A stretch of DNA of 64,000 nt. Origin: an uncultured Gammaproteobacteria bacterium (GTDB taxonomy: Bacteria > Patescibacteriota > Patescibacteriia > Magasanikbacterales > GWA2-37-8). The translations under genes were made by a program, and so were the position numbers. The stretch lies in assembly GCA_964535515.1 (NCBI GenBank), contig CAZHTA010000001.1, forward strand, positions 49,707 to 113,706. The letters are read 5' to 3'. Positions 1 through 64,000 of the stretch are shown here, piece after piece. A model generated the notes under the pieces. The model saw only the letters and a list, made by a program, of their open reading frames with translations. It was not told the origin of the DNA and searched no databases. Each line of letters opens with the position of its first letter. The first letter of the stretch is position 1.

Positions 1-757
1 CTCTTCCAATATCGCCAGTACTTAAAACATTAATTGAAAGATCGTCGTGAAAATTTGCTACATTTTTAGGTAAGTAGTGAGAAAAATCAACGCTCGCAAT
101 TACCAAACTACCCATTGGTAAAACCTCATACAATTTCGAAGCTAACCCATCTACCAAATCATCATTTTTTACATTCTTAACTATCAAAGGAACAATTTCC
201 GTACTTGGCCAAGTGTTTTTAATAAACGCCGTTAAAGCACCAATACTATGTTCTTTGGTTAAAGCCGCGTCATCAAGACTAACCAAATTGCTCGATACTA
301 ATGAATCAATAATTTGTGAATTAGAAGACAAAACACCCACTTCTGTTTTCCATCCTAACTTGGAAGATAAAATAAAACTATTACCCGCTTGAAAATGATT
401 TGGTCCAATCACCACTACCACTGGTGGACGTAAATTTTTCATCACCCCAAAAACACCCGCCATATAATTACCAGCCACCAAATGATGTGGTAATACCAAT
501 GACATTATCGTGCCCGACGGTGCAATGGTTGGTCGTGGATAATCAAAAAAATCCTTGTACATCTCTTCTGGAGCAAAGATAGCCGGAATAACATCAGTTG
601 AATTTTGATTGACTGTTGCTGCTAAAACCGGTTCTGGCAATTCCTTGGTATATTTGCCAATTTCCGGACCAAACCAAAAACCCAAGGCTCCTGCACCAAA
701 AGCCAAGCAAACACTCAATATTAAAAAAGCTGCTTGTTTAAATCTCATATATCCCAT
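1..757 (-). CDS. AmmeMemoRadiSam system protein B / MEMO1-family protein, 5' part (gene runs off the window start)
   Basis: Manual minus-strand translation from ATG at 757 (alt 748): MGYMRFKQAAFLILSVCLAFGAG...SLVLPHHLVAGNYMAG...VVVIGPNHF, motifs typical of Memo-like proteins. No stop before the window edge, so it is absent from the ORF track. Confidence 0.5.
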   Translation of the reverse strand, partial: MGYMRFKQAAFLILSVCLAFGAGALGFWFGPEIGKYTKELPEPVLAATVNQNSTDVIPAIFAPEEMYKDFFDYPRPTIAPSGTIMSLVLPHHLVAGNYMAGVFGVMKNLRPPVVVVIGPNHFQAGNSFILSSKLGWKTEVGVLSSNSQIIDSLVSSNLVSLDDAALTKEHSIGALTAFIKNTWPSTEIVPLIVKNVKNDDLVDGLASKLYEVLPMGSLVIASVDFSHYLPKNVANFHDDLSINVLSTGDIGR

Positions 758-851
758 ATTTTACTCTAAAAAAAGATAAAAAACAACCCTTTAAAACCGT
801 GCTTCTAACAAAAACCTACCACGCATTCTCCCTTCTCTTTCTCCAATAATT

Positions 852-905
852 TTAGAGAAAAAGAAGGCGGCATGGTAGGCTCTGTCGATAACATTCGCCG
901 CCCTT
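852..905 (-). terminator. Rho-independent terminator after the zinc-ribbon gene
   Basis: GC hairpin aagaagggcggc...gccgccttctt followed by a T-run on the minus strand. Confidence 0.4.
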
Positions 906-906
906 C

Positions 907-1122
907 TTACTCATACTTTGGCCTGAGATAGCCACAGTGCGGACACTTCTCGATCGACGAGAGGTGGATACGAGTAAGAGTTGCACACCCACAGATCCAC
1001 AACCTGCAGACGTGGGTTTCCCACTTACCGTGTTTAACCGCACTTTTCCCTCCTCCGAGCAAACGGGCGATGATCTCATCCACCGAGGGCGACACCTTGT
1101 CTTTCCCTTGTGTGTCGGTCAT
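907..1122 (-). CDS. small zinc-ribbon protein (71 aa), high-GC island 1
   Basis: ORF with AAGGAGG SD 5 nt upstream of ATG. CxxxxCxC...CPHCG cysteine pattern. About 58% GC versus about 37% backbone. Confidence 0.55.
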   Translation of the reverse strand: MTDTQGKDKVSPSVDEIIARLLGGGKSAVKHGKWETHVCRLWICGCATLTRIHLSSIEKCPHCGYLRPKYE

Positions 1123-1186
1123 TTTGTCCTCCTTTGGACAAGATGGTTATCTGCCTCTACCTTAGTCCAAAAAGAAATGACTGTCA

Positions 1187-1346
1187 AACAAAATAAAAAC
1201 ACGAACGCCGCCCCGGGTGGGACGGCGGTGTTTCTGGAATTTAGAAAGACAGGACAATGTCCACGATGGACATCAGGATGGCAGTGCCGGCGGGGATATA
1301 GAAATTATCCCATTTACCGCCTAACACCTCAAAGACAGGGGCAGAG
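1187..1346. repeat. Direct repeat copy 1 (about 160 bp, near-identical to 2673-2832): a displaced terminator plus the 3' end of the membrane-protein gene
   Basis: caaaataaaaacacgaacgccgccccgggtgggacggcggtgtttctgg...gacaggggcagagc occurs twice with 2-3 mismatches. This copy diverges right after ggggcagagc, so it is an orphan 3' gene fragment plus terminator. Confidence 0.85.
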
Positions 1347-1408
1347 CCTCGAGGAATAGAATCATTTAAAAACACAACTCCCGTCATAAAGACGAGAGCA
1401 TGAAGAGA

Positions 1409-1564
1409 CTAGCTGCACGCGAACCGATCGTTGCTGTTCCAGTCGTTGCTCTCCCAATTGAAGTTCAGCACCCAGCGATCGCCGTTGAAGTAGAGGTAAG
1501 CGACATGGCGATTACCGTCCGAGTTGCGCAAAATATGCAATGCGTCTTCCGTGACACCACCCAT
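1409..1564 (-). pseudogene. orphan 51-aa ORF paralogous to the C-terminus of the 184-aa protein at 1884-2438
   Basis: About 120 bp at 1405-1530 is about 80% identical to 1900-2020. Minus-strand translation MGGVTEDALHILRNSDGNRHVAYLYFNGDRWVLNFNWESNDWNSNDRFACS versus the 184-aa C-term GRHVAYLFFDGVRWVLYFSWEGFDWYSDDRFACS. Intact ATG..TAG, but below the ORF-track length cutoff. Confidence 0.45.
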
Positions 1565-1883
1565 CGAATACTCTCCGGGTTGAATAGAATTTGAAGACGT
1601 GATCTCCCTAACACATCACACCGAGTATCTTCATTTTATCACTTCAATCTTACTCTGCAGCAAGCCTTGGCCGACCACATTCCGAAGTTTGAAATGACGA
1701 GATTCTACACGCCCAAATCGTAACCAGGGCAGTGTCTGTAAAATCTGAATTAATTTTATCAAAATTTGACATAAAAGCAAAGACCCCCGTCCCAACATCC
1801 ACCTTGTGAGTGAACGCCGAGACGAGGGTCTGAGGAACCGAGGACCGGACAGTTGACGCCGAAGCGCCGAGTGTCCGAGTGAC

Positions 1884-2438
1884 CTAGGTTCCGAGAGACT
1901 CGCTGCACGCGAACCGATCGTCGCTGTACCAGTCGAAGCCCTCCCAAGAGAAGTACAGCACCCAGCGAACGCCGTCGAAGAAGAGGTAAGCGACATGGCG
2001 ACCACCGCCCGAGCCGCGCAACTTCGTGCCGGGCAACACAATGTATTTGCCCTGCATTTCCGTCGGGATCAGCTCGTCCTGGTGGTCGACCAAGTACTGG
2101 CCGTCGACCAGGCCGTAGTTGCCCTTCAGCACCACGGCGAGCCTGCGCATCGCCTTGGTGTTGCAGGACTCACCGGACTTGCAGAAGGGGACGAACGTGA
2201 TCTTCTTGCCCACGAAATCCGAGGGCTCGACGTCGTCCTCGACCGTGTACCCGTACTGGGCGGCGATGGCGTCGGACGGGAACGAGGGACGAGGCAGCTT
2301 CGTAACGGGCTGAGACGACACCCGCTCGACGATGAGCTTGCACTCACCGCGGAGTGCGGCGCGCGCGACATCCGTGCCGCCGAGCATGTTGAGGAGCGCC
2401 TCATCCTCTCCTCGACTCCAATCACTGTACTTTCCCAT
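1884..2438 (-). CDS. hypothetical protein (184 aa), high-GC island 1 cargo
   Basis: ORF with ATG at 2438. Non-biased amino-acid composition, unlike the overlapping antisense ORFs. No family recognised. Confidence 0.55.
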   Translation of the reverse strand: MGKYSDWSRGEDEALLNMLGGTDVARAALRGECKLIVERVSSQPVTKLPRPSFPSDAIAAQYGYTVEDDVEPSDFVGKKITFVPFCKSGESCNTKAMRRLAVVLKGNYGLVDGQYLVDHQDELIPTEMQGKYIVLPGTKLRGSGGGRHVAYLFFDGVRWVLYFSWEGFDWYSDDRFACSESLGT

Positions 2439-2672
2439 TTCGTGGACTCTCTTTCAGGGCTGAAAGCCCGAAAAGCAATTTGCCCCTGCCCGGGGCCCAG
2501 GTCTCCCTCTCATGAGAAGAGCTTTTGTGCCACTTATGAAAAATGACACCAAAGTTCTTCTGATGATTTTAACTAATTTGTTCACTAATTATATAAAGAA
2601 CCGCTTATTCTAAATCCTAGAATAACAAGAAATTATAGCAAAAAACAGAGAATTTGTCAAACTTCCCCACCA

Positions 2673-2832
2673 ACAAAATAAAAACACGAACGCCGCCCCG
2701 GGTGGGACGGCGGTGTTTCTGGAATTTAGAAAGACAGGACAATGTCCACGATGGACATCAGGATGGCAGTGCCGGCGGGGATATAGAAATTATCCCATTT
2801 ACCACCTAGCACCTCAAAGACAGGGGCAGAGC
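2673..2832. repeat. Direct repeat copy 2 (functional 3' end plus terminator of the membrane-protein gene)
   Basis: Near-identical to 1187-1346. Contains the stop of the 230-aa gene and a GC-rich hairpin followed by TTTTTATTTT on the minus strand. Confidence 0.85.
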
Positions 2833-3418
2833 ACACGCCTACCGTATACACGGTTACAACATGCCAGAACCCCAGTTCCACAGGAAAGAGCGGTGTAGCA
2901 AAGTGGTAGACCCCCACCCAGATTGCAGCGATGATTCCAACCCCCAATCCGAACAGCATGCCCCCGCGCGACTTACCGTTTTTAAAACGGGGCCCCATGG
3001 GAAAACGCTTGCCCAGCTTAGAGATCGGATCTACTACCCCCAACAGCAACCCAGCCAGCGCACAGATCCAGCGTGGACAGAAAACCCAAGCCACTGTACA
3101 CCCGAGAATCGTCTGAAGGGTAGTAGTCAAATCACCGCTCTTCTCGTTGTCCCTTGTGAAATGACTCACAAAGGCCGTGACCCGGTCAGCCCAGACAGCC
3201 GAGCTACGTTGCGCTGTCTTTCTAACCACCTCGACGGCAGAGAAGACAGACGCCACGATAATCAAAGCCGCCCAAACCACCTGGTTGCCATAGAACAACG
3301 GGTGGAGCACCAGCCAGGCCGAAAGCCCGACCAAGAAGTGGAGCAACCCGCGCTTCACTTCTGTCCCTGTCGACCACTTACCCCAATGGGTGAGGTGGTC
3401 TTGCCATTCCTTTTTCAA
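2726..3418 (-). CDS. polytopic membrane protein, CTP_transf_1-like (CdsA/dolichol-kinase/CarS superfamily) candidate
   Basis: 230 aa with multiple TM helices. C-terminal DPISKLGKRFPMGPRFKNGKSRGG resembles the S..KR..G.KD.G..GHGG motif of the cytidylyltransferase family. TTG start with GGGGGAGG just upstream. High GC. Confidence 0.5.
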   Translation of the reverse strand: MKKEWQDHLTHWGKWSTGTEVKRGLLHFLVGLSAWLVLHPLFYGNQVVWAALIIVASVFSAVEVVRKTAQRSSAVWADRVTAFVSHFTRDNEKSGDLTTTLQTILGCTVAWVFCPRWICALAGLLLGVVDPISKLGKRFPMGPRFKNGKSRGGMLFGLGVGIIAAIWVGVYHFATPLFPVELGFWHVVTVYTVGVCSAPVFEVLGGKWDNFYIPAGTAILMSIVDIVLSF

Positions 3419-3489
3419 TTCCTCCCCCTTTAAGATAAATGATCTGATTCAGTTTTATCACACTGCTCAAAAAAAATCAAGATTAAAAA

Positions 3490-3530
3490 AGACCCCGATT
3501 TTTTCGAGGTCTTTTACAAATATTGTATAT
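3490..3530 (-). terminator. rpoC terminator (bidirectional hairpin)
   Basis: aaaagaccccgattttttcgaggtctttt hairpin flanked by A and T runs, directly downstream of the rpoC stop. A near-identical copy lies at 42784-42814. Confidence 0.6.
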
Positions 3531-3535
3531 TTTGA

Positions 3536-6500
3536 TTACTGTTTAAAACCAGTACCGGCTGGAATTAAACGACCGATAATCACATTCTCTTTCAAACCTT
3601 CCAAGTAGTCAACTTTACCGGTAATGGCGCTGTTGATCAATACTTTAGCGGTCTCTTGGAACGAAGCTGAAGACAAGAAACTCTGAGTGGAAAGCGCAAC
3701 GCGAGAGATGCCTAAAAGCAATTCTCGAGCAGTTGCTAAAGTACCACCATTTTTCTTGGCCAATCGATTGGCAAACTCTAACTGAGATTTTTCTACCACT
3801 TCACCTGGCAACAACTCAGTTTCACCCGCATCTTCTACGTATACACGCGAGAACATTTGTTTGATCAAAAGCTCTACGTGTTTGTCGTTCACTTTCTGAC
3901 CTTGAGAGGAGTAAATATTCTGAATCTCTTCCAATACATAGCGTTGTACTGCTGGCCGACCAGAAAGCTCAAACAATTCTTGCAAACTAATACTGCCATT
4001 TGTCATGCGCTGTCCTTTTTCCGCGACATCACCTTCTTTGACTAACATCTTGTACCCGGTTGGCACGATGTATTCACGTATTTTTGGACCGACGTAAGAC
4101 AAAGTAATATTATTCTTAACAATTTTTACCTCACTGGTATATTTAGCAGTTACTTCTTCGCCAGTAGCACCACGCACTACTATCACCTGATCTTTTTGAA
4201 CAGTATCACCATCTTTAGCCATCACTTCGTCTTCAGCAGTAACCTTGATCTTTGTTTCATCCATACCTTCAAAGTGAACACGGATGATTTTCTGACCACG
4301 ACGACCTTCAAAAATCTTTTTACCACTAGCAGAAGTAACAATTTTTCCATCGGCATCTTCTACTTCAATCTTACCCGCTACCTCAGACAAAATTGCCTTG
4401 TGCTTTGGCATGCGATTTTCAAATAACTCTTCAACGCGTGGCAAACCTTGGGTAATATCGCCTCCACCAGCCACACCACCGGCATGGAAAGTACGCAAAG
4501 TCAACTGAGTACCTGGTTCACCGATAGACTGAGCAGCAATCGTACCTACCGCTGTACCAAATTCTACTGGACGGTTATGAGCCAAATCATTACCATAGCA
4601 CTTACGACAAACACCCTTTGGTAATTTACATTGCAAAACACTACGCACATGAACTGACTCAAGTTTGTTATCATCAATCAAACGAGCAGCTTCGTCGATA
4701 ATCACCTCACCAGTTTTAACAATCGTCTTACCATCAGCTATTACATCAGCTAAAGCATAACGACCCCAAACACGATCAGATAATTTTTCACCCATCTGCT
4801 TAGATTGTTCAACAGTAAATATTTCACCAGTAGTATCGCCACAGTCATCTTCCAAAACAACAACATCTTGAGATACATCTACTAAACGACGAGTTAAGTA
4901 ACCAGCATTAGCCGTGCGAAGCGCCGTATCAGACAAACCTTTTCTCGTACCGTGAGAAGAGATGAAATATTCCAATACATCAAAACCATCTTTGTAGTTA
5001 CCTTTTACTGGCAGCTCGATAACATCACCGGATGGTGATACCACCAAACCTTTCATACCGATGACCTGACCTAACTGACCCCAGGTACCACGCGCGCCTG
5101 AATCAATCATCGCAAACACTGGACCATTCTTGTCCAAAATCTCTTGGTTATGTGCCAAGATTTTTTCTTTAGCCGTAGTCCAGATTTCCAAAATCTTAGC
5201 ATAGCGCTCAGCTTGAGTTAACAAACCTTCTTGATATTGGTCTTCCAACTCACGAATCTGTTTGTCAGCCCCTTCCAAAATCGCTGGCTTTTCTACCACT
5301 GGTGGAAAATCAGCAAAGCCTAAAGAGTAACCAGATTTAGTAACATAGCGGAAACCAAGATTTTTCAATTCATCCAAGAAGTAAGCAGTTTCCTGTTGAC
5401 CATAGTACTCAAGACAATAACGGATGATCTCGGCCAATTTTTTAGTGTTAATAGTCTCGTTGTAATATTTTAATTTTTCCGGCAAAATTTCATTAAACAA
5501 GACGCGACCAATTGTAGTCTCGATTAATAATTTATCACCTTCAGCAAATTTATTCTTTGCTTCCACGATTTTAACATTAATACGTTCGTGCAAATCAATA
5601 CGTCGGACTTTGTAAGCCAACTTAGCATCACGCTCAGAGTAAAAATATTTCTTTACTTCACCAACGTCTTTGCTTTCCGTACGAGTTAAATAGTAACAAC
5701 CCAAAGCAATATCCTGTTTAGGAGTAATAACCGGCTGGCTAGTAGCAGGTTTCAAAAGATTCTTTTCTGCAGCCATTAGGTTATCTGCTTCCCAACGTGC
5801 TTCTGCGGTTAAAGGCAAATGCACAGCCATCTGATCGCCGTCGAAATCAGCGTTAAACGCTGTACAAACCAACGGATGCAAATGAATGGCCTTACCTTCT
5901 ACGAGACGAGGGTGGAAAGCTTGGATACCAAGACGATGCAAAGTAGGAGCACGATTCAAGAATACACGAGTAGTTCTAGTTAATTCTTCCAAAATATCCC
6001 ACACTTCATCATGTTCGCCTTCAATGAAACGAGAAGCCGAACGAACATTGTGCGCTAATTCACGTTTGATAATCTCACCGATGATAAACGGTTTGAAAAG
6101 TTCCAAAGCCATGCGTTTTGGCAAACCACATTCATCAATATTTAAAGTTGGGCCAACTACGATTACGGAACGGCCAGAGTAGTCAACACGTTTACCAAGC
6201 AAGTTCTGACGGAAACGACCCTGTTTACCTTTCAAGATATCAGCTAAAGAACGCAACTGACGTTTTTGACCAGTAGCGGCGATAACCGTTTTAGAATGAC
6301 GTGCGTTGTTATCAATCAAAGCATCAACTGCTTCTTGCAACATACGCTTCTCATTACGACAGATAACCTCAGGAGCATCCAATTCTAACAAACGACGTAA
6401 ACGATTGTTGCGGTTAATTACGCGACGATACAAATCGTTCAAATCAGAAGTAGCAAAACGACCACCATCTAACGCAACCATCGGACGTAAATCTGGCGGG

Positions 6501-7414
6501 ATCACTGGGATACAACGCATAATCATCCACTCTGGACGAATACCATTAACCGCTAAACTCTTTAATAATTTCTTACGACGAACCAAGCGCTCTAATTTAG
6601 CACCTTTAGATTTTTCCTGTTCAGTAGCAATCTGCTTGATTGTCTCTTCTAAATTAATTCTTTCGAGCAAACGATAAACACCTTCAGCACCAATCGCAGC
6701 TTCAAACAAATGACCAAAGCGTAAAGAAAGATCTTGATATTTATTCTCGGAAATAACCTTCATCATCTGAACCTCTTTCAAATCTTTGTCTGCCTGTTGG
6801 AAATCTTCTTCCAAAGATTTGTTTTTACGTTCGGTTTCTTCTTGAATAGCATTCAACGCTTCTTTGCCTAACTTCTGATCATTAGCATTTTTAATTGCTG
6901 TTTCATGATCACGCTCAATCTGTTTCTTTTTTGTTTTAAATTCTTGACGCAACAAATCAATTGTCTGCTTCTTGGCGTTCTCGTCAACATGCATGATGAT
7001 AAAAGCAGCAAAGTAAATAACTTTCTCTAATGCTTGTACCGACATGTCTAACACCAAACCAACTTTGGAAGGAACAGAACGTAAGAACCAAATATGCGAT
7101 ACTGGAGCAGCCAACTCAATATGGCCCATACGCTCACGACGAACGAGAGAAGTAGTTACTTCTACGCCGCACTTATCACAAACAATTCCTTTGTAACGGA
7201 TCTTCTTGTATTTTCCACAGTAACATTCCCAATCTTTGGTTGGACCAAAAATTTCTTCCGCAAACAAACCACCTTTTTCTGGTTTTTGTGTGCGATAGTT
7301 AATAGTCTCTGGTTTGTTCACTTCACCATATGACCATTCCCGAATTGTTTCAGGAGATGCCAAACGCAAGCGAATGGCGTCGAAGTCTATGGAACGAATA
7401 AGGTCTCGATTCAT
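3536..7414 (-). CDS. rpoC: DNA-directed RNA polymerase subunit beta'
   Basis: 1292 aa. N-terminal zinc-binding CYCGKYKKIRYKGIVCDKCGVEV and the NADFDGD catalytic motif. Confidence 0.97.
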   Translation of the reverse strand: MNRDLIRSIDFDAIRLRLASPETIREWSYGEVNKPETINYRTQKPEKGGLFAEEIFGPTKDWECYCGKYKKIRYKGIVCDKCGVEVTTSLVRRERMGHIELAAPVSHIWFLRSVPSKVGLVLDMSVQALEKVIYFAAFIIMHVDENAKKQTIDLLRQEFKTKKKQIERDHETAIKNANDQKLGKEALNAIQEETERKNKSLEEDFQQADKDLKEVQMMKVISENKYQDLSLRFGHLFEAAIGAEGVYRLLERINLEETIKQIATEQEKSKGAKLERLVRRKKLLKSLAVNGIRPEWMIMRCIPVIPPDLRPMVALDGGRFATSDLNDLYRRVINRNNRLRRLLELDAPEVICRNEKRMLQEAVDALIDNNARHSKTVIAATGQKRQLRSLADILKGKQGRFRQNLLGKRVDYSGRSVIVVGPTLNIDECGLPKRMALELFKPFIIGEIIKRELAHNVRSASRFIEGEHDEVWDILEELTRTTRVFLNRAPTLHRLGIQAFHPRLVEGKAIHLHPLVCTAFNADFDGDQMAVHLPLTAEARWEADNLMAAEKNLLKPATSQPVITPKQDIALGCYYLTRTESKDVGEVKKYFYSERDAKLAYKVRRIDLHERINVKIVEAKNKFAEGDKLLIETTIGRVLFNEILPEKLKYYNETINTKKLAEIIRYCLEYYGQQETAYFLDELKNLGFRYVTKSGYSLGFADFPPVVEKPAILEGADKQIRELEDQYQEGLLTQAERYAKILEIWTTAKEKILAHNQEILDKNGPVFAMIDSGARGTWGQLGQVIGMKGLVVSPSGDVIELPVKGNYKDGFDVLEYFISSHGTRKGLSDTALRTANAGYLTRRLVDVSQDVVVLEDDCGDTTGEIFTVEQSKQMGEKLSDRVWGRYALADVIADGKTIVKTGEVIIDEAARLIDDNKLESVHVRSVLQCKLPKGVCRKCYGNDLAHNRPVEFGTAVGTIAAQSIGEPGTQLTLRTFHAGGVAGGGDITQGLPRVEELFENRMPKHKAILSEVAGKIEVEDADGKIVTSASGKKIFEGRRGQKIIRVHFEGMDETKIKVTAEDEVMAKDGDTVQKDQVIVVRGATGEEVTAKYTSEVKIVKNNITLSYVGPKIREYIVPTGYKMLVKEGDVAEKGQRMTNGSISLQELFELSGRPAVQRYVLEEIQNIYSSQGQKVNDKHVELLIKQMFSRVYVEDAGETELLPGEVVEKSQLEFANRLAKKNGGTLATARELLLGISRVALSTQSFLSSASFQETAKVLINSAITGKVDYLEGLKENVIIGRLIPAGTGFKQ

Positions 7415-7438
7415 ATAATTAAAGGGTTAGTAGTTGAT

Positions 7439-10400
7439 TTAAACTGCTGGTGGTGGAACTGGACCACCACTTTGCATGTCATCCTTGTTCTCACCCTCTA
7501 CTGTTTCTTTAGCAACTACATACTCACCCGAATCAGAACGTTTCAATAATTCGACATCTAAACCTAGACCTTTAAGTTCGCGCACCAACACATTGAAAGA
7601 TTCAGGAATGTTGACACGACTAATTTGTTCACCTTTAACAATGGCCTCATAGGCTTTAGAACGGCCGGGCACATCATCAGATTTGATTGTTAAAATTTCT
7701 TGCAAAGTATGAGCGGCGCCGTATGCTTCCAATGCCCAAACTTCCATCTCACCAAAACGCTGGCCACCAAATTGCGCTTTACCACCCAATGGCTGTTGCG
7801 TAATTAAAGAGTATGGACCAATTGAACGCTGGTGGATCTTGTCTTCAACCATATGGTTCAACTTCAACATGTAGTTGTAACCAACGGTAATTTTGTGATC
7901 AAATGGTTCACCGGTTCTGCCGTCAAACAAACGTACTTGGCCATCTACCGGCAATCCGGCTTTGATTAACTCATCACGAATTTGATCTTCACTTAAACCA
8001 TTTAAAACTGGAGTAGCGATTTTGTATCCTAGTGCATTCGCAGCTAAACCTAAATGGGTTTCCAAAATCTGACCCAAGTTCATACGAGAGATAACACCAA
8101 GTGGTGACAAGATAATATCAATTGGGGTTCCGTCTTCGAGGAATGGCATGTCAGCCATTGGCACAACGCGTGAAATCACACCTTTGTTACCATGACGACC
8201 GGCCATTTTATCACCCACCTGAATTTTTCTCATGTCTGCCACCTTTACTTGAACTTGCTTAATTACACCTGGTTCCAATTTATCACCGGCTTCTTCGGAA
8301 AATACTTGAACACCGATTACTTTTCCATGTTCACCGTGTTCAAGATACAATGAAGAGTCACGCACATCGCGTGCTTTTTCACCGAAGATTGCGCGTAACA
8401 ATCTTTCCTCAGCAGATAATTCAGTCTCACCCTTTGGTGTGATTTTACCAACTAAAATATCACCGGATTTTACTTCAGCACCAATTCGGACAACACCTTC
8501 AGAATCCAAATTCTTTAATTTTTCTTCACTCACATTTGGAATATCAGAAGTTACAACTTCTGGGCCAAGCTTGGTTTCACGTACGTCGATTGTATAGTCT
8601 TCAATATGAATTGAAGTGTAGCGATCACTCTGTACTAAACCTTCAGAAAAAATTACCGCATCTTCGTAGTTGAAACCATCCCAAACCATGTAAGCAACCA
8701 ATACATTCTGACCCAAAGCCAATTCACCATTGTGAATACTTGGACCATCGGTTAAATATTGTCCCTTCTTTACTTTGTCGCCTACTTTAATTTCTAAATG
8801 TTGGTTAATACAAGTAGCTGCATTAGAACGGACAAACTTGTTTAATTGATAAGTATACAAATCACCTTTCTTGCCTTTCAAAACAATGTGACCACCGTCA
8901 GCTTCTACAATCTCACCATCTTCACTAGCAATAATCATGTGACCAGAATAGTGAGCAGCAGCTTTCTCTGCACCTGTACCAACCAATGGTGGCTCCGGTC
9001 GAATACAAGGAACAGCCTGACGCTGCATGTTTGTACCCATGAGGGCGCGCTGGCCATCATCATGTTCCATGAAAGGAATACAAGCTGTAGCCACACTAAC
9101 GATCTGACTAGAAGATACATCTAAATAATCCAAATCAATAGTTGCGGCGGTGCCTGGATTACCATGCACACGTGCCGGCACCATCTCATCAAGAAAATAT
9201 CCATTTTCATCAGTTCTAGTTTTAGCAGAAGCCGTCATTACTTTTTCTTCTTTAAAAGCAGAAAGATAAATAATCTCATTGGTTACACGTGGACGTACCG
9301 GAATTTTTTGTAATTTTGCTTTTGCTAATTTAGCGGCTATCTCTTTGGTAATTTTTGTACCATCCTTTACACCTTCGATATCACCACGCAAAATTTCACC
9401 TTCCAAAAATTCTGGCTTGTTTTCTACCTCACGCAAAACTTTGCGATATGGAGTTTCAATAAAACCAAATTCATTGATACGAGCAAAACTAGATAAGTGG
9501 TTAACCAAACCAATGTTCGGTCCTTCTGGAGTAGCAACTGGACAGATACGGCCATAGTGAGTGGTATGCACATCACGAACTTCAAAACTAGCGCGGTCAC
9601 GAGACAAACCACCTGGACCCATAGCAGACAAACGACGTTTGTGTTCTAACTCTGACAATGGGTTGTGTTGATCCATGAACTGTGACATTTGTGAACTCAT
9701 GAAGAACTCGCGAATCGCACTAGTTACTGGACGAGAGTTAATTAAACGATTCGGTGTTACCTGCTCCATGTCATAAGTACTCATACGATCCTTAGCAACA
9801 CGTTCCATACGAGCCAAACCAACACGGAAACGATTCTGTACTAATTCACCAACGGCACGAACACGACGGTTGCCTAGATGATCAACATCATCTGGTTCTT
9901 CTTGAGTAACATTCAATCGAATTACTTCTTTTAAAACTGCCAACAATTTGTCAGCTGACAAAACACGATTCTCTTTTTTATCATAATCTTCGTGCTGACT
10001 TGGAATATCAAATTTACTGTTGAATTTATAAACACCAACGCGACCCAAATCATATCTTTCAAAATTGAAAAACATTGCTTCGATCAAACTCTTAGCATTG
10101 TCAGCGGTTGCTAAATCACCCGGACGAATTCTTTTGTATACTTCGATAAAACCTTCGCTTTGATTCTTTGCTAAATCTTTTTTAATTGTTGCGTCCAAGA
10201 AATCAATATTTGGATGGTTGTTTACATCTTTAAAAAGCTCTTTCATCTTCTCATCATCCTCATAACCAAAAGCACGCAAGAGTGAAGTTGCGGCTACTTT
10301 ACGTTTACGATCAACCTTAATCCAAAGGGCATTGTTAGAATCAGTTTCTACTTCAATCCAAGCACCGCGATTCGGAATAATCTTAGCACCGTAATATCGG

Positions 10401-10864
10401 CGACCGCGAACATTCTCAGCAGTGAAGAAAACACCAGCAGAACGGATAAGTTGAGAAACAACTACACGTTCAATACCATTCACAATAAAAGTACCACGAT
10501 CAGTCATCACTGGCACATCACCTAAATAAATTTCTTGTGACTTGGTTTGATTGGTGCGCTTATTAACCATTCGCGCTGTAATACGTAATGGTGCTTCAAA
10601 GGTAACATTACGCTGACGACAAACCACTTCATCAAAACGTGGTTCGTCTAAATAGTAGTCTTCTAAATACAATTCTAAATCCCTACCAGAAAAGTCTGTG
10701 ATTGGAGACACCTCCTCAAACAATTCTTTAATACCAAATTTTAGAAACCAGCTGTAGGAGTCCTTCTGAACTTCAATCAAGTCTGGCAACGGCATAGCAT
10801 CAAGTGCAGTGGTGAAGAATTTTCTTTCCAAAGTCTTGAGCGGGAGGCGTTTAAAAAGAGACAT
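7439..10864 (-). CDS. rpoB: DNA-directed RNA polymerase subunit beta
   Basis: 1141 aa. Canonical rpoB sequence throughout, immediately upstream of rpoC. No SD before ATG. Confidence 0.97.
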   Translation of the reverse strand: MSLFKRLPLKTLERKFFTTALDAMPLPDLIEVQKDSYSWFLKFGIKELFEEVSPITDFSGRDLELYLEDYYLDEPRFDEVVCRQRNVTFEAPLRITARMVNKRTNQTKSQEIYLGDVPVMTDRGTFIVNGIERVVVSQLIRSAGVFFTAENVRGRRYYGAKIIPNRGAWIEVETDSNNALWIKVDRKRKVAATSLLRAFGYEDDEKMKELFKDVNNHPNIDFLDATIKKDLAKNQSEGFIEVYKRIRPGDLATADNAKSLIEAMFFNFERYDLGRVGVYKFNSKFDIPSQHEDYDKKENRVLSADKLLAVLKEVIRLNVTQEEPDDVDHLGNRRVRAVGELVQNRFRVGLARMERVAKDRMSTYDMEQVTPNRLINSRPVTSAIREFFMSSQMSQFMDQHNPLSELEHKRRLSAMGPGGLSRDRASFEVRDVHTTHYGRICPVATPEGPNIGLVNHLSSFARINEFGFIETPYRKVLREVENKPEFLEGEILRGDIEGVKDGTKITKEIAAKLAKAKLQKIPVRPRVTNEIIYLSAFKEEKVMTASAKTRTDENGYFLDEMVPARVHGNPGTAATIDLDYLDVSSSQIVSVATACIPFMEHDDGQRALMGTNMQRQAVPCIRPEPPLVGTGAEKAAAHYSGHMIIASEDGEIVEADGGHIVLKGKKGDLYTYQLNKFVRSNAATCINQHLEIKVGDKVKKGQYLTDGPSIHNGELALGQNVLVAYMVWDGFNYEDAVIFSEGLVQSDRYTSIHIEDYTIDVRETKLGPEVVTSDIPNVSEEKLKNLDSEGVVRIGAEVKSGDILVGKITPKGETELSAEERLLRAIFGEKARDVRDSSLYLEHGEHGKVIGVQVFSEEAGDKLEPGVIKQVQVKVADMRKIQVGDKMAGRHGNKGVISRVVPMADMPFLEDGTPIDIILSPLGVISRMNLGQILETHLGLAANALGYKIATPVLNGLSEDQIRDELIKAGLPVDGQVRLFDGRTGEPFDHKITVGYNYMLKLNHMVEDKIHQRSIGPYSLITQQPLGGKAQFGGQRFGEMEVWALEAYGAAHTLQEILTIKSDDVPGRSKAYEAIVKGEQISRVNIPESFNVLVRELKGLGLDVELLKRSDSGEYVVAKETVEGENKDDMQSGGPVPPPAV

Positions 10865-11218
10865 AGAGAATTAAATTATTTTTAATTTATTTATTTATTT
10901 AAAAAAAGTAGTAATTAAACAAAAAAACGGCCAAAAAAAGAGGCTTTTAGATTAAATTTCCTTATAATTTAGCCAAAACAAGCAAGGTGAGCATGATTTT
11001 TGTCTTAATGTCCTTGCACGCAGCCTTAACCGTTGGTATAGGTAAAAGCCACATTTTTCGCTTGATTAAGCAGAAAAACAGCTAATTTTTCTCCTAAATC
11101 AAGAAGCACATAGATTTTATATGATTTGTCAAGAAAAGTCAAATTTTAACGGTGGATAACTTATAAAAACAAGGAAACAATCCTTAAACGAAAAAAGATG
11201 CCTGGTTTGGAAGTTAAT

Positions 11219-11243
11219 AAAAGCTCTCAAAATGAGAGCTTTT
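11219..11243. terminator. bidirectional terminator hairpin downstream of tRNA-Leu
   Basis: aaaagctctcaaaatgagagctttt perfect hairpin with a T-run. Confidence 0.55.
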
Positions 11244-11245
11244 AT

Positions 11246-11330
11246 TGGTGGTCCGAGTGGGGATCGAACCCACATGCCTTGCGGCACAGGATTTTAAGTC
11301 CTGCGTGTATACCAGTTCCACCATCGGACC
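11246..11330 (-). tRNA. tRNA-Leu (anticodon TAA), CCA encoded
   Basis: Minus-strand ggtccgatggtggaactggtatacacgcaggacttaaaatcctgtgccgcaaggcatgtgggttcgatccccactcggaccacca. Anticodon loop cttaaaa, long variable arm, GTTCGATCC T-arm. Confidence 0.85.
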
Positions 11331-11402
11331 ATTCTCGCCCTGTTAGGGTAAAACCAAGAAAATATTATCACGACTACAAAAAAAATTCAATACCTTGCTT
11401 TT

Positions 11403-12068
11403 TTATTCCTTTTTTAAATAATTACTTACCATCAAAGCTTCTAACTCCTTCTTTTCTGTATCAGAAAAATCAACTGACGCTAATACAGCTGTCTTCATTT
11501 TCTCAAATTCAACCTCTTCGACTTGCACACGCATACCCTTGCTATCGCCAACAACTAATTTAAACAAATTACCTGCATTGTCTACACCCATTTTTTTCAA
11601 AATTTCTTTAAACTTTTCATTTACTGTTTCCACTATACTAATGGCATTTACTGATCCCAAATCAGAACTCCCTTCTAATTCACTCATTGGAAGATTAGTA
11701 TTTTGATTACCAAACAAAGACAAAACCACTGGCTCTCGCCAAAAAGCAACTACCCAATCCCGTACGTTGCGCTCAGGCACAGCTAATACCTCAACAAATC
11801 CGATCTGTCTTCTTGTTGCAGCACCACCATCTCTTTGTTGTTGTTGACGTTCTTCGGCAATCAAATCCGACAAGGTCGGCCCTTGGTCTAGCAACGAAGT
11901 ATTAAAACCAATTTTTTTTGGACGATTGTGTGGACCATCTGCTTCGTCGATCTCTCTAGCCGAAATACCGCGTGATAACTCACGCAGCATTGATTCACGA
12001 TACTGATCATCCCCAAGAGACCCTCTACCTAAATTAATTTCTGGAGCCCCGCCATTACCTTCTGACAT
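11403..12068 (-). CDS. hypothetical protein (221 aa)
   Basis: Long ORF with ordinary composition. No family recognised. Confidence 0.5.
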   Translation of the reverse strand: MSEGNGGAPEINLGRGSLGDDQYRESMLRELSRGISAREIDEADGPHNRPKKIGFNTSLLDQGPTLSDLIAEERQQQQRDGGAATRRQIGFVEVLAVPERNVRDWVVAFWREPVVLSLFGNQNTNLPMSELEGSSDLGSVNAISIVETVNEKFKEILKKMGVDNAGNLFKLVVGDSKGMRVQVEEVEFEKMKTAVLASVDFSDTEKKELEALMVSNYLKKE

Positions 12069-12318
12069 ATAAATAAAAATACTTTCCTACAAAGAGCTGC
12101 GAGAAGAATTGCATGTTTTAGCTAACGAATCAAATGATGAAAACGCCTAATCCAGACAAATTAATGTAAGGAAAAAGGGAGAGAGAATGTTTTTAACATC
12201 CGATTCGGTTGAGACATCAACTCGTTCCGCAGCTCTTTAGAGAAAAGTACTAACATTATATCTGGTCTACACTTACCGTCAAGAGAAGCGACCTGTTGAT
12301 AACTAAAAACAATACCCA

Positions 12319-12861
12319 CTAAATGATTTTTATTTCTTCTACCCCTTCTTGAAAATTCACCCACCGAGCGGCGGTGAATAAATAGTCACTTAAACGATTA
12401 AGATATTTATACAACTCTGGCCGAACAGTTTGTTCTTTTCCTAAAGTAACTAAAACTCGTTCAGTTCGGCGACAAATAGTACGCGCGTGATGCAAGTGCG
12501 CACCAGCCAAACATCCTCCAGGTAAAATGAAATTCTTTAACTCTGGCAAATCTTCTGAACAACTATCAATATTTTCTTCCAGTTCTTTAATTTCTTCTTC
12601 GCCGACTTTAACCAAGCCTTCCCCAACAGTAGTTTGTAATGCCGCTACCTCCGCACCCACCTTAAAAAGATCATGCTGAATTTTTACTAAAAACTCTGTT
12701 AGTAAACTACCAAACAAATGCGCTACCGCTTCACCGATTTTAGAATTGAGCTCATCAATCTCCCCTACCACCTGCAAGGTGATACAATCTTTAGTAACAC
12801 GCTCGCCGCCCAAAAGTGACGTTTCTCCGGTATCCCCGGTTTTAGTATATATTTTGATCAT
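12319..12861 (-). CDS. ATP:cob(I)alamin adenosyltransferase, PduO-type
   Basis: MIKIYTKTGDTGETSLLGGERV N-terminus is characteristic of PduO/MMAB-type adenosyltransferases. Start moved to the internal ATG at 12861. Confidence 0.8.
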   Translation of the reverse strand: MIKIYTKTGDTGETSLLGGERVTKDCITLQVVGEIDELNSKIGEAVAHLFGSLLTEFLVKIQHDLFKVGAEVAALQTTVGEGLVKVGEEEIKELEENIDSCSEDLPELKNFILPGGCLAGAHLHHARTICRRTERVLVTLGKEQTVRPELYKYLNRLSDYLFTAARWVNFQEGVEEIKII

Positions 12862-13160
12862 AAAAGTTGTTCTTATATCGAATAATTGAATTATATCCCA
12901 CCCTAAAACATAAATCAAACAAGATTGACAATTTGCCTAAAATAGGCTAATTTAGCTTGGGATAACTGGAAAAAGGAGGAAGAACTTGAGACACGTCTTG
13001 ATGTCCGTCAAGAAGCGCGGCATGAAGTTCGGACGTCGCCGGGTGTTCTAACCCCGACTTCTACGGCTACACCATCTCATATCCCCCATGCACGCCTGCT
13101 GCACTCCCATCCTGCAGGCATTCCATTTTTATAACTACTTTGGTAATTATAAAATAGAAT

Positions 13161-13194
13161 AAAAAACCACTGCTTTAAAACAGTGGTTTTTTAT
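13161..13194. terminator. bidirectional terminator T1 (degenerate copy of the guaB terminator at 16124-16156)
   Basis: aaaaaaccactgctttaaaacagtggtttttt. Lies at the left edge of high-GC island 2. Confidence 0.6.
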
Positions 13195-13367
13195 TCCCCT
13201 CATTCATCAAAATATTTTAATGAATAAGGGATGGGTGGTGTATGCGCCGGAAACACACACCCTTCCCCCCTAGGAAAGAACAGTAGCATTTCACACTGAA
13301 ACACGAACATTTCTCCGGCTATGTGAACGAGATTGAATGAGCGAAATTGAAGACCAGCGCGAACGCG

Positions 13368-15824
13368 CTAGGCCTGGTGTTCGTCGTTGGTGAGACGGGT
13401 CTTGACCTCGTCCCACACACCGGCGATGAACTCCACCGCGAGAACGGGGTTCCTGACGACGATATCGGCCACCATCGGATAGCGATTGCCGAGCATTTCG
13501 AGCAGGACCTCCACGACCTCGTGGTGCATCGCCAGCATCACGACCTTGCCGATGTCGACGAGACCGTCCGTGCGACCGGCAGGGATGAAGGACGGCGGCG
13601 GGATGAACACCATGGAGGGCGAAGCCACGCCATCTTCCATGCCATCCCGAGTTTCGGGCGGTTGGTCGAGAGCCGTATTGTCGGCGTCGTCATGTTGACC
13701 CACCAGCCCATCGGGGAACGGCTCAGCCGACTCGACGACCTCGTCGACACGACCTTCCGGCTCCCTCGACTCCTCCGACGAGATGTAACCGAACTGTGCC
13801 GACTGGAGTTGAGCGAACGCCTCGTCGTAGCCGCCTTCCCCGAAGAAACCGCTGTCCCGAATGACGTCGAGGGCGGCCTGGCCGCCATCGATCGTGGAGA
13901 AGCGCTCCCGAGGAATGGTCTCCCCGGTCACACTCTTCCACTCGTAGACGATCACGGTCGCACCACTTCCCTCGATCCGTTCGAGTTGCAGTCTACCGGC
14001 AGGAGTGGCCCTGATGGGCTCCGCCAGAACGGATTCCTGCTCGAGCACGGACTCGATGACCTCGGGGGTCGGATCGAGATCTTCGATCGGCGGCGCAACA
14101 CCCACGATGGGCACGACGTCGTTGGCCTCGGCGGGTGCCGCGGCCATCGCGTCGTCGTTGACCTCGATCGAAGCCGCGTTGGCGTCAACCAGGTCGACGA
14201 CCGCCTCGACGACAGACACCGGGGTTGGTGTAGCCGACGGAACGTAGGTGAACGGTTCATCGGTCCGGGGATGCTTGATGAACTTGATCTGACGATCAGC
14301 AACACCATCACCCACGAACTCCACGTAGCCCCAGTCACGAACCGTCCTGCAATATATCGAGGCCGAACAGGTCTCGTTCAGGTTCACCTTGGGACATTGC
14401 AGTCCCGAGATGCGCATGACCTCGGCGTAAGGCCCGGTGCGGCCATTCACGAGTTCGAACAGCTGAGCCAGACGCTCCTGCCGATCCATGCGAGCACCCG
14501 ACAACGCCGGCACCTTGGTCCAATCGAACTCGTCCACCACGATGGCGACGGGCTCGATGACCTCAGAGGTCGGCTCGAGCTCTTCAACCGGCGGCGCAGC
14601 ACTCACGATGGGCGCAGCGTCGTTGGTCTCGGCGAGGACGGGTTCTTCACGATCGGCACGCTTGCCCACGACCAGGCCGTCCAGATCTAGAACCATGTCG
14701 TTGGGATCACCCGCCCACACGAACTTGTCGGGATGATCCTTGTTGGGCTCGAGCGTTCCGTAACCCAAGTTCTCCATGAGGCGCAAAGCCTCACGGGCAC
14801 CACCCTTGTTGACGAAGCAGCCCACACCTTCCCAGTCGAGGCTGCCCCACGGCACATCCTTACCCTGGTAATGAGCGTAGAACTTCACGGCCACATCGAG
14901 GGGCGCGGAGAGCGACTCAGCGGGGCTATCGGCGTTGACCGCGACCGGCTCGGCCGTCGCCACGTTAGCGTCGGTCAAACCACCGCCGTTCGCCTCCGAT
15001 CCGACACCGAAGTCCTTGATGGCCATCGGATCGAGCAAGTAAATCTTGTGCTCGATCGTCAAGCTGTCCTGCACCTGCTTGTTCTGCAACTGGCAGAGGA
15101 CCATAACGGCCTCATCACCGGCCTTGATCAGCCGACTGTAGAGGCCCAGGATGTTGCTGGAGACAGCGTAGGTGGGGTGTTTGGTCGAACCCTTGTTCAC
15201 CACCCACTTGTGCCGTTCCATTTCCTTGAGCACTTCGACGACGAGGTTGCGCCTCTGCTGAACACCTTCCTGCTTGCCCAGGATCTCCTTGTACAGATCT
15301 CCCAGGCCGTGCTCGGCACCTTCGTCCAACACCTCCATAATGGCACCGAACAACTCGGCCTGTTTGGCCTTGCTCATGACTTGCCTCCCTTCTTGCGCTT
15401 TCATCCAGGCTTCTATCATCTCGCCTTTGTTCGAGACTCTCCTCTCTTGAGCAAGATCATCTTCGTCTTCTTCCGGGGCTTCACCTTTCGGCTCTACTCC
15501 GAGCGAAGCGAGGATCGTACGTGTGGTTTCACCTCCAGCCTTTTTTCGTTTTGCTTTCTCTGCTTGCCACTCACGCTCCTCGAAGACACCAGACGTGCCT
15601 TCTTCGGAGAACCCTTCACGATTCTTCCTTCCCTGCACGCAACGCCAACAACAGCTACGCTTTTTCTCCATCGCGTTTGCATCGAGGTAATCGTCGAGAC
15701 ATTGCTGCAACGACAACACCTTCCGGCGAGACTTGCACGGGAACGTGGTAGCCGCAAGTTGCGCCTCCAGCTCTGGACACCCTTCTCGATACGAAGGGGG
15801 AGCGAACGGATCACTCTTGTCCAT
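13368..15824 (-). CDS. large acidic hypothetical protein with internal tandem repeats (818 aa from the SD-preceded ATG), high-GC island 2
   Basis: About 62% GC. GGAGGAGGTG directly before ATG at 15824. Internal repeat NDAAPIVSAAPPVEELEPTSEVIEPV versus NDVVPIVGVAPPIEDLDPTPEVIESV. The plus-strand ORFs over the same span have R/G/H-biased junk composition. Confidence 0.6.
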   Translation of the reverse strand: MDKSDPFAPPSYREGCPELEAQLAATTFPCKSRRKVLSLQQCLDDYLDANAMEKKRSCCWRCVQGRKNREGFSEEGTSGVFEEREWQAEKAKRKKAGGETTRTILASLGVEPKGEAPEEDEDDLAQERRVSNKGEMIEAWMKAQEGRQVMSKAKQAELFGAIMEVLDEGAEHGLGDLYKEILGKQEGVQQRRNLVVEVLKEMERHKWVVNKGSTKHPTYAVSSNILGLYSRLIKAGDEAVMVLCQLQNKQVQDSLTIEHKIYLLDPMAIKDFGVGSEANGGGLTDANVATAEPVAVNADSPAESLSAPLDVAVKFYAHYQGKDVPWGSLDWEGVGCFVNKGGAREALRLMENLGYGTLEPNKDHPDKFVWAGDPNDMVLDLDGLVVGKRADREEPVLAETNDAAPIVSAAPPVEELEPTSEVIEPVAIVVDEFDWTKVPALSGARMDRQERLAQLFELVNGRTGPYAEVMRISGLQCPKVNLNETCSASIYCRTVRDWGYVEFVGDGVADRQIKFIKHPRTDEPFTYVPSATPTPVSVVEAVVDLVDANAASIEVNDDAMAAAPAEANDVVPIVGVAPPIEDLDPTPEVIESVLEQESVLAEPIRATPAGRLQLERIEGSGATVIVYEWKSVTGETIPRERFSTIDGGQAALDVIRDSGFFGEGGYDEAFAQLQSAQFGYISSEESREPEGRVDEVVESAEPFPDGLVGQHDDADNTALDQPPETRDGMEDGVASPSMVFIPPPSFIPAGRTDGLVDIGKVVMLAMHHEVVEVLLEMLGNRYPMVADIVVRNPVLAVEFIAGVWDEVKTRLTNDEHQA

Positions 15825-16123
15825 CACCTCCTCCTTCTGGTTTGGGTTTCTTTCGCATACGCCTGTACGCAAACTGCGGACACCACTTACGGGGCGACCC
15901 TTTGTTTCTCACCTCCAACATCATCCCTCCTCCCGGTGTGAAAGTTGAGTGCTAGCCTAAAACGATCGAAACCGTCTATGTTACCTTTTATATATGCAAA
16001 ACTGCCTAAGCAGTTTGTTAGGTTGGAAAAGAACTAATCGTTTCTCCTCCTTTCAGCTTTGTATTCTACATATTTAATACTAAAAGTCAACCATTCATAC
16101 TAAAACTACGCACTTCTAAAACA

Positions 16124-16156
16124 CAAAAAAACACCGCTTTAAACGGTGGTTTTTTG
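16124..16156. terminator. guaB terminator T2
   Basis: aaaaacaccgctttaaacggtggtttttt immediately downstream of the guaB stop (minus strand). Confidence 0.65.
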
Positions 16157-16170
16157 TTGCTAATTTTTTA

Positions 16171-17613
16171 TCACCCCATCACATCAACATCGTGTGGCCC
16201 ACTCTCCCGCTGACCCGCTTGAGTCATACGCACAAAAGTAACATTTTCTTGCAGTTCAGAGATGGTGTGTGAATTGGTATAGCTCATACCAGATTTTAAC
16301 CCACCAACCATCTGCGAAACAATATCAATCACTGGCCCTTTGTATGGCACGAGCGATTCTACTCCTTCTGGTACTACATCATTCAAATCTTTCTTTTCCA
16401 AATTAATTGATTTACGTTTGTAACTCACTGAAAAACTCGCACTCCCCCGACACACTTTAAACTTCTTGTCCCCTCGTTTCATTAACACCCCTGGAGACTC
16501 TTCGGTACCAGCCAACATTCCACCCAACATGACTGTATCTGCACCAGCACCAAGTGCTTTTACCAAATCACCGGAACGTTGAATACCGCCATCAGCAATC
16601 ACTGGTACACCATAGCGTTTAGCCACCCTAGAAGCCTCCATAACAGCTGTTAGCTGTGGCATACCACATCCAGTGACCAAACGAGTGATACAAGTTGTCC
16701 CAGGGCCAACACCGACCTTAATCGCATCTGCTCCGGCTTCACACAAATCACGGGCGGCTGTCGCTGTCGCAATATTGCCAGCGATAATCTGTACATCTCC
16801 CGCTGCCGCTCGGATCTGTTCAATCGCTCGAAACATATGTTCTGAATGTCCATGAGCAATATCTACCACCAACGCATCTGCCCCCGCTTCAGTCAAAGCA
16901 ACTGCTCGTTCGATAAAATCACCATGCACGCCTACTGACGCTCCCACCAACAATTGACCAAACGAATCTAAATTAGCCAAAGGGTATTGTACAATATGTT
17001 TTAAGTCATCGGTGGTAATCAAACCAACAATTACATTATCCAAATCCACCAATGGCAACTTTTCAATTTTATGTTCCGCAAAAATTACCTTGGCCTCTTC
17101 GAAGGTTGTGTGTGGCTCACCCACAATTAATTTTTCTCGTGGTGTCATAACATCCTTAACCAACAAACGATCTTCATCCCCATTAGCAAACAAAAAATCA
17201 CGGCGCGACAACACGCCTAGTAATTTTCTATCACCATTTGCTACCAACAAACCCGTTACCCCAACCTCAGCAGCAAAACGTTTAACTTCAGCGACAGTTT
17301 TATCGGGAGAAATTGTATATGGATCTTCCACGATAAAATTCTGTGCCCGTTTAACCCGCTTCACCTGTTCCACATTTTCTTCAATACTCATGAAACGATG
17401 CAACACACCAAAACCCCCAATCCGCGCTAACGCGATTGCCATTTCTGCTTCAGTCACAGTATCCATATTGGCACTAACAATCGGTACGTTAATATTAATT
17501 TTTTTAGTTAGACGCGTTCGGGTATTGGCTTCACTGCGTGAACTAAAAGATGAACGTTTTGGAACAATCAAGACATCGTCATATGTTAGTGCCCACGGGA
17601 TAATATTCTCCAT
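16171..17613 (-). CDS. guaB: inosine-5'-monophosphate dehydrogenase
   Basis: 480 aa. IMPDH catalytic loop [11 protein letters not shown] and the CBS pair region. Confidence 0.95.
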
Positions 17614-17679
17614 AGTAATTAAAGATAATTAAAAATGCATTTGTTTTAAAAGCCACCCTTTTTTGGGGTGGCTCTCATT

Positions 17680-20600
17680 TTAACTACAACCAGTGGTGCT
17701 GCCACAGTTCAAACATTTGTAACAACTACCGCTGCGAATGGTAATATGCCCGCAAGTCGAGCAAGGCGGAGCATCTCCCATCATCCCAGACAACTGTTGA
17801 TCCGCACCTGAATCAGCCACTTCTTTTTTAAACAACGCCAACTGATCTTTGGTCGCTGTTTCGTCTTTCAAAATTATCTTTTCTTTTTCCACCTCACCAT
17901 CAATCTCTTCTTTTATCTCCGGCAATTCTAAAGTTTTTTGCCCAGTTGCTTCAGCCATGAGCTTGGCTAATTGCTCTGCCCGATTTTTCTGAATGCCAGT
18001 TGGTTTAACCTGAACAAAATCAGTGCGTCCTAAATATTCCATACCCAATACTCGGAAGATGAAATCAACAATCGAAGTAGAGAGTTTAATATTTGGGTGG
18101 TCAGTCATGCCGCTCGGTTCAAAACGGGTAAAAGTAAACTTATCAACATACTCTTCTAGCGGTATACCATATTGCAAACCAGTAGAGATAGAAATTGCAA
18201 ACAGATTCAATAGACTTCGGAAAGAAGCGCCCTCTTTGTACATGTCGATAAACACCTCGCCTAATTTACCATCCGGATATTCCCCAGTACGCAAGAACAA
18301 TTTCTGCCCACCTACTTTAGCCTTAATGGTTAAACCACTACGCTTGTATGGCATCTTGCGTTGTTCACCATGGATATATACTTTCCTACCATTCTCTGAT
18401 CCGTCATGAGCATAATTAACCTGCATCTGACTATCAGAGTGTGTTGGTGCAACAGCAACTGGTGCTGGGGCAATCTCTGCCGCTGCCTCAACAGCTTTTT
18501 CTTCTTTTTTATCTTCGGCTTTTTCTTTGCTCTTACTTGATAATGGTTGAGACAATTTACAACCATCGCGATAGATCGCAATTGCTTTCAAACATAATTT
18601 CCAAGAAGCATTATAAGCAATTTTGATATCTTCTTCTGTCGCTTCGTTCGGCATGTTAATAGTTTTGGAAATAGCACCAGATAAAAATGGTTGTACTGCT
18701 GCCATCATTCTAATATGACCAAGGTAATGAATGTAGCGCTCACCTTTCTTACCGTTCTTGTTGGCCGTATCAAACACCGCATAATGTTCCTGACGTAAAT
18801 GAGGTGCCCCTTCGATTGTCATCGCTCCACAAACATATTCATTAGCAATACTAACTTCTTCGCGAGTGAATCCTAGGGCCGCAAACAAATCAAAATTCTG
18901 ATCATTGTATTGTTCACTAGTAAACCCTAAACGCTTTAAGCAATCTTCACCCAAAGTCCAAACATTAAAAGCAAACGCTATTTCAAATACACCCGCTAAA
19001 CTCTTCTCAATTTTGTTAACCTCTTCTTCTTTTAAACCCTTGGCTTTTAATGATTCAAGATTAATACCTGGGCACCCTTTCAAAGTGGCCCGGCCTTTAA
19101 GATAGTTAACGACGTCGTTAATCTGTGACTCGTTGTATCCTAAAGTTTTTAAAGCCATTGGCACCGCTTCATTTACAATTTTAAAATACCCACCACCAGA
19201 AAGTTTTTTAAATTTTACCAAAGCAAAATCTGGTTCTACACCCGTAGTAGCACAATCCATGAGCAATCCAATTGTACCAGTTGGCGCAAGCAAAGTAGTT
19301 TGAGCATTGCGATAGCCATACTTCTCACCCATCTCTAATGCTTTGTTCCAACTCTCACGGGCGGCAACCAAAAGATACGCTGGAGCATATTGAGGATCAA
19401 TGGCTAATGGCTTTACTGACAATCCTTCATACTCATCTTCTGATACACCAAAAGTCGCTCGGCGATGATTACGCATTACTCTTAACATGTCTGCGCGATT
19501 TTCCTCAAACTTAACAAACGGACCATGTAACCGTGCCATCTCCGCGGAAGTAGCATAGGACTCAGCTGTCATCAAAGACGTTACACTCCCAGCAAAAGCC
19601 AACGCTGATGGTGAATCATATGGAATACCAGCGGTCATCAAAAGTGAACCAATGTTGGCATAACCTAAACCAAGAGTACGATAATCATAACTACCTTGAG
19701 CGATTTCCGCACTTGGATATTGTGCCATCAAAACACTAATCTCTAATACCACTGTCCAAAGACGAGTGGCATAAGTAAAACCAGGAATATCAAAAGTAAC
19801 AGTTTCCGAATCGTAAAAATGTGCTAGGTTTATCGAAGCTAAATTGCAGGCAGTATTATCCAAAAACATGTACTCACTGCAAGGGTTGGAACCGTTAATT
19901 GTTCCCGACTGCGGACAAGTGTGCCATTCATTAATTGTTGTATCAAATTGCAAACCTGGATCAGCACAAGCCCAAGCCGCATGTGCGATTTGATCCCACA
20001 AACTACGTGCTAACAAAGTCTTGCAAGACCGGCCATCCGTACGCCAAGTTAAATTCCAATCCGTATTACTTTCCACCGCTTCCAAGAATGCTTGATTAAC
20101 ACGCACGGAATTATTTGAATTTTGACCGGACACTGTTTGGTAGGCTTCACTTTCATAAGAAGAATCATAACCCGCTGCCACTAATGCTGCTACCTTTTTC
20201 TCTTCCATTACTTTCCAACTGATAAACTCCTCAATATCTGGGTGATCAATATTTAAAATTACCATCTTCGCAGCACGACGAGTAGTACCACCCGATTTAA
20301 TTGCACCAGCAGCACGATCCCCAATCTTTAACCAACTCATTAAACCCGAAGAAGTTCCACCACCAGATAATTTTTCTCCTTTACCACGTAGATTAGAAAA
20401 ATTAGTACCAGTACCAGAACCATATTTAAACAAACGTGCTTCACGGATCCAGAGGTCCATGATACCACCTTCATTGACCAAATCATCACGCACTGATTGA
20501 ATGAAACACGCATGCGGTTGTGGATGAGAATATGAATCAGACGCTGCTGTTAACACTCCCGTTGTTGGATCAACAAAGTGATGACCTTGAGAAGGACCGT

Positions 20601-21123
20601 TAATACCATACGCCCAATACAACCCCGTATTAAACCATTGCGGTGAATTAGGGGCGGTCATCTGTTTAACGATTGTAAAAACTAATTCATCATAAAAAAC
20701 CTGAGCATCATTGGCAGAAGCAAAATACCCAAACTTCTCTCCCCAATAACGCCAAGTGCCAGCGAGCCGATGAGCAACTTGCTTAACACTTTTTTCAGGA
20801 CCAAGCATGGGGGTCCCGTCAGCGTTAAGTTTCAAATTACCATCGGCGTCATATTGTGGTACACCGGCTTTACGAAAATATTTTTGTGCCAAAATATCAG
20901 TCGCTACTTGCGACCAAAAAACTGGTACTTCAACATCATTCATCTCAAAAATTATTCGACCACTTGTTTCACGAATAATGGAAGAACGTAGTTCGTATTG
21001 AAATAAATCATACGGACTTACTCCATCTTGGGTGAAGTGGCGCGTGAAGCGCAAACCATTTTCCGGAGAATATTTAAAGTCGTTATCGACTTTGTAAGTT
21101 TGCGTTGCCACGACAGTGTTCAT
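17680..21123 (-). CDS. nrdJ: ribonucleoside-diphosphate reductase, class II (adenosylcobalamin-dependent), long form with C-terminal zinc finger
   Basis: 1147 aa. NrdJ N-terminal region, active-site region HACFIQSV / SNPCSEY, C-terminal CSTCGH...CYKCLNCG. Confidence 0.9.
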   Translation of the reverse strand: MNTVVATQTYKVDNDFKYSPENGLRFTRHFTQDGVSPYDLFQYELRSSIIRETSGRIIFEMNDVEVPVFWSQVATDILAQKYFRKAGVPQYDADGNLKLNADGTPMLGPEKSVKQVAHRLAGTWRYWGEKFGYFASANDAQVFYDELVFTIVKQMTAPNSPQWFNTGLYWAYGINGPSQGHHFVDPTTGVLTAASDSYSHPQPHACFIQSVRDDLVNEGGIMDLWIREARLFKYGSGTGTNFSNLRGKGEKLSGGGTSSGLMSWLKIGDRAAGAIKSGGTTRRAAKMVILNIDHPDIEEFISWKVMEEKKVAALVAAGYDSSYESEAYQTVSGQNSNNSVRVNQAFLEAVESNTDWNLTWRTDGRSCKTLLARSLWDQIAHAAWACADPGLQFDTTINEWHTCPQSGTINGSNPCSEYMFLDNTACNLASINLAHFYDSETVTFDIPGFTYATRLWTVVLEISVLMAQYPSAEIAQGSYDYRTLGLGYANIGSLLMTAGIPYDSPSALAFAGSVTSLMTAESYATSAEMARLHGPFVKFEENRADMLRVMRNHRRATFGVSEDEYEGLSVKPLAIDPQYAPAYLLVAARESWNKALEMGEKYGYRNAQTTLLAPTGTIGLLMDCATTGVEPDFALVKFKKLSGGGYFKIVNEAVPMALKTLGYNESQINDVVNYLKGRATLKGCPGINLESLKAKGLKEEEVNKIEKSLAGVFEIAFAFNVWTLGEDCLKRLGFTSEQYNDQNFDLFAALGFTREEVSIANEYVCGAMTIEGAPHLRQEHYAVFDTANKNGKKGERYIHYLGHIRMMAAVQPFLSGAISKTINMPNEATEEDIKIAYNASWKLCLKAIAIYRDGCKLSQPLSSKSKEKAEDKKEEKAVEAAAEIAPAPVAVAPTHSDSQMQVNYAHDGSENGRKVYIHGEQRKMPYKRSGLTIKAKVGGQKLFLRTGEYPDGKLGEVFIDMYKEGASFRSLLNLFAISISTGLQYGIPLEEYVDKFTFTRFEPSGMTDHPNIKLSTSIVDFIFRVLGMEYLGRTDFVQVKPTGIQKNRAEQLAKLMAEATGQKTLELPEIKEEIDGEVEKEKIILKDETATKDQLALFKKEVADSGADQQLSGMMGDAPPCSTCGHITIRSGSCYKCLNCGSTTGCS

Positions 21124-21368
21124 ATATTTAAGATGAATTTTTTTAAAATTATTTTAATATATTACTAGATTGCTTTAATCTCAGAAAAAGCCACAATTTG
21201 TGCTCAGAAAACTTTTAGACCACAATATGTTGTGTAACAGCTAAAGCTCATTCATTATATCATACTCGTCAAACTGCTACCAACAAACTGCTTTTTAATG
21301 CATTTTTAGATAAAAAAACAAGGTTGAGACTCCCCCTTGCAAAAGTTATCCACAGAACTTTTTCTTGT

Positions 21369-21842
21369 TTACTCTTCTTTGTCTAACCCAAGCGAAGCCA
21401 AAATAGCTGACACCCTCTTTTCTGCTTCACTTTCTAATATTTGTCGGTCCCTAATCTGCCCCTCATCCTCCAAAACAGTAATTTCCTCGGCCAACAAAGC
21501 CACCCGCAAATCTGATAGTTCACCTCTTAAGCCCGCCAGCTTACTTTTTAGATTTGCCACGTTCTGCTGATCACGCTCTACCGAAGGGATTGATTCGTCG
21601 GCATTTAGTGCCAACTGCGCTCGAATCGCCTGGACAGCCTTAATCACCGCCTGCATATTGGCCAAGATATTCTGCATCTGTTGTTTGGTACTTTTAACCT
21701 CTTTCGATACCTGTTCTGCTCGTTCTCGAGCCGCCATCTTCTTCTCCTGTGCTTCCATCGCCGCTTCTTTAGACTCTTGACCTACCTCAAAACTCTCGGA
21801 GCGAGGGCGATTAAAATTTTCAATTTCGTTGTTAGGTGACAT
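21369..21842 (-). CDS. coiled-coil hypothetical protein
   Basis: About 157 aa, Q/E/K/A-rich heptad-like sequence. TTGTCA-18-TATAAT promoter at 21864-21893 on the minus strand just upstream. Confidence 0.5.
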   Translation of the reverse strand: MSPNNEIENFNRPRSESFEVGQESKEAAMEAQEKKMAARERAEQVSKEVKSTKQQMQNILANMQAVIKAVQAIRAQLALNADESIPSVERDQQNVANLKSKLAGLRGELSDLRVALLAEEITVLEDEGQIRDRQILESEAEKRVSAILASLGLDKEE

Positions 21843-21949
21843 ACACAAATATTTTATTAACTAATTATATCACCACTCTTCTCTCATTGACAACTGCAAA
21901 AAACAATGATTAGATAATACTGAACCACCAATGCCTCAGGAGGCACCAA

Positions 21950-22183
21950 ATGGCAACGGTCGACAGACACCCCACCGGCGCACATCGACAGTCGTACAGC
22001 GACAACCGGAACCATCTGTTCGAGCGGCGCAAGAAGAAGCGGGCCAACGCTGCCGCACGAGCGAAGATCCCCCTCGAGCGGCGCCTCGCGGCCGAGAAGG
22101 CCTGGCGCAACATGCCGGGTGGCGTCCTGCCGAGCTTCGCACGGCCGGAACAGACCCACTACATGTCGCGGTATGGGTACTAG
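21950..22183 (+). CDS. small basic protein (77 aa), high-GC island 3
   Basis: AGGAGG 7 nt upstream of ATG. Sensible composition. The overlapping 131-aa ORF in another frame is R/P/A junk. Confidence 0.5.
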   Translation: MATVDRHPTGAHRQSYSDNRNHLFERRKKKRANAAARAKIPLERRLAAEKAWRNMPGGVLPSFARPEQTHYMSRYGY

Positions 22184-22359
22184 ACCAGAGCACCCAACGT
22201 GCACTACACTCCTCCCGACCTAGGGCATTCCACTATGCCCGAGATCACAGGAACTCCCGTTCCTGCTTCGATCTCAAAAGCAAAAAATATTTTTTTACTT
22301 TTGAGAAAGCAGGAACAAAACAATAGGACAATTCGCATATATGCGAATTGTTTTTTAAT

Positions 22360-22390
22360 CTTTACAATAAAAACTCGAAAGCATATAATA
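22360..22390 (+). promoter_or_regulatory. ruvB promoter TTTACA-17-TATAAT, with the 20-bp palindrome aattcgcatatatgcgaatt just upstream (22331-22350)
   Basis: Read directly. The ATG at 22399 sits about 3 nt after the predicted TSS, so the mRNA would be leaderless. Confidence 0.5.
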
Positions 22391-22398
22391 TCTCTACT

Positions 22399-23427
22399 AT
22401 GACCGATACTGACGACCGCCTAGTGGCGGCAGAAGAAAATACGGAAGAGACTTTCTTAGACCGAGCGCTCCGCCCTGAGACCTTAGGTGATTTTATTGGC
22501 CAAAATAATATTAAGCAGAACTTAGAGGTGGCCCTGACCGCTACTAAAAATCGCGGCGACGTTTTAGAACATATCATGCTCTATGGCAACCCTGGTCTAG
22601 GAAAAACCACCCTCGCTCACATCATCGCCCGTGAAATGGGTAGTAATATTAAAATCATCGCTGGTCCAACTTTAGAAAAAGTTGGTGATCTAGCTGCCAT
22701 CCTATCTAACCTTCAGCAAGGCGACATCTTGTTTATCGATGAAATCCACCGCTTAAACAAAACTATCGCTGAGGTCCTCTACCCGGCCCTAGAAGATTTT
22801 GTCTTAGACATCATAATCGGCCAAGGACCAGCTGCTCGCACTATCCGTATGCCAATTGCTCCATTTACCCTGATTGGCGCTACCACAAAGATGAGCTTGC
22901 TACCTGGACCACTACGCGATCGCTTTGGGCATGTGTACCATTTAAATTTTTACGAACCAGAAGAGATTGAAACTATTGTCGGCAGAAGTGCTAAGTTGTT
23001 ACAAATAACAATTGAACCAACCGCCGTAAAATTAATCTCCACTCGTGCCAGGCGCACACCTCGTATTGCCAACCGACTTTTAAAACGTGTTCGCGATTAT
23101 GCCGAAGTACATACGGATGCTGTAATCAACGAAACCTCTGCTCTTGGCGCTTTAGAAATGTTAGCAATTGACGAATTAGGCCTAGACGAAATTGATCGCC
23201 ATCTTTTAAATACCTTAATTGAAAAATTTAATGGTGGACCAACCGGCCTAAACACTTTAGCGGCGTCTGTAGCCGAAGAAATGGATACCATTGAAACCGT
23301 CTACGAACCATACCTTTTACAGTTAGGATTTTTAGAACGTACCCCCCGCGGACGTAAAGCTTCACCCGCTGCTTACAAACATTTAGGGCATATTGTCCCA
23401 CCGGGACAAACTAATGCTAATTATTAA
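22399..23427 (+). CDS. ruvB: Holliday junction branch migration helicase RuvB
   Basis: Walker A GNPGLGKTTLA, sensor and RuvB C-terminal domain. The ORF-track start at 22348 lies inside the promoter, so start moved to 22399. Confidence 0.93.
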   Translation: MTDTDDRLVAAEENTEETFLDRALRPETLGDFIGQNNIKQNLEVALTATKNRGDVLEHIMLYGNPGLGKTTLAHIIAREMGSNIKIIAGPTLEKVGDLAAILSNLQQGDILFIDEIHRLNKTIAEVLYPALEDFVLDIIIGQGPAARTIRMPIAPFTLIGATTKMSLLPGPLRDRFGHVYHLNFYEPEEIETIVGRSAKLLQITIEPTAVKLISTRARRTPRIANRLLKRVRDYAEVHTDAVINETSALGALEMLAIDELGLDEIDRHLLNTLIEKFNGGPTGLNTLAASVAEEMDTIETVYEPYLLQLGFLERTPRGRKASPAAYKHLGHIVPPGQTNANY

Positions 23428-23430
23428 AAT

Positions 23431-23691
23431 ATGATCGCCATCCCTCTCTACGTTTTTCTTTTTATCTACTTTGCCTTTCTGTTAGTATTTGCGATTTTTA
23501 CAATTATAAACTTCGGACACATTTTCCAAACCGGCGGTATCACCTTCACTAGCTTTATTGTTACGGCCATAATTTTAATATTGACTGCCTTTGTCCTTTT
23601 CTTCACTTGGTTCTTATTGCAAAATGTAAACTGGACAGAAACCTGGCAAATTACTAACTGGTTTAGTAATGGTTCAAATAACCTTTTTTAA
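23431..23691 (+). CDS. small membrane protein (86 aa, 2-3 TM)
   Basis: Hydrophobic ORF immediately after ruvB. Confidence 0.45.
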   Translation: MIAIPLYVFLFIYFAFLLVFAIFTIINFGHIFQTGGITFTSFIVTAIILILTAFVLFFTWFLLQNVNWTETWQITNWFSNGSNNLF

Positions 23692-23694
23692 AAT

Positions 23695-24240
23695 ATGAAC
23701 CTAATTAATTTCATCCATAAAAAATCTTACGAAAAAATTGTTAAAACCGTCCGTCGTGATCCAATTACTTTTGTACCATACATTATTGTCTTCTTACTAA
23801 CAATGTTAGTACCAGTTGGAGTGTTATGGTTAATCAACACTATGTTCCCTGGTCTACTAGTTGGAGCCATCTCCTATCCACTTGTCGTACTTTTCGCCAG
23901 CGCTTACTACCTTTGTCTTTTTCTTTTCTTTTACTCCTACTTTGTTGCTTTCTATTTAGACATGTGGGTAATCACCAACGATCGCTTAATTGACGTTCGT
24001 CAGATTAGTCTATTTGCTAAATCAATTGCCGAACTTGATCTTTATCAAATTCAAGACGCCACCTCTGATGTTAAAGGTTTTTTTGCTTCCGTATTTAATT
24101 ATGGTAATGTTAATTTGCAAACCGCTGGCTCCGTACCTAAGTTCATTATTTACAACACTCCTGATCCACACGCCTTAAGACAACTCATCCTTGACCTCGC
24201 AGCTGAAGACAAACGATACCACGCGAGCCAGAAGAAATAG
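23695..24240 (+). CDS. membrane protein with bacterial PH-like (bPH_2/YdbS-like) domain
   Basis: Two N-terminal TM helices, then WVITNDRLIDVRQ...YQIQD pattern typical of membrane-anchored bPH proteins. Confidence 0.5.
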   Translation: MNLINFIHKKSYEKIVKTVRRDPITFVPYIIVFLLTMLVPVGVLWLINTMFPGLLVGAISYPLVVLFASAYYLCLFLFFYSYFVAFYLDMWVITNDRLIDVRQISLFAKSIAELDLYQIQDATSDVKGFFASVFNYGNVNLQTAGSVPKFIIYNTPDPHALRQLILDLAAEDKRYHASQKK

Positions 24241-24246
24241 GACAAA

Positions 24247-24277
24247 AAAATCCCGACACAATCGGGATTTTTAATTT
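24247..24277 (+). terminator. terminator
   Basis: aaaaatcccgacacaatcgggatttttaatttt. Confidence 0.6.
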
Positions 24278-24288
24278 TACTTAAAATT

Positions 24289-26379
24289 TTAATATACCCT
24301 CTCCACCCCAACACCCGTGTAATAGTACTTAAGTAGCTGATCATATGTCCAACTATCTTCGGCCGCTCTCCTAGAAGCGTCATAAGCACTCATACCCACG
24401 CCATGACCAAACATACTTTTGCCTTGATCATAAATACAATCAACTGGTTGTAACCACGGTTTGTCTGTACCACCCCACACTTCTTTCCAACCTCTTGTCT
24501 TGCCGTTAGAATTACCAAAGTATGGTGTGGTAACTGGATTATTATTGTAAGTCACCATCTCACCATAAGTGGCCTGAGCGGCCTGTACTACTCTTGGCAT
24601 CAATACTTCTGAGTTATATCCTAAATACAATTGATCAACAGTCGTGGGAAAAACATCAAAACTTGGTTGAGCCGAAGAAACACTCATTCGAATATTGTTG
24701 TAAGCATAACTACGAGCGGCCACTAATATTGCTTTGATATATTCCATCGCTGCACCATTAGAGGTTTCACCAATACCAGCAATGTATGCATCTAGTGGTA
24801 ACTCGTTGATAACATAAGGCAAAGCGCTCTTTGGAGAATATACATACTCTAGCGTACCGCGATATATATTAAAGTTTTTGTTTCCCTTCCAAGAAACCAA
24901 CCTCTCATAGTTTGTTAAAGTAAAATATGCTTCTTTGTTACTAGATACTAAGCGAATAAAACTATGACCGGAAAACTCTATTGCCCCACCAAGAAAATTA
25001 TACACTCCTTGTGAGTACGATAGTGTTGCTAGCTCATTTGGTTCCAACCAACCTTTAGAAATATTATCAGCAAAAACTTCATAACGAAAATTAGCTTTAA
25101 ACTTTACTGCCTCAGCAGTCTTGTAAAGTCCCACCCGAATATTTGGTTCACTAATTAAAGCGCGAGCAGTCTGCCAAGTTGTTTCTTGATAATCACTTGG
25201 CGCATCAACTAAAACTTTAACTGGCAATTCTAAAGTACCACCGCTCGTGGTATGATCATTGGCGACTAACTGAAAACGTAAAATGTAATTGCCTGCTAGA
25301 CGTGGAGCACGAAACGTAAAACCAAACTCTAGTGGATCGCCTGGTTTTATTATATTGCTCCCCGCTTCAATCAATTTACGTGACTGCCAGCTAGGAGAAG
25401 AAATATTTAGAGCCGAAGAATTATCTAACGCCACACTACCTGCTTCCTGCCAAATATATTTACTCCACTCTTTTGTACCGTCGTTAGTATAGCGAACAAT
25501 AAAATTCACATCATTCCCACCTTGAGCAACCTCGACATTACGCGATGAAAAAGCTAACAGGTGTGATTTGTATTCACCTGAGTCTGCGGCCACCTCTACT
25601 GCCCCCGCTGAGTTACCACTGGCACTAGTGCTGTCGCTAACTGTTGTGTCATTACTTTTTGCTACTCCATTTATCTTTTCTCTCGTTGCCAAATCTAAAA
25701 TACCAGTTTGACTAAGCTTGTTTGCTTTCTGATATTGAATAAGAGACGCTTTAGTAACCGAACCAAAGTAATTGGTAATGTAAGGGTGAGTAAAATATCC
25801 CAGATTCTTTAAAAACTTTTGTAGCTCGCTCACCGCATTATCTGTCATCCCTAGACTTAGTGTCTTAGTAAACACTGTCGTCGCCGATACTGCTGCTTTT
25901 TTAGCTACTTTAATTTTCAAGAAAAAATATGATCCTTGAATCCAAGTATGATTTTCTGCAACTAAGTAAAATCTTTCAGTGTAATCTCCCAACTTAGTTG
26001 GTGCTCTTAATAATATTTTAAACTCACCAATCGCCCCAGGCTTAGTATCAGCTTTTAACTTAGCGGGCTGATCATTGTGCACCCAACTAGCCTGATCAAA
26101 AAAAACACTCGCCCGATAATTTGGATCAACTGTATAAACCGAAACATAGTTAGTACCAGTTGCTTTCCAAATGGTCTTACCGGTATTTTTAATTTTTAAA
26201 ACAACTTCTTTGGCACTACCAGCTTCAATCGAAACTGGATCCGCGACTGATTGACTTACATACTTACCGGCATAATCTTTGTCCTTAAACGTGGGTATCT
26301 CAAACTCCGCCGCTGATACGGTGGGAATAAAAAAGAAAACAGTAAAGATAGCAACAAATATCAAAAAAAGTCTTTTCAT
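24289..26379 (-). CDS. secreted SpoIID/LytB-domain protein with peptidoglycan-binding domain
   Basis: Signal peptide. PG_binding_1-like LQKFLKNLGY...QKANKLSQTGILD. C-terminal SpoIID motif GHGVGMS. Confidence 0.75.
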   Translation of the reverse strand: MKRLFLIFVAIFTVFFFIPTVSAAEFEIPTFKDKDYAGKYVSQSVADPVSIEAGSAKEVVLKIKNTGKTIWKATGTNYVSVYTVDPNYRASVFFDQASWVHNDQPAKLKADTKPGAIGEFKILLRAPTKLGDYTERFYLVAENHTWIQGSYFFLKIKVAKKAAVSATTVFTKTLSLGMTDNAVSELQKFLKNLGYFTHPYITNYFGSVTKASLIQYQKANKLSQTGILDLATREKINGVAKSNDTTVSDSTSASGNSAGAVEVAADSGEYKSHLLAFSSRNVEVAQGGNDVNFIVRYTNDGTKEWSKYIWQEAGSVALDNSSALNISSPSWQSRKLIEAGSNIIKPGDPLEFGFTFRAPRLAGNYILRFQLVANDHTTSGGTLELPVKVLVDAPSDYQETTWQTARALISEPNIRVGLYKTAEAVKFKANFRYEVFADNISKGWLEPNELATLSYSQGVYNFLGGAIEFSGHSFIRLVSSNKEAYFTLTNYERLVSWKGNKNFNIYRGTLEYVYSPKSALPYVINELPLDAYIAGIGETSNGAAMEYIKAILVAARSYAYNNIRMSVSSAQPSFDVFPTTVDQLYLGYNSEVLMPRVVQAAQATYGEMVTYNNNPVTTPYFGNSNGKTRGWKEVWGGTDKPWLQPVDCIYDQGKSMFGHGVGMSAYDASRRAAEDSWTYDQLLKYYYTGVGVERVY

Positions 26380-26474
26380 AAAAAATATAGTTCCTATCTA
26401 TTATACCATACTTTCAAACCACGCCTTTTTATTGAAAAAAAACAGTTTTTAAGATATACTTAACTCAGAAAAAT

Positions 26475-27914
26475 ATGGAAACATTACATAAAATTGCTCG
26501 TAATACGGGCTTTCAAATTGGTGGGAAGATTATTAGCACAACCCTAGGGATTGCGGCCGTTATGGTAATGACCCGACATTTAGGGGTAGAGCAGTTTGGT
26601 TGGTACACCACTGCCGTTGGATTTTTGCAGTTTATTGGCTTACTATCTGATTTTGGTTTTACGGTCACTACTGCCCACATGTTATCTGAACCGGCATTTG
26701 AAAAAAACAAATTGTTTAATACTCTTTTTACCTGGCGCTTTTTAACTGCCTTGCTATTTAATGGCTTGGCTCCAGTTTTTATTCTTTTCTTCCCTTACCC
26801 AACACCAGTAAAGATAGCGGTGATAATCGCGGCAGTTTCTTTCTTCGCCCTTTCATTAAACCAAGCTTTCATTGGTTATTACCAAGCAAAAGTAAAAACC
26901 AATTTTATTGCCATTGGAGAAATAATCGGCAGAGTGGTTTTGTTAGTCGGCGTGGTGCTGGCTTTTTACTTTAACTGGAGCTTCTTGTGGATTATGGTCA
27001 TAGTGGCCCTAGGTTCAATCGCCAACCTCATTTACTTGTGGAACAAAAGCGAACCAATACGATTTTCTTTAGACAAAGAAATCTCTAAAGCAATCTATAA
27101 AAAAATCTGGCCCAACGCTACTGCTGTTATTTTCAATTCCTTCTATCTACAAGGCGATCGCGTGATCTTACCTCTTTTTGTTTCTCAGACATTAGTTGGT
27201 CTCTACGGTGCTGCTTATCGAGTACTCGACATTGTTATCCAAATTGCCACTTTAATAATGGGGATAATGTTGCCATTAATCACTTTCTCTTGGTCACGCA
27301 ACCATCTACAAGAATTTAAAGAACGCTATCAATTGGCGATAAACATAAGCGCTTTAATATTATTCCCTATTTTGGTCGGTATTGTAATTAAAGCCGAACC
27401 AATCATGAACTTCGTTGCCAGTGAAAAATTTATTGGTTCTGGTAATATTTTACGCTACCTCGCCTTATCAATTCTCGGCATTTGCTTTGGCGTAACTTTT
27501 GGCTACACTGCACTAGCGCTCAATCGCCAACGCCAAGCACTCTGGATCTATGGTAGCAATGCAATTTTAAGTATCATTGGATATTTTGTCTTTATCCCCC
27601 GCTTTGGTATTTGGGGAGCAGTTGGTGTAACTATATTCTCCGAAATATATTCTGGGTTGTTATTATTCATCCTAGTAACAGTAGCCAGTAAAACTCTCCC
27701 TAAAATTTTTACTTTAATAAAAATCACTCTGGCTAGCATATTAATGGGTTTAATATTGCTTAAATTTCCAACCAACTCTTTACTGGTAAGCATTTTAATT
27801 GGTGTCTTGTCATATGGAATCCTAGTCTTAGGCTTAAGGATAATCTCCTGGAAGACAATAAAAACAATTTTACTACCCACAACGTTTGCTGAAAACCAGG
27901 AAAATGGGTTATAA
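26475..27914 (+). CDS. polysaccharide/lipid-linked oligosaccharide flippase (Wzx/MOP superfamily)
   Basis: 479 aa, about 12-14 TM, typical Wzx N-terminus. Confidence 0.75.
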   Translation: METLHKIARNTGFQIGGKIISTTLGIAAVMVMTRHLGVEQFGWYTTAVGFLQFIGLLSDFGFTVTTAHMLSEPAFEKNKLFNTLFTWRFLTALLFNGLAPVFILFFPYPTPVKIAVIIAAVSFFALSLNQAFIGYYQAKVKTNFIAIGEIIGRVVLLVGVVLAFYFNWSFLWIMVIVALGSIANLIYLWNKSEPIRFSLDKEISKAIYKKIWPNATAVIFNSFYLQGDRVILPLFVSQTLVGLYGAAYRVLDIVIQIATLIMGIMLPLITFSWSRNHLQEFKERYQLAINISALILFPILVGIVIKAEPIMNFVASEKFIGSGNILRYLALSILGICFGVTFGYTALALNRQRQALWIYGSNAILSIIGYFVFIPRFGIWGAVGVTIFSEIYSGLLLFILVTVASKTLPKIFTLIKITLASILMGLILLKFPTNSLLVSILIGVLSYGILVLGLRIISWKTIKTILLPTTFAENQENGL

Positions 27915-27943
27915 TACTAAAAGATTATTAAATAAAAAAATAT

Positions 27944-28996
27944 ATGGACTTTGCCAAAATTCGCAATTACCTTTTCTTGGGATTACTATTAATCGTAACC
28001 CTAGCGTTCTTCTCAACCATCAAAGTATTTGCCTACCCCATATTTTGGGCGATGGTAATAGCAGCAATATTTTATCCACTCTACAAATGGTTAAATACCA
28101 AATTAAAACACCCTGATTTAAGTTCCACAATTACTCTAATTACAGTATTTTTAGTAATCGTTATTCCTTTCAGCATTTTAGGAACATTAATAATCAAACA
28201 ATCCGTTGACCTCTACTCTTCTATTAACGGAAATCGCGGACAAATACTTCAAGCCGTTCAAGATACTACCCGCTGGATACAAAACAATCCAATAACTAAA
28301 CAACTAAATTTTGATGATGCCTTTTGGGTAGAAAAGTTTTCTCAATTTACCCAAACAGTCACCACTTTCTTAATCAACTCAGCCACTGCTTTCACCCAAA
28401 ACTCAGTGACTTTTATTATCATGTTCATCGTCATGTTTTATGCGCTCTTCTTCTTTTTGCGTGACGGTGAAAAACTATTACATAAATTAATGCACCTTTG
28501 CCCACTAGGTGATCGCTATGAACAAAAACTTTACGACCGTTTTACCTCCACTGCTCGTGCTACTATTAAAGGAAACTTGATCCTAGGAGCAATCCAGGGC
28601 GGACTAGGCGTACTACTGTTTGCCTTAACCGGAATACCCGGAGCACTTATCTGGGGTATAATCATGATGTTGTTTTGTGTGATCCCTGGTCTTGGATCTT
28701 TTATCGTCTGGTTTCCAATCGGATTAATCACTCTTCTAACTGGTAATACCTGGCAAGGGGTAGTGATCTTATCGGTAGGCGCTTTACTTATTAGCACCAT
28801 CGACAATTTCTTACGACCAGTATTGGTGGGCAAAGATATCCAAATGCATCCACTACTCGTGCTCTTCTCTACCCTAGGTGGTATCGTCGTATTTGGTGCT
28901 TCTGGCTTTGTTATTGGCCCAATCATCGCTGCCCTATTTATGGCCTTCTGGGATATGTATGAGGAATACTATCGTAGTGAGTTGAATAACAACTAA
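27944..28996 (+). CDS. AI-2E family transporter (PerM/YdiK-like)
   Basis: 350 aa, 8 TM, conserved region GAIQGGLG...IPGLGSFIVWFP...DNFLRP. Confidence 0.8.
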   Translation: MDFAKIRNYLFLGLLLIVTLAFFSTIKVFAYPIFWAMVIAAIFYPLYKWLNTKLKHPDLSSTITLITVFLVIVIPFSILGTLIIKQSVDLYSSINGNRGQILQAVQDTTRWIQNNPITKQLNFDDAFWVEKFSQFTQTVTTFLINSATAFTQNSVTFIIMFIVMFYALFFFLRDGEKLLHKLMHLCPLGDRYEQKLYDRFTSTARATIKGNLILGAIQGGLGVLLFALTGIPGALIWGIIMMLFCVIPGLGSFIVWFPIGLITLLTGNTWQGVVILSVGALLISTIDNFLRPVLVGKDIQMHPLLVLFSTLGGIVVFGASGFVIGPIIAALFMAFWDMYEEYYRSELNNN

Positions 28997-29045
28997 GAGC
29001 TTAAAAACTGCTAACAAAAAAACAAACAAAAATATCAGATAAAAT

Positions 29046-29075
29046 AAAAAATGACCAATTGGTCATTTTTTATTT
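29046..29075. terminator. bidirectional terminator
   Basis: aaaaatgaccaattggtcatttttt perfect palindrome. Confidence 0.6.
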
Positions 29076-29076
29076 G

Positions 29077-29150
29077 TTGCGGGGCCCGGATTTGAACCGG
29101 GAACCTCAAGGTTATGGGCCTTGCGAGCTGCCTGGTTGCTCTACCCCGCG
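29077..29150 (-). tRNA. tRNA-Met (anticodon CAT), initiator-like, CCA not encoded
   Basis: Minus strand cgcggggtagagcaaccaggcagctcgcaaggcccataaccttgaggttcccggttcaaatccgggccccgcaa. Close to E. coli tRNA-fMet, including the C1:A72 mismatch. Confidence 0.8.
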
Positions 29151-29248
29151 ATGTAATCTGCACCCCATTATACTTGATTTTTTAATTTTGTCAACCCACA
29201 TTACTAAAAAACCTTTTATTTGATATAATAGAACCAAATAAAATATAT

Positions 29249-31876
29249 ATGTTTAAATTTAAACACCTTCTTAGCCACGCCACGAAATTAGCCAAAGAAC
29301 CAATCGACCTGTCTGATAACCTAGAAGACATTGTTTTTTTGTCTAAATTAAAAAGTAATGAATTAATCAAAAAATTTAAAACCTCTAGCACGCACGGTCT
29401 AACAAATTTTGAAACAAAAAAACGCCTACTACTATACGGAAAAAACGAAGCCATCAAAGAACAAACACCGTCCTGGCCAATAGTGCTATTAAAAAACTTC
29501 AACGACCCACTAAGCTTGCTGTTAGTCGCTTTGATTATCATTTCTGTTGTGACACGTGACTACAAAGCAGTTGTAATGATTTCCGTAATGGTGGTCTTGA
29601 GTGTTATCTTGCGCTTCTTCCAGGAGATAAAAGCCGACAAAGCAGCACAGAAATTAAGAGCGATGGTCCACACCACTATCCACGTTATTCGCAATTCTAA
29701 ACCAAAGGAAGTGCCTTTGGCAGAATTAGTACCGGGAGATATTATCCACCTTTCTTCTGGCGATATGATACCGGCCGATGTAATCTTACTTTCATCTAAA
29801 GACCTATTCGTTAATCAAGCCACTCTTACCAGTGAGTCTCTGCCTGCAGAAAAACATGCCGAACCGTTAAAAAAAGACTGTGATAATTGTTTGGATATAG
29901 AGAACGTCTGCTTCTTGGGCACTAACGTCGAAAGTGGTACTGCTATCGCCCTAGTAGCTGCTACCGGGCGCCACACCTACATTGGTGCAATGGCCAAGAA
30001 TTTAACTAACAACGAACCGCCTACTAGTTTTGATATTGGTATCAAAAAATTTACTTGGTTGATAATGACCTTTATCTTAATAATGGTGCCAGCAGTTTTC
30101 TTAATCAATGGCCTTTCTAAACACGACTGGGTCGAGGCATTGATCTTCGCTCTGGCGGTCGCCGTCGGATTAGCACCAGAAATGCTGCCAATGATCGTCG
30201 CCGTTAACCTCTCTAAGGGGGCAATGGGCATGTCAAAAAAGAAAGTAATTGTTAAACATCTTAACTCCGTTCAAAATTTTGGTGCCATGGAAATATTATG
30301 TACTGATAAAACTGGCACTCTAACTGAAGGTTATGTCATCTTAGAAAAATATTTAAATATTGAGGGCATCGAAGACAAAACAGTATTAGAGTATTCTTAC
30401 TTAAACAGTTTCTTTCAGACCGGCCTTAATAACCTAATGGACACTGCTATACTCAAACACCATGAGGTAGAAAAAGAATTAAATGTAAAAAAAGGATACA
30501 AGAAAATCGACGAAATACCATTTGATTTTTCTCGACGTCGGATGTCGGTGGTAGTTGAAACTCCTGATGGCGAACACATATTGATTTGCAAAGGCGCCAC
30601 CGAAGAAATTATTAGTGCTTCCAAGAAAGTGAAAATAAACGGCAAAGAACAAGACCTCAAAAAGGTACAAGATAAAATAAAAGAAAACATTGAAAACGAA
30701 CTTAACGCTGATGGCTTCCGAGTCGTGGCCGTTGCCTATAAAAAAATATCTGATAACAAAAAAAGATATTCTGCCGCTGATGAAAATGATTTGGTGTTAC
30801 TTGGCTTTCTCGCATTTCTTGACCCACCCAAAGCTAGTGCCAAAGAAGCGATTGCTGAATTAGAAAGAAATGGCATTGAAATCAAAGTACTTACTGGAGA
30901 CAATGAAATAGTTACTAAAAAAATCTGCTCCGAAGTTGGACTAGATGCCACACGGATCATCTTAGGACATGAAATAGAAAAATTCTCTGAAACCGAACTA
31001 ACTGAGGCCGTACAAAAATATCAGATTTTTGCCAAACTCACACCATTACATAAAGAAAAAATAGTCCGTGCCTTGCGTGCCAGCGGCAAAGCCGTTGGTT
31101 TCATGGGAGATGGAATTAATGATGCCCCTGCCCTACGTGCCGCTGATATTGGTATCTCAGTAGATAGTGCTGCTGATATTGCCAAGGAATCATCCGACAT
31201 CATCCTCCTAGAAAAAAGTCTGATGGTTTTAAAAGACGGTGTAATTGAAGGCAGAAAAATATTTGGCAATGTTGTTAAATATATTGAAATGGCCGCCAGC
31301 TCCAATTTTGGTAATATGTTTAGCGTCGTTGGTGCCAGTATTTTCCTACCCTTTTTACCGATGTTACCAATACAAATTTTAACCAATAATCTTCTTTACG
31401 ATGTCTCACAAACATCGATTCCGACCGATCAAGTAGATGAGGAATACTTAACCAAACCAAGAAAATGGAACATTGATCATATTAAAAAGTTTATCCTTTT
31501 TATTGGCCCAATTAGTTCGTTATTTGACTTTGCCACCTACTTCATCATGCTCTATGTATTTAACGCTTGGGTTAACCCAGCGATGTTCCATACCGGCTGG
31601 TTTATCGAATCACTTGCTTCGCAAACTTTAATTATCTATGTTATCCGTACTAACAAAATTCCCTTCTTACAAAGTTGGCCATCGAAGGCCCTGCTCTTTA
31701 CTACTTTAGCAATTGTTGGATTAGCAATATATCTACCATATTCTCCGCTCGCTTCCACACTTAAATTCGTTCCTCTTCCTGGACTATATTGGTGGTTGCT
31801 AGCCGCCATGCTGCTAGTTTACTTTGCACTGACTCAAACGATAAAAATGTGGTTTATAAAAAAATACAAAGATTAA
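29249..31876 (+). CDS. mgtA: magnesium-translocating P-type ATPase (MgtA-like)
   Basis: 875 aa. DKTGTLT phosphorylation motif, GDGINDAPAL. MgtA-like N-terminus. Confidence 0.85.
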   Translation: MFKFKHLLSHATKLAKEPIDLSDNLEDIVFLSKLKSNELIKKFKTSSTHGLTNFETKKRLLLYGKNEAIKEQTPSWPIVLLKNFNDPLSLLLVALIIISVVTRDYKAVVMISVMVVLSVILRFFQEIKADKAAQKLRAMVHTTIHVIRNSKPKEVPLAELVPGDIIHLSSGDMIPADVILLSSKDLFVNQATLTSESLPAEKHAEPLKKDCDNCLDIENVCFLGTNVESGTAIALVAATGRHTYIGAMAKNLTNNEPPTSFDIGIKKFTWLIMTFILIMVPAVFLINGLSKHDWVEALIFALAVAVGLAPEMLPMIVAVNLSKGAMGMSKKKVIVKHLNSVQNFGAMEILCTDKTGTLTEGYVILEKYLNIEGIEDKTVLEYSYLNSFFQTGLNNLMDTAILKHHEVEKELNVKKGYKKIDEIPFDFSRRRMSVVVETPDGEHILICKGATEEIISASKKVKINGKEQDLKKVQDKIKENIENELNADGFRVVAVAYKKISDNKKRYSAADENDLVLLGFLAFLDPPKASAKEAIAELERNGIEIKVLTGDNEIVTKKICSEVGLDATRIILGHEIEKFSETELTEAVQKYQIFAKLTPLHKEKIVRALRASGKAVGFMGDGINDAPALRAADIGISVDSAADIAKESSDIILLEKSLMVLKDGVIEGRKIFGNVVKYIEMAASSNFGNMFSVVGASIFLPFLPMLPIQILTNNLLYDVSQTSIPTDQVDEEYLTKPRKWNIDHIKKFILFIGPISSLFDFATYFIMLYVFNAWVNPAMFHTGWFIESLASQTLIIYVIRTNKIPFLQSWPSKALLFTTLAIVGLAIYLPYSPLASTLKFVPLPGLYWWLLAAMLLVYFALTQTIKMWFIKKYKD

Positions 31877-31951
31877 AACAAAACATCCAGGAACTAACCT
31901 GGATGTTTTGTTTTAGAATTCCTTGGCAAAGAATATTAGAAGCACCTTAAA

Positions 31952-32677
31952 TTACTCCACTGAATCCCAAATTATCTGAAAAACAACTTTAAACACATCT
32001 ACCATTGCCGGCACAGCGAGGACCACGGCAAGACAAGACATCTCTGGGCTAACGATCAATATCTTATCATCAAAAATATCAATAGTACTATTAAAACGAT
32101 ACTTCGACGGTAAATATTTAAACTCGCGCAACAATTCTTTTTGAGTCGGATTTAAGCCCTTAGAATCATTAGAAAGCAACAACCTAGTCTTGATGTTCGC
32201 ACTTCCTCGCTTCACACGAAAATCACGAAAAAAATCAGGTTCAATTCCCTCCCAAGCATTAGAGTTACCAATTATGCTATAACTACGATTTTTGTATTCA
32301 CCCAGAACCCCTCGATAAAACTTCTTTAACTCATTAACCGTCTCAATCAACCGGATACCAGAAACTTGTATTTGCTTTTTCCCAAAAGACTCCAAAGCAG
32401 GAATAATTTGAGTAAAACTTTCTAATTTGTTCTCAAAATATTCTGCGACTCTCTGTGGTTTTTCTGCATAAAACAATTGCTTATTTTTACGATAATACAT
32501 CGTCGCAAAACCTTTATTCGCAAGAGATTTTAACAAGGCGTATACGGTCGTACGCTTCATCCCAGTCTCTTTAGCCACAATACTAGCAACCGAACCTCCA
32601 ATCTTAAGCATGGCAAGATAAATTGCTGACTCTTCTTTGGATAAACCAAGTTCTTCTAACGCTTTTTCATTTTTCAT
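31952..32677 (-). CDS. TrmB-family transcriptional regulator
   Basis: N-terminal winged HTH LSKEESAIYLAMLKIGGSVASIVAKETGMKRTTVYALLKSLANKG plus TrmB C-domain. Confidence 0.7.
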   Translation of the reverse strand: MKNEKALEELGLSKEESAIYLAMLKIGGSVASIVAKETGMKRTTVYALLKSLANKGFATMYYRKNKQLFYAEKPQRVAEYFENKLESFTQIIPALESFGKKQIQVSGIRLIETVNELKKFYRGVLGEYKNRSYSIIGNSNAWEGIEPDFFRDFRVKRGSANIKTRLLLSNDSKGLNPTQKELLREFKYLPSKYRFNSTIDIFDDKILIVSPEMSCLAVVLAVPAMVDVFKVVFQIIWDSVE

Positions 32678-32842
32678 ATGTTGTCAAAATTATTAGACAC
32701 TTTTTATAGATACCGATATATTATCATACCTTAGCTAAATCTGTCAAGATATTAGTCATAGAAGCTTGACAATAACATGATTTTATAGTACAATTACTCG
32801 TTTTATAGTATAATAACACATAAATATTGACCTAACAAATAT

Positions 32843-34189
32843 ATGCCAAATATTAATCCGCGAGACCTATTTCGAGCAAAAATTCTAGATTATCCAGTAA
32901 ATACCACAAAAAAACACAAAACATCCTACGTAAACCTAGATAACGCCGCTACCACACCCCCATTTGCGGTAGTTGAAAAACATGTTGTCAGTTATTTGAC
33001 CAGCTATGGTTCAGTACACCGTGGTTCTGGCACTAAATCCCAGATTTCTACTGACGTTTATGAGGAAAGTCGCGAAGTGATCAAAAAATTCGTCAACGCC
33101 CCAAAAGATGACTATGTCCTCTTTACTGGAAATACCACCGGCGCTGCCAACACATTGGCATATTTCTTTTCTTTCTTAGCCGGCAAAGTAGCAGTGTCTA
33201 GTATTGAGCACAGCTCCTCTTGGCTACCTTGGATAAAAGCTGAGGGCATTACCACATTTGGCGCCAAACAAATGGACATCGAAATGATGGACAAGCTTAA
33301 TGAAAAAATTCAAAAACTCGGTCGTGCCCAAGTACTACAATATGATGTTGACGATCATTTTGAATTCAACTTAGCAGCCATTGAAAAATTACTAAAAGAA
33401 AATAAAATTAAAGCATTAGTGGTAACTGCATCATCCAACTTAACCGGCTACTGCCCAGATATCAAAGCGATTGGTCAGCTAGCACACAAATACAACGCCT
33501 ACTTCATCGTAGATGCCTGCCAATATCTACAACACCACCACGTTGATATGCGCTCGATGGAAATCGACTTTCTTATGGCTTCCGGCCACAAATTTTACGC
33601 TCCGTACGGTGGCGGTTTTCTCATCGGACCTAAATATTTCTTCGATAATTTCTTGCCATACCAGATCGGTGGCGGAAATTTACCGTATATTACCGAAGAA
33701 GGAGAATTCTTGCGCTACCGCAACCAACTAGCGCACGACCCAGGCACCCCAAATGCAGTCGGAGCAATCTCAATGGCGTGCGCTTTGCAAGAACTGACCA
33801 AAATTGGGCTCGATAACGTCTACACGTATGAACACAGATTGGCAAAGTTGGCTTTTGACTACCTCAAGACCAACCACAAAGTAGACCTATACATAACGGA
33901 GAAACATTTAAACACTATAATTCCGTTTAATATAAAAGGGGCAACATCCAAAGTAGTAGCCGGACGACTAAATGATGAATTTGGCATCGGCGTACGCGCT
34001 GGCAGCTTCTGCGTCTACCATGCAATCCGTAAATTGCTTAAGCGCACTGACGATAAACAAATCGCTAACTATGTCCGCAGAGGATACACTGATACTATGC
34101 CACAAATTATTCGTGCTTCATTCGCCCTTTGCAACACAGAAGTTGATGTTAAAAGATTCATCGAGGCGATTAAAGAAATAACAAAGTAG
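32843..34189 (+). CDS. aminotransferase class V / cysteine desulfurase-family PLP enzyme
   Basis: NLDNAATTP start, PLP-lysine SGHKF, class V fold length. Confidence 0.75.
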   Translation: MPNINPRDLFRAKILDYPVNTTKKHKTSYVNLDNAATTPPFAVVEKHVVSYLTSYGSVHRGSGTKSQISTDVYEESREVIKKFVNAPKDDYVLFTGNTTGAANTLAYFFSFLAGKVAVSSIEHSSSWLPWIKAEGITTFGAKQMDIEMMDKLNEKIQKLGRAQVLQYDVDDHFEFNLAAIEKLLKENKIKALVVTASSNLTGYCPDIKAIGQLAHKYNAYFIVDACQYLQHHHVDMRSMEIDFLMASGHKFYAPYGGGFLIGPKYFFDNFLPYQIGGGNLPYITEEGEFLRYRNQLAHDPGTPNAVGAISMACALQELTKIGLDNVYTYEHRLAKLAFDYLKTNHKVDLYITEKHLNTIIPFNIKGATSKVVAGRLNDEFGIGVRAGSFCVYHAIRKLLKRTDDKQIANYVRRGYTDTMPQIIRASFALCNTEVDVKRFIEAIKEITK

Positions 34190-34190
34190 T

Positions 34191-34895
34191 ATGAAAATAG
34201 CCAAAACGACCAACGTCAACCCGACTGACTTAAACTACGATCACTACACACGCAGTCAATATGACCGAGACATTGTAAATGCAATCCCTTTTCACAAAGA
34301 GATTCACTTACAACTCGCTGATTATATCACCAAACACTTTGCCTCTAATTGTGCAGCGGAAATAATCGATTTAGGCACTGGCACTGCTCTTACGAGTGCT
34401 GTCATTCGATCAATTTTACCACAAGCCCATTTTGACTTAATAGATTTTTCCAAACAGATGCTTAGTGGTGCAAAGAAAAAAATGGGTACAAAAAATATCC
34501 GCTATATTTTAGCTGATTTTGCCACACTAAAATTTGATAAAAAATATGACATCGCAGTTACTGTGATCGGTTTACACCATCAAACTGTCAGCGGCACTAA
34601 AAAATTATTCAAAAAAATTTACCACAATCTAAAACCAGGAGGTATATTAATCATCGGTGATTTAGTAACATACACAGACAAAAACAAAGCCGCCCTGAAC
34701 AATGCCTTACACTACAAACATCTCGTAGACAAAGCCACAAACGAAAAAGTGCTAACTGAATGGGCACACCACCATATGTATCTAAACGATCTCAAACCGT
34801 TAGAAGATCAAATTCATTGGATGAAAGACGTTGGATTCAAAATAGTATGGCAATTTAACAAATGGAACACGGCGTTGATTATTGGGAAAAAATAA
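34191..34895 (+). CDS. class I SAM-dependent methyltransferase
   Basis: Motif I IIDLGTGTA. Post I LIDFS. LKPGGILI. Its start overlaps the upstream stop, suggesting coupling with the aminotransferase. Confidence 0.75.
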   Translation: MKIAKTTNVNPTDLNYDHYTRSQYDRDIVNAIPFHKEIHLQLADYITKHFASNCAAEIIDLGTGTALTSAVIRSILPQAHFDLIDFSKQMLSGAKKKMGTKNIRYILADFATLKFDKKYDIAVTVIGLHHQTVSGTKKLFKKIYHNLKPGGILIIGDLVTYTDKNKAALNNALHYKHLVDKATNEKVLTEWAHHHMYLNDLKPLEDQIHWMKDVGFKIVWQFNKWNTALIIGKK

Positions 34896-34922
34896 ACAAA
34901 AAACCCGACCGAAAGGTTGGGT

Positions 34923-34994
34923 TTTTTGTTTGAGCGGGTAACGGGAGTCGAACCCGTATCTCGTCCTTGGCAAGGACGCATAATAGCCGCTATA
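34923..34994 (-). tRNA. tRNA-Gly (anticodon GCC)
   Basis: Minus strand gcgggtatagtatagcggctattatgcgtccttgccaaggacgagatacgggttcgactcccgttacccgct. Anticodon loop ttgccaa. Confidence 0.8.
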
Positions 34995-35060
34995 CTATAC
35001 CCGCGGACATATTTGACGACTTATAATATATATTTTTTGAGCAAAAATGTCAAGTCCTAA

Positions 35061-35548
35061 CTATTTGATATCTATTGATTTTTTTAATACCTTTTCTCCT
35101 TTTTTCCAAAACCAGCTTATCTCCCCTGCCAACAAACCTTTTAGAGTTGGGAATAACAATATATTCAAAAAGAACAAGGTAATGATAATAATGGCATCGT
35201 AACTCTGACGTACCCAATAATCGTCTCTTAACATCACCCACATACCAAATTCATCAAAAGTCAGTCCTAACCCAAAACCATATATGAGTGCTGACCAGCG
35301 TAATTGATGTGAATCTGATTTAGGTTGTTTAATTAAAAGATAAAAACCTATTACCACCAAAATCACTACTCCATAAATAAAATGATGAATATGCACCCCC
35401 TTAACAGTAAGAAAAAAATCTGGCATCAAATGACCTAAAACCAAATATACTACCAAACGTGCTGCCACAAAGGTCAAAAGGAAAGAAAAGGTAACTAGCG
35501 CTACCAATCGACGAGAAGACAAAGGTACTATTTTATTTAAATCATCCA
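35061..35548 (-). CDS. polytopic membrane protein (about 162 aa) with HxxxH-containing helix
   Basis: The ORF-track N-terminus overlaps tRNA-Gly(TCC), so start moved to the ATG abutting the tRNA 3' end. 4-5 TM helices. Confidence 0.45.
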
Positions 35549-35549
35549 T

Positions 35550-35621
35550 GAGCGGGTAACGGGAGTCGAACCCGTGTCGCCAGTTTGGAAAACTGGAATA
35601 ATAGCCGTTATACGACACCCG
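35550..35621 (-). tRNA. tRNA-Gly (anticodon TCC)
   Basis: Minus strand gcgggtgtcgtataacggctattattccagttttccaaactggcgacacgggttcgactcccgttacccgct. Confidence 0.8.
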
Positions 35622-35916
35622 CAAAAACGCTAGTATTATATATCATTTACCCCAAAAGTCAACACTCCTGTTGATAATTTCCTTGACTGAAACTACTAAG
35701 ATATTTTAAAATATTAGGTGTTGGTTACCAATAGCTAACAAAAACATATTAACTTAAATATGATTTTAAATAACAGTAATTTAGGGGGTAATGATGATTG
35801 GCAACTTTTAGATGACGAAAATACCGACGACGAAGACGGTGACGGTAAAGATGGATTAAAAAAAGAAAACTGGGGTGACGCGCTAGAAGACGGAGATGAT
35901 GACGACGATTTTAATA

Positions 35917-35969
35917 ATTAAAAACAAAGGAAATAAAAAACCACCATACTTAAAACGGTGGTTTTTTAT
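35917..35969. terminator. bidirectional terminator T3: 21-bp perfect inverted repeat arms
   Basis: caaaggaaataaaaaaccacc-atacttaaaac-ggtggttttttatttcctttg. Sits at the left edge of high-GC island 4. Confidence 0.65.
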
Positions 35970-36059
35970 TTCCTTTGTCGACAAAGTGAAGTGCCGGAGA
36001 GAATGCCGGCTCACTATCACCTCTATTGAATAGCCGAGGGACAGGCCAAGAAAGAACTA

Positions 36060-37373
36060 CTACTCCTTTTCCAAAATTTGAAACCAGGGAAGGATCGAGC
36101 GGTCCGTACGGTGATAAGGACCACGTGCCGGAAGGGTAAAGGAGGGGTTGTTGGCAAGCAACCGATACGTCTCCGGATCAACACGCCGCACTGCCGTGCC
36201 TTCGTCATACTCCTTCTTCACTACCGTACCAGCCGAATACTCATTAAGCAGTATTACTGGCAAAGCAGAAATCGGATGATGCCTGTGCACTTGCGGCATG
36301 ATTTCTTCGAACAGAAGCTGGGAGTGATTAGCCAACAACTCCGACAACACACGCAAGACTTCACGCGTGATGATCGGGCCCATGGCCAAGCAATGCTTCC
36401 CGACGAATTCGGTGACACGCGACTGAAGAACTCCCGAGCTAAACGATCCGATCGCCTTGAGCAAGTTCCAGAGCCAGGCGGTAGTATGGCGATGGCTACC
36501 GTCCGTATTGCACCCATACTCATTCACCACGATAGGAGCAAACCCGTTCTTGTACAAGCTCTGGAGCTCTTGGATAATACGCGCCGGCACCACCAGCTCA
36601 GTTGCCTTGATGGAAGCGAGCCCGACTTCTCCAACCTCAATCCACATGCCGCGATAAACACCCCGACTATGAATATTGAGATTGTAAGAATACTGTCGAT
36701 AACTCGCTGCTGCCTCCAACTCAAAAGCTACGCTCAACCCGCAATTCTCTTTACCAACAACTGACATAGTGTTCTCTGCCCACAAAAGCGTATCGCGATT
36801 GTAGACCATCCTACCGTGTTGGTCCCAAGCCTGACGCACCAACGACAGAACTTTGGCTACGCCATCATCGTGCGCCTGGTGCAGATTGCGCCGCAGCTCT
36901 TCAACATACGCCTGCCAACCAACATCACTCCGCGGCAGCGTTTGAACGACGACGGGACTCAAGACAAAGATGTCCGGCTCTGCCACACCCGACCAATCCC
37001 ACGACGGCAGCTTACGCTCTGCCACGGTCGTTACTGGCTGATGATTCCCAACAACCGGAATCCCCGCGAACTTCGAAAGCTCCTGGAAGCGACTCCATTC
37101 CAAAGCGCCGGCATTAATCTGACAACTACCGCCCGGACCAGGCAAGGTATGCCCGGGAAAGCGCGTCAGACACTGTACCCCCGGCATCACGAGCGCCGTC
37201 CCAACTCGGGAAGAAATGAACTCGCACTCACACCCACTAATCGGATCCGCGAACAGATCATTCTCCTGCTTGATCTGTTTCACGCCCTTCTGCTGTTGAT
37301 ACTGTCCCACGTCTGGCTCCCGAAAGCGACACGACGACTTGAATCCGGGCAAGAGCAACGCACCCTCTCGCAT
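36060..37373 (-). CDS. hypothetical protein (437 aa from the SD-preceded ATG), high-GC island 4
   Basis: GCAGGAGGAGGGAAC then ATG at 37373. About 60% GC. The plus-strand ORFs over it are compositional junk. No family recognised. Confidence 0.6.
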   Translation of the reverse strand: MREGALLLPGFKSSCRFREPDVGQYQQQKGVKQIKQENDLFADPISGCECEFISSRVGTALVMPGVQCLTRFPGHTLPGPGGSCQINAGALEWSRFQELSKFAGIPVVGNHQPVTTVAERKLPSWDWSGVAEPDIFVLSPVVVQTLPRSDVGWQAYVEELRRNLHQAHDDGVAKVLSLVRQAWDQHGRMVYNRDTLLWAENTMSVVGKENCGLSVAFELEAAASYRQYSYNLNIHSRGVYRGMWIEVGEVGLASIKATELVVPARIIQELQSLYKNGFAPIVVNEYGCNTDGSHRHTTAWLWNLLKAIGSFSSGVLQSRVTEFVGKHCLAMGPIITREVLRVLSELLANHSQLLFEEIMPQVHRHHPISALPVILLNEYSAGTVVKKEYDEGTAVRRVDPETYRLLANNPSFTLPARGPYHRTDRSILPWFQILEKE

Positions 37374-37447
37374 GTTCCCTCCTCCTGCTTTTTTAAACAA
37401 AAACACCCGCCAGCCTTGGCGAGTATTTTGTTCAAAAACTAATACCA

Positions 37448-37486
37448 CTACCAAGCAACCGGCCCTGTCCCGGTGGTAGTAGCGGT
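37448..37486. repeat. hairpin element H1 (direct-repeat partner of 38254-38296)
   Basis: ctaccaagcaaccggccctgtcccggtggtagtagcggtag versus ctaccgcctcaaagagagagctgaacggtggtagtagttgtag. Shared CTACC...CGGTGGTAGTAG. Confidence 0.5.
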
Positions 37487-38203
37487 AGTCAATTTTTGAA
37501 TTTCATTTACTATTTTTTCAAAACCAATAATTTTTAATTTATTCATCTCATCAACTGATAACAAAAAATTTAAAGTTGGTAATAATGATGGTACAGAAAC
37601 AAAATATTTTGACTCCTTAAATACTTTTTCTCGTTGTACAACTCCGCCAAAACCAACAAAAATACCCACTTCACTTGCCGCTTCCCAGTCAGCCACACTA
37701 TCACCCACCAACGCTAATCTTCCACCTTTTTGTTTTTCTTGCTGTAACACTTTTGTTTTACCGCAATCCTGAGCCAGCAACGAACTAGTATTAAAATTAG
37801 AAAAATTTTCATCCCCATCAAAAAATATCTCATTGGCGATAATACTGCTCTCGTCTAACCCAAGCTTTTTCGCCACCGGTAAAATCATTGGGTGAAAATT
37901 AGCTGACAAAATATATACCTGCTTATCTAAAGCACACAATATTTTTATTACCTCTACTGCTCCATCTACCAACAAACCAACACACTCCTGTGCCACAAGA
38001 TCGAGATCGTTTTTTGTCGGAGCAATCAACTGCATTTTTTCTATAAAAATATCAGCAAAAGCCACTTCGCCATCCATCGAACGTTTCGTCATAACAGCAA
38101 CTTTTTCTCCCACCCCCCGGCGCGAACCTAACAAATCCAAACTTTCCGCTTTAATCAAAGTGCTATCAAAATCAAAATATATTTTATTGATTGTTTCATT
38201 CAT
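37448..38203 (-). CDS. HAD-superfamily hydrolase (phosphatase)
   Basis: Motif I FDFDSTL, motif III/IV ...K...GDSVAD. The last about 14 codons (KLTTATTTGTGPVAW) are encoded by GC-rich island-boundary sequence. Confidence 0.75.
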   Translation of the reverse strand: MNETINKIYFDFDSTLIKAESLDLLGSRRGVGEKVAVMTKRSMDGEVAFADIFIEKMQLIAPTKNDLDLVAQECVGLLVDGAVEVIKILCALDKQVYILSANFHPMILPVAKKLGLDESSIIANEIFFDGDENFSNFNTSSLLAQDCGKTKVLQQEKQKGGRLALVGDSVADWEAASEVGIFVGFGGVVQREKVFKESKYFVSVPSLLPTLNFLLSVDEMNKLKIIGFEKIVNEIQKLTTATTTGTGPVAW

Positions 38204-38253
38204 AAAAAAACGACCCTCCTTTGAGGGTCGCAGTTAATGTTTGATCTAACAAA

Positions 38254-38296
38254 ACTACCGCCTCAAAGAGAGAGCTGAACGGTGGTAGTAGTTGTA
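38254..38296. repeat. hairpin element H2
   Basis: See H1. Located in the HAD gene upstream region. Confidence 0.5.
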
Positions 38297-38366
38297 GAAA
38301 TATTTTTCATAGTTAATATATACTATAGCAGGTAATATTTTACTGTCAAATAAAAATGTGGATAAA

Positions 38367-38402
38367 AAAATGCCCCGTTTTAATTCGGGACATTTTTCTT
38401 TT
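38367..38402 (-). terminator. pnp terminator
   Basis: Minus-strand atgtcccgaattaaaacggggcat followed by TTTTTTT. Confidence 0.55.
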
Positions 38403-38409
38403 CTTGTTT

Positions 38410-40623
38410 TTAATTACGATGACCACCAAAACCTCCACGACCACCACCGCTTGGACGTCGATCATTGCTACGTTCTGGACGTGGCTGCTCAACGTATCCT
38501 TCTGGCTTAGGGGTAAGAAGTTTCATGCTCAAGTTTACCCGGCCTAAATTGTCAACTTCCTTAACTTGTACCTTTACCTTGTCACCCAACTTCATCACAT
38601 CACTTGGTTTGTTGGTTCGCCCCCAAGCAATATCACTGACATGTACCATACCATCTTTACCAGGTAAAATTTCTACAAAAGCACCAAAATCCTCTAAACG
38701 AGTAACCGTGCCTTCGAATACTTCACCTGCTAATGGCTCGCGAGTTAAATCATTAACCCACTTGATTGCCTTCTCCATTTGAGCGGCATCATTAGAGGTA
38801 ACAAATACTCGACCATCTTGTTCAATATCAATTGATACACCCGTCTCAGCAATGATCTTGTTAATCATCTTTCCACCTGGACCAATAACATCTCTAATCT
38901 TGTCTGGGTTGATATTGATAACAACAATACGTGGTGCATACTTTGATAATTCTGCTCGGTGAGTTGGCATGACTTTAGCCATTGCTTCCAAGATCTCTAA
39001 ACGAGCAGTGCGTGAGCGGCCAAAAGTGCTCTCCACGATTTCCCAAGACAAACCATCAGTCTTAGTGTCCATTTGGATTACGGTAATACCATCTTTGGTA
39101 CCAGTAATTTTAAAATCCATTCCACCAGGTCCGTCTTCTACATCTTGCAAGTCAGTTAAAATTTCATAACGACCATTTGGTTCACTTGCCAAACCCATCG
39201 CAATACCAGCGACTGCTTTCTTTAAAGGTACGCCGGCATCCATTAACGCTAACGAAGATCCACAAGTTGAAGCCATCGAACTAGAACCATTTGAACCAAG
39301 CACTTCTGATACTACACGGATAGTGTAAGGGAAATCAGTCTCAGTAGGTAAAACTGGCTCTAAGGCCTTCTCAGCAATTGCTCCATGACCGATTGCACGG
39401 TTCCCTGGACCACGTAATGGCCCAACCTCACCGTAAGTGGCGGGGGTGTCATTGTAGTGGTGCATATAGCGTTTTGTGCCTTCCTCTTCCATTGAATCTA
39501 GGGTCTGCACATCACCAGGAGCACCAAGGGTAACTATTGATAACACTTGAGTATCGCCACGCATAAACATACCAGAACCGTGCACGCGTGGTAAAAGGGC
39601 AGTTTCAACTTCCAAGTTACGCACTTCGTCTAAACGACGTCCATCTAGACGTTGCTTTTTATCTAAAATTCTTTTAGTGATAAATTTTTCCACATAAATT
39701 TTCATGCGGCTTAAAATTATCTTCTGTACTGCAGCGTCAGTTTCCTTGCTTACCATCATTTCTTTTACAGCATCAGTAAATCTATCAACCATTACTACAC
39801 GTTCAGCACGACTAACTTTTGGGGAATCAAACATCCAATCTTCTGCCTTGTCAGCGATAAAATTCTCAACATCTTTCTCCCATGAATTAATTGCTACTTC
39901 CAAATCACTTTTTAGTAATTCTTCCAAATCCATTTTTGTCTGACCAACCTCGCTTTGGATTTTAGTAATAAAATCCAAAACTGGTTGTAGGCTATCCGCA
40001 CCAAATTTCATGGCAGTGATAACATCAGCTTCAGAAATATCTTTACAAGCTGCTTCTACCATCACTACTTTTTGAGGACTACCTGCTACAACGATATCAA
40101 AATCACTCTGAGCACGTTCTAATAAACTTGGGTTTAAAATCAACTTACCGTCAATTCTACCAACACGAGCACCAACTAAATTTCCTTTCCAAGGAATAGA
40201 AGAAATTGTTAAAGACAATGCCGCTGCTACCAAAGCTGGTACCTGCGGATCGTTTTCCATATCATATGATAGTGCGGTTAAGATAACCTGCACATCATTG
40301 CGCATACGTTCGTCAAACAACGGACGAATTGAACGATCAACTAAACGACCGGACAAAACTGCGTCCTCGGTTGGACGGCCTTCACGTTTGATAAACCGAC
40401 TACCTTTGATCTTCCCAGCAGCGTATAACTTTTCTTCAAAGTTAACCATGAGTGGGAAGTAATCAATCCCATCACGAGTTTGGCGACTCATATTGGCAGT
40501 TGCCAAAATAACAGTATCACCATAGCGTACCACACAAGAAGAATTGGTCTGAAGGGCCAATTTTCCTATTTCCACAGACAAGGTTCTTCCACCCCATTCC
40601 ATGGACCAATTTTTGACATTCAT
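38410..40623 (-). CDS. pnp: polyribonucleotide nucleotidyltransferase (PNPase)
   Basis: Two RNase PH domains, KH and S1 domains, GR-rich C-terminus. Start moved to the internal ATG (MNVKNWSMEW). Confidence 0.93.
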   Translation of the reverse strand: MNVKNWSMEWGGRTLSVEIGKLALQTNSSCVVRYGDTVILATANMSRQTRDGIDYFPLMVNFEEKLYAAGKIKGSRFIKREGRPTEDAVLSGRLVDRSIRPLFDERMRNDVQVILTALSYDMENDPQVPALVAAALSLTISSIPWKGNLVGARVGRIDGKLILNPSLLERAQSDFDIVVAGSPQKVVMVEAACKDISEADVITAMKFGADSLQPVLDFITKIQSEVGQTKMDLEELLKSDLEVAINSWEKDVENFIADKAEDWMFDSPKVSRAERVVMVDRFTDAVKEMMVSKETDAAVQKIILSRMKIYVEKFITKRILDKKQRLDGRRLDEVRNLEVETALLPRVHGSGMFMRGDTQVLSIVTLGAPGDVQTLDSMEEEGTKRYMHHYNDTPATYGEVGPLRGPGNRAIGHGAIAEKALEPVLPTETDFPYTIRVVSEVLGSNGSSSMASTCGSSLALMDAGVPLKKAVAGIAMGLASEPNGRYEILTDLQDVEDGPGGMDFKITGTKDGITVIQMDTKTDGLSWEIVESTFGRSRTARLEILEAMAKVMPTHRAELSKYAPRIVVININPDKIRDVIGPGGKMINKIIAETGVSIDIEQDGRVFVTSNDAAQMEKAIKWVNDLTREPLAGEVFEGTVTRLEDFGAFVEILPGKDGMVHVSDIAWGRTNKPSDVMKLGDKVKVQVKEVDNLGRVNLSMKLLTPKPEGYVEQPRPERSNDRRPSGGGRGGFGGHRN

Positions 40624-40744
40624 AAATGTCCTTTCCTGAAGATGATTCACGCGCACAAGACCAGATAAGTGGTCTCTTTGTCCGTAAACCATCTTCTTAA
40701 GAATAAAATGCTAAACTCTTTTAAAAAAGTTTAACGATCTAGTC

Positions 40745-41335
40745 TTAAAATTTCTTTACTCGTTGTACCGGTGGACGAACAGCAGGACGTGCTGTTGGTG
40801 GACGACGATCAGAAATCAAAAATTTGTTTTTCTCTTCAGCCAAATCAATAAAATCATCCACTGCTTCCTTTAGACGAGCCGAGGCAGTCCTACCAAAAGC
40901 TAAAACTTCTACTTGCTTACCTTGGTTAAACTTCAAATATTCTACCAATGGCAAATAATCGCCATCGCCAGTGACTAAAATGATTGCATCCAAACTAGCA
41001 GACAATCGAATAGCATCAACAGTTAAACCAACATCCCAATCCGCCTTTTTCTCACCACCGTAAAAGATTTGCAATGGTCGTTCTTTAGTTTCAATGCCTA
41101 GGTTATACAAAGCATCAAAAAATGGTTGTTCCTCTTTACCTTCGGTACGCACAACATAGGCAATAGCGCGAATAAGCTTGCGGCCAGCAATTGCTTCTTT
41201 AACAATGTTACCAAAATCAACTTTAGCACCATACAGATTTTTGGCGCTATAGTACATATTTTGTACATCAATAAACACCCCGACGCGTTGTTCAGGGTGT
41301 TTTAACGGATGATGTGTTTTATTCTTTAATTCCAT
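40745..41335 (-). CDS. NYN-domain (LabA-like, PIN-fold) protein
   Basis: VGVFIDVQNMYYS...DWDVGLTVDAI...ILVTGDGDYLPLV. Confidence 0.7.
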   Translation of the reverse strand: MELKNKTHHPLKHPEQRVGVFIDVQNMYYSAKNLYGAKVDFGNIVKEAIAGRKLIRAIAYVVRTEGKEEQPFFDALYNLGIETKERPLQIFYGGEKKADWDVGLTVDAIRLSASLDAIILVTGDGDYLPLVEYLKFNQGKQVEVLAFGRTASARLKEAVDDFIDLAEEKNKFLISDRRPPTARPAVRPPVQRVKKF

Positions 41336-41687
41336 CTTTTTCCTCCACTATGTCAACCTCTTCTAAATCTTCAATTTCTGCTACTTCCTTACCAGAAGAA
41401 TCTAATTTGGTAATTGAACGAGGTTGTTTGATTTTTAATTTTTTGGCGATAATATCGTAGCTTTCTGGGTTATCTTTCTTTAAATAACGCATTAAACGAC
41501 GACGAGTACTAACCTTACGAAGTAAACCACGACGAGAAGAATGATCTTTGTGGTGGCCTTTCAAGTGTTCAATCAATTCCTCGATTTCAGCGGTCAAAAT
41601 AGCGATTTGGACCTCACTGGAACCAGTATCCCCAGTATGGGTCTGGAACTTCTTGATAACTTGCTGTTTCTTTTTTACGTCTAACAT
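41319..41687 (-). CDS. rpsO: 30S ribosomal protein S15 with about 40-aa acidic C-terminal extension
   Basis: S15 core SEVQIAILTAEIEELIEHLKGHHKDHSSRRGLLRKVSTRRRLMRYLKK, then an E/D-rich tail. TTGACA-17-TATATT promoter on the minus strand at about 41775-41810. Confidence 0.88.
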   Translation of the reverse strand: MLDVKKKQQVIKKFQTHTGDTGSSEVQIAILTAEIEELIEHLKGHHKDHSSRRGLLRKVSTRRRLMRYLKKDNPESYDIIAKKLKIKQPRSITKLDSSGKEVAEIEDLEEVDIVEEKDGIKE

Positions 41688-41840
41688 ACATGCAATAACA
41701 TTAGCCGAGCGCATCCCGGGCATGTCCGGAAGGGTTCGACCCCGATCAAGTCGGGAATAATTATGGGTATAATATAGCGGAAAATGGGAAATGTGTCAAT
41801 GGGCCTATCCGTTATTAAACACACCTATTTTATTATTAAC

Positions 41841-42461
41841 TTAATTCCACATACACCACGGCAAAGCTATGCACGGACCTTCAGTCCCCATACTTGCACA
41901 CATACTAGAGAAATTCTCTAGCTGGCCAGTACACTTAAAGGCTGGGGCAACGGCCATCCCGTTCCATTCACATGCCGAACTCAAACATTCTGCCTGAAGC
42001 TTAGGGTTGCAAATAGTACTCACGCTAGTACCTGGTTTTATAGTACAAGTGTTAGCGGTTGGCACACCAGGATTAATACCCGAATTAACCTCTTCCGTCA
42101 CCTTCCCTGCCCCCACCTTCCCTAACACAAAATTCGTAATCGCATAAGCCATAGAAATGACTGCCAAACCGATAATTGCGGCTTCTAGTATGTTTTTGGC
42201 TTTGGTTACGTGTTCTTCATTGCCTTGGGCAGTCATCCAACGAATACCGGCGTATAGAACCAGAATAAAAAAGACAAAATAAACCAAATACAACGCCGTA
42301 TTGATAATTGTGGTTGTTACAGACTCTGGCGTATCATTTTTGCTATAGCTTGTCTTGCTAACAGTCTCATCTAATCCATACTGCGCCTTAACCGGTGTTA
42401 ATCCAAACAAAAAAACCGCTAACAAAAATACGGGCAAAAGTAATAAAAGATATTTATTCAT
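41841..42461 (-). CDS. secreted two-helix VirB2/TrbC-like (T4SS-pilin-like) family protein, paralog 1 (Cys-rich C-terminal domain)
   Basis: Signal peptide MNKYLLLLLPVFLLAVFLFG. Conserved hairpin LYAGIRWMTAQGNEEHVTKAKNILEAAIIGLAVISMAYAITNFV, shared with 8 paralogs at 44036-48910. Confidence 0.55.
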   Translation of the reverse strand: MNKYLLLLLPVFLLAVFLFGLTPVKAQYGLDETVSKTSYSKNDTPESVTTTIINTALYLVYFVFFILVLYAGIRWMTAQGNEEHVTKAKNILEAAIIGLAVISMAYAITNFVLGKVGAGKVTEEVNSGINPGVPTANTCTIKPGTSVSTICNPKLQAECLSSACEWNGMAVAPAFKCTGQLENFSSMCASMGTEGPCIALPWCMWN

Positions 42462-42557
42462 AATTAAATATTTACCCTTAAATAATACCATAACTTGATT
42501 TTTTTTACAAAACATACTATTATATTGACACTTACCCCAAATGGATATTGAATATTT

Positions 42558-42629
42558 GCCCTCATAGTTTAATGGATAAAACACGACCCTTCTAAGGTTG
42601 AGTTGTATGTTCGATTCCTGCTGGGGGCA
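42558..42629 (+). tRNA. tRNA-Arg (anticodon TCT), one T-stem mismatch (coordinates +/-1)
   Basis: gccctca-ta-gttt-aatggata-aaac-a-cgacc-cttctaa-ggttg-agttg-gtatg-ttcgatt-cctgc-tgggggc-a. Acceptor contains a G-U pair. Confidence 0.6.
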
Positions 42630-42690
42630 CGGGTAGTTGAAAAATTATATATATTAAGATATAATCTCAACTAAGATAAAGTCCTGGTAG

Positions 42691-42768
42691 GGGTGTCCTT
42701 GGTATAACGGTTATTACGTCGGTTTGTGGAACCGACAACACGGGTTCGACTCCCGTAGGACACCCCCA
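42691..42768 (+). tRNA. tRNA-His (anticodon GTG) with encoded G-1 and CCA
   Basis: g-ggtgtcc...gtcggt-ttgtgga-accgac...cgggttcgactcccg-ggacacc-c-cca. Confidence 0.85.
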
Positions 42769-42783
42769 CCCGGATTTTTTAAA

Positions 42784-42814
42784 AGACCTCGATTTTATTC
42801 GAGGTCTTTTGTTT
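42784..42814. terminator. terminator hairpin, near-identical copy of the rpoC terminator
   Basis: aaaagacctcgattttattcgaggtctttt versus aaaagaccccgattttttcgaggtctttt at 3497-3527. Overlaps the last codons of the glycosyltransferase gene. Confidence 0.55.
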
Positions 42815-43931
42815 TTAATATTTTCTGTAATATTTCTTCCACACCATTTCCAAATGATAATAGCTTTATTCTTTCTAATATTTTTATATACCCCTCTTCA
42901 TCAGAAAAAAAACTACTTACTGTTTGTGATAACCGCCAAATCCTTGGTTCATACTTGCCATACTTGTTGTCCACCACAAAATCACGATTGCCTTTCTCCT
43001 GTCCCCAGATATAGCTAGTTAAAATTATTGGACGACCAATAATTAAAGATTCAAAAACTACTGCCGGTCCCGCTTTGCCTACCACCAAATCTGCTGCCTC
43101 CATTAATTCTTCCACGTTCTCTGCAAAACCAACAACTGATAATATTTTACTTGGGTAACTGCTTCGTAAACGACTCGCTTGTTCAAAAAATTTCTGCTCT
43201 CGCCCACAAACGACAATTAAACAAAAGTCGTCAGACAAATCTACTAGTGAACGAACAACCTCTCCTCCTTTATACATTCCATCACCACCACCAGCCACTA
43301 AGACTATCTTTTTATCAAGCGGCAAACCTAACTTTCTCCGCATCTCCATCTTGTCCGATACACGCGTCTGCAAAAACTTTTTGTTTATCAACGGTGCTGT
43401 CACGAAAACATTCTTTTCTCCAACACCCTGCTCGAGGGCTATCTTTTTTGCTAATTCGGAAAAAACAAAATATTTAATCTCTTTTTCAAAAAACCAAACT
43501 CGTGGTACAGAAAAAGGATCAGTTACAACCGACCACACTTCTGTCTGTGGACTTACCTTTCTAACAGCCGTTAAAAGTGGCGGGGTAATAAAAAAATACA
43601 ACGAAATTACAATGTCAAATTTGCCCTCTTTTACTAGGCTATCCATGTGCTTTTGATTGCGAAACATGTTCACAAACAAATACATTGCCCAAGAATATTG
43701 CGAGATCCAATAAAACATCCACCACAGTAATATGAAATGATTGCTGTTAATCCACAACGCATACCCCTTGTGTAACAACCATTTAGACAACCTATTACTC
43801 TCAGCTCCAGCATCAACTAAAACAGACTGAGCTAACCCAGAATATTTTTCTTCTATCTCTTTGGCTAACGCTTTAGCAGCACCACTGTGCCCACCACCAG
43901 CATTAACGTAAAATATACCTATCTTTTTCAT
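42795..43931 (-). CDS. GT28-family diacylglycerol glycosyltransferase (MGDG synthase/UgtP-like)
   Basis: N-terminal KKIGIFYVNAGGGHSGAAKAL and C-terminal MurG-like domain. Confidence 0.7.
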   Translation of the reverse strand: MKKIGIFYVNAGGGHSGAAKALAKEIEEKYSGLAQSVLVDAGAESNRLSKWLLHKGYALWINSNHFILLWWMFYWISQYSWAMYLFVNMFRNQKHMDSLVKEGKFDIVISLYFFITPPLLTAVRKVSPQTEVWSVVTDPFSVPRVWFFEKEIKYFVFSELAKKIALEQGVGEKNVFVTAPLINKKFLQTRVSDKMEMRRKLGLPLDKKIVLVAGGGDGMYKGGEVVRSLVDLSDDFCLIVVCGREQKFFEQASRLRSSYPSKILSVVGFAENVEELMEAADLVVGKAGPAVVFESLIIGRPIILTSYIWGQEKGNRDFVVDNKYGKYEPRIWRLSQTVSSFFSDEEGYIKILERIKLLSFGNGVEEILQKILKTKDLE

Positions 43932-44035
43932 AATCGAAACAAACGAAAGAAATGAAAAAAATGATTATTCATTCCCAAACAAGTAAAAACTATATATTTC
44001 AAAACTCTCCTTTTCTAAGGAGAGTCTAACGATGA

Positions 44036-44500
44036 TTAAGGACAAGATAAACCATGACATTCAATCGTGCCACGTTGTTCTATATACTGAATATTTTCAT
44101 AATCAGTCCACCGGCCAAATACGATCTTTGCTACCATTAAAGTAATAGAATAAGCAGAAACAATAATTGCCAGACCAATAGTTGCTTGAAATAACAAAGT
44201 TTTTGATTTAGTTACCTTTTCTTCATTACCACCAGCCGTCATCCACAAAAATCCAGCATACAATGTTAAGACAATAAATATTATACCAATAAACTCTAAC
44301 GCTGTCCGAATAATATTAACAACAGTTACACGTGGATCTTGAGCTTCACCAAACCCTGCCCCTTTTTCTCCAGCAGCTGCCTGCAGCTGCTCAGCAATCT
44401 GAGCTTGAGTACTGCTTGCCGCAGCATTTACCAAAGAAAACGACAAAGCACTTCCCAAAAAGACCAAAGATATAAACAAAAAAACAAAAACCTTTTTCAT
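44036..44500 (-). CDS. VirB2/TrbC-like family paralog 2
   Basis: Signal peptide MKKVFVFLFISLVFLGSALS. Hairpin LYAGFLWMTAGGNEEKVTKSKTLLFQATIGLAIIVSAYSITLMV. Start moved to the internal ATG. Confidence 0.55.
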   Translation of the reverse strand: MKKVFVFLFISLVFLGSALSFSLVNAAASSTQAQIAEQLQAAAGEKGAGFGEAQDPRVTVVNIIRTALEFIGIIFIVLTLYAGFLWMTAGGNEEKVTKSKTLLFQATIGLAIIVSAYSITLMVAKIVFGRWTDYENIQYIEQRGTIECHGLSCP

Positions 44501-44507
44501 AAAACAA

Positions 44508-45008
44508 TTACTTAAAACCATTTTTAAACTCCTGCCAGCCACTACTCCAACCCCGACCAAAACCATCCCAAAAGCCTGTATCACTAGAAGGTGTAGCAGC
44601 ACCAACTGCTGAGCCGCTACCCTGAGCTCCACCAACCGTATACACCACCACAAAAGCCGTAATACCATAAGCTGCTACGACTATTATCAAACCGATAACT
44701 GCCATCTTTAAAATATTTGTTGCCTTAGTAACTTGTTCTTCGTTACCACTAGCAGTCATCCACAAAAACCCAGCATAAACTGTTAGAGCTAAAAAAAGTG
44801 TACCAACCAGCGTCATCGCTATCTTGATAATTCCGCCAACTTTTTCTGACAAAGCAGTCCCGCTCTCGTCGCTCTTATCATACCCAGCCTGTGCCGCAAC
44901 CTTGCCGGTCAACTCATTAATATTTGGTGCTGCTAAAACTGGTACAGCTATCAAAAAAACAAAAAGCGAGAGAAGGGCAGAGGTGATAATTTTACTTTTT
45001 AATTTCAT
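44508..45008 (-). CDS. VirB2/TrbC-like family paralog 3 (Gly/Trp-rich tail)
   Basis: MKLKSKIITSALLSLFVFLIAVPVLA...VYAGFLWMTASGNEEQVTKATNILKMAVIGLIIVVAAYGITAFV. Confidence 0.55.
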   Translation of the reverse strand: MKLKSKIITSALLSLFVFLIAVPVLAAPNINELTGKVAAQAGYDKSDESGTALSEKVGGIIKIAMTLVGTLFLALTVYAGFLWMTASGNEEQVTKATNILKMAVIGLIIVVAAYGITAFVVVYTVGGAQGSGSAVGAATPSSDTGFWDGFGRGWSSGWQEFKNGFK

Positions 45009-45024
45009 AAATTTATTTACTAAC

Positions 45025-45459
45025 CTACAAACACTGCTTAATTGTTGTACTACAAGTTTGACCACCCGAACAATCTGATGTGGTCGCACATGTTGTTGGT
45101 CCTGTCCCACCACCTGCCAACCTACCTGTAACAAAACTAGTGATTGCATAAGCGGCCATGGTAATAACCAAACCAATAATTGCAGCAATAATAATATTCT
45201 TTGATTTGGTAACTTTTTCTTCATTGCCCTGAGCAGTCATCCAAAGAATACCAGCGTAGACAGTTAAAATTAAAAATATTGTACCAACTAAAGCCAATGC
45301 ACCAGAAATAATAGTACCAACCGAAGTCTCTAAACTAGCTTCTAAGCCGGTTTGTTTGCCAACTTCCCCTAATTTTGTTGCCGCACTGTTCCATTGTGCT
45401 GAAGCAGAAAAAGGTAATAGCAACAGACAAACCGAAAGGAGTAAAAATATTTTTTTCAT
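45025..45459 (-). CDS. VirB2/TrbC-like family paralog 4 (Cys-rich tail)
   Basis: MKKIFLLLSVCLLLLPFSASA...VYAGILWMTAQGNEEKVTKSKNIIIAAIIGLVITMAAYAITSFV...CATTSDCSGGQTCS. Confidence 0.6.
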   Translation of the reverse strand: MKKIFLLLSVCLLLLPFSASAQWNSAATKLGEVGKQTGLEASLETSVGTIISGALALVGTIFLILTVYAGILWMTAQGNEEKVTKSKNIIIAAIIGLVITMAAYAITSFVTGRLAGGGTGPTTCATTSDCSGGQTCSTTIKQCL

Positions 45460-45472
45460 AATTTATAAAATG

Positions 45473-46060
45473 TTATTTACAACAAACATTTAAATCACCG
45501 CCTGTACAAAGACTTAAAGCACATTTATCTGAATTATTAGAGCATGCAGTACGTTTAGTTGATGTCGTGGCATCAGCAGCAAATGGCGGCAAACCACAAC
45601 TACCAATATCTTTACAAGTAAAACCAGGTTTTGTTTTCGCACATGTCTCTGCCGTCACCTCTCCAGCCGGTGTACTGCTAGTTTTCGTTCCCAAACTAGT
45701 GAAAACAAAATTCGCAATCGCGTAAGCACCGCCCACCAAAACTAGACCAATAATTGCTCCTTCAATAATATTTTTTGCTTTAGTGACTTGTTCGGTATTG
45801 CCCATTGCTGTCATCCAAGTAAAACCAGCATATAAGATTAAAACAAAAAAGATAATACCGATAAAAGACAAGGCAATATTAATCACTACACCAATAACAG
45901 CCGCCGGTGTTCCCATTTTAGCAATTTTTGTATCTTTTAATCCCGCCTTATCCGCTGCTACTCCAGCACCATAAGTAGGATCTGCTGCTGCCAAAACAAA
46001 AATTGGAGACAACAAAATTAAGGCGAGAACAAACGCAATCAATATTTTTTTAATATACAT
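45473..46060 (-). CDS. VirB2/TrbC-like family paralog 5 (Cys-rich tail)
   Basis: MYIKKILIAFVLALILLSPIFVLAAA...LYAGFTWMTAMGNTEQVTKAKNIIEGAIIGLVLVGGAYAIANFV...8 Cys in the tail. Confidence 0.55.
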   Translation of the reverse strand: MYIKKILIAFVLALILLSPIFVLAAADPTYGAGVAADKAGLKDTKIAKMGTPAAVIGVVINIALSFIGIIFFVLILYAGFTWMTAMGNTEQVTKAKNIIEGAIIGLVLVGGAYAIANFVFTSLGTKTSSTPAGEVTAETCAKTKPGFTCKDIGSCGLPPFAADATTSTKRTACSNNSDKCALSLCTGGDLNVCCK

Positions 46061-46171
46061 ATTTATCTTATATATTGGACACTGGAAAAAATACCTTCTT
46101 TCCACTAGCCAATAAAACTTCTTCCAACAGGGGGTTGCGCGCGCGAACCCCCTGTAGAAAGATAAAAACTA

Positions 46172-46645
46172 TTATGGGTTAAGGGTAGCTGTAACCAACT
46201 GGGTAATAACAAAGCTAGCTAAAGCGTAAGCGGACAAGATAATAGCTAAACCGATAATACCAGAAAAAATCCATTTCTTTGCCTCTCCTACTTTTTCTTC
46301 GTTACCACCAGCGGTCATCCAAGTGAAACCACCAATCAAGATGATAACAACTGCTACGATACCAAGTAAGCTCATGGCTGTACGAATAATACTAGCGATA
46401 GTAGTACGCACATCCTTAGAACCTAAACCGGTGTCAGCACCATAGTAAAGACCTAAAGAAGTAGCACTAATATCATTATTAGTACTAGCGGCAGCGGTAC
46501 ATGCTACTGGAGGTGTGCCTTGCATTGTCCCAACGGCTGCACCGCCAGTACAAACCGCAGCGCTCACCATTGATGGACTCATAACAATACCTAAACCTGC
46601 CACCAACATTACACTCAAAACGATAGTCGATAAAATTTTCTGCAT
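46172..46645 (-). CDS. VirB2/TrbC-like family paralog 6 (variable domain N-terminal)
   Basis: AAGGGGG SD before ATG at 46645. IGGFTWMTAGGNEEKVGEAKKWIFSGIIGLAIILSAYALASFV. Confidence 0.55.
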   Translation of the reverse strand: MQKILSTIVLSVMLVAGLGIVMSPSMVSAAVCTGGAAVGTMQGTPPVACTAAASTNNDISATSLGLYYGADTGLGSKDVRTTIASIIRTAMSLLGIVAVVIILIGGFTWMTAGGNEEKVGEAKKWIFSGIIGLAIILSAYALASFVITQLVTATLNP

Positions 46646-46706
46646 ATATTCACCCCCTTTCTTTGTATCAAAATTTATACAATAATTATAACACACCGAT
46701 TATTTT

Positions 46707-47261
46707 TTATCCAGACAATCCTTTCAACACTGCTGTCAAAAGCAGATAACTAGACAACACCACTACTGCACCTAAAATTGCCCAAATAATCATGTTTGAA
46801 CCAGACTTAATTTTTTCCGGACTACCAGCAGCTGTCAACCAAGTAATTCCACCATAAACAATCATCAAAAGAACAAGAGCACCCATTATACCAGTGGCAG
46901 TTTTAATAGCATTGCCAATAATAGCATTCACATCTGTTACATTTCCCTCCAAAGGATTACTTAATTTTACTACATTGCCAGAATCAGTTGGGGCGCTGAC
47001 AGTAGAACTAGGAGCGACTCCTGGCACCTCTTCATTGCACGACTCCGGCAAAGCTTCCACTGGCCCACCACTAGTACAACCTTCTGGACAAACCGCTTCC
47101 ACTTCTGCTGCCGCACCAAAAGAAGCACATTTTTGACCATTAACTCGTTCAACTTCAGACAAAGAACTACCAGAACAATCACAAAAATAAATTGCAGCAA
47201 AAGTAGTCGCCGGAAAAAATACACACCCAACAATTAATAAATATAAAAATAATTTTTTCAT
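46707..47261 (-). CDS. VirB2/TrbC-like family paralog 7 (Cys-rich N-terminal domain)
   Basis: MKKLFLYLLIVGCVFFPATTFA...VYGGITWLTAAGSPEKIKSGSNMIIWAILGAVVVLSSYLLLTAV. Confidence 0.5.
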   Translation of the reverse strand: MKKLFLYLLIVGCVFFPATTFAAIYFCDCSGSSLSEVERVNGQKCASFGAAAEVEAVCPEGCTSGGPVEALPESCNEEVPGVAPSSTVSAPTDSGNVVKLSNPLEGNVTDVNAIIGNAIKTATGIMGALVLLMIVYGGITWLTAAGSPEKIKSGSNMIIWAILGAVVVLSSYLLLTAVLKGLSG

Positions 47262-47264
47262 ATA

Positions 47265-48236
47265 TTACCCAGCAAATTTAAAAAGAATAGTAACGATCGC
47301 ATAACTTGCCAAAACCACTATCACCCCAAGCGTGCTCCAGATAGCAATTTGCTTTGCCTTACCAACTCTTTCACTACTACCCGCCGAAGTCATCCAAAGC
47401 ACGCCGGCATAGACATAGAAAAGCAACAACAAAGACCCCATGGTAAACGTCATAGCGGCAATCATTCTGCCAATAAAATCGTTAACTCCCGCTGCGCCTG
47501 TTTTAAATTTCATTGGATTAAGTGTGCTAGCAGCTTCGGCCTTAAGTATTTTAGCAGTGTCAATAACTGGAGCGGTAGGTTTTTCTATTATCGACTCAGC
47601 ACTACTACAAGGCTTTATCCCGTTAGAAAAAAGATCAGCACAATTCCCAGCAAACTCTTTCCAACCACCCCACGAAGCGCTGACTGTTGAATTTGGATCG
47701 TCGCAAGTTAAAAAATCACCAAGATTGCTCCCGGCAGGAATTATCCCTGACTCAATCTGACCGAGAACTTCTGGACGAATAAAAGGAACATGTGGCGGGG
47801 CATCCTTACATGAGGCATCTGAGTTGTAACAACACGCATTTTTTTGCACAGCTTCTATTTGTTTTTTAACACCATTCGCACTCGCCTTACTAAGTTTAAC
47901 CAAAAAACCAGTACTATTATTTAATTGGTCTGCTTTAGCACAGTTTTCATCGTCGTTACCAACTGCCGCAGCATAAAATCCAGGTACATCAATACATTCT
48001 CCAGATTCTGAAGAATAGCCTCCTTTTAAATTATCCGAATAGATACCTGACTCTAAAGAACAATCCGCCGGTTGATTAGTTGTAATATTTAGACAGATTT
48101 CGCTTGGCTCATCACCTTCATAGTAAACACAACAAGCGCCAGCGGCGGCGGCATAATCATAATGAGAAACAAACAAATACCCAGATAAAAAAATTACAAA
48201 GAAAGACAAAAACTTAAAAGAAAAAAACTCACGCAT
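47265..48236 (-). CDS. VirB2/TrbC-like family paralog 8 (large Cys-rich N-terminal domain, 323 aa)
   Basis: About 16 Cys in the ectodomain, then VYAGVLWMTSAGSSERVGKAKQIAIWSTLGVIVVLASYAIVTILF. Confidence 0.5.
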   Translation of the reverse strand: MREFFSFKFLSFFVIFLSGYLFVSHYDYAAAAGACCVYYEGDEPSEICLNITTNQPADCSLESGIYSDNLKGGYSSESGECIDVPGFYAAAVGNDDENCAKADQLNNSTGFLVKLSKASANGVKKQIEAVQKNACCYNSDASCKDAPPHVPFIRPEVLGQIESGIIPAGSNLGDFLTCDDPNSTVSASWGGWKEFAGNCADLFSNGIKPCSSAESIIEKPTAPVIDTAKILKAEAASTLNPMKFKTGAAGVNDFIGRMIAAMTFTMGSLLLLFYVYAGVLWMTSAGSSERVGKAKQIAIWSTLGVIVVLASYAIVTILFKFAG

Positions 48237-48241
48237 ATATT

Positions 48242-48910
48242 TTAACTAGTCAATTGAAACTCTGGCTTTATATTAACCGCCTCACCCAAGAAACTTACTA
48301 ACATATAAGCACCAAACATGATAACCAAACCAATTACTGCTGCCACCAAAATATCTGTACCTTTCTTTACTTTCTCCGAACTGCCTTGAGACAAGATCAA
48401 TGTAAACCCACCATAAACAAACATTACCAAAGCCAAAGCACCAATTACACCAAACAAATACCGTGACAGCTGAATAAGAAAAAATACAAAAATAGAAACA
48501 TCCATACAAGGATCATCTGCCACTTTCGAGAACGATCGCGCCAAGAGACATTCTGGAATTAATTGGCTAGCCACTCCTCTGAAACCACTTTTAGTAGCAG
48601 CCGTTCCTTCTAAATCTCGAGAGGCTTCCCATTTATTTTTTTCGTCTTTACATAACTGTTCACCCGTTGCTCCAGCAAAAAACTTACAACTTCTTTTTAA
48701 TCCTTCACCCTGCTTTGCTAAACAAGTAGCTTCATCTGCTGCTGTTTCACAACTACTACTAAACAAAGAATTGTCTTTAATATTCTCTGGCGTTGCTTTG
48801 CTTAAATCACTCCCACAAAAACAATAATCAGCCGCCGAAACTAATGTGGGGGTTAAGAAAAACATCAACCCAATTAAACCTCCTACTAACCAACTGGTTT
48901 TTTTAATCAT
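48242..48910 (-). CDS. VirB2/TrbC-like family paralog 9 (Cys-rich N-terminal domain)
   Basis: MIKKTSWLVGGLIGLMFFLTPTLVSA...VYGGFTLILSQGSSEKVKKGTDILVAAVIGLVIMFGAYMLVSFL. Confidence 0.5.
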   Translation of the reverse strand: MIKKTSWLVGGLIGLMFFLTPTLVSAADYCFCGSDLSKATPENIKDNSLFSSSCETAADEATCLAKQGEGLKRSCKFFAGATGEQLCKDEKNKWEASRDLEGTAATKSGFRGVASQLIPECLLARSFSKVADDPCMDVSIFVFFLIQLSRYLFGVIGALALVMFVYGGFTLILSQGSSEKVKKGTDILVAAVIGLVIMFGAYMLVSFLGEAVNIKPEFQLTS

Positions 48911-48912
48911 AC

Positions 48913-50310
48913 TTAGATAGTTTGATTAATCTTCGCCGCAGCATCATTAAGAAGAGTTTGACGCCACTCCGCCTGACCTTTATCCTCTGGCCCAGGTATC
49001 AACCAAGCGCTTAACAAATCATTGATTGCTCTATTCGCTGCTTCATAGTTACTACCACGATACCAGTTCTCAGCAATCAAGACATCGGAAACAAATGGTA
49101 ATAATTCTAACTTTTCTTTTTGAGCAGAAATAAAAGCACGAAGTGCGGTTGGTCTACCCGTAGCATCTAAATAATCCTTGGTAGTTTTTGAATGAGTCAA
49201 GAAATCAATTAAGTTCCACGCCTCGTTTTGATTCTTTGATTTACCAACAACGGTTTGAACCCAGTAGTTTGCAACATTAACTGGCTTTTCTGGATTCAGC
49301 TGAAACAATGGTAACACCTCAAAGTTTAACTGTGGTGCCCGTGCTTTTATCTGTGGATAGTTGTAACTATAACCAAAGAAAAATCCAACTGACCCATTTA
49401 CAAATTGATCTAACGCATTACCCATTTCACTATTCCAAGAATAAGTATCACGTGTCGAATTCGCATAATCAGTATAAAAATTTAACACTGCCATTGCGGG
49501 TGTTTCATCCCCTCCGCCCGTAGTTAAATTAAACAAAGCCTGTCCGCTTTTGGCAGAAAAAGCAACGCCACTCTGGCGGAACAATGCATACAAAATATCA
49601 TCTGCACCATTAATATTACTTCCTGTGCCAAGAGCCGTACCAGACTGTACAATCTTGTTGGTTTTTTTGTCGTACTTATTAATTTTCTTTACTGCCGCTT
49701 GAAACTCTTCCCAATTCTTTGGTGGTTCTGGTACACCTGATCGATCTAAAATATCTTTATTGTAATATATAGCCATGGTATCAAGTGACAATGGCAAACC
49801 ATATATCTGATCACCAATCACCACATCGTCTTTAACTACTTTTACATATTCTCGATCTAGGCCAAGCAAATTAATCATTGGCCGTGGGGTGTTGTTAACA
49901 ATCGTCTCTGTACTAAACTGTCCTTTCTGAACAACAACCGTAGTGTCATTTACTGACGCTGGCATTGGCACCAATTTACTTTGAAATGTTTTTAACCAAC
50001 GATTTTTAATAGAGATAATATCCGGACCACGATCTTCTGCTAACGCTTCAACTAAACGAGGATACAATTCAGCCTCACGAATCTGACGAATATTTACTGT
50101 AACCTGTGGACGAGTCGCATTAAATTTTGCTACCGCTGCACGCAAAGCATCCACATCATCAAAAACCGTCCAGTATTCCAAAGTGACTGGCTTAGTTAAC
50201 TGTCTCTCGGCTTGCGTAATCCCTTTACAACCAAATCCAAGAAACAAAAACAAACCAGCAATCATAGAAATTGCTAGAAAAGAAATTGATATTTTATTTT
50301 TCATAACCAA
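48913..50310 (-). CDS. ABC transporter substrate-binding lipoprotein (SBP family 1, sugar-type)
   Basis: Lipobox FLGFGC, SBP_bac_1-like length and composition. Confidence 0.75.
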   Translation of the reverse strand: MVMKNKISISFLAISMIAGLFLFLGFGCKGITQAERQLTKPVTLEYWTVFDDVDALRAAVAKFNATRPQVTVNIRQIREAELYPRLVEALAEDRGPDIISIKNRWLKTFQSKLVPMPASVNDTTVVVQKGQFSTETIVNNTPRPMINLLGLDREYVKVVKDDVVIGDQIYGLPLSLDTMAIYYNKDILDRSGVPEPPKNWEEFQAAVKKINKYDKKTNKIVQSGTALGTGSNINGADDILYALFRQSGVAFSAKSGQALFNLTTGGGDETPAMAVLNFYTDYANSTRDTYSWNSEMGNALDQFVNGSVGFFFGYSYNYPQIKARAPQLNFEVLPLFQLNPEKPVNVANYWVQTVVGKSKNQNEAWNLIDFLTHSKTTKDYLDATGRPTALRAFISAQKEKLELLPFVSDVLIAENWYRGSNYEAANRAINDLLSAWLIPGPEDKGQAEWRQTLLNDAAAKINQTI

Positions 50311-50336
50311 AGCGATAGAATTTTAATCAGCTTTAA

Positions 50337-51206
50337 TTATATCACACTCTTCAAATATTTCCTAAACTCTTTGGACAATTTCGGATCACGCAAAGCAAAA
50401 TCTACGTTGGCTTGCAAGTATCCAAGCTTCGAACCAGTATCATAATATTTACTATCTACTACTTTCGCGTAAATTGGACGTTTCTTAAGTAGTTTAAAAA
50501 TTGCATCTACCAACCATAATTCTCCACCCTTACCTACTTTTGTTTTTTCTAACATTTCAAAAATATCTGGGGTTAAAATAAAACCACCCAAACTCGCAAT
50601 TCGTGAAGGGGCTTTCTCTGGTCCTGGTTTTTCAACAATATTCTTTACTTTTAAAACTGATTTTTCCACTTCTACCCCATCGATCACACCATACTTGGTT
50701 GTTCCTTCATCATTAACCGGATAACCAGTTAAAACCGGATCACCATATTTTTCAAACACCTCAATCAATTGTTTAAGCTGAGGTTTCTTTGGTGCATAAT
50801 GGAACTCATCACCCCACATAACCGCAAAAGGTTCGTCACCAATCACATTCTTAGCACACATTACTGGTGTACCATTACCATATGGACCTTTTTGACGGAT
50901 AAAGATAAAATTAGCCAAATCAGCGATTTTCTTTACTTCTTCAGCCATCTCTCCCTTCCCTTGCTTCTTTAACCAATTCACTAATTCATAGTTAGGACTA
51001 AAATGGTCTTCCACTGCCCGCTTTGATGGACCAGTGACTAAAATAATATCGGTAATACCTGATCGTACTGCATCTTCTACTACATATTGGATAATTGGCT
51101 TATCAACCACCGGCAACATCTCTTTAGGTGAAGCTTTGGTAGCTGGTAAAAAGCGCGTTCCTAAACCAGCAACCGGAATAACCAACTTACGAATCGTTTG
51201 TGACAT
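50337..51206 (-). CDS. galU: UTP--glucose-1-phosphate uridylyltransferase
   Basis: KLVIPVAGLGTRFLPATKASPKEMLPVVDKPIIQY. Confidence 0.9.
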   Translation of the reverse strand: MSQTIRKLVIPVAGLGTRFLPATKASPKEMLPVVDKPIIQYVVEDAVRSGITDIILVTGPSKRAVEDHFSPNYELVNWLKKQGKGEMAEEVKKIADLANFIFIRQKGPYGNGTPVMCAKNVIGDEPFAVMWGDEFHYAPKKPQLKQLIEVFEKYGDPVLTGYPVNDEGTTKYGVIDGVEVEKSVLKVKNIVEKPGPEKAPSRIASLGGFILTPDIFEMLEKTKVGKGGELWLVDAIFKLLKKRPIYAKVVDSKYYDTGSKLGYLQANVDFALRDPKLSKEFRKYLKSVI

Positions 51207-51293
51207 AAAGTAATATTTATATATCTATGGTATTAAGTATAACAAGTACCAGACTATATTTCAATAACTAAAAAAGAACCAATAAACAAGCCC

Positions 51294-51349
51294 TTGAAAA
51301 AAGTCTGAAAATGTGCTATAATACACCCGTTGGTAAATCAATTTACCAA
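51294..51349 (+). promoter_or_regulatory. promoter TTGAAA-17-TGcTATAAT followed by a 9-bp-arm palindrome ttggtaaat-ca-atttaccaa at +1..+20
   Basis: Read directly. Extended -10. The palindrome is an operator-like site. Confidence 0.5.
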
Positions 51350-51398
51350 TTTAATCCTTTTTTACAAAGGAAAATATTATTTACTAATTAACAATCAT

Positions 51399-52763
51399 AT
51401 GGCGTTCGGAGCAGAAAATCGATATAGCCCACCAGGTGCTGACAAAAAAATATCACCGGCAAAAGGTCTACATGAAGTCGACTCTTTTGATGCTATGCTC
51501 GCAGAACAACTGGCTGATGCCAATGCTGAGTTACATTCAAAAACAGCGGCAGGCAGAGCAGAAGCTCCGGACGAAAGACGTGCAGCAAATATAGCTTCAG
51601 TTGAAGGCCAAACACCAGCTGTCAAAACTTCAGATAAACCACAACGACTACGCTCTGTTGATGCTTTTGACGCACTATTAGCAGAACAGCTCGCTGACGC
51701 TAATGATGAGCTACACGCAAAAACACCAGCTGGCAAAGCTGAGGCAGCAGAGGCAAAACGCCTTGCAGGCATAGCTGCAGCCAGAGAAGCGATAAAAAAA
51801 TCACGTGCTGACGGTACATATGAAGCTAAGAAAGCCGAATTTGCAGCAAAACAAGCTTCACGTGGGTCAAATTTTGAAAAAGGAGCACCATTATCACCAG
51901 ATAAACAAGCTTCATTAAACAAAGAAACTAATATTTTACAACAAGGCGATACACCTCAGAACGAGAAACTTGCTTGGGACGATGCTGAAAGAATAGCCGT
52001 CTCACAGCAACGCAAAAATAAATCAGAATCAACAGGAGTTGATCGTGCGGTTATGTTACAAAATCAATTAGATGAGCTTAATAGCAAAACTGCTGATTTG
52101 TTAGGTGAAGAAATTAAAAAAATGAGATTTTGGGTTATTAATAAAGCAACAAAAGCTCATAAAAATTTAATGGATACAAACAGTGTATATGCTGAGTTAG
52201 TATCTAGACGAGAAAAAATCACAAGTAACATCGGTGTAATTGAGAGCCCAGGTTTACGTTTAAACACTACACCTGAAGTTAACTTATCTCAACCAGAACC
52301 AGTCGTCGAACAAGCGCCAACACCTACTGCCAGAATAGAGCGCTCCGTTTTACCACCATCAATTTCTAATCCAGAAAGAACTGCACCAACCCTAAAATTC
52401 TTAACTAACGCTGAAAAGAAAATTATAGCGACAGACAAAGTCATGCGTCCAGAAGACACAAATCAGATTAGACTGGTTAAGTTGCTCGCAAGACTTAAAG
52501 AAACTTTCAACATCGACATGGATGAACAAGGAAAAATGGGGTTCTTTTCTCAACGTAAGTTTAATAAACTATATGAACAACGGATACCTGCATTTGAAGA
52601 ACTTACTGATAAAATCGTAAAAACACAAACTGACCTTGCTTTAGAAAGAACACCTAAGGAAAAATCGCTAAGAATATCAAATGTGATCGCAGCTGCAGCA
52701 GACAGTGGCAGATCAAACAAAATTGCCGATACCGGCAAAGGTACTATGAGCGGAAAAGCATAA
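51399..52763 (+). CDS. hypothetical protein with tandem 30-aa repeats
   Basis: VDSFDAMLAEQLADANAELHSKTAAGRAEA / VDAFDALLAEQLADANDELHAKTPAGKAEA. The ORF-track GTG start at 51330 coincides with the TSS and was rejected. Confidence 0.5.
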   Translation: MAFGAENRYSPPGADKKISPAKGLHEVDSFDAMLAEQLADANAELHSKTAAGRAEAPDERRAANIASVEGQTPAVKTSDKPQRLRSVDAFDALLAEQLADANDELHAKTPAGKAEAAEAKRLAGIAAAREAIKKSRADGTYEAKKAEFAAKQASRGSNFEKGAPLSPDKQASLNKETNILQQGDTPQNEKLAWDDAERIAVSQQRKNKSESTGVDRAVMLQNQLDELNSKTADLLGEEIKKMRFWVINKATKAHKNLMDTNSVYAELVSRREKITSNIGVIESPGLRLNTTPEVNLSQPEPVVEQAPTPTARIERSVLPPSISNPERTAPTLKFLTNAEKKIIATDKVMRPEDTNQIRLVKLLARLKETFNIDMDEQGKMGFFSQRKFNKLYEQRIPAFEELTDKIVKTQTDLALERTPKEKSLRISNVIAAAADSGRSNKIADTGKGTMSGKA

Positions 52764-52861
52764 AATAACCGAATCAAAAAATACTTCAGTCCATCTGAAG
52801 TATTTTTTTATTCCCTAACATATAATTCCATATTACACATCTCTCTCGTACAAACATTCCC

Positions 52862-54223
52862 CTAATTCAACGCCTCCCAACTAATTAAATTGTACTCTGA
52901 TCCTACTGGAAAACCTGGCGGCGGTCCATAGGTTAAATTGGCATCATAGGTAGAGTTGGTAGCTTCATAACCTGACACTACTGACCCGCCGCCTGATACC
53001 CAACTCCATGTCCAAAGACCATTGGTAATTATCGAGCCATACACCGTTAAACTATCCTTCGTATTACCTGGGTAATAGTACCTCTTAGCTGCACCATTCT
53101 GAGCCAAAATCACTGCATTGATCTCCAAAATATTTGGAGAATTATATGGTATTAAAACATTTTTCTCAGCCATCAAACCCAAACTGTGATTTCCGTCTTT
53201 TGCTAAGTAAGTTAAATTACCGTTAATAATAATCGACTTGCCTGTTGCTGTACCAACTGTCGCTCTACCATTAACCACTCCATCTACCCATACCGTATCC
53301 TCTACATATATATATCCATTAGACGGCATATCATAAGTGGTAGCAGTGCCTAAAGTTTTGATATCAATACAAAAAGTATAGTATCGATTGTCATTAATAT
53401 CTTTCCCGTTATAACAATTTGTCGTATTAACTTTGTAAGCCTTAACATGGCCATCGCTAGTAAACTCCAACCGCCAACCCTGTTTACCCGAAGATGAAAG
53501 ATATATTCCACCACTCTTTGACCCTGTTTTTACATCCGCCAATTTAACAGTCACAGCCGAAAAATCCTTAGATGGCACAGGAAAACTCCAATAACTTTGG
53601 GGTGTACCATCACCCCAAATGCCCGGCTTTTCCACATTGCCACAACCAATATGCGCCTTACAAATATAGGTTGGAACAGCTGAGGTAATTTGTGCGTCCC
53701 CTGTCCCATCAAATCGAATACCACTGTTAGCATGCATTTTCCCGTGAACCACTTCATCATCTCCAATCCAAACATCACCGTTCGTTAAAAAAGCATAATC
53801 AGTCAAAGCCGGGAAGCCTACTCGAGCACGAATAATACGTTTACTACTCTCTTGTATATTTAACCAACCAGTCGATTCAATTGTTACCACAGTGGAACCA
53901 GAGGGTGGTGGTGTAACTACTAAAGAATATTGACCAATAACATTCCCGTCTTTATCTTCATAATCATGCACATACGGACCCGACTGACCAGTGCCATCAG
54001 TATAATCAGTTTTATTATGCGCCAAATGCCAACGGTAGTAGTTAACACCAGCTTCCGCAATCTGAAAAGCCATTTCACGATTGTGTTTATGAGCTGAAGC
54101 CCTGTTTTCTAAAATTGCATAACCCACCACCCCGCCAACAAGAAGCGTAAAACTAATCGCCCCAAACACCATAACAAACAAAAGCATGGAACCACGATTA
54201 TCTTTTTTAAATTCCCTTATCAT
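52862..54223 (-). CDS. large pilin-like protein with N-terminal hydrophobic anchor (PilX-like minor pilin candidate)
   Basis: KDNRGSMLLFVMVFGAISFTLLVGG then a 420-aa Gly/Thr/Asn-rich ectodomain. Last gene of the pilin operon. Confidence 0.5.
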   Translation of the reverse strand: MIREFKKDNRGSMLLFVMVFGAISFTLLVGGVVGYAILENRASAHKHNREMAFQIAEAGVNYYRWHLAHNKTDYTDGTGQSGPYVHDYEDKDGNVIGQYSLVVTPPPSGSTVVTIESTGWLNIQESSKRIIRARVGFPALTDYAFLTNGDVWIGDDEVVHGKMHANSGIRFDGTGDAQITSAVPTYICKAHIGCGNVEKPGIWGDGTPQSYWSFPVPSKDFSAVTVKLADVKTGSKSGGIYLSSSGKQGWRLEFTSDGHVKAYKVNTTNCYNGKDINDNRYYTFCIDIKTLGTATTYDMPSNGYIYVEDTVWVDGVVNGRATVGTATGKSIIINGNLTYLAKDGNHSLGLMAEKNVLIPYNSPNILEINAVILAQNGAAKRYYYPGNTKDSLTVYGSIITNGLWTWSWVSGGGSVVSGYEATNSTYDANLTYGPPPGFPVGSEYNLISWEALN

Positions 54224-54228
54224 ACTAA

Positions 54229-54837
54229 TTAATTACTTTTCAAATTCCTAATTTCTACCTTTGATTCAATATTAAAAGGCACTGGTGCCACATTTGGCTT
54301 TTCTTCCAACATTAATTTAATTCCTACCATTCTAACCAATGTAACATTTATCGGTGCAGACATTGGCGTACCAGATACACTCGAATAATTTTGATCATAA
54401 TAATAAAAAACTGAAGTGGTAGCATTGGCCACATCATTAACGGCAGTGGTTATCACTTCATTTGCCGGATTATACGTCAAAGGATTACCTGTTGGTTTAG
54501 TAATTCCTTTTTTAAGTAACTTACCCGATAAAAAATATCTTACTCGCTCACGCCAAGAATCAGAATCGATGTTACTGTAAAATACAATCGTGCTCGTATT
54601 GGCAACCTCCAATGGATATGATCCAATACTTGAAGCATTTGCACGCCGTAATTCGTTAACAAAATCTTGAACAATTTTTCTGCCATCGTTTTGCGTTGAC
54701 AATTGTTCCCACACCACATCACGTCCGTGTAAACCCCACAAAAGAAGCTCGACAATACCGGTGATTAAAAGCAAAAATATACCAATGGCAACTAGCACTT
54801 CAACCATGGTAAAACCCCTTTTGTTTAATCTAATCAT
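54229..54837 (-). CDS. type IV pilin-like protein (prepilin-type N-terminal cleavage/methylation domain)
   Basis: KRGFTMVEVLVAIGIFLLLITG class III signal peptide. Confidence 0.7.
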   Translation of the reverse strand: MIRLNKRGFTMVEVLVAIGIFLLLITGIVELLLWGLHGRDVVWEQLSTQNDGRKIVQDFVNELRRANASSIGSYPLEVANTSTIVFYSNIDSDSWRERVRYFLSGKLLKKGITKPTGNPLTYNPANEVITTAVNDVANATTSVFYYYDQNYSSVSGTPMSAPINVTLVRMVGIKLMLEEKPNVAPVPFNIESKVEIRNLKSN

Positions 54838-54841
54838 ATTA

Positions 54842-56641
54842 TTATTCTTGAGGAGATAGACTAACAACCGCCTCACCGTTACCACTCACTTCAATTGAAC
54901 CAGAGTTGATAGAATAACCACTACGAGAAACTTCTAGTGTATATGTCCCAGCTGCTAACCCTGAAAAGAACACCTGCCCTGGAGGCGTACAATCACTAGT
55001 ATACGTTACTGCCACCTCAGAAAGTTGTGGTGTGTAATGATTATCAGCGGTTGAAAGATACACACGATAGCGCAAATATCTTTTTCCGCTCAGACTAGCA
55101 TGCACCACAGTATTGGTGGCATTATAGAAAGTAGCAGCGGTACCATCTGGACCGATAAAATCCCAAGCTGCTGGAGTACTAGAATTACTGGTTGCTAATT
55201 GAAAAACAATTGGATTGCTACCAGTCTGAACCGGTTGAGATAATGGCTCCCACTCCAAATTACGTAAACTGACTGCACCACCCAAATCAAAAGTTGATGA
55301 TTCTAAATACCCACTACTTAAATATATTCCTCCCACTTTACGTAATTTCAAATCTCCCACCGGAGAGTTAATATCTAAATTACCATCGTCATAAAAATAT
55401 TTATTCTCCGTTGTATAATCCACTTGTCCACTACTACCAGACCAATCAGTCTGACGTGAATAACCTAAGCTAGTAGCAAGCGTATCGTCAAAGCTGCCGT
55501 TATAAAGACGCACCGATGCATCCGACAAAGACAACCCCGTACCTGCATCTTTTACTTTTACCAAAACTGAATTAGTGGTGTGAGTGCGAAGCACCACATA
55601 GAACTCTTGATTTAACCCAGGGGTTAAATTGAGTGGCAACATTGGTATTGTACCAGCAATATCATATGACACGCCCGTTGGTGATAAATAGTAGGTATCC
55701 CACTCTTGATTAGCAAAGCTATATTCCCCACCACCATTAGCCGTAAAATTCTGACTAAACTTATAAATATTCGGATTAGTACCTAATACCTTAGTACCAT
55801 GTAAATTAAAACCAACACTGCCGATTGCGGAACAAGTTGGATTGATTGAATGTAAATTAATACTACCTAATCGATCAATCGAAAAACTTAACTCCGTAAC
55901 CGTTTGGCTAACCACATTAGCCGGTGGTTTCACAGGGTTAGGATTATCAACCGAACTAACAACGGTGTAATCAGAAGAATAACCACCTTTAGAAACAGTA
56001 ATATGATAACTTAAAGTACCAGTCGGAGTATCAATGATTTTTAACCACCCTTCGTTATCAGTTACATCATCAATTACCGTATTTGGTGTGCGTGCAGTGT
56101 TTATGGCATGAACACTTGCGCCAGACACTACTAAACCACTGGCGTCAAAAACTTGAATATATAGGTGACCATTAGAACTCGCACCTTCCAAATTCTTTGG
56201 CGCTACCAACGTACTTAAAATAACCGGCCGAGTCTGTGTGCAATTTGCACAGATCGCCGACATCTCTACTAACTTGTAATCACCGGGTGAAGTATCTTTA
56301 GTGGGTGTACCAGTTGCCATACCATCAAAAGCATTATCAATATTACGTACGGTCGTAGTAAGTAAAAATGTCGCGCCGTTTCGCACCACACTTTTAGTAC
56401 GAGCTAATACACCAGCGGGTACACCATTTTGAATACCAATACTATCAAAAGGAATATTACGCGCTGATTCCAACTCTTCTGACAAAAGGGCAGTTTCCAA
56501 AATTTTCAAACGTGATTGATAAACAATTTTAAATACCAATGAAATACCACCATAAATACCAAGCGCAAATATCAAAAATATCGCCGCGGCAACAACCGCT
56601 TCGATTAAAGTGAATCCTCTGTTTCCTCCAAATAGTTTCAT
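54842..56641 (-). CDS. large type IV pilin-like protein (599 aa)
   Basis: NRGFTLIEAVVAAAIFLIFALGIYGG prepilin motif plus a large beta-rich ectodomain. Confidence 0.7.
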   Translation of the reverse strand: MKLFGGNRGFTLIEAVVAAAIFLIFALGIYGGISLVFKIVYQSRLKILETALLSEELESARNIPFDSIGIQNGVPAGVLARTKSVVRNGATFLLTTTVRNIDNAFDGMATGTPTKDTSPGDYKLVEMSAICANCTQTRPVILSTLVAPKNLEGASSNGHLYIQVFDASGLVVSGASVHAINTARTPNTVIDDVTDNEGWLKIIDTPTGTLSYHITVSKGGYSSDYTVVSSVDNPNPVKPPANVVSQTVTELSFSIDRLGSINLHSINPTCSAIGSVGFNLHGTKVLGTNPNIYKFSQNFTANGGGEYSFANQEWDTYYLSPTGVSYDIAGTIPMLPLNLTPGLNQEFYVVLRTHTTNSVLVKVKDAGTGLSLSDASVRLYNGSFDDTLATSLGYSRQTDWSGSSGQVDYTTENKYFYDDGNLDINSPVGDLKLRKVGGIYLSSGYLESSTFDLGGAVSLRNLEWEPLSQPVQTGSNPIVFQLATSNSSTPAAWDFIGPDGTAATFYNATNTVVHASLSGKRYLRYRVYLSTADNHYTPQLSEVAVTYTSDCTPPGQVFFSGLAAGTYTLEVSRSGYSINSGSIEVSGNGEAVVSLSPQE

Positions 56642-56758
56642 GGATATATTATACCACGAAAACTAAATCAAAAAAACATGTTTTTCGTTGGATTCAATTT
56701 TTATGATAAAATAAAATAATAAATTTCCCAACACATCTTTTTTGTGTGGATAAAGATA

Positions 56759-56787
56759 TTGACAACATATCATAAATGATATATAAT
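56759..56787 (+). promoter_or_regulatory. consensus promoter TTGACA-17-TATAAT with the palindrome tatcataaatgata in the spacer (toxin-antitoxin operator candidate)
   Basis: Read directly. ATG of the toxin at 56797 is about 3 nt after the TSS, so it is leaderless. Confidence 0.55.
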
Positions 56788-56796
56788 ATTAAACGT

Positions 56797-57162
56797 ATGG
56801 AGGGATATAAAATATTTTATTATAAAAATAGTTCTAATGGAAAACAGCCGGCAAGAGAATTTATTCTCGGTTTACAACATAAAGTAAGAGTAAAGGTCTT
56901 TAAATATTTGGAGTATCTACGGTTAAATAATGGCTATCTAGACGAACCCTACTCGCGGCATATAAAAGACAAAATAAGAGAATTGCGAGTCGATTTTGCC
57001 AAAGAGCGACACAGGATTTTCTATTTTACTTTTATTGATAAAAAAATCATTTTATTAAACGGATTTACCAAAAAAACTCCAAAGACACCAGAAAGCGAAA
57101 TTGAAAAAGCACAAAAATATTATCTAGAGACGATCAATAACCCAAATATATATGAAGAATAA
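56797..57162 (+). CDS. type II toxin, HigB/Gp49-like (RelE/ParE superfamily)
   Basis: KQPAREFILGL...KVFKYLEYLRLNNGYLDEPYSRHIKDKIRELRVDFAKERHRIFYFTFIDKKIILLNGFTKKTPKTPESEIEKAQKYY matches the Gp49/DUF891 addiction-module killer pattern. The ORF-track start inside the promoter was rejected. Confidence 0.7.
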   Translation: MEGYKIFYYKNSSNGKQPAREFILGLQHKVRVKVFKYLEYLRLNNGYLDEPYSRHIKDKIRELRVDFAKERHRIFYFTFIDKKIILLNGFTKKTPKTPESEIEKAQKYYLETINNPNIYEE

Positions 57163-57442
57163 AAGAAAACTAAATGATTTTGAGCAAGATCTTCAAAAAG
57201 AATTGAAAAACCCGGAATCTAAACGATTGTTTGACGAATATGGCAAACAACTAGAATTGGCTTACCAAATTTTACAATTACGTAAAAAACAAAAAGTATC
57301 ACAAAGCCAACTGGCAAAGAAAATTGGTACCACTCAAAGTAATGTGGCAAGAATGGAAGCTGGCAAACAAAATTTTTCAACAAACACACTAGTAAAAGTG
57401 GCAGCAGCACTGGGCAAAGAATTGGAAATAAAATTTGTATAA
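57152..57442 (+). CDS. XRE-family HTH antitoxin (HigA-like)
   Basis: QSQLAKKIGTTQSNVARMEAGKQNFSTNTLVKVAAALGKEL. Overlaps the toxin stop by 11 nt. Confidence 0.75.
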   Translation: MKNKRKLNDFEQDLQKELKNPESKRLFDEYGKQLELAYQILQLRKKQKVSQSQLAKKIGTTQSNVARMEAGKQNFSTNTLVKVAAALGKELEIKFV

Positions 57443-57448
57443 AACTAA

Positions 57449-57512
57449 CCGAGGCCTTAGAGCCTCGGTGTTTTTTACCAAACAAAAAACCACGTGAATA
57501 ACCAACGTGGTT
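57449..57512 (+). terminator. two tandem terminator hairpins
   Basis: ccgaggccttagagcctcgg+T-run and aaaaaaccacgtgaataaccaacgtggtttt. Confidence 0.55.
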
Positions 57513-57577
57513 TTAATATGAACTTATACACATCACCCCAAATCAAAAAATGTGATATAATATCTTTACCACAAACT

Positions 57578-59848
57578 ATGCGACGACGAATGTACCATTG
57601 TCAGCGCCGCCAAACTAGGGCGCCGCTTAATCTTAATCCGCAGATCAGCCACGGACTGTTGGCAATTTTTTTGTTTATCGTTGCTGGTTTAGCAACTCTA
57701 AGCTTTTTCTCCTTAGCTGGTGTTGCCGGTCAGTTTATCGATTCCCTACTTGCCCTACTTTTCGGACAGGTTCGATATTTCTTCCCAATTGTTTTAATAA
57801 CCTCAGCTGTTCTCTTAATTAAAGACATCGAATACAACTATCGCCACACCCATTCTTTGGGGGCAGTGCTTTTTTTCTTAAGTTTTAACGGTCTTGTTCA
57901 TTTAGGTAAACCTGTTGGTGAAATGGTAGATATTGCTTTGCAAGGATATGGTGGTGGTTTGATTGGTTTGGTTCTTGGTTGGCCACTAGGGAAATATGTT
58001 GGCTATTGGGGCGGACTCATGATTTTAATTGGCCTACTTCTTGTTGCTATCATCTTCCTTTTTAACACCTCACTCACCCGCTTAGTTGAACTACACAAAA
58101 AAGCCTTCCTCGCTTTAGGTTGGGCAGGCAAACAGTTAGTTGGGCTATTCGCCGGATTCAAAAAAACCGAAGATGTAAAGTTTAGCATCAAGGGTGATTA
58201 TCAAGCTGCTGTTGAGGAAGAAGAAGCTGAAGAGGAAGAAGAAAGATCGTTTAAACAAAAATCAATTGGTAAAGAAGCAGAGGAAGAGTCTGAAGATGAA
58301 GAGGAGGAAACCGAAGAAGAGGAAGAAGCGCCTACCTTAGGAGTACCTCGACCAGTGATAAAAGACTTACCAGACTTAGATATTCTTTACACTTCCAAAA
58401 GCAAGCCGTCAGCTGGTGATATTAAAGGCAACGCTGAAGTAATCAAAAGTACCCTAAGCAACTTTGGTATTGAAGTCGATATGGGCGAAGTGCGAGTTGG
58501 CCCAAGTGTTGCTCAGTATTCTTTTAAACCGGCTGCTGGTGTAAAGCTTACACGCATCACTACTCTCTCAAACGACTTGGCCTTGGCCTTGGCCGCTCAC
58601 CCCATTCGTATTGAAGCACCAATCCCAGGCAAATCACTCGTCGGTGTTGAAGTGCCAAACCAAAAAGTAGCCATGGTAACTTTGCGTGAATTACTAGAAG
58701 CACCTGAATTCCAAAATCGTCCACACAACATGATGATTGCATTAGGTAAAGACGTGGCGGGCAAAGTCTGGTTTGCCGATTTACCACGCATGCCCCACCT
58801 CTTGGTTGCTGGCGCAACTGGCTCTGGTAAAACTGTTTGTATTAACTCCATCATCTTAAGTTTGATTTATCAAAATACCGCTGAAACTCTACGTTTCATC
58901 ATGGTTGACCCAAAACGCGTAGAGCTAACTTTGTATAACGGCATCCCCCATCTTTTAACACCGGTCATTACTGACTCGCACAAAACTGTTAATGCCTTAC
59001 GTTGGACAATTAGTGAAATGGAGCGCCGCTTTGATGTGCTAGCCAAAGCAGGTAAACGTGACATTGGTACATACAACCTTAGCGCTGCTGAACCTCTACC
59101 ACACATTGTGTTTGTAATCGACGAACTCGCTGATTTAATGGCCACAGCTGCCTCCGAAGTCGAAGCCGGAATTATCCGTATTGCTCAGATGGCCCGTGCA
59201 GTTGGTATCCATCTAGTGGTTGCTACCCAACGCCCAAGTGTTGAGGTTATTACCGGTTTAATGAAAGCAAACATTCCTGGCCGCATCGCCTTCTCAGTCG
59301 CTTCCATTATCGACTCTCGCACTATCCTTGATTGCCCAGGAGCAGACAAACTACTCGGTCGCGGTGATATGCTTTTGTTAACCGCTGATATGTCAAAGCC
59401 AAAACGTATCCAGGGCGCCTATGTTTCCGAAGAAGAAATTGACCGCGTCGTTGAATATTTAAAAGGTGACGAACCGCCAACATATGATGAAACTGTAGTT
59501 GCTAAAGGTGGTAGTAGTAGTGGTACTGCCAGCATGTTTGGTGGACCAAGTGATGAACAAGACTCTTTATTTGATGATGCTAAAAAAACTGTAATCGAAT
59601 CAGGCAAAGCCTCTGCTTCGCTATTACAACGTCGCTTACGAGTCGGTTATGCCCGTGCCGCACGTCTCTTGGACGAATTGGAAGAAGCTGGTATAGTAGG
59701 ACCAGCGGAAGGCGCCAAACCCCGCGAGGTCTTTGTAGAACACCTACGCCAAGAAGAAGAGATTCCCGAAGAAGAACAGACAATGGATGCTGGCGGAACT
59801 GTCTTTGATGCTCCAGAAAAAAAGACCGACGAAGAAGAGAACATCTAA
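57578..59848 (+). CDS. ftsK: DNA translocase FtsK/SpoIIIE
   Basis: 4 TM N-domain, E-rich linker, motor domain with Walker A AGATGSGKT, C-terminal gamma winged helix. Start moved downstream of the extended -10 promoter TGaTATAAT at 57553-57561. The ORF-track start lies inside a terminator hairpin. Confidence 0.9.
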   Translation: MRRRMYHCQRRQTRAPLNLNPQISHGLLAIFLFIVAGLATLSFFSLAGVAGQFIDSLLALLFGQVRYFFPIVLITSAVLLIKDIEYNYRHTHSLGAVLFFLSFNGLVHLGKPVGEMVDIALQGYGGGLIGLVLGWPLGKYVGYWGGLMILIGLLLVAIIFLFNTSLTRLVELHKKAFLALGWAGKQLVGLFAGFKKTEDVKFSIKGDYQAAVEEEEAEEEEERSFKQKSIGKEAEEESEDEEEETEEEEEAPTLGVPRPVIKDLPDLDILYTSKSKPSAGDIKGNAEVIKSTLSNFGIEVDMGEVRVGPSVAQYSFKPAAGVKLTRITTLSNDLALALAAHPIRIEAPIPGKSLVGVEVPNQKVAMVTLRELLEAPEFQNRPHNMMIALGKDVAGKVWFADLPRMPHLLVAGATGSGKTVCINSIILSLIYQNTAETLRFIMVDPKRVELTLYNGIPHLLTPVITDSHKTVNALRWTISEMERRFDVLAKAGKRDIGTYNLSAAEPLPHIVFVIDELADLMATAASEVEAGIIRIAQMARAVGIHLVVATQRPSVEVITGLMKANIPGRIAFSVASIIDSRTILDCPGADKLLGRGDMLLLTADMSKPKRIQGAYVSEEEIDRVVEYLKGDEPPTYDETVVAKGGSSSGTASMFGGPSDEQDSLFDDAKKTVIESGKASASLLQRRLRVGYARAARLLDELEEAGIVGPAEGAKPREVFVEHLRQEEEIPEEEQTMDAGGTVFDAPEKKTDEEENI

Positions 59849-60510
59849 TGTCAATCTTTTGCATTAAAAAAATCACTCCTCCTGTCCATCTCGGACAGCT
59901 CTTAAAAGAAGCCCGCCTTAAAGCTGGCCTTACTTTGTTTTCCTTAGAACAAAAAACCAGAATCGCAGAAAAATATTTGCAGGCGATCGAAGAAAACAAC
60001 TACTCTATCCTACCACCTGCCCGTGCCTATCGCTTAGCTTACATTCGCGAGTTTGCTAATACTGTTAATTACAACTCTGAAAAAGCAATCTATCAATTTA
60101 TCAAAGAAAATGGATTGGGTGATATCAAAACAATCCACCCTCAAAGTGGAATTAAAAAAATGCAACTCTACTTTACCTCGTGGTTAGTCCGTAGTATTTT
60201 AATTATCGGCATCATCGTACTTTTTGTTGGCTACCTTGGCTGGCAAGTAAAAGGAATTTTAACTCCACCTGATCTCCAAGTATATTCACCAATCGAAGGT
60301 GCAATTATTAATCAAACCGAAATCGTTATCGAAGGTGTAACTGCAAAAGAAACGCACCTAACTATCAACGGACAAGAGGTACGGGTAAATGAACAGGGTA
60401 AATTTAGCACCACCTTAAATCTTTCTGTCGGGGTAAACACTCTAACCATTACCGCTACCAAAAAACACGGCAAAACCATCTCCATCGTACGTCACGTGGT
60501 GGTGAAATAA
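59848..60510 (+). CDS. RodZ-like HTH membrane protein
   Basis: N-terminal XRE HTH LGQLLKEARLKAGLTLFSLEQKTRIAEKYLQAIE, single TM, C-terminal beta domain. Start overlaps the ftsK stop. Confidence 0.6.
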   Translation: MSIFCIKKITPPVHLGQLLKEARLKAGLTLFSLEQKTRIAEKYLQAIEENNYSILPPARAYRLAYIREFANTVNYNSEKAIYQFIKENGLGDIKTIHPQSGIKKMQLYFTSWLVRSILIIGIIVLFVGYLGWQVKGILTPPDLQVYSPIEGAIINQTEIVIEGVTAKETHLTINGQEVRVNEQGKFSTTLNLSVGVNTLTITATKKHGKTISIVRHVVVK

Positions 60511-60590
60511 TCCACAATTTTACCCCCTTGCTCTTCAAACCATTACCCGATATAATACGGGTACTTTAATTTAAATTTTAAATTTACACT

Positions 60591-61652
60591 ATGCCTAAAG
60601 TTAGTGAGGAGGTAAAGAACAAGCTAAAAGCCGCTGAAACTGCTATTGAGCAAATCAAAGCTAAATTCGGTGAAGGCGCAATCATGACCTTTGGGGAGGG
60701 GCAAACTACGCACGTCGAATCAGTTACTACCGGTTGTCTTTCATTAGACGTTGCCTTGGGTGTAAGAGGCGTACCACGTGGCCGTATTATCGAAATCTAT
60801 GGCCCAGAATCTTCTGGTAAAACCACCCTGTCTCAACATATTATCGCTGAGGTACAAAAAACTGGTGGTATTGCCGCCTTTGTGGATGCAGAACATGCTT
60901 TTGATCCAGACTATGCTAGAAAAATTGGTATTAAGATTGAAGAGCTTCTAATCTCTCAACCTGACACCGGCGAACAGGCTTTAGATATCGTAGAAACATT
61001 AGTACGATCTAATGCCGTCGATATTATCGTCGTCGACTCAGTTGCGGCACTTGTACCAAGAGCAGAAATCGAAGGTGACATGGGAGATTCACACATGGGT
61101 TTACAAGCTCGTCTCATGAGCCAGGCACTACGTAAACTTACTGGTATTATCAGCAAGTCAAAAACCATCCTTGTTTTCATCAATCAGACTCGTATGAAGA
61201 TCGGCGTGGTCTATGGTAACCCAGAAACTACTACCGGTGGTACTGCTTTAAAATTTTACTCTTCTATCCGTATTGAAATTCGTCGCGCCGCCCAGATTAA
61301 ACAAGGCGACAAAGTGATTGGTAACCGAGTGAAGATAAAAGTAGTAAAAAACAAAGTAGCCGCACCGTTCCGCACCACTGAATTTGATATCATGTATAAT
61401 GAAGGAATTTCACTAAGTGGCGACACTCTTGATACTGGTGTGTTATTTAAAGTGATTGATAAAAAAGGTAATAGCTACAGCTTTGGTGAAGAAAAACTTG
61501 GTGTCGGACGCGAAGCTGCCAAAAGATATTTGAAAGAACACCCAGAATTAATGAAAAGAGCCTATGCCGCTGTCTTTGAAGCAGTACAAAGTGGTGAAGC
61601 ACCAGAAGAGGAAGAGGCTGAAGACGACGCACCATTGCCAACGGAAGAATAG
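60591..61652 (+). CDS. recA: recombinase RecA
   Basis: [10 protein letters not shown] Walker A, L1/L2 loops, acidic C-tail. Confidence 0.97.
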
Positions 61653-61666
61653 ACTAAATCTAAAAA

Positions 61667-61700
61667 CAAAAACACTTCCCGATTTGGGGAGTGTTTTTTT
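61667..61700 (+). terminator. recA terminator (direct-repeat copy A)
   Basis: caaaaacacttcccgatttggggagtgttttttt. Confidence 0.7.
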
Positions 61701-61743
61701 GTTTCTTTGCCTAGCGAAACTGATTGTATTTATTGGGTAAAGC

Positions 61744-61771
61744 ACACACATCATTGACAAAACCGCTATTT
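61744..61771 (+). promoter_or_regulatory. sigma70-like promoter TTGACA-16-TATTAT, upstream of the island 5 gene
   Basis: Read directly. Followed by an about 140-nt AT-rich leader containing the palindrome tcgccagtggcga (61873-61885). Confidence 0.5.
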
Positions 61772-61915
61772 TATGCTATTATATCCTGTTCTTTAAAAAC
61801 TATATCCCTTTTGGCAAAAGACGTAAATTATAAAATATTTACTTTTTCTACCAGAAGGGACAACGTACCAATCGCCAGTGGCGAGTATGGCGTGCCCCTT
61901 GAATTGAGGACTAAA

Positions 61916-62293
61916 ATGAGGAAAATCGCATTGGTTCTGGTTGCGGCCCTGTTCGTTCTGTCGACCGGTATCGGCATCTGGGACTGCTGGAGCAACACCA
62001 ACGGCGACGGATGGAACCCGTCGACCCCGGTCATCTCATTCGTGCTCGGCTACAGCCGGGTCGAACCCTGCACCTATTTGGGGCAGGAGGACGGGTGGGA
62101 CTGCACGACCTTTGACGGGGCCATCAACCCTCTCCCCTGGGCGTGGGTGGATGAGCCAAAAAAAGACGACATCCTGCACACGATCATCGTGATGACCCCC
62201 AAGTGGCTCGAATGGCTGGGGCTCCTGTTCGCGACGATCGCCCTGGCTGCTCCGCCGCCGCGCACAACCACGCTCAATCGTGGCAACATCTGA
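61916..62293 (+). CDS. small secreted/membrane-anchored Cys/Trp-rich protein (125 aa), high-GC island 5
   Basis: GAGGA then ATG. MRKIALVLVAALFVLSTGIG signal/anchor. CWSNTNGDGWNP...C...C...WAWVDEP. About 62% GC. Confidence 0.55.
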   Translation: MRKIALVLVAALFVLSTGIGIWDCWSNTNGDGWNPSTPVISFVLGYSRVEPCTYLGQEDGWDCTTFDGAINPLPWAWVDEPKKDDILHTIIVMTPKWLEWLGLLFATIALAAPPPRTTTLNRGNI

Positions 62294-62363
62294 GACCTCA
62301 CGGGTTCGGTAGCGCAATTCTTGCGCAAACACGAACCTGTGAATTCACACAGTTCTTAACACC

Positions 62364-62448
62364 GACCCTCCATAGCAGAAAAAAATTTTCTTCTGTGGAG
62401 GTGTTAGGAATATTACTTAAAAAGAAACGCATTTTGCGTTTCTTTTTG
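62364..62448 (+). terminator. two terminator hairpins after the island 5 gene
   Basis: cctccatagcagaa...ttctgtggagg and agaaacgcattttgcgtttct+TTTTT. Confidence 0.55.
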
Positions 62449-62478
62449 TGTTCATTTAAATAGTAAACCTAACCTAGA

Positions 62479-62510
62479 CAAAAACACTTCTAAATTTGGG
62501 GAGTATTTTT
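62479..62510. repeat. degenerate direct-repeat copy B of the recA terminator
   Basis: caaaaacacttctaaatttggggagtattttt versus copy A caaaaacacttcccgatttggggagtgttttt, about 28/32 identical. Confidence 0.75.
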
Positions 62511-62679
62511 CTAATTTTACAATCGATAAACAATCACAGGACTTACAATGCTCTTATGAACCGACCAGTCTGACCAACCCAAGATTAGCATCTACAAAAA
62601 CTACATCTCCAATCTTTAAAATCCTCGTGACATTTTGTCCTAATCACACAAGGTTTAGAATGTTTTTCATATTTAATTA

Positions 62680-63993
62680 TTATTTTTTAGCTTTCTGAAT
62701 AATCTTTACAATTCCAACGCTAGCATCAACTTCAATCAAATCCCCGTCTCCTATTATTTGTGTAGCATTTTTTGTGCCAATTACACACGGAACACCAAGT
62801 TCTCGTGACACAACAGCGGCATGACATGAGAGGCCGCCCTCATCGGTAACAATCGCACCAGCCCTTTTCATCCCCACAATAAAATCCGGCGTTGTCATGC
62901 TTGTAATCAATATTTCTCCATGTTTCAATTTTGTAATTTCCGATATTTTATTAATAACCCGGGCTTTACCAACAACATAACCGAGTGAAGCAGGGAAACC
63001 ATTAATTTGCCTAGTGTTAGTGTTCGCTTTATTAAAAGAATTCTCTATCTCACATACCAACTTTTTGGCAAACACCCCTGTTAACATCAAAATTTTTCCA
63101 TTTAACACCCCAATTATAAAACCTCTCTTTCTATCTTCTATCTCTTTCTTAGAAATATCTAATTTGCCATTTTTTAATGATTCAACAATTTCTTCATGGG
63201 TAAGACGCAAAAAATTATCACGACTTACTCCAAATTGTTTTGCCAAAAAAGGAAGAAACTTTTCATATGATTGCCACAACTGTTGCATCGACTCTTTGGT
63301 GTGATTTCTTAAATATATCCCTACTTGTAAAGCAACCACGATATGCTTAAGTGGGTGTTTAACAATTTTTGTTCTTACATTTACTGGTTGTTTTAACGTC
63401 AGCTCTTGTTTTAGTTCTTCTTTAGTATATGGTTCTGTTATATTATAACAATTTTTAATCCAAACAAATTTTATTAAATGTTCCTCCTCTAAATTTTTTA
63501 TTTTATTTTTTGTTTGTGCTTTTTTTATTTCAACCAAGGATTGAGTTACGAGATCTAAATCAAGCGCTCTATAAGGTACAGCATATTTTAACAAGGTCTT
63601 ATCTTTATTTTCGATAACTTTTTCACAATAATTAGTGAGCGGGACAGCAATAGCATAATATCTTGAATATTTTTTTTGAAGTTGAAAATATTTACTTATA
63701 CAGGCAATGCGTTCTTCGTTTGTTAAATTAGTCCATTTTTGTTGATTAACAATCTTAATAAATTTATTTTTTTGCTTGGACAAAGAATTAATTTCCGACA
63801 TTTTTTTTAACACCCAATTTTTTTCTTCAGCAAAAGCTGCGGGAATAATTTTATTCATTACTTTTTCTGTAGTTTTTGAATCAAACAAATTCAAATCATT
63901 TGCCCAGACAATATTTTTGTATGACACGCTTTGATTTTTAGTTAAAATAAATTTTTGGCAAACACCATCGGCAACCATCTGTTTAGACTGCAA
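62680..63993 (-). CDS. PEP-utilizing enzyme mobile-domain protein (PEP synthase/rifampicin-phosphotransferase-like); may extend beyond the window
   Basis: C-terminal GEILITSMTTPDFIVGMKRAGAIVTDEGGLSCHAAVVSRELGVPCVIGT, the phosphohistidine swivel domain. Confidence 0.65.
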   Translation of the reverse strand: MQSKQMVADGVCQKFILTKNQSVSYKNIVWANDLNLFDSKTTEKVMNKIIPAAFAEEKNWVLKKMSEINSLSKQKNKFIKIVNQQKWTNLTNEERIACISKYFQLQKKYSRYYAIAVPLTNYCEKVIENKDKTLLKYAVPYRALDLDLVTQSLVEIKKAQTKNKIKNLEEEHLIKFVWIKNCYNITEPYTKEELKQELTLKQPVNVRTKIVKHPLKHIVVALQVGIYLRNHTKESMQQLWQSYEKFLPFLAKQFGVSRDNFLRLTHEEIVESLKNGKLDISKKEIEDRKRGFIIGVLNGKILMLTGVFAKKLVCEIENSFNKANTNTRQINGFPASLGYVVGKARVINKISEITKLKHGEILITSMTTPDFIVGMKRAGAIVTDEGGLSCHAAVVSRELGVPCVIGTKNATQIIGDGDLIEVDASVGIVKIIQKAKK

Positions 63994-64000
63994 AAAACCA

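What the first reader, a model, noticed from the sequence alone, without database searches (positions are those of the whole stretch)
852..62510. Mosaic composition: five short high-GC, SD-bearing gene islands in a low-GC, largely SD-less genome
Five segments are about 58-62% GC against a backbone of about 35-40%: 852-3430, 13199-15960, 21925-22270, 36000-37447 and 61860-62300. Every island gene I trust has a canonical SD 4-8 nt before the start: AAGGAGG, GGAGGAGG, AGGAGG, GGAGGAGGG or GAGGA. The native genes rpoB, recA, ruvB, ftsK and galU have none, and several are leaderless. Each island sits exactly at an intergenic terminator and has no integrase. Either this is repeated single-gene horizontal acquisition from a high-GC donor into a CPR-like genome, or the contig is chimeric or engineered.
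Basis: partly seen in the sequence, partly recalled or inferred. Interest (0 to 1): 0.85.

Follow-up and report, generated by a model that had tools for sequence, protein, structure and literature searches.

The report
GC-rich accessory cassettes including a DGR
The five GC-rich patches in this low-GC Magasanikbacteria-like (candidate phyla radiation) chromosome are real, natural gene cassettes of different ages, not one wave of foreign DNA or an assembly error; one carries the variable half of a diversity-generating retroelement, and another is an old kinase-like gene that stays GC-rich in every relative.

Summary
The five segments are 53-64% GC against a 39% backbone. Their genes have GC3 of 0.61-0.85 against 0.24-0.47 for native genes, and foreign codon usage. 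Five of seven have strong Shine-Dalgarno (SD) sites, while native genes have almost none.

The window is Magasanikbacteria-like.
- A syntenic relative (L001) lacks island 2, island 3 and most of island 1, so these are lineage-specific insertions. They have no integrase. Two are bracketed by duplicated resident sequence (161 nt and 33 nt).
- Every island protein family with detectable homologues is found in Patescibacteria genomes or in unlabelled contigs. No outside high-GC donor, phage or plasmid relative was found.
- Island 4 is not an insertion. Its gene (ParB/sulfiredoxin fold, closest to free serine kinases) sits downstream of a HAD hydrolase in six lineages and diverges in step with it. 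It keeps high GC and an SD wherever the genome is AT-rich.
- Island 1 holds a diversity-generating retroelement target gene and template repeat: 16 of 17 mismatches fall on template adenines. No reverse transcriptase is in the window.

A chimeric or engineered contig is very unlikely. Why some families stay GC-rich is unresolved.

The parts
907..1122 (-). I1c: 71-aa Cys-rich ORF (CxxxxCxC...CPHC), SD AAGGAGGA, GC3 0.64. Absent from L001. No homologue found.
1187..1347 (-). D4a: 161-nt copy, 99% identical, of the 3' end of I1b plus its terminator. Together with D4b it brackets the 1,485-nt DGR cassette.
   Evidence: family D4; identical terminator hairpins 1227-1206 and 2712-2691
1404..1531 (-). 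DGR template repeat (TR). A hairpin at 1399-1377 lies just 3' of it.
1532..1883 (-). Non-coding DGR module between the variable repeat and the TR. It has a 20-bp hairpin (1829-1783) just downstream of the target gene and an AT-rich spacer. The whole module including the TR is 87% identical to the complete DGR in L086.
1884..2438 (-). I1a: DGR target gene, 184 aa, GC 0.625, GC3 0.85. The variable repeat (VR) is at 1894-2021, at its 3' end.
2632..2660 (-). Consensus sigma-70-type promoter (TTGACA-17-TATAAT, 12 of 12, with TG) upstream of I1a, in AT-rich sequence.
2672..2832 (-). D4b: the original of the 161-nt repeat (3' end of I1b plus its terminator).
2726..3418 (-). I1b: 230-aa hydrophobic, probably membrane protein, SD GGGGGAGGA plus TTG start, GC3 0.65. 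A GC-rich, SD-led orthologue sits at the same position in L001 but is only 47% identical.
12919..16170 (.). Island-2 insertion relative to L001, where only 24 nt separate IMPDH from the cobalamin adenosyltransferase gene.
13368..15824 (-). I2: 818-aa acidic, modular protein. It has an N-terminal four-cysteine domain (residues about 25-75) and a repeated module of about 95 aa. SD GGAGGAGG, GC 0.60, GC3 0.735. Its own promoter is at 16090-16063; terminators are at 16148-16132 and 13197-13156.
21950..22183 (+). I3: 77-aa basic ORF, SD AGGAGG, GC3 0.83, terminator at 22325-22354. The whole cassette of about 460 nt is absent from L001.
36060..37373 (-). I4: 437-aa protein with a ParB/sulfiredoxin-fold domain, closest to free serine kinases. 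SD AGGAGGAGGG, GC 0.54, GC3 0.61. A hairpin plus T-run at 37421-37408 separates it from the HAD gene. Terminator at 35974-35928.
37448..38203 (-). HAD hydrolase with native composition (GC3 0.31). It is the conserved upstream partner of I4 in the block S15-NYN-PNPase-HAD-I4.
61666..61698 (+). recA terminator: left copy of a 33-nt direct repeat (88% identical) flanking the island-5 cassette.
   Evidence: (D11)
61916..62293 (+). I5: 125-aa ORF with hydrophobic N- and C-terminal segments, rich in Cys and Trp. SD GAGGA, GC3 0.82. Promoter at 61754-61782, terminator at 62418-62448.
62478..62510 (+). Right copy of the 33-nt repeat flanking island 5.
   Evidence: D11

Best explanation
The islands are natural accessory-gene cassettes in a Magasanikbacteria-like chromosome. 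They do not share one history.

(1) Islands 2, 3 and 5, plus the DGR cassette and I1c in island 1, are recent, lineage-specific, integrase-free insertions of one gene each. Each gene is GC-rich (GC3 0.64-0.85; 0.74-0.85 without I1c) and, apart from I1a, preceded by an SD. Each sits between resident-type AT-rich promoters and terminators in a terminator-bearing intergenic site. I infer they entered by recombination, because resident sequence is duplicated at the borders of two of them. I also infer they came from a GC-richer, SD-using part of the patescibacterial gene pool, not from another phylum.

(2) Island 1 contains the cis half of a diversity-generating retroelement (DGR): a target gene whose C-terminal variable repeat is rewritten from a nearby template repeat by adenine-specific mutagenic retrohoming. 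The reverse transcriptase and Avd would have to act in trans from outside the window, or have been lost.

(3) Island 4, and probably I1b, are old residents. I4 is a ParB/sulfiredoxin-fold, serine-kinase-like protein in an ancient two-gene unit with a HAD phosphatase-type hydrolase. It has kept a high GC3 and an SD in every AT-rich lineage examined. I infer this reflects selection on the gene itself, not a transfer scar.

(4) The link between GC and SD is functional, by inference. Native mRNAs start translation from unstructured A/U-rich or leaderless 5' ends. GC-rich mRNAs fold around the start codon and need an SD.
For: Insertions. L001 has 83-95% amino-acid identity and is collinear, but lacks island 2, island 3, I1a/TR and I1c. 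Direct repeats of resident sequence bracket the DGR cassette (161 nt, 99%) and island 5 (33 nt, 88%). No integrase, transposase or RT matched among 40 Pfam-scanned native or unassigned ORFs.

Patescibacterial gene pool. I2's large relatives are in two Magasanikbacteria and one Uhrbacteria. One of them (L090) is again a single 58% GC, GAGGAGGAGG-led gene between 36-38% GC S1 and FtsH genes. The I1a homologues found are in contigs labelled Magasanikbacteria (L003, L086). There are no phage, plasmid or viral hits. A published survey also finds most transfers into Patescibacteria come from other Patescibacteria (PMC12455944).

DGR. The TR and VR align over 128 nt. Sixteen of 17 core mismatches are at TR adenines, all at codon positions 1-2 (P about 1e-11). 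The VR lies at the 3' end of the target gene and a 20-bp hairpin follows the gene. The homologous cassette in L086 is followed by bAvd and an RVT_1 gene. The non-coding module is 87% identical to L086.

GC-SD link. Start regions of island genes fold more strongly (-8 to -17 against a median of -5 kcal/mol, p = 0.002). Across 30 low-GC3 loci, genes with a GC3 excess of 0.2 or more carry strong SDs 35% of the time against 5% for native-like genes (p = 2e-5; p = 3e-4 without the window).

Age gradient. Lineage-specific genes have GC3 0.74-0.85; I1b and I4, which relatives share, have 0.61-0.65.
Against: - No donor has been identified for any island. I3, I5 and I1c have no homologues at all, so their coding status rests only on ORF, SD, promoter and terminator.
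- The RT and Avd are absent from the window, so DGR activity is not shown.
- The recombination route is inferred from two repeat pairs. Island 2's flanking terminators are only 65% alike and belong to a common terminator family (D6).
- Selection for GC in I4 is inferred from its persistence across deep lineages. Substitutions could not be polarised, so repeated replacement in place by GC-rich alleles is not excluded. I1b, at 47% identity in a conserved position, hints that such replacement happens.
- The I2 relative in L087 has nearly native GC3 (0.37), so GC-richness is not fixed in that family.
- The 16S anti-SD could not be checked, because no rRNA is in the window.
Confidence: 0.55

Rival explanations
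1. One reading: repeated single-gene horizontal acquisition from one high-GC donor outside the CPR, such as a host. All five islands would be recent foreign DNA that has not yet drifted to the resident composition.
For: GC3 and codon usage look like those of a 55-65% GC organism. SDs are present in an otherwise SD-less genome. Islands 2, 3 and part of island 1 are absent from L001.
Against: No homologue was found outside Patescibacteria MAGs or unlabelled contigs for I2, I4 or I1a, in searches of 5.8 billion and 1.84 billion proteins. I4 co-diverges with its native-GC partner HAD across six lineages. I1b is already present in L001. GC3 falls into two classes, 0.74-0.85 and 0.61-0.65. Promoters and terminators inside the cassettes are resident-type and AT-rich.
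Confidence: 0.15
2. All the islands belong to a gene class kept GC-rich and SD-led by selection in these genomes, that is, a second translation or expression regime. Transfer is incidental. Presence or absence in relatives reflects loss as much as gain.
For: I4 keeps GC and SD in four deep AT-rich lineages while HAD does not. Inside one DGR (L086) the target and TR are 60-66% GC while Avd and RT are 30-38%. The same GC-SD coupling is seen in L084, L089, L090 and across 30 loci. The closest relatives by rpoC are SD-less whatever their GC.
Against: The I2 relative in L087 has native GC3. The GC3 gradient fits slow drift towards the resident composition. Flanking duplications indicate recent insertion. 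No selective agent has been identified.
Confidence: 0.22
3. The contig is chimeric (misassembled or misbinned) or engineered.
For: GC changes are sharp and each cassette looks tidy: promoter, SD, ORF, terminator. A 91.5%-identical Logan contig (L081) ends at the terminator just before island 2.
Against: Every island has native sequence on both sides within one 148-kb deposited contig. The HAD/I4 junction, with its conserved untranslated regions, recurs in eight contigs from independent sources (L082, L083). The GC-rich I1b orthologue sits at the same site in L001. An I2-like island is seen in ENA and NCBI assemblies. The 161-nt and 33-nt duplications of resident sequence are signs of recombination, not of assembly.
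Confidence: 0.03
4. The GC-rich segments are structured non-coding RNAs, which is the usual cause of GC peaks in AT-rich genomes, and not protein genes.
For: GC-rich intergenic peaks in AT-rich genomes often mark structured RNAs (general knowledge). No island ORF matches any protein-family model significantly.
Against: No Rfam match falls inside any island ORF, even at E up to 0.1; the only non-tRNA hits near islands lie on the flanking terminator hairpins. I4, I2, I1a and I1b have significant protein-level homologues. Third-position substitutions dominate in I4. GC3 is higher than GC2 in every island gene.
Confidence: 0.03

Closest known systems
Diversity-generating retroelements (Bordetella phage BPP-1 Mtd type; abundant in CPR and DPANN according to published surveys, cited from my own knowledge)
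   Same: There is a TR/VR pair with adenine-only mismatches at codon positions 1-2 (AAC codons). The VR is at the 3' end of the target ORF and a hairpin follows it. The TR lies downstream. A homologous cassette in a relative sits next to bAvd and an RVT_1 gene.
   Different: No RT or Avd is in the window; the homology to L086 ends just after the TR's 3' hairpin, where the 161-nt repeat begins. The target family matches no Pfam domain, and a C-type-lectin fold could not be shown. The target and TR are 60-66% GC while the RT and Avd of the related element are 30-38% GC.
Compositionally atypical genomic islands or islets acquired by horizontal transfer
   Same: Atypical GC, GC3 and codon usage. 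Absent from a close relative. Flanking direct repeats at two cassettes. Located in intergenic sites.
   Different: There is no integrase, no insertion at a tRNA gene and no mobility genes. Each holds a single gene and uses resident-type promoters and terminators. No donor is known. At least one 'island' (I4) is an ancient resident whose atypical composition persists.
Free serine kinases SerK (Thermococcus, PDB 5x0b) and SbnI (Staphylococcus, 5ujd): ParB/sulfiredoxin-fold ATP- or ADP-binding enzymes (PMC12704722)
   Different: I4 is about 440 aa, with large extra helical regions. It matches no Pfam ParBc profile. Sequence identity is 14-15%. Substrate and activity are unknown.
Bacteroidota-type translation initiation, largely without SD sites (from my own knowledge)
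   Same: Native genes lack SD sites and start in A/U-rich or leaderless contexts. A small minority of genes keep strong SD sites.
   Different: Here the SD-bearing minority is also strongly GC-rich and mostly accessory, and in the I4 family the SD is conserved across deep lineages. The 16S anti-SD could not be examined.

Membership tests
Diversity-generating retroelement | Template and variable repeats that differ almost only at template adenines | tested here: met
   128-nt pair (1404-1531 and 1894-2021). 16 of 17 core mismatches are at TR adenines; 28 of the 123 core bases are A; hypergeometric P about 1e-11.
Diversity-generating retroelement | Variable repeat at the 3' end of a protein-coding target gene, with changes confined to codon positions 1-2 | tested here: met
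   The VR covers the last ~46 codons of I1a. All 16 adenine changes are at codon positions 1 or 2.
Diversity-generating retroelement | DGR-type reverse transcriptase encoded nearby | tested here: not met
   tblastn with the L086 RT finds nothing in the window. No RVT family matched in 40 scanned native or unassigned ORFs. The other 84 kb of the source contig could not be read.
Diversity-generating retroelement | Accessory variability determinant (Avd) nearby | tested here: not met
   tblastn with the L086 bAvd finds nothing in the window.
Diversity-generating retroelement | Homology of the cassette to a complete DGR elsewhere | tested here: met
   L086 has the order target-VR, TR, bAvd (PF22296), RT (PF00078). 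The target is 50% identical and the non-coding module 87% identical.
Diversity-generating retroelement | Hairpin or cruciform and IMH-like element just 3' of the VR | tested here: inconclusive
   A 20-bp hairpin (1829-1783) follows the gene, and TR/VR homology runs about 10 nt past the stop codon. Function not testable here.
Diversity-generating retroelement | Target protein displays the VR on a C-type-lectin or Ig-like fold | tested here: inconclusive
   The AlphaFold model of I1a, built from two sequences, has pLDDT 42 and is unusable.
Horizontally acquired genomic island | Atypical base composition and codon usage | tested here: met
Horizontally acquired genomic island | Absent from the syntenic site in a close relative | tested here: inconclusive
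   Met for island 2, island 3, the DGR cassette and I1c. Not met for I4 (present in L082) or I1b (present in L001). Island 5 was not covered by any relative.
Horizontally acquired genomic island | Integrase or other mobility gene, or insertion at a tRNA gene | tested here: not met
   No such Pfam family in 40 scanned native or unassigned ORFs, and island ORFs match no Pfam family. No island abuts a tRNA gene.
Horizontally acquired genomic island | Identifiable donor lineage | tested here: not met
   Only Patescibacteria or unlabelled homologues. No phage, plasmid or viral hits.
ParB/sulfiredoxin-fold free serine kinase (SerK/SbnI) | ParB/Srx nucleotide-binding fold | tested here: met
ParB/sulfiredoxin-fold free serine kinase (SerK/SbnI) | Conserved DGxHR-type motif of the fold | tested here: met
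   D291, G292, H294 and R295 are invariant in 19 sequences. That this matches the ParB-box motif is from my own knowledge.
ParB/sulfiredoxin-fold free serine kinase (SerK/SbnI) | Sequence-profile membership (Pfam or NCBIfam) | tested here: not met
   No Pfam, NCBIfam or PDB sequence hit.
ParB/sulfiredoxin-fold free serine kinase (SerK/SbnI) | Serine phosphorylation activity | not testable with these tools
   Needs an enzyme assay. The HAD-superfamily neighbour, and seryl-tRNA synthetase nearby in L172, are only suggestive.
Structured non-coding RNA (Rfam families) | Match to a covariance model | tested here: not met
   Only six tRNAs at gathering score. At E up to 0.1 the only other hits are terminator-like ones flanking islands and one on a tRNA.

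The most novel reading that the evidence does not exclude
In these SD-less, AT-rich Patescibacteria, a minority of gene families would be held by selection at high GC3 with a conserved SD. Examples are the HAD-linked I4 kinase-like gene and DGR target/template modules. Base composition would then be a heritable, gene-intrinsic trait that survives more than 60% protein divergence and differs between partners of one operon or one retroelement. That would imply two coexisting translation or expression regimes in one tiny genome, not a record of foreign origin.
Probability: 0.3. Interest if true: 0.75.

Novelty: new variant of a known kind. Interest (0 to 1): 0.5.

Why it matters
Atypical GC and codon usage are routinely read as recent horizontal transfer. 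Here that reading fits some cassettes but fails for one: I4 keeps its foreign-looking composition and SD next to a native-looking operon partner in every AT-rich lineage examined. If this is general, composition-based transfer detection overcalls in Patescibacteria, and these organisms may run two modes of translation initiation side by side.

The work also gives three practical results:
- A new, unannotated DGR target family with intact cis elements but no local reverse transcriptase. This is a test case for supply in trans or for decay of a DGR.
- A new HAD-linked ParB/sulfiredoxin-fold family with a testable kinase-phosphatase hypothesis.
- Examples of integrase-free single-gene insertion at terminators in a CPR genome.

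Tried and rejected
- Protein-family scans of all island ORFs, both strands, against Pfam, PHROGs, NCBIfam and PADLOC found nothing significant.
- Rfam found nothing inside any island ORF, at gathering score or at E up to 0.1, so the structured-RNA reading was rejected.
- Looking up the source contig by exact protein failed. Two window proteins are 'not on record' in the position index although they are in the cluster table. The remaining 84 kb could therefore not be searched for the RT or the 16S gene.
- The close Logan contig L081 ends at the island-2 border and is uninformative.
- I2 against phage and plasmid collections, and I2, I4 and I1a against viral contigs, gave no relatives, so a phage or plasmid origin has no support.
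- The rpoC-anchored metagenome scan returned 80 loci. None has island-1 genes downstream of rpoC.
- The structure prediction of I1a failed (pLDDT 42).
- The afdb50 fold library was unavailable.
- The 87-nt internal repeat of I2 was tested as a second TR/VR. By my reading of the two printed copies its mismatches are of mixed types, so it is not a DGR pair (D7). The two mismatches in the 161-nt repeat are also not at adenines.
- I tested whether whole-gene adenine mutagenesis could explain the GC-richness. Third-position T is depleted as well as A, so the pattern is not adenine-specific.
- The conserved 3' untranslated region of I4 is not shared beyond the closest relative.
- No 16S rRNA was found in any fetched relative, only a 23S in L082, so the anti-SD could not be checked.

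Full report
**1. The observation**

GC at those coordinates is 0.530, 0.591, 0.636, 0.535 and 0.599, against a backbone of 0.393. Each island is 5.6-12.4 sd above same-size backbone windows and above the backbone maximum. Island 1 is patchy, with AT-rich gaps.

The coding genes of islands 1, 2 and 4 are on the minus strand:
- I1c, 907-1122
- I1a, 1884-2438
- I1b, 2726-3418
- I2, 13368-15824
- I4, 36060-37373

I3 (21950-22183) and I5 (61916-62293) are on the plus strand. Island genes have GC3 of 0.61-0.85; native genes have 0.24-0.47. Codon adaptation to the native set is 0.36-0.50 for island genes and 0.61-0.75 for native genes.

The Shine-Dalgarno (SD) contrast is real. Five of seven island genes pair with a generic anti-SD at -10 kcal/mol or stronger. 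The native median is about +0.6, and 2 of 36 native genes reach -6 or lower (p = 5e-5). Such sites occur in only 1.7% of random 20-mers from the GC-rich coding sequences, so five of seven has P of about 3e-8. Native starts lie in A/T-rich sequence, some a few bases after a TATAAT box.

Each cassette carries resident-type elements. There is a perfect TTGACA-17-TATAAT promoter before I1a, near-consensus promoters before I2 and I5, and terminator hairpins on both sides. Pfam scans of 40 native or unassigned ORFs found ordinary cellular genes or nothing: Memo, cobalamin adenosyltransferase, class II RNR, RuvB, S15, NYN, PNPase, HAD, FtsK, RecA and pilins. None matched an integrase, transposase or reverse transcriptase. 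rpoB, rpoC and IMPDH were identified through homologues instead.

**2. Whose genome, and is it a chimera?**

Two island proteins (I2, I1b) and the IMPDH are deposited in NCBI on one 147,940-nt contig. The nearest genomes are Patescibacteria. L001 is collinear over about 26 kb with 64-96% amino-acid identity, 83-96% for the larger core genes. Candidatus Magasanikbacteria GW2011_GWC2_37_14 shares the block S15-NYN-PNPase-HAD-I4.

The low-GC/high-GC junctions recur in independently assembled relatives. HAD/I4 is seen in eight contigs, including L082 (NCBI) and L083 (Logan), with conserved untranslated regions. A GC-rich I1b orthologue sits at the same site in L001. An I2-like island appears in ENA and NCBI assemblies. 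A chimeric or engineered contig is therefore very unlikely. Read mapping remains the formal test.

**3. Which islands are insertions?**

- Island 2: in L001 the IMPDH stop codon is followed 24 nt later by the cobalamin adenosyltransferase start. The window has about 3.2 kb there.
- Island 3: the I3 cassette of about 460 nt is missing between RuvB and its divergent neighbour in L001.
- Island 1: downstream of rpoC, L001 has only the I1b orthologue followed by Memo. I1a, the template repeat and I1c are missing.
- The 1,485-nt segment carrying I1a and the template repeat is bracketed by a 161-nt, 99% identical direct repeat. The repeat is the 3' end of I1b plus its terminator.
- Island 5 is bracketed by a 33-nt, 88% identical repeat that duplicates the recA terminator.

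I infer integrase-free recombination at terminator-bearing intergenic sites. One possible route is single-crossover integration of a circular DNA carrying a copy of the target. This step is not shown.

**4. Where do the genes come from?**

No island protein matches Pfam, PHROGs, NCBIfam or PADLOC significantly.

I2 finds only itself among 5.8 billion clustered proteins. An exhaustive HMMER search of 1.84 billion representatives finds an N-terminal four-cysteine domain shared with many proteins of about 70 aa. It also finds three large modular relatives, which the source names place in two Magasanikbacteria and one Uhrbacteria. One relative (L090) is again a single 58% GC gene, led by GAGGAGGAGG, between 36-38% GC S1 and FtsH genes. 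Another (L087) has nearly native GC3 and lies next to TraG/VirD4-like and DUF8128 genes.

The I1a homologues found (L003, L086) are in contigs labelled Magasanikbacteria. I2 has no relatives in the phage or plasmid collections, and I2, I4 and I1a have none in IMG/VR. So there is no evidence for a donor outside the Patescibacteria. This agrees with a published survey in which most transfers into Patescibacteria come from other Patescibacteria (PMC12455944). The closest relatives by rpoC are SD-less whatever their GC. A donor would therefore have to be a more distant, SD-using lineage.

**5. Island 1 holds a diversity-generating retroelement (DGR)**

The 128-nt repeats at 1404-1531 and 1894-2021 differ at 17 core positions. 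Sixteen are adenines in the downstream copy, all at codon positions 1-2, mostly in AAC codons (P about 1e-11). The variable copy forms the last ~46 codons of I1a, and a 20-bp hairpin follows the gene.

The only hit for I1a in the protein search lies on a Magasanikbacteria contig (L086), where the same target-VR and TR are followed by bAvd and an RVT_1 reverse transcriptase. The non-coding module (hairpin, spacer, TR, 3' hairpin) is 87% identical between the two genomes, although the target proteins are only 50% identical.

In the window the homology stops just after the TR's 3' hairpin, where the 161-nt repeat begins. No RT or Avd is found in the window. The cis half of the DGR is intact. Whether an RT acts in trans from elsewhere in the genome could not be tested.

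**6. Island 4 is not an acquisition**

I4 has 19 relatives besides its own deposited record. In all six lineages whose DNA could be read, the I4 homologue lies directly downstream of a HAD hydrolase on the same strand: the window, L082/L083, L084, L085, L089 and L172. Pairwise identities of HAD and I4 run in parallel: 86% and 83% for the close pair, and 35-42% for every deep pair. Differences between the window and L082 are concentrated at third positions (134, against 49 and 43), as in HAD.

In every AT-rich genome I4 is GC-rich (GC3 0.52-0.66 against native 0.28-0.44), while HAD stays at 0.30-0.37. In the 61% GC genome L172 both genes are GC-rich. An SD or SD-like purine-rich run (AAGGGGGA in L084) precedes I4 in all six lineages, including L172, where the four neighbouring genes have none. 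At such divergence synonymous sites are saturated. Recent transfer therefore cannot explain the pattern. The remaining explanations are selection (or a gene-specific bias), or repeated replacement in place. I1b is positionally orthologous in L001, GC-rich and SD-led, but only 47% identical, which shows that replacement or very fast evolution does occur.

The same discordance is seen inside the L086 DGR: the target and TR are 60-66% GC, and Avd and RT are 30-38%.

**7. How general is the pattern, and why would GC and SD go together?**

L084 and L089 show the same mosaic. Across 30 low-GC3 loci (471 crudely called genes), 26 genes exceed the local GC3 median by 0.2 or more. Of these, 35% have a strong SD, against 5% of native-like genes (p = 2e-5; p = 3e-4 without the window). 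Start regions of island genes are predicted to fold more strongly than native ones: -8 to -17 against a median of -5 kcal/mol (p = 0.002). I infer that GC-rich mRNAs cannot use the unstructured or leaderless route of the native genes and depend on an SD.

Lineage-specific genes have the highest GC3 (0.74-0.85). I1b and I4, which relatives share, are lower (0.61-0.65), which fits partial drift towards the resident composition.

**8. Verdict**

Several islands are genuine integrase-free single-gene insertions, but they do not come from a demonstrable outside high-GC donor. One island is an ancient resident. The contig is not a chimera on present evidence. The unresolved and most interesting point is why I4, and the DGR target/template module, stay GC-rich and SD-led beside AT-rich functional partners.

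Noticed in passing
window 35975-36059 (-): The 85-nt 3' untranslated region after I4 is about 96% identical to L082, while the coding sequence is about 83% identical at the nucleotide level. It is predicted to fold into hairpins. It is not conserved in the deeper homologue loci.
   Followed up: partly
window 41841-48910 (-): Tandem array of at least seven paralogous genes with the T4SS_pilin domain (PF18895). It appears as repeat families of 125-158 nt spaced about 500 nt apart.
   Followed up: partly
window 56776-57442 (+): AT-rich gene pair (29-32% GC): a Gp49/HigB-like toxin followed by an HTH (HigA-like) antitoxin. In composition it is the opposite of the GC-rich islands.
   Followed up: no
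window 12993-13055 (+): A tiny SD-led ORF (AAGGAGGAAGAAC-TTG; MRHVLMSVKKRGMKFGRRRVF) lies in the extra 300 nt of raised GC between the island-2 terminator and the cobalamin adenosyltransferase promoter. It is absent from L001.
   Followed up: no
window 15803-15922 (-): A 39-codon upstream ORF with its own GGGAGGAGGG SD overlaps the I2 start codon in another frame, inside a 5' leader of about 230 nt.
   Followed up: no
L084 1886-2635, 13524-14918, 16463-17536, 19691-20701: A second Patescibacteria-like genome with four more genes of 56-60% GC, each preceded by an SD-like site, among SD-less genes of about 40% GC. They encode a probable lipoprotein, two unannotated proteins and a class IV aminotransferase.
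   Followed up: partly
L087 20291-20527: An unannotated 55% GC, hairpin-rich segment beginning AGGAGG in a 39% GC Magasanikbacteria locus. It was called as a 78-aa ORF, has no Rfam match, and may be a non-coding RNA.
   Followed up: no
L087 12578-18556: The I2-like protein P0027 lies upstream of a 130-aa gene, a DUF8128 gene, a TraG/VirD4-like coupling protein and a TPR protein. This hints at a link between this protein family and type IV secretion.
   Followed up: no
L172 2085-5803: In the 61% GC genome the HAD-I4 pair lies next to seryl-tRNA synthetase and alanine racemase. This weakly fits a serine-related role for I4.
   Followed up: no

Follow-up and report, generated by a model that had tools for sequence, protein, structure and literature searches.

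The left end of the window (the whole 64-kb stretch of DNA that was analyzed) carries a gene for a 230-aa membrane protein and a Memo-like gene, with approximately 1.9 kb of additional DNA between them. The flanking genes, the additional DNA, and a long direct repeat are arranged as follows.

2..748 (-): Memo-like gene (AmmeMemoRadiSam system protein B), the left flank, cut by the window edge
795..2671 (no strand): insertion relative to empty-site relatives, between the terminator of the 230-aa gene and the Memo-like gene
907..1122 (-): orphan gene for a Cys-rich, zinc-ribbon-like protein of 71 aa; strong Shine-Dalgarno sequence, terminator-like hairpin with U-run at 855-904
1187..1347 (-): repeat copy A, an orphan duplicate of the 3' end and terminator of the 230-aa gene, read here as a rearrangement scar
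2672..2832 (-): repeat copy B, the functional one, which holds the final 35 codons of the 230-aa gene together with its stop codon and intrinsic terminator
2712-2691 plus T-run (-): hairpin and T-run of the intrinsic terminator of the 230-aa gene, within copy B
2726..3418 (-): gene for the 230-aa polytopic membrane protein, a conserved host gene outside the insertion

The direct repeat is 161 nt long, and its two copies differ at only two positions (1319 G versus 2804 A and 1324 A versus 2809 G), both of which are synonymous in the 230-aa frame (Leu204 and Gly205). No near-match to it occurs elsewhere in the 64 kb, so the pair is not a product of chance. The original prediction had placed the 3' end and terminator of the 230-aa gene in the right-hand repeat and had called the left-hand copy an orphan of the same 3' end; both statements hold. 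Copy A lies in a 48-aa ORF (1241-1387), for which there is no evident ribosome-binding site. The 230-aa protein matches P0002 exactly and has homologs (P0003 to P0005) at 45 to 69% identity. Its gene lies between rpoC and the Memo-like gene, an arrangement kept in three related contigs (L002, L004, and L005), and a fourth (L003) likewise has Memo downstream. We considered recent transfer of this GC-rich gene and rejected it, because the gene is GC-rich in all syntenic relatives. The description of its product as CTP-transferase-like is weakly borne out. The match to the NCBIfam CarS model is sub-threshold (E 0.052, 13 bits against a cutoff of 148 bits), as is that to CdsA (4q2e), the second Foldseek match of an AF2 model with pLDDT 61 (E 0.88, TM 0.37); Pfam gave no match, and a profile search of PDB sequences was also empty. 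A CdsA/CarS-like identity is thus a weak lead.

Four related contigs (L002 to L005) have an empty site, in which the homolog of the 230-aa gene and its terminator come directly before the Memo-like gene. Positions 1-1176 of L002 correspond to window positions 3856-2682, and positions 1179-1268 correspond to 789-699; the other three contigs are alike. At the two sites where the repeat copies differ, comparison with L002 to L004 favors neither copy as the ancestral one. Because the two genes are adjacent in all four contigs, we interpret approximately 795-2671 as an insertion and copy A as a duplicated scar. The claim that the cassette was inserted beside the 3' end of the 230-aa gene and is bounded by a duplicated gene end is therefore supported, and the empty-site variants that the original prediction had proposed looking for do exist. 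The 71-aa gene lies within the inserted region, outside the 161-nt repeats. It had been described as separately terminated, in agreement with its own Shine-Dalgarno sequence and its downstream hairpin and U-run.

A second repeat, of 128 nt, pairs positions 1404-1531 with 1894-2021. Its copies are 87% identical, rather than about 80% as first estimated, and it too lacks a near-match elsewhere in the 64 kb and is not due to chance. Sixteen of the 17 mismatches fall on adenines of the copy at 1404-1531 (A>G 8, A>T 7, A>C 1), and 99 of the 100 non-A positions are identical (Fisher p = 5e-12 for the adenine bias). The sole non-A difference, TAG in the copy at 1404-1531 and GAG in that at 1894-2021, marks the 3' boundary, and a related locus, L001, shows it too. 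This is the pattern left by a diversity-generating retroelement (DGR), a system that alters the tip of one protein through error-prone reverse transcription. In a complete DGR, a reverse transcriptase (RT) with Avd reverse-transcribes the RNA of a template repeat (TR) and miscopies adenines, and the cDNA replaces a variable repeat (VR). Only residues encoded by TR adenines are rewritten, and here these belong mostly to AAY codons. The elements that we assign on this basis are listed below.

1377..1399 (-): hairpin and U-run just past the TR, in the same position in L001 and L007
1404..1531 (-): TR, the copy whose adenines are the variable sites, with eight AAY codons
1532..1780 (-): conserved non-coding leader upstream of the TR, probably supplying the promoter and the structured 5' portion of the DGR RNA
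1783..1829 (-): target-gene terminator, a long hairpin of approximately 20-23 bp with T-run, kept in L001
1834..1892 (-): nested hairpin with UUCG tetraloop directly 3' of the VR, a candidate DGR target-recognition hairpin or cruciform
1884..2438 (-): gene for the 184-aa DGR variable (target) protein, family members of which lie upstream of DGR RTs
1894..2021 (-): VR, codons 140-181 of the 184-codon target gene
2632..2660 (-): predicted consensus sigma-70-type promoter (TTGACA, 17 nt, TATAAT, with a TG extension; 12 of 12 hexamer matches)

All eight AAY codons of the TR are changed in the VR, the mismatches are distributed over codon positions 1, 2, and 3 as 10, 7, and 0, and each of the 13 changed codons alters the amino acid. 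The VR as it stands has been through DGR mutagenesis: leaving aside the one boundary base, every difference between the copies is at a TR adenine. The homology shared by VR and TR ends in a GC-rich stretch, CGGTTCGCGTGCAGC. When the window was scanned for further VRs belonging to this TR, scoring non-A positions only, 1894-2021 was the single match. The 51-aa ORF at 1409-1564 is a by-product of the TR. It had been seen as a diverged duplicate of the C terminus of the 184-aa protein, which is correct as far as the repeat is concerned; it is, however, a DGR template repeat and not a displaced orphan module, given that the differences lie almost only at its own adenines and that bAvd and RT genes stand beside the same pair in close relatives. 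Both proteins had been said to end in DRFACS, which is true of the 51-aa ORF, whereas the 184-aa protein continues from DRFACS into ESLGT.

Small proteins in 477 clusters, with a conserved core and a variable tip, form the unannotated family of which the 184-aa protein is a member. Residues ~50-180 are modeled as a C-type-lectin-like fold, and neither a signal peptide nor a transmembrane segment is evident in the protein. Members of the family lie 0.9 to 1.5 kb upstream of DGR RTs in seven of the compared loci (L001, L007, L037, L010, L057, L065, and L019), and the sole homolog of the 184-aa protein found through a word index adjoins bAvd and RVT_1 genes. A leader of approximately 190 nt (2439-2625) separates the promoter from the target gene, and the DGR target in L018 shares part of this leader and the N terminus with the target in the window. 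Recent transfer of the GC-rich target gene was also considered and was rejected, since GC-richness of the target is a clade-wide trait. The nested hairpin past the VR lies in a 126-nt stretch whose fold has z = -8.5, and it is also found in L001 and L007, with a compensatory G-C to A-U change. The TR leader is about 80% identical to those of L001 and L007, while the N-terminal coding part of the target was not detected there at the DNA level; in a consensus fold of the leader based on two sequences only, eight pairs are kept through compensatory changes.

Broader searches added little to these assignments. Scans of the 230-, 184-, 71-, and 51-aa products against Pfam, NCBIfam, PHROGs, and PADLOC gave nothing above threshold, and an Rfam scan of 600-3700 gave chance-level matches only. 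The exact VR/TR pattern does not occur in the GTDB representative genomes. A metagenome scan found no relatives of the 184-aa protein, and the same was true of the 230-aa alignment. No match to the conserved spacer was found among viral contigs, nor to the 184-aa and 71-aa proteins in a phage collection searched with tblastn. The 71-aa protein has no detectable homolog, and its gene is absent from all 85 loci compared as well as from the empty sites; we therefore rejected it as a DGR accessory. The earlier statement that the function of every component is unknown still applies to the 71-aa ORF and no longer to the 184-aa gene and the 51-aa ORF, which are parts of a DGR.

The closest relatives of the cassette are complete DGRs. 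Two Candidatus Magasanikbacteria MAGs (L001 and L007) share 76% nucleotide identity with the window over VR, spacer, and TR, and in both the order target-VR-spacer-TR is followed by bAvd and reverse transcriptase genes. In L007, for example, the target gene (4554-5117) and its VR are followed by the TR (5460-5583), avd (5601-5939, minus strand), and the RT gene (5926-7017). We examined 81 RT loci of this clade, 54 of which have a detectable TR/VR pair; in 52 of these 54, the TR ends 374 to 464 nt (~420 nt) before the RT gene. The spacing from VR to TR in the clade is approximately 370 to 510 nt, and it is 490 nt in the window. Neither an RT nor an Avd was found in any frame of the 64 kb, the part of the 148-kb contig that was covered, with tblastn or with profile HMMs built from 81 RTs and 72 Avds. 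Homology to the complete DGRs stops about 25 nt past the TR hairpin, within an avd-like stub, which is followed by a short junction sequence.

1348..1363 (-): junction or filler of 16 nt between the putative avd remnant and copy A, unique in the window
1362..1388 (+): putative avd remnant, the last 7-8 codons (SFKNTTP in the window, LFKKETP in L007, LFQKEIP in L001)

With some 25 nt to go by, 1362-1388 is probably the remnant of the 3' end of avd. No second copy of the filler occurs in the window, which leaves a templated origin from nearby sequence unsupported.

The cassette is a degenerate representative of the DGR, which is a well-described system; we call it broken or orphaned because no reverse transcriptase accompanies it and because the 1.9-kb insertion that holds it bears a duplicated gene end. 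Specifically, window positions 1377-2660 on the minus strand are very probably the target-side half of a DGR of the clade found in Patescibacteria (the candidate phyla radiation, CPR), one that has lost avd and RT, with the 161-nt repeat as the scar of a rearrangement. The avd and RT genes, which normally lie approximately 20 and 420 nt past the TR, would have been lost here, and the avd-like stub would have become linked, by way of the 16-nt filler, to a duplicate of the 161 nt with which the 230-aa gene and its terminator end. The 1.9-kb insertion between genes that are adjacent in relatives would consist of the DGR piece, this duplicate, and the orphan 71-aa gene. The 161-nt repeat is therefore best read as a scar and not as a functional part; the rearrangement that left it may have either placed or truncated the DGR, with the 230-aa gene left intact. 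Candidate mechanisms include one-sided homologous plus illegitimate recombination, recombination with a circular intermediate and a subsequent internal deletion, and template switching during replication at the two terminator hairpins. We also considered a retro-copy, in which 2832-1348 would be DGR-RT cDNA of a read-through transcript, since the repeat ends exactly at the terminator T-run. We rejected it as the main model because it requires a DGR already downstream of the 230-aa gene and because it predicts the target and TR (2671-1348) after copy A, not the 71-aa gene. Two mismatches between the repeat copies, and zero or one at non-A positions of the TR/VR pair, are too small a basis for dating RT loss.

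A module without an RT in cis may be a recently frozen fossil, or it may rely on an RT elsewhere in the genome. In the latter case the promoter-target-VR-leader-TR module, with terminators of its own, would be a functional satellite that diversifies the 184-aa protein through a distant Avd and RT, an option whose chances we place between quite unlikely and somewhat unlikely. All the target-side cis elements are intact, namely the promoter, an open 184-aa frame, the hairpin, the leader, and a TR that matches the VR at non-A positions; approximately 10% of DGR-bearing complete genomes have several DGRs (PMC5758913), and DGRs with remote targets are known (PMC8144416). However, the near-constant distance between TR and RT in the clade offers no precedent for a detached TR among those loci, no RT or Avd occurs for at least 60 kb on one side of the locus, and a perfect TR/VR match is equally expected after recent loss. 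The duplicated gene end itself invites another account, that an integrative element entered the 3' end of the 230-aa gene site-specifically, that the 161-nt copies are attL and attR, that a replacement gene end came with the element, and that deletion later removed the recombinase, avd, and RT. The DGR part is indeed bounded by direct repeats containing the 3' end of the gene, copy B keeps the gene intact, relatives have empty sites, and both differences between the copies are synonymous, as expected of a copy from another strain; moreover, some related cassettes (L075, L083, and L046) are bracketed by direct repeats of a neighboring terminator or gene end. Yet no recombinase family was detected among the ORFs of the insertion (184, 51, 48, and 71 aa), and none stands beside the complete DGRs of L001, L007, and L075. 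Only 1.3 kb separates the repeats, the 71-aa gene is missing from the empty sites as well despite its position outside the repeats, and 161 nt of identity is long for an att core. We consider this account unlikely, and the earlier suggestion of site-specific integration finds no integrase inside the insertion to support it.

The layout of a full gene followed by its own 3' fragment and by a displaced neighboring 3' end has a superficial likeness to polymorphic toxin/immunity-type turnover, in which recombination would have displaced the 51-aa ORF from the 184-aa gene as an orphan C-terminal module. For T6SS effectors, such displacement by homology-facilitated illegitimate recombination is described (PMC5361080). 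Orphan modules, though, share a conserved 5' junction with a different 3' domain, whereas the copies here are collinear and differ by point changes at adenines; the family of the 184-aa protein combines a conserved core with a variable tip and in the compared loci lies upstream of an RT. No toxin, delivery, or immunity family was detected. The toxin/immunity reading in the original prediction is contradicted by the adenine-specific mismatches and is unsupported by any toxin domain, delivery domain, or immunity gene, and we give it almost no credence. An assembly artefact is improbable, though less so. Two strain variants, or a chromosome together with a repeat-bounded circle or tandem amplification, might have been threaded through the shared 161-nt repeat in this metagenome-assembled contig (147,940 bp, the one that carries P0002). 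The repeat exceeds typical k-mers, and both distinguishing bases lie within 30 nt of one repeat end, so that at the other end the sequence by itself does not secure the linkage. Against this, the two copies are distinguishable, and the four junctions (2833/2832, 2672/2671, 1348/1347, and 1187/1186) are unique and must exist in reads. However the contig was threaded, the junction between the avd stub and the interior of the 230-aa gene brings together sequences in an order that is both real and novel, and the identification of the DGR is independent of the repeat.

The reading that we prefer, a DGR that has lost avd and RT, can be compared with known systems. The first survey of DGRs in CPR was reportedly that of Paul et al. 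in 2017. CPR DGRs correspond to 'clade 2' of Roux et al. 2021 (PMC8144416). The cassette resembles them in its adenine-specific TR/VR pair, its VR at the 3' end of a small target gene, a target without a recognizable domain and with a modeled C-type-lectin-like fold, a hairpin past the VR, a VR-to-TR spacing of about 490 nt, and a GC-rich target gene in an AT-rich genome. Unlike them, it has no avd and RT in the whole 64 kb, and what comes after its TR is a duplicated piece of host gene. In the experimentally characterized prototype, the DGR of Bordetella phage BPP-1, avd is upstream of the TR and brt is downstream, unlike the order in this clade, which is target, TR, avd on the opposite strand, and RT. 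The cassette shares with the BPP-1 system (Mtd, TR, Avd, and Brt) the logic of adenine-specific TR-to-VR retrohoming, AAY codons in the TR, a GC-rich homology end, and a hairpin with a 4-nt loop just past the VR (PMC3240598), a hairpin that the BPP-1 DGR needs (PMC3240598). It differs from BPP-1 in that the 184-aa target is not a phage tail-fiber protein, no phage genes were found, and the RT is absent. The insertion, for its part, recalls homology-facilitated illegitimate recombination, a mechanism described in PMC3240628, and Campbell-type integration at a 3' end, in that a direct duplication preserves the end of the interrupted gene. The junction of avd stub, filler, and 230-aa gene looks illegitimate, and the other side is homologous. 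It differs from such insertions in that neither a donor nor a recombinase was identified, and the mechanism proposed here is drawn from the scar alone.

These results move the cassette from possible toxin turnover to targeted hypermutation by a DGR, and they give a role to a family of 477 clusters without a Pfam model, as DGR targets with a C-type-lectin-like fold (modeled). As a natural case of DGR decay or detachment the locus is a clean one, with target, VR, hairpin, leader, and TR intact and avd and RT gone, and the rearrangement is recorded by the empty-site relatives together with the duplicated gene end. If VR variation were found to be ongoing in reads, it would be evidence that a TR can work apart from its RT. 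A possible route by which cassettes relocate is hinted at by flanking duplications: the end of a neighboring gene is duplicated at DGR cassettes over 161 nt in the window, 41 nt in L075, 39 nt in L083, and 144 nt in L046. In a wider version of the same hint, CPR DGR cassettes or their parts would move to sites just past intrinsic terminators, duplicating the end of the neighboring gene, and this, if true, would be an undescribed route for the spread of 'immobile' retroelements.

Both direct repeats claimed in the original prediction are present in the window, one of 161 nt and one of 128 nt, and no third sequence resembling either was found within the 64 kb.

Direct repeats and the genes that they end
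1187-1347, long repeat (161 nt), copy A
2672-2832, long repeat, copy B, two mismatches to copy A
1404-1531, short repeat (128 nt), first copy
1894-2021, short repeat, second copy, 87% identical to the first
1884-2438, minus strand, gene for the 184-aa protein
2726-3418, minus strand, gene for the 230-aa membrane protein

Sixteen of the 17 mismatches between the short-repeat copies fall at adenines of the 1404-1531 copy, read on its coding (minus) strand, and comprise eight A>G, seven A>T, and one A>C change. The 35 G and 35 C bases of that copy are all unchanged, as are 29 of its 30 T bases, and 16 of its 28 A bases are changed (Fisher p = 5e-12 for the adenine bias). Mismatches at codon positions 1, 2, and 3 number 10, 7, and 0, respectively; all eight AAY codons of the 1404-1531 copy are changed in the 184-aa gene, and every changed codon (13/13) alters the amino acid. 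Such a pattern is the hallmark of mutagenic retrohoming in a diversity-generating retroelement (DGR), whose template repeat (TR) is 1404-1531 and whose variable repeat (VR) is 1894-2021, which forms the 3' end of the 184-aa gene. The sole non-adenine difference, TAG in the TR versus GAG in the VR, lies at the 3' edge of the homology; because it recurs in a related element, the exchanged segment probably ends here on its 3' side. The motif DRFACS is terminal in the 51-aa ORF and is followed by five further residues in the 184-aa protein.

The 184-aa protein has one word-index homologue, partial, from Candidatus Magasanikbacteria, and genes for bAvd and RVT_1 lie immediately downstream on its contig (L001). 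L001 and a second Magasanikbacteria contig (L007) share 76% nucleotide identity with the window over a span that runs from inside the target gene through the VR and a 360-nt spacer to just beyond the TR. L007 is a complete element, with genes for both the accessory variability determinant (Avd) and the reverse transcriptase (RT).

Features of the complete element L007
4554-5117, target gene (187 aa)
4992-5115, VR
5460-5583, TR
5601-5939, opposite strand, avd
5926-7017, RT gene

Scanning representative genomes with the L001 RT returned >575 relatives, mostly labelled as Patescibacteria/candidate phyla radiation (CPR) lineages. An adenine-biased pair was detectable in 54 of 81 loci examined, and in 52 of those 54 the TR ends 374 to 464 nt before the RT. 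In those loci the VR lies 370 to 510 nt before the TR, a range that the window's spacing of 490 nt fits. Directly after the VR is a nested hairpin with a UUCG loop, which is also present in L001 and L007, where an A-U pair replaces G-C as a compensatory change. Beyond it lies a long terminator hairpin. In the DGR of Bordetella phage BPP-1, a hairpin/cruciform just after the VR is required for efficient retrohoming (PMC3240598). The target gene has a perfect TTGACA-17-TATAAT promoter followed by a leader of ~190 nt. Unlike the N-terminal part of the target coding sequence, the ~250 nt before the TR are conserved at the DNA level, with a consensus fold that has eight compensatory pairs, drawn from two sequences only; this stretch probably represents the DGR RNA's promoter and 5' portion.

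An exhaustive profile-free search with the 184-aa protein (E up to 1e-3) recovered 477 cluster representatives, mostly of 140 to 210 aa, with a conserved core and variable C-terminal 35 to 40 residues, and no member of this family matched a Pfam family or a PDB sequence. In the fetched loci, members of the family are found a short distance upstream of DGR RTs, and an AlphaFold model of the 184-aa protein (56 sequences) is confident over residues 50-180. These features agree with published work, in which CPR DGR targets are without recognisable domains and VR regions are carried by C-type-lectin folds that include novel variants (PMC8144416). The last ~70 nt of the leader (2439-2509) and the first 48 codons are common to the window's target and the DGR target of another fetched locus (L018, 4475-4645), matching at 74% of nucleotides and 56% of amino acids; the C-terminal part and VR of the L018 target differ, an example of modular N-terminal/leader exchange among DGR targets.

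By mechanism and by descent, the locus belongs with the CPR clade of DGRs, but it is without two defining features, RT and Avd in cis. Neither was found in the window: tblastn with the L001 proteins and a six-frame HMM search built on 81 clade RTs and 72 clade Avds gave nothing better than E ~1. Past the TR hairpin (1399-1377), ~25 nt can still be aligned with the avd 3' ends of L001 and L007 (SFKNTTP in the window, LFKKETP in L007, LFQKEIP in L001), and homology then stops; a 16-nt filler unique in the window (1348-1363) joins this avd-like stub to copy A. From this succession we infer that the element is cut inside avd and that a duplicate of part of the upstream host gene follows. Every target-side part is intact, and of the 100 non-adenine positions compared between TR and VR, 99 match. 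Given that the 161-nt copies differ at 1.2%, a module inactive since the duplicate arose should show about one non-adenine TR/VR mismatch; therefore, the 99/100 match does not discriminate between an active and an inactive module. The locus is best filed as a truncated DGR member. DGRs in CPR are already well described, and what is new here is a TR-VR module that has no RT, is otherwise intact, and carries a rearrangement scar.

Copy B of the long repeat is the true end of the 230-aa gene, comprising its last 35 codons, stop codon, and terminator, a 9-bp G+C-rich hairpin with a T-run whose end is the limit of the repeat. Copy A is the same sequence as an orphan, and neither of the two mismatches (1319/2804 and 1324/2809) alters the protein when read in frame with the 230-aa gene. 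Copy B leaves that gene whole, and copy A is redundant. Four relatives of the 230-aa protein were recovered, 45 to 69% identical, and the gene lies after rpoC in three of the empty-site loci (L002, L004, and L005), as in the window. In L002-L005, the terminator of the 230-aa gene directly adjoins a Memo-like gene, so window ~795-2671 is an insertion of ~1.9 kb, which contains the DGR half, copy A, and the 71-aa gene. The alignment with L002 breaks correspondingly, L002 1-1176 matching window 3856-2682 and L002 1179-1268 matching window 789-699.

On these sequence comparisons, we read the 161-nt duplication as a scar left by the arrival or the truncation of the DGR, and each of three routes would fit. 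In route (a), a single homologous crossover in the 230-aa gene would be coupled to an illegitimate joint (avd stub, filler, interior of the resident 230-aa gene); this would be homology-facilitated illegitimate recombination, whose mechanism has been described (PMC3240628), and the two synonymous differences would then represent donor-recipient divergence. In route (b), a larger element carrying a gene-end copy would have integrated by Campbell-type or site-specific recombination, with later deletion of avd, RT, and other cargo. In route (c), replication would have switched template between both terminator hairpins. An outgroup comparison with L002-L004 at the two variable repeat sites was uninformative on which copy is ancestral.

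The original prediction had likened the repeat-bounded cassette to toxin/immunity turnover or to site-specific integration into a gene 3' end. A polymorphic-toxin cassette is contradicted by copies that are collinear with adenine-only differences, and no toxin or immunity signature was detected. Integration into a gene 3' end is partly right: the insertion, the duplication, and the empty sites are all present, but ORF and family scans found no recombinase in the insertion. That the arrangement is an assembly artefact is improbable, and even then the identification of a DGR would not be affected.

In the relatives, the terminator hairpin of the 230-aa gene is followed by a tail (GTTCGNGTTT..GGGTTGTTTTTT), of which the window seems to carry three copies.

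Occurrences of the terminator tail
782-812, beside the Memo-like gene
1187-1205, end of copy A
2672-2690, end of copy B

The three tails suggest repeated insertion at one point, and because the third lies at the Memo-proximal edge, the 71-aa gene may have entered there earlier, in an insertion of its own. No homologue of the 71-aa gene was found, and it occurs in none of the DGR loci examined.

The window has ~40% G+C, with a block of 50 to 65% at about 800-3430. The 230-aa gene is a conserved, syntenic host gene of deviant composition, with 50 to 58% G+C in every relative (L002 439-1131, L003 633-1325, L004 222-752) and flanks of 26 to 41%; its very rare family is represented by five sequences in 5.8 billion clusters. 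Across 42 DGR loci among L001-L085, mean G+C is 0.64 for VR, 0.52 for TR, 0.52 for the non-VR target, 0.37 for RT, and 0.41 for the whole locus, and the non-VR target exceeds the RT by >0.10 in 35 loci. Since the 230-aa gene is G+C-rich in all relatives and DGR targets are G+C-rich clade-wide, we rejected the G+C "island" as evidence of recent foreign origin.

Direct repeats of 38 to 144 nt, 87 to 94% identical, flank several complete CPR DGR cassettes.

Bracketing repeats in fetched DGR loci
L075, 4199-4239 and 7003-7043
L083, 995-1033 and 3913-3951
L046, 4353-4496 and 8727-8869
L036, 1475-1523 and 7110-7159
L067, 3091-3128 and 7748-7785

The L075 repeat is the upstream host gene's terminator hairpin, its second copy forming the last codons of the RT gene, and the first L046 copy spans the promoter region and first six codons of a ychF-like gene. 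In L075, L083, and L046, there is a hint that related cassettes are also bracketed by duplicated neighbour-gene ends. Such repeats resemble the window's 161-nt duplication and may bear on cassette relocation, or they may be genome-wide REP-like terminators.

Further G+C-rich blocks (53 to 63%) in the window hold long orphan ORFs.

G+C-rich orphan ORF blocks
13368-15872, minus strand, 834 aa
36060-37454, minus strand, 464 aa
21884-22204, minus strand, 106 aa

None of the three ORFs has a Pfam match, the 834- and 464-aa ORFs are also without PHROGs or PADLOC matches, and no VR for the window's TR was found in these blocks. The 834-aa ORF contains an internal 87-nt repeat (14047-14133/14548-14634, 85%). 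Five A-run/G+C hairpin/T-run elements, bidirectional terminator-like and 65 to 75% alike, also occur in the window; the G+C-rich block at 13.2-16.1 kb has one of them on each side, and another adjoins the block at 36.0-37.5 kb.

Terminator-like elements
13155-13194
16119-16158
34890-34929
35931-35970
61664-61703

Window 42127-47409 contains five to seven diverged direct repeats (56 to 158 nt, 62 to 84% identical, ~480 to 575 nt apart) in a run of minus-strand ORFs of ~170 to 240 aa, an arrangement resembling small paralogous genes in tandem that share a conserved motif.

What the first reader, a model, noticed from the sequence alone, without database searches (positions are those of the whole stretch)
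13161..16156. Island 2: 818-aa acidic repeat protein inserted between duplicated terminator copies
A single high-GC gene (13368-15824, minus strand) starts behind GGAGGAGG and has a 130-nt GC-rich leader. It has an internal tandem duplication (NDAAPIVSAAPPVEELEPTSEVIEPV vs NDVVPIVGVAPPIEDLDPTPEVIESV) and a Cys cluster CCWRC near the N-terminus. It is bracketed by two about 80%-similar terminators, T1 at 13161-13194 and the guaB terminator T2 at 16124-16156. That is consistent with insertion into the guaB terminator with target duplication. I recognise no family.
Basis: partly seen in the sequence, partly recalled or inferred. Interest (0 to 1): 0.65.

Follow-up and report, generated by a model that had tools for sequence, protein, structure and literature searches.

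The report
GC-rich orphan gene cassette after guaB
A real, fast-evolving 818-residue acidic protein gene with its own promoter and terminator sits in a 3.3-kb block between guaB and pduO in an AT-rich candidate-phyla-radiation (CPR) genome; it belongs to a small unannotated protein family, and the two similar terminators are not good evidence of a target-site duplication.

Summary
Window 13368-15824 (-) is an 818-aa acidic ORF (net charge -62). Its GC3 is 0.74, against 0.30-0.36 in neighbouring genes. It has a strong ribosome-binding site (RBS), an 87-nt internal repeat (85% identical, 501 nt apart), a Cys cluster, and similar terminators on either side.

- **Insertion:** the closest syntenic relative (L001, GuaB 83%) has guaB and pduO 21 nt apart with no terminator, so the whole 3.3 kb is extra.
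- **Not strain-specific:** a closer relative (L089, GuaB 90%) carries a 55%-identical homolog at the same locus, behind the same promoter.
- **Terminators:** T1 resembles a third terminator 22 kb away more than it resembles T2, and an unrelated terminator pair is equally similar.
- **Homologs exist:** residues 27-75 form a domain with four invariant Cys, shared with about 100 stand-alone ~70-aa proteins; those whose DNA was read lie on GC-rich contigs. Long forms occur at other loci in AT-rich genomes, and two of them are also GC-elevated by GC3.

Function is unknown. My best guess is a cytoplasmic metal-binding regulator or scaffold with winged-helix-like modules. No link to phage, plasmid, defence systems or diversity-generating retroelements (DGRs) was found.

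The parts
12862..16170 (-). Whole extra block between the guaB stop and the pduO start (3309 nt)
   Evidence: In L001 the same two genes are 21 nt apart. The pduO start was set by alignment with L001 PduO.
16124..16157 (-). T2: bidirectional intrinsic terminator 14 nt after guaB
   Evidence: Terminator scan. A similar hairpin follows guaB in L089. It is absent in L001.
16063..16090 (-). Sigma-70-type promoter TTGACT-16-TAGAAT for the island gene
   Evidence: Matches 10 of 12 consensus positions. Both hexamers are identical in L089.
15825..16056 (-). About 230-nt leader (transcription start inferred). The distal AT-rich part is conserved with L089. It includes the SD-like (Shine-Dalgarno-like, i.e. 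RBS-like) GAAAGGAGGAG at 16044-16054 and a hairpin at 15999-16016. The proximal 130 nt are GC-rich.
   Evidence: Identity to L089 is 74% distally and 46% proximally. The last 40 nt before the start resemble the L085 homolog's leader (z = 5.5). The fold is not exceptional (z = -0.8).
13368..15824 (-). 818-aa acidic protein gene
   Evidence: - Against L089: dN 0.35, dS 1.7; codon-position identity 0.71/0.73/0.47.
- Homologs P0003 and P0004.
15600..15746 (-). N-terminal domain with four invariant Cys (residues 27-75)
   Evidence: - 49- and 51-sequence alignments with invariant Cys.
- AF2 (AlphaFold2) core pLDDT 74-84.
14548..14634 (-). Repeat motif copy 1 (AETNDAAPIVSAAPPVEELEPTSEVIEPV)
14047..14133 (-). 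Repeat motif copy 2 (AEANDVVPIVGVAPPIEDLDPTPEVIESV)
13156..13197 (-). T1: palindromic bidirectional terminator of the island gene
   Evidence: It is 95% identical over 21 nt to T3 at 35950-35970.
12986..13125 (.). 58%-GC patch beyond T1. It carries a 21-aa ORF (12986-13051, +) behind AAAGGAGGAAG. Its status is unknown.
12890..12918 (-). Promoter-like site TTGATT-17-TATAAT in front of pduO, inside the extra block

Best explanation
A 3.3-kb accessory cassette interrupts what is a tight guaB-pduO pair in a sister genome.

**Cassette layout**
- It carries one real protein-coding gene with its own conserved promoter, a long leader, a strong RBS and its own terminator.
- The block also supplies a terminator for guaB and a new promoter for pduO.

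**Age and evolution**
- It was already present in the common ancestor of this genome and of metagenome contig L089.
- Its protein has since evolved about four times faster than GuaB at non-synonymous sites.

**Protein**
- It is a long-form member of an unannotated family.
- Its parts, in order, are:
  - an N-terminal domain with four invariant Cys, probably metal-binding, which also exists as ~70-aa stand-alone proteins;
  - acidic Pro-rich spacers;
  - several modules that look winged-helix-like;
  - a C-terminal helical domain.
- Inferred function (low confidence): a cytoplasmic nucleic-acid- or protein-binding regulator or scaffold.

**Composition and terminators**
- High GC recurs in several long-form members found in AT-rich genomes. 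That points to horizontal origin from a GC-richer source, to gene-specific maintenance of GC, or to both.
- T1 and T2 belong to a small terminator family in this genome. They are not a target-site duplication.
For: **Extra block**
- L001 has guaB, 21 nt, then pduO.

**Same locus in L089**
- The promoter is identical and the leader start is conserved.
- The protein is 55% identical over residues 2-169, while GuaB is 90% identical.
- This independent assembly rules out a chimeric junction at the guaB side.

**Real gene**
- dN/dS is about 0.2, and third codon positions are the least conserved.
- Identity at 4-fold sites is 0.53 in the island (36 sites) and 0.37 in guaB. This fits co-inheritance plus fast protein evolution rather than an older allele.

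**Family**
- HMMER against 1.84 billion representatives gave 62 hits.
- P0004 aligns over residues 94-554 (E = 4e-15), and P0003 over 24-124 and 424-474.
- The Cys are invariant in both domain alignments.
- P0027 shows the same domain order.

**GC pattern in long-form homologs**
- Clearly raised GC3: P0004's gene 0.63 against 0.26-0.28 in its host.
- Mildly raised: P0027's gene 0.40 against 0.27-0.33.
- Not raised: P0003's gene 0.37, equal to its host.

**Source of the stand-alone form**
- The four contigs read are 59-78% GC (L087, L088, L090, L093).
- L090 (69% GC) is 71% identical to residues 27-75, as close as L089 is.

**Terminators**
-.
Against: - **Direction of change.** Only one genome shows the empty site, so a deletion in L001 cannot be excluded.
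- **3' junction.** It is seen in this assembly only, because L089 ends inside the gene.
- **No donor identified.**
- **Saturation.** dS values are near saturation, so arguments about age and amelioration are rough.
- **Taxonomy.** The CPR identity of L081, L085 and L091 was not verified here.
Confidence: 0.6

Rival explanations
1. One reading: a recent insertion into the guaB terminator that duplicated the target, leaving T1 and T2 as flanking copies.
For: - T1 and T2 match at 27 of 33 positions.
- Their score of 21 is above the bulk of the 210 terminator pairs, which score 15 or less.
- T2 lies directly after guaB.
Against: - L001's empty site has no terminator.
- T1-T3 scores 23, and the unrelated pair at 3485 and 42779 scores 21.
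- T1 is about 300 nt from pduO and is flanked by GC-rich DNA on both sides.
- There is no transposase or integrase.
- The cassette predates the split from L089.
Confidence: 0.1
2. The gene is ancestral at this locus and was deleted in L001. Its high GC is maintained by a gene-specific force, such as biased gene conversion at a recombination-prone accessory locus or selection, rather than reflecting foreign origin.
For: - The GC-rich membrane-protein gene after rpoC keeps GC3 at 0.64-0.66 in both the window and L001. Its 4-fold sites are fully saturated: identity 0.21 against 0.28 expected.
- The island's N-terminal part is GC-elevated in both the window and L089, although flank synonymous sites are near saturation.
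Against: - A clean 21-nt guaB-pduO junction in L001 is more easily explained as the original state.
- P0003's gene has host-like GC3, so high GC is not obligatory for the family.
- The long-form homologs sit at unrelated loci.
Confidence: 0.2
3. Assembly chimera or contamination: GC-rich DNA from another organism was mis-joined into a CPR contig.
For: - Sharp GC steps.
- The protein search found only the query itself.
Against: - An independent metagenome assembly (L089) has the same guaB-promoter-gene junction.
- The AT-rich promoter, leader and terminators lie inside the block.
- Homologs P0004 and P0027 also lie as GC-elevated genes inside AT-rich contigs assembled elsewhere.
Confidence: 0.02
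4. Part of a mobile element, prophage, defence system or diversity-generating retroelement.
For: Atypical composition, an orphan protein and an internal repeat.
Against: - No hit in phage or plasmid records or in IMG/VR.
- No PHROG or PADLOC hit.
- There is no reverse transcriptase, and the repeat mismatches are not adenine-specific (read directly from the sequences).
- There is no adjacent tRNA or integrase.
Confidence: 0.05

Closest known systems
Horizontally acquired genomic islets in Patescibacteria/CPR genomes (PMC12455944)
   Same: - Compositionally atypical accessory DNA in a streamlined genome.
- Absent from a relative with conserved flanks.
- That paper reports hundreds of islands and transferred genes, making up to 13% of genome length.
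   Different: - A single gene with no mobility genes and no identified donor.
- Present at the same locus in two genomes whose synonymous sites are near saturation, yet still GC-rich.
Small 4-Cys metal-binding regulators (WhiB-like proteins, zinc ribbons or treble-clef fingers, ZAS anti-sigma domains)
   Same: - Four invariant Cys, including a CxxC, in a domain of about 50 residues.
- The domain also exists as a stand-alone small protein.
   Different: - The Cys spacing is C-x11-C-x16-C-x2-C, and there is no HxxxCxxC motif.
- No Pfam or PDB profile hit.
- The resemblance is a lead from memory, not a membership.
Winged-helix (MarR/ArsR-type) DNA-binding domains
   Same: Repeated ~90-aa modules follow a helix...G(W/Y)(V/I)...hairpin pattern. 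Top weak matches are to MarR and CadC.
5' SD-like mRNA stabilisers (the STAB-SD element of Bacillus cryIIIA; recalled from memory)
   Same: GAAAGGAGGAG sits at the very start of a long leader, far from the start codon. SD-like runs lie at a similar place in the leaders of L089, L085 and L081.
   Different: Not tested. The transcription start is only predicted.

Membership tests
Insertion with target-site duplication | The empty site in a relative holds one copy of the duplicated target | tested here: not met
   The L001 guaB-pduO spacer is 21 nt and has no terminator.
Insertion with target-site duplication | The repeats abut both ends of the insert and are more alike than unrelated sites | tested here: not met
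   T1 is about 300 nt from pduO. T1-T3 scores 23, above T1-T2 at 21, and an unrelated pair also scores 21.
Insertion with target-site duplication | A transposase, integrase or other mobility gene | tested here: not met
   One ORF with no Pfam or PHROG hit.
Horizontally acquired genomic islet | Atypical composition compared with host genes | tested here: met
   GC3 is 0.735 against 0.30-0.36.
Horizontally acquired genomic islet | Absent from a relative that has conserved flanks | tested here: met
   L001. Only one such genome was available.
Horizontally acquired genomic islet | An identifiable donor lineage | tested here: inconclusive
   Only the 49-aa N-terminal domain has close relatives in GC-rich bacteria (71% identity to L090). 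Full-length relatives are all in AT-rich genomes.
Diversity-generating retroelement target | A template/variable repeat pair with adenine-specific mismatches, plus a reverse transcriptase | tested here: not met
   The mismatches between the two 87-nt copies are of all types (sequences). No reverse-transcriptase domain was found.
Four-Cys metal-binding domain | Four invariant Cys ligands across homologs | tested here: met
   C30, C42, C59 and C62 are invariant in 49 sequences. In the 51-sequence set, three are invariant and C30 is nearly so.
Four-Cys metal-binding domain | Metal actually bound; fold matches a known zinc-finger class | tested here: inconclusive
   The AF2 core has pLDDT 74-84 (hairpin, helix, CxxC loop, helix). 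There is no structural match. Metal binding cannot be tested here.
Winged-helix DNA-binding proteins | A significant profile or structure match to a winged-helix family | tested here: not met
   No Pfam hit. The best PDB profile hit is CadC at E = 1.8.
Phage, plasmid or defence gene | Homologs in phage or plasmid records, or in defence-system models | tested here: not met

The most novel reading that the evidence does not exclude
The protein may be a host-directed mimic. On this reading, an episymbiotic CPR bacterium fused a small 4-Cys regulator domain, taken from a co-occurring GC-rich bacterium, onto a fast-evolving multi-module acidic scaffold. The candidate source is the organism of L090, which is 71% identical in that domain and comes from a neighbouring metagenome id to L089.

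A linked possibility is that the GC-rich state of such accessory genes is actively maintained in AT-rich CPR genomes, either by repeated exchange with GC-rich partners or by biased gene conversion. In that case these islets would mark the interface between symbiont and host.
Probability: 0.1. Interest if true: 0.8.

Novelty: new variant of a known kind. Interest (0 to 1): 0.4.

Why it matters
- **Protein family.** The finding defines an unannotated family. The core is a four-Cys domain present in about 100 small proteins. Long forms, fused to acidic multi-module tails, occur in AT-rich small-genome bacteria.
- **Composition over time.** In this lineage, GC-rich and fast-evolving single-gene islets stay at fixed loci across divergences at which synonymous sites are saturated. 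That is not what simple amelioration of foreign DNA predicts.
- **Possible use.** If the link to GC-rich bacteria is real, such genes could help identify the hosts or partners of uncultured CPR bacteria.
- **Limit.** As it stands this is a well-delimited hypothetical gene, not a new mechanism.

Tried and rejected
- **Word-indexed protein searches.** The full protein and the 3-sequence alignment returned only the query itself. Low-complexity words probably swamped the candidate list.
- **Exact-sequence look-ups.** Neither the island protein nor GuaB is in the contig index, so the source record could not be named.
- **Structure prediction and fold search.**
  - The single-sequence AF2 model of the full protein was useless (pLDDT 37.7).
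  - The afdb50 library was unavailable.
- **PDB profile searches.** The domain and the two module alignments gave nothing significant.
- **RNA searches.** Rfam at relaxed threshold gave only sub-threshold terminator-like sRNA matches at T1. The leader fold is unexceptional.
- **Mobile-element and defence searches.** Phage, plasmid, IMG/VR and PADLOC searches were all negative.
- **DGR idea.** Rejected from the mismatch pattern in the repeat.
- **Promoter or leader copies.** No copy elsewhere in the window; blastn found only T3.
- **Relating L081 to the window.** The attempt failed because the window ORF chosen for comparison was a different kind of protein.
Full report
**1. Observation**

The window is about 40% GC with several GC-rich patches. 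Across 13240-15990, GC is 0.56-0.67 in 200-nt windows.

The minus strand holds an ORF ending at 13368. The ORF list gives a TTG start at 15872 (834 aa). The ATG at 15824 follows AAGGAGGAGGTG, and it is where protein-level similarity to a relative begins, so the 818-aa call is right.

- GC3 is 0.735 overall and 0.775 for residues 211-818.
- Five neighbouring genes have GC3 of 0.30-0.36, while GC2 is similar (0.41). Amino-acid content alone therefore does not explain the anomaly.
- The protein has net charge -62.
- The 87-nt repeat is real: 85% identity, 501 nt apart. Only the ~29-aa Pro/Glu-rich motif is repeated; the modules between the copies are not significantly alike.
- T1 and T2 are both terminator-like and match at 27 of 33 positions.

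**2. Is it an insertion?**

A scan for GuaB relatives in species-representative genomes found three close ones. L001 (GuaB 83%) keeps the order nrdJ-guaB-pduO-tRNA-Leu-rpoB-rpoC. Its guaB and pduO are 21 nt apart, with no terminator and no GC rise. So 12862-16170 (3309 nt) is extra here. L002 and L003 have a different gene after guaB and say nothing either way.

A metagenome scan found L089, which has nrdJ-guaB (GuaB 90%). After guaB it has:
- a similar terminator;
- an identical -35 and -10;
- a conserved AT-rich leader start;
- a diverged GC-rich leader;
- a homolog 55% identical over residues 2-169, where the contig ends.

This independent assembly excludes a chimera at the guaB side. It also shows that the cassette predates the split of the two genomes.

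Between the two copies:
- dN is 0.35 and dS about 1.7, against 0.08 and 1.4 for guaB.
- Identity at 4-fold sites is 0.53 in the island (n = 36) and 0.37 in guaB.

This looks like co-inheritance with roughly fourfold faster protein evolution under purifying selection (dN/dS about 0.2). The gene is real.

**3. Terminators**

My own scan of the window listed 52 terminator-like sites. Among 21 convincing ones, the scores were:

| Pair | Score |
|---|---|
| T1-T3 | 23 |
| T1-T2 | 21 |
| T2-T3 | 21 |
| 3485-42779 (unrelated) | 21 |
| all other pairs | 15 or less |

T3 (35935-35968) follows another GC-rich ORF 22 kb away. T1 and T3 are 95% identical over 21 nt.

So T1 and T2 are more alike than most pairs, but they belong to a three-member family, and another such family exists. 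Three further points count against a target duplication:
- The empty site in L001 has no terminator.
- T1 is about 300 nt from pduO.
- There is a 58%-GC patch beyond T1.

For contrast, island 1 in this same window is bracketed by a 161-nt direct repeat at 99% identity.

**4. The protein**

There is no Pfam, PHROG, NCBIfam or PADLOC hit.

A full HMMER pass over 1.84 billion representatives gave 62 hits. Most are proteins of 60-110 aa that match residues 25-75. In alignments of 49 and 51 sequences, the Cys at positions 30, 42, 59 and 62 are invariant or nearly so, within the consensus F-Y-C-x2-R-R-x7-C-L-D-D-Y-x2-A-N-A-x5-R-S-x-C-x-R-C-x-Q-G-x2-N-R.

The stand-alone forms whose DNA was read come from GC-rich contigs (59-78% GC: L087, L088, L090, L093). 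Some carry the source labels Myxococcales or Deltaproteobacteria. They lie in ordinary chromosomal contexts.

Long relatives are:

| Protein | Length | Match or note |
|---|---|---|
| P0004 | 937 aa | aligns to residues 94-554, E = 4e-15; lacks the Cys domain |
| P0003 | 807 aa | matches residues 24-124 and 424-474 |
| P0027 | 460 aa as re-read | same order of parts |

They share modules with a helix...G(W/Y)(V/I)...hairpin pattern that looks winged-helix-like, separated by acidic Pro-rich spacers, plus a C-terminal helical domain. Profile searches of these modules against the PDB gave nothing significant; the best is CadC at E = 1.8. The winged-helix reading is therefore inference.

There is no signal peptide or hydrophobic span in the sequence (read by eye), so I take the protein to be cytoplasmic.

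**5. Context and composition across the family**

The long forms sit at unrelated loci, always as a single gene:
- between secF and a DUF8128/TrwB-like operon (L081);
- between an S1 gene and ftsH (L085);
- elsewhere in L091.

| Gene | GC3 of gene | GC3 of host genes |
|---|---|---|
| P0004 | 0.63 | 0.26-0.28 |
| P0027 | 0.40 | 0.27-0.33 |
| P0003 | 0.37 | 0.32-0.37 (the same) |

The 40 nt before the start codon are similar in the window and L085 (z = 5.5, 0 of 500 shuffles). Some 5' untranslated sequence has therefore travelled with the gene.

In the 49-aa core, the window is 71% identical both to L089 and to the stand-alone protein of L090, a 69%-GC contig from a neighbouring metagenome id. 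P0003's best match is also L090. The domain is too short for a firm tree, but the long-form N-termini do not form a group of their own.

**6. A wider pattern**

The membrane-protein gene after rpoC is GC-rich in both the window and L001 (GC3 0.66 and 0.64). Its protein is only 47% identical, against 94% for RpoC. Its 4-fold sites are fully saturated: identity 0.21, against 0.28 expected by chance.

So in this lineage, GC-rich and fast-evolving accessory genes persist at fixed loci. Either their composition is maintained, or the loci are repeatedly refilled from GC-rich sources. The same may hold for the guaB cassette, but only its mildly elevated N-terminal part can be compared (GC3 0.55-0.62).

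**7. Negative results**

- No phage, plasmid or IMG/VR relatives.
- No tRNA next to the block.
- No Rfam family beyond sub-threshold terminator look-alikes.
- The leader fold is unexceptional.
- The repeat mismatches are not adenine-specific, so this is not a DGR.

**8. Verdict**

The gene is real and well delimited. The protein family is unannotated. The composition pattern is unusual but not unprecedented; HGT islands are common in Patescibacteria (PMC12455944).

The target-duplication model is not supported. Function remains a guess. Interest is moderate.

Noticed in passing
window 1187-1347 and 2672-2832; also 1404-1531 and 1894-2021: A 161-nt direct repeat at 99% identity, 1485 nt apart, brackets a very GC-rich 184-aa ORF (1884-2438, GC3 0.85). 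A 128-nt repeat at 87% identity duplicates the 3' end of that ORF. This looks like a genuine recent duplication or insertion in island 1.
   Followed up: partly
window 2726-3418 (-); L001 20354-21064: The 230-aa membrane-protein gene after rpoC is GC-rich in both genomes (GC3 0.66 and 0.64). Protein identity is only 47%, and 4-fold sites are saturated. GC-richness persists across the divergence.
   Followed up: partly
window 36060-37373 (-) and 35935-35968: This is another GC-rich single gene (437 aa, GC3 about 0.60, no Pfam or PADLOC hit). It sits behind AGGAGGAGG and is followed by terminator T3, which is 95% identical to T1 over 21 nt.
   Followed up: partly
window 3485-3518 and 42779-42812: A second pair of near-identical terminators (AAAAGACCTCGA...) lies 39 kb apart, so this genome has terminator families.
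   Followed up: no
window 11403-12068 (-): A 221-aa ORF with host-like GC and no Pfam or PADLOC hit lies between pduO and tRNA-Leu. No ORF of 80 aa or more occupies the corresponding stretch in L001.
   Followed up: no
window 12986-13125: A 58%-GC patch lies between T1 and the pduO promoter. It carries a 21-aa basic ORF (MRHVLMSVKKRGMKFGRRRVF, + strand) behind AAAGGAGGAAG. The minus-strand RNA fold has z = -2.3.
   Followed up: partly
window 16044-16054 and 15999-16016: An SD-like GAAAGGAGGAG lies right after the -10 box, and a small hairpin AAACTGC-TTAG-GCAGTTT lies in the leader. Both are conserved in L089, and similar elements occur in the L085 leader. They may act as an mRNA stabiliser or an operator.
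   Followed up: partly
L001 5374-9909: NrdJ of the relative is 1511 aa against 1147 aa here. The extra segment looks like an intein with a homing-endonuclease-like part.
   Followed up: no
L001 (CAZHYJ010000001.1): The record is titled 'uncultured Gammaproteobacteria'. Its gene order and sequences match this CPR-like window (GuaB 83%, RpoC 94%), so the label is probably wrong.
   Followed up: no
L081 12578-18556: Downstream of the homolog P0003 lies a tight run of genes: a 130-aa protein, DUF8128, a TrwB/TraG-like ATPase and a TPR protein. This may be a secretion or DNA-transfer context. It is not seen next to the other homologs.
   Followed up: no

Follow-up and report, generated by a model that had tools for sequence, protein, structure and literature searches.

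Patescibacteria are reported to take part in horizontal gene transfer (HGT) and to carry genomic islands of up to 13% of the genome length (PMC12455944). Literature searches confirmed islands and HGT for Patescibacteria and yielded no account of GC-rich orphan islets in CPR genomes. The islet analysed here resembles the genomic islands of Patescibacteria (PMC12455944) in its deviant composition, in its absence from close relatives and in its content of a single accessory gene. Unlike these islands it is very small (one 77-codon gene), no donor or homologue was found for it, and its GC3 is 0.83-0.94 in two diverged copies whose third positions are saturated. Since GC3 stays high despite this saturation, the islet is not ameliorating.

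A comparison can also be drawn with integron cassettes, with which the islet shares a short ORF followed by a ~58-nt imperfect hairpin with a small conserved bulge. The R''/R' core sites of attC follow the pattern RYYYAAC...GTTRRRY. Unlike a cassette, the islet shows the wrong core-site polarity and is present as a single copy, and neither an array nor an integrase was seen. The 77-aa protein of the islet is moreover similar to the peptides with an arginine-rich motif of the lambda N type, as it is short, very basic and helical and has an Ala/Arg/Lys/Trp pattern (ERRLAAEKAWRN) that we take to resemble this motif; a hairpin and a putative terminator lie downstream of its gene. Unlike lambda N-type peptides, it has no family match in Pfam, PHROGs, NCBIfam or the PDB. 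Furthermore, no boxB-like small loop of the GNRA type was found at the islet, and the ruvB promoter follows the terminator.

Insertion of a GC-rich islet between the cc and ruvB promoters

The window (the whole stretch of DNA that was analysed, 64 kb) belongs to a genome of ~40% GC whose RuvB relatives are Candidatus Magasanikbacteria (Patescibacteria/CPR). The features of the locus are listed in Table 1. Homologues of cc, which encodes a coiled-coil protein that matched no Pfam family, adjoin ruvB in 17 Magasanikbacteria loci. The divergent spacer between cc and ruvB measures ~45-115 nt in L001-L007, L010, L013 and L036 (49 nt in L001); in the window, an insert of about 410-440 nt lies between the two promoters. 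The high-GC patch that the original prediction had placed there is present. A promoter scan matched the cc promoter to the consensus at 11 of 12 positions, and the same elements occur in the islet-free relative L082. The ruvB promoter is near-identical in L082 as well, and 95% identical in L086, a relative that carries the islet.

Table 1. Features of the cc/ruvB region (positions in the window)
Feature	Position	Strand	Description
cc (coiled-coil protein gene)	21369-21842	-	divergent conserved neighbour of ruvB
cc promoter	21864-21893	-	TTGTCA, 18-nt spacer, TGnTATAAT; native sequence
Candidate weak islet-gene promoter	21887-21918	+	TTGACA 21887-21892, 20-nt spacer, GATAAT 21913-21918
8-nt direct repeat AAAACAAT	21900-21907 and 22317-22324		brackets 409 nt, 21908 to 22316
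GC-rich islet	21921-22258	+	55-78% GC; orthologous site islet-free in relatives of the L082 and L001 types
Shine-Dalgarno (SD) AGGAGG	21938-21943	+	6 nt before ATG
Gene for 77-aa basic orphan protein	21950-22183	+	ATG, 77 codons, TAG stop
Segment A, GAGATCACAGGAAC	22241-22254	+	complementary to B arm; direct repeat of segment C (22303-22316)
Long imperfect hairpin	22259-22316	+	B arm 22259-22275, AT-rich inner hairpin 22272-22306, C arm 22303-22316
24-nt perfect palindrome + T6	22328-22356	+	palindrome proper 22328-22351; read as intrinsic terminator of the islet transcript
ruvB promoter, ancestral	22361-22389	+	TTTACA 22361-22366, 17-nt spacer, TATAAT 22384-22389
ruvB	22399-23427	+	Pfam RuvB_N, AAA_lid_4, RuvB_C

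The locus L082 (JGI contig; cc 73% and the 5' end of ruvB 83% identical to the window) represents an empty site with a 113-nt spacer. Three elements of this spacer recur in the window, namely the promoters of cc and of ruvB and the right arm of the palindrome together with the T run; the L082 sequence ACATGCGAACTGTTTTTT matches ATATGCGAATTGTTTTTT of the window, which comprises the right arm and the T run. The GC-rich segment, the long hairpin and the left palindrome arm are all missing from it. Because L082 shares the flanking elements and lacks the segment between them, the limits of the insert can be placed at ~21898-22340. The same empty-site type was found in two more assemblies (P0006 and P0011). 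The 8-nt direct repeat AAAACAAT is no more than a candidate target-site duplication or microhomology, since chance alone should give a few repeated 8-mers in 560 nt.

With a GC3 of 0.83 in the 77-aa frame versus 0.39 in ruvB and a vacant orthologous site in close relatives, the islet resembles horizontally acquired ones. No donor or homologue of the islet elsewhere was detected in the protein, phage, plasmid, viral and metagenome sets searched. The islet region contains no tRNA or tmRNA. It was also considered as a structured RNA gene and rejected, since it gave no Rfam match at gathering thresholds and folds like its shuffled versions (z = -1.0 and -1.5); sub-threshold Rfam matches over the region were only of the generic hairpin type, to microRNA models.

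A second copy of the islet was detected in L086, a Logan assembly of SRR22388057 that was reached through members of the RuvB cluster (RuvB 92% identical). Its cc-ruvB spacer of 505 nt holds a homologous islet of 69% GC at the same site, and since this assembly is independent, the islet is not an assembly artefact. Alignment of the window with L086 showed 65% identity for the ORF core, 42% (with indels) for the C-terminus of the ORF, 42% for the GC-rich 3' UTR, 90% for the long hairpin, 90% for the palindrome with its T run, 95% for the ruvB promoter and 82% for the ruvB coding sequence (pS 0.61). The GC-rich part of the islet is the fastest-evolving stretch of the 4.3-kb alignment, and the AT-rich 3' block is conserved to the level of housekeeping sequence. 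The third positions of the 77-aa gene differ at 19 of 39 sites, and 11 of these 19 differences are exchanges between C and G (C<->G); in ruvB, C<->G accounts for 10 of 149 third-position differences. From the identities of cc and ruvB, the topology is (L001,(window,(L086,L082))), which leaves two histories for the islet, namely an early origin with a later loss in the L082 type, or more than one gain.

Coding frame of the 77-aa protein

The + strand ORF of Table 1 reproduces exactly the 77-aa translation quoted in the original prediction, and the SD noted there was found, as an AGGAGG 6 nt before the ATG. In a crude count, an SD motif was missing before the first start codon in 27 of 31 native long ORFs. 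The candidate promoter upstream was not called by the promoter scan, its 20-nt spacer exceeds the consensus range, and the AT-rich leader that carries it is missing in L086.

The length of the ORF is uninformative, because the GC-rich patch contains five ORFs of 67 aa or longer that overlap one another. Three properties of the 77-aa ORF go beyond chance, namely its SD, the in-phase codon periodicity and the cross-species signal. Its GC1/2/3 values of 0.63/0.51/0.83 resemble those of the other island genes, its GC3 periodicity keeps the phase of the ORF and weakens downstream of it, and of the six frames this one scores best when judged by the codon table derived from the remaining island genes. 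Comparison with L086 gave a dN/dS of 0.36 for the 77-aa frame and of 0.98-1.69 for the other five frames, at the low power of 39 codons and two sequences. The aa identity over these 39 codons is 62% in the 77-aa frame versus 37-50% in the others (alignment of the core: DNRNHLFERRKKKRANAAARAKIPLERRLAAEKAWRNMP in the window, QNRDWLFHRRRAKQANAAERAKIPREERRAAERAWAALP in L086). Differences within the core are distributed over the three codon positions as 13/11/19, with an enrichment at the third position (P = 0.046). The frames of both copies terminate with ...GY-TAG, and GC3 of the L086 copy is 0.94. A dN/dS below 1 in one frame only, combined with the high GC3, indicates that the 77-aa frame is coding, now or recently; judged by these signatures, it is, or recently was, translated.

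The L086 copy has neither an SD nor an ATG. About 66 nt are gone, the N-terminal ~16 codons are lacking, and an in-frame TAA lies just upstream. Because the start is lost in L086 and the L082 type has no islet, the 77-aa gene can be regarded as accessory and dispensable; from this comparison, at least one lineage either can do without it or is losing it. The protein evolves fast.

The 77-aa protein has a pI of 11.2 and contains 17 lysine and arginine residues among its 77 aa. AlphaFold2, run on the single sequence, predicted helices at residues 16-38 and 42-53 with a pLDDT of ~90 in the central part and disordered ends. The starts of both helices, (F/L)ERR, are marked by an 11-nt repeat (TCGAGCGGCGC) that is in frame and occurs at 22020 and again at 22074 (54-nt spacing). 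Since the protein is very basic and a two-helix hairpin is predicted, binding to nucleic acids is plausible and would be its likeliest activity.

The remote homology check that had been proposed for the protein yielded no family or homologue in the sets searched. A k-mer/HMMER search of a collection of 5.8 billion protein sequences and tblastn searches of phages and plasmids revealed no homologue, nor did searches of JGI metagenomes and IMG/VR. The sole match of phmmer against 1.84 billion representatives (P0001) was spurious and inflated by repeats. Profiles of Pfam, PHROGs and NCBIfam gave no family for the protein, Foldseek searches of the model against the PDB returned nothing, and a profile built from the window and L086 sequences found nothing in the PDB or in viral contigs. 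The only relative of the gene, in L086, was reached via synteny. Within the protein collection, the 77-aa sequence is missing among the proteins of this NCBI assembly, of which other proteins are present.

Conserved hairpin and terminator anatomy upstream of ruvB

Downstream of the ORF, the predicted long imperfect hairpin is present, with the limits given in Table 1 instead of 22258-22318 and with arms of 22 and 19 nt. It has a 3-nt CGA bulge and an AT-rich apex, and its free energy of about -26 to -30 kcal/mol corresponds to z = -6.5 relative to shuffled sequences. No T run follows it. Without this U tail the hairpin is not a canonical terminator, and termination does not explain its conservation. 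The block conserved between the window and L086 starts further upstream, at segment A. The B arm can pair either with C or with A. Both in the window and in L086, the A:B hairpin reaches -15 to -17 kcal/mol. One of its pairs is changed on both sides, from A-U in the window to G-C in L086; the same change results in a C.A mismatch in the B:C pairing of L086.

Single-sided stem changes were found at five positions of the hairpin and the palindrome, one in the window and four in L086. All five give C.A on the + (ORF) strand and G.U on the minus strand. This pattern may hint at a structure in minus-strand RNA or in ssDNA and is confounded by strand compositional skew; GC skew is negative throughout the window. 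The conservation of the long-hairpin block suggests that it matters, or at least is protected. Neither the hairpin nor the palindrome behaves as a repeated element, as no further copies were detected in the window, the loci analysed or viral contigs.

The palindrome announced at the ruvB promoter is real. It proved to be 24 and not 20 nt long (ACAATTCGCATA/TATGCGAATTGT), with the 20-mer shifted by 1 nt to 22330-22349, and it runs into TTTTTT. Its free energy is -14.4 kcal/mol (z = -5.5 relative to shuffles). It sits 145 nt past the TAG of the co-oriented + strand ORF, and a gap of 9 nt separates its end from the -35 element of ruvB. A terminator scan calls the palindrome on the ORF strand, with a stem of 13 pairs, a loop of 4 nt and a tail rich in T. 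The palindrome of L086 has one arm mismatch; the arms are mostly kept and the centre varies. The left arm is found only in the window and in L086, both with the upstream + strand unit, and is missing in L082. The T run of L082, which together with the right arm pre-existed the insertion, may act as an UP-like element.

It had been proposed that the palindrome is a candidate operator, possibly for SOS-type control of ruvB, and that it should be sought elsewhere, for instance upstream of recA. A search for TTCGCATATATGCGAA with up to 3 mismatches revealed a single occurrence in the 64 kb, and a relaxed pattern occurred at chance level. Nothing like the palindrome was found upstream of recA (60591, in the window), where an unrelated inverted repeat, TACCCG-N8-CGGGTA, lies over the -10 element. 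Upstream of ruvB, the palindrome is missing in L001-L007, L036, L082 and other loci and present only in the islet-bearing L086. LexA boxes are of the type GAAC-N4-GTTC, which the palindrome sequence does not fit. In common with a LexA/SOS operator of ruvAB, the palindrome lies near the ruvB promoter; unlike such an operator, it is positioned upstream of the -35 element, does not recur, lacks conservation among ruvB orthologues and leads into a T run. Because it is unique, is found neither at recA nor at other ruvB genes and is followed by this T run, it is a terminator rather than an SOS operator by its anatomy. Of the original prediction, the coding frame is supported and the operator is not; most of what it had named as refuting evidence was observed, namely a unique palindrome and an ORF with no database homologue.

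The palindrome is thus best read, from its sequence features, as an intrinsic terminator that would also insulate the ruvB promoter. Like known intrinsic terminators, it has a 10-13-bp stem with a 4-nt loop that leads straight into a U tract, and it lies 3' of a co-oriented ORF. It is unlike the native terminators of the genome, which are hairpins with an A tract, a GC core and a T tract (13157-13196, 35924-35978), in that its stem is AT-rich with only four G-C pairs. A further difference is that its right arm and the T run pre-existed in the islet-free spacer.

Explanations for the islet and similar islets elsewhere

We favour, with moderate confidence, a model in which the islet is a lineage-restricted element of foreign composition that contributes one small gene, a 3' module and a terminator, and leaves ruvB under its own control. 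Its insertion into the short divergent cc/ruvB promoter spacer would have brought in one complete small gene with a strong SD, ATG, 77 codons and TAG. The transcript would probably start at the weak TTGACA-N20-GATAAT promoter, whose -35 region would be shared with the cc promoter, and would end in the conserved 3' module. This module consists of the A/B/C stem-loop, with B paired to either A or C, and, after it, the palindrome with its U tract. There, islet transcription would be halted 9 nt before the ruvB promoter. With a terminator placed before the unchanged ancestral promoter, ruvB would keep its own control.

Two other explanations attribute less to the protein. The islet could be an inert relic, that is, foreign DNA with an ORF that was coding in the donor and is unexpressed or unused here. 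The lack of homologues, the lowest conservation within the 4.3-kb alignment, the 5'-truncated copy in L086, the L082 type with no islet and the weakness of the promoter would all agree with this, and the GC3 periodicity could be inherited from the donor. However, the signals in the window are intact, with ideal SD spacing, ATG and TAG (TGA is seldom used in the genome), dN/dS is 0.36 in the 77-aa frame only, and GC3 is high in both copies with changes rich in C<->G, where neutral decay in an AT-rich genome predicts otherwise. We therefore consider a relic unlikely, although worth keeping in mind. Alternatively, the functional unit might be the AT-rich RNA block at ~22239-22357, acting as a 3'-UTR-derived or antisense sRNA or as a switch, with the ORF being secondary. 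Identity of the window to L086 is 88-95% in this block, versus 65% in the ORF core and 42% in the remaining 3' UTR, the block is kept in L086 despite the lost ORF start, the A:B pairing exists in both copies with one compensatory change from A-U to G-C, and its stem mismatches are all G.U on the minus strand. Against it, no Rfam family and no independent promoter on either strand were detected for the block, the covariation amounts to one pair in two sequences, and the minus-strand G.U bias may be a mutation bias of the replication strand; the block is also missing from L082-type genomes and was not found in viral contigs. It seems to us a rather improbable account of the whole.

A small mobile cassette, such as a MITE, an IS-derived or an integron-like element whose hairpin serves as recombination site, would explain why a long imperfect hairpin, whose 2-3-nt bulge is conserved, comes after a single ORF, why the direct repeat AAAACAAT flanks 21908-22316, and why a non-homologous islet occurs at the same position in L015 and a relative of another island of the window in a different context in L081. 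The hairpin ends read GTTCCTG...CAGGAAC on both strands, however, a polarity opposite to that of the attC boxes, so that attC was rejected; dif was ruled out on its sequence pattern. Since in addition the ends of the islet lack terminal inverted repeats, no second copy occurs in the window, the 86 loci or viral contigs, and the 8-mer repeat is near chance, we regard a cassette as quite improbable. An even lower probability is given to the regulatory idea of the original prediction, in which the 77-aa product would act as a DNA-binding regulator, with the palindrome as its operator or as one for LexA, giving SOS-type control of ruvB. The protein is indeed basic and helical, the palindrome lies 9 nt from the -35 element of ruvB, and arms that are kept around a variable centre in L086 would also fit a dimer-binding site. 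What makes this operator very unlikely is that the palindrome is single in 64 kb and occurs neither at recA nor at islet-free ruvB genes, that it does not fit the LexA box and is followed by T6 with a terminator score, that it lies upstream of the -35 element with no overlap with the promoter core, and that L086 retains it though the ORF start is lost. Finally, the abrupt GC jump inside a metagenome-assembled contig could point to an assembly chimera, which is hardly conceivable given that an independent assembly, made from another run, has a homologous islet at this site, that both flanks are perfectly syntenic and that similar islets occur in many independent MAGs.

For ruvB biology, the outcome is a negative one, as an SOS operator is unsupported and the ancestral promoter is retained behind a putative terminator. 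The locus adds a small protein-coding gene with comparative support that is missing from the recorded proteins of the assembly. Close CPR lineages further provide a natural experiment with three states (intact islet, 5'-truncated islet and empty site), which can be used to study the entry and exit of orphan genes in tiny genomes. Taken alone, the islet is an accessory orphan gene of an ordinary kind, and it is mildly notable as part of a wider islet phenomenon.

In total, the window contains at least six GC-rich orphan islets, the present one included. The proteins of the others matched no Pfam, PHROG or NCBIfam family. An 818-aa island protein matches itself only, and the protein of island 1 has one homologue in the 5.8-billion-sequence collection, which is encoded in a GC-rich islet of a CPR contig of 39% GC (L081) in a different gene context. 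Third-position differences within the island-1 family are C<->G in 12 of 40 cases. Such C<->G-rich differences imply either that GC3 is maintained or that divergence took place within a GC-rich pool of donors. Similar islets were detected in the loci of relatives and in many independent MAGs. Island ORFs end mostly in TAG; native stops across the loci are 68% TAA, 19% TAG and 13% TGA, with counts of 26, 4 and 1 in the window.

As a tentative joint reading, to which we assign a low probability, Magasanikbacteria and other CPR genomes of ~40% GC would carry a pool of single-gene GC-rich islets, and the hairpin of the present islet would be a functional module. Members of this pool may have a GC3 of 0.7-0.95, mostly TAG stops and often a strong SD; they may be group-restricted, stay GC-rich despite third-position saturation, switch context and land recurrently next to cc. 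In the same reading, the hairpin may be an RNA switch or a recombination or maintenance site, and, acting jointly with the arginine-rich peptide, it might influence termination before ruvB. GC-rich orphan genes persist unameliorated in AT-rich Patescibacteria, which, if general, calls for an explanation; candidates are a GC-rich pool of unknown donors, selection acting on GC3 and a biased repair process.

In L015, a non-homologous GC-rich islet with a single gene occupies the same position adjacent to cc. Homology between the 5' flanks of the L015 islet and the islet of the window was not significant, with only the promoter and SD motifs in common. The ORF of the L015 islet encodes a Cys-rich, lipoprotein-like protein of 111 aa, has a GAGGAGG SD and ends in TAG.

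Further GC-rich islets

Besides the islet between the coiled-coil protein gene (cc) and ruvB, the window contains five more GC-rich islets (51-66% GC), each of which carries one main ORF. Searches of these five main ORFs revealed no Pfam family for any of them, and the three that were also scanned against PHROGs and NCBIfam gave no match. The 184-aa protein has only one homologue in a collection of 5.8 billion sequences; the 818-aa protein matched only itself.

GC-rich islets and the native bidirectional terminators beside islets
Feature	Position in window	Main ORF
GC-rich islet	1800-2440	184 aa
GC-rich islet	2700-3420	230 aa
GC-rich islet	13200-15950	834/818 aa
GC-rich islet	36000-37500	464 aa
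GC-rich islet	61800-62400	about 125-189 aa
Native bidirectional terminator	13157-13196	
Native bidirectional terminator	16123-16157	
Native bidirectional terminator	35924-35978	
Native bidirectional terminator	61662-61704	

Several islets are directly adjoined by native bidirectional terminators, which consist of an A tract, a GC core and a T tract with perfect arms of up to 22 bp; the islets therefore tend toward gene ends and intergenic spacers. In the relative's locus L015, a non-homologous islet of 66% GC (4900-5400) occupies the same cc-adjacent position. Its ORF, preceded by a GAGGAGG Shine-Dalgarno (SD) motif and closed by a TAG stop, encodes a Cys-rich protein of 111 aa with a lipoprotein-type signal (LGGC).

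TAG terminates about nine of the 12 island ORFs from the whole window and the loci L015, L031, L042, L081 and L086 of other assemblies. The stops of the native long ORFs of the window are TAA (26), TAG (4) and TGA (1), and a strong SD motif was seldom seen upstream of native genes in a crude count.

Repeated sequences

Two repeats were detected near the first islets of the window: a direct repeat of 161 nt with 99% identity (1187-1347 and 2672-2832) and a repeat of 128 nt with 87% identity (1404-1531 and 1894-2021). Both represent duplicated 3' ends of the island genes 1884-2438 and 2726-3418, which suggests recent recombination or duplication among the islets. Elsewhere in the window, a repeat family (42125-46331) with units of 125-158 nt, 60-70% identity and a spacing of about 500 nt probably corresponds to a repeated protein domain.

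The recA promoter and the cc flank

The recA promoter has its -10 region within an inverted repeat (TACCCG-ATATAATA-CGGGTA) at 60544-60563, a candidate operator that is unrelated to the ruvB-proximal palindrome.

A perfect DnaA-box-like 9-mer, TTATCCACA (21346-21354), lies between the cc 3' end and the upstream region of the gene for a class II ribonucleotide reductase, and is found identically at the equivalent place in L001, the locus of the closest GTDB relative. The ribonucleotide reductase itself comprises 1511 aa in L001 (611-5146), whereas that of the window has 1147 aa. The additional 364 aa, inserted midway along the L001 protein, resemble an intein that includes a homing-endonuclease part.
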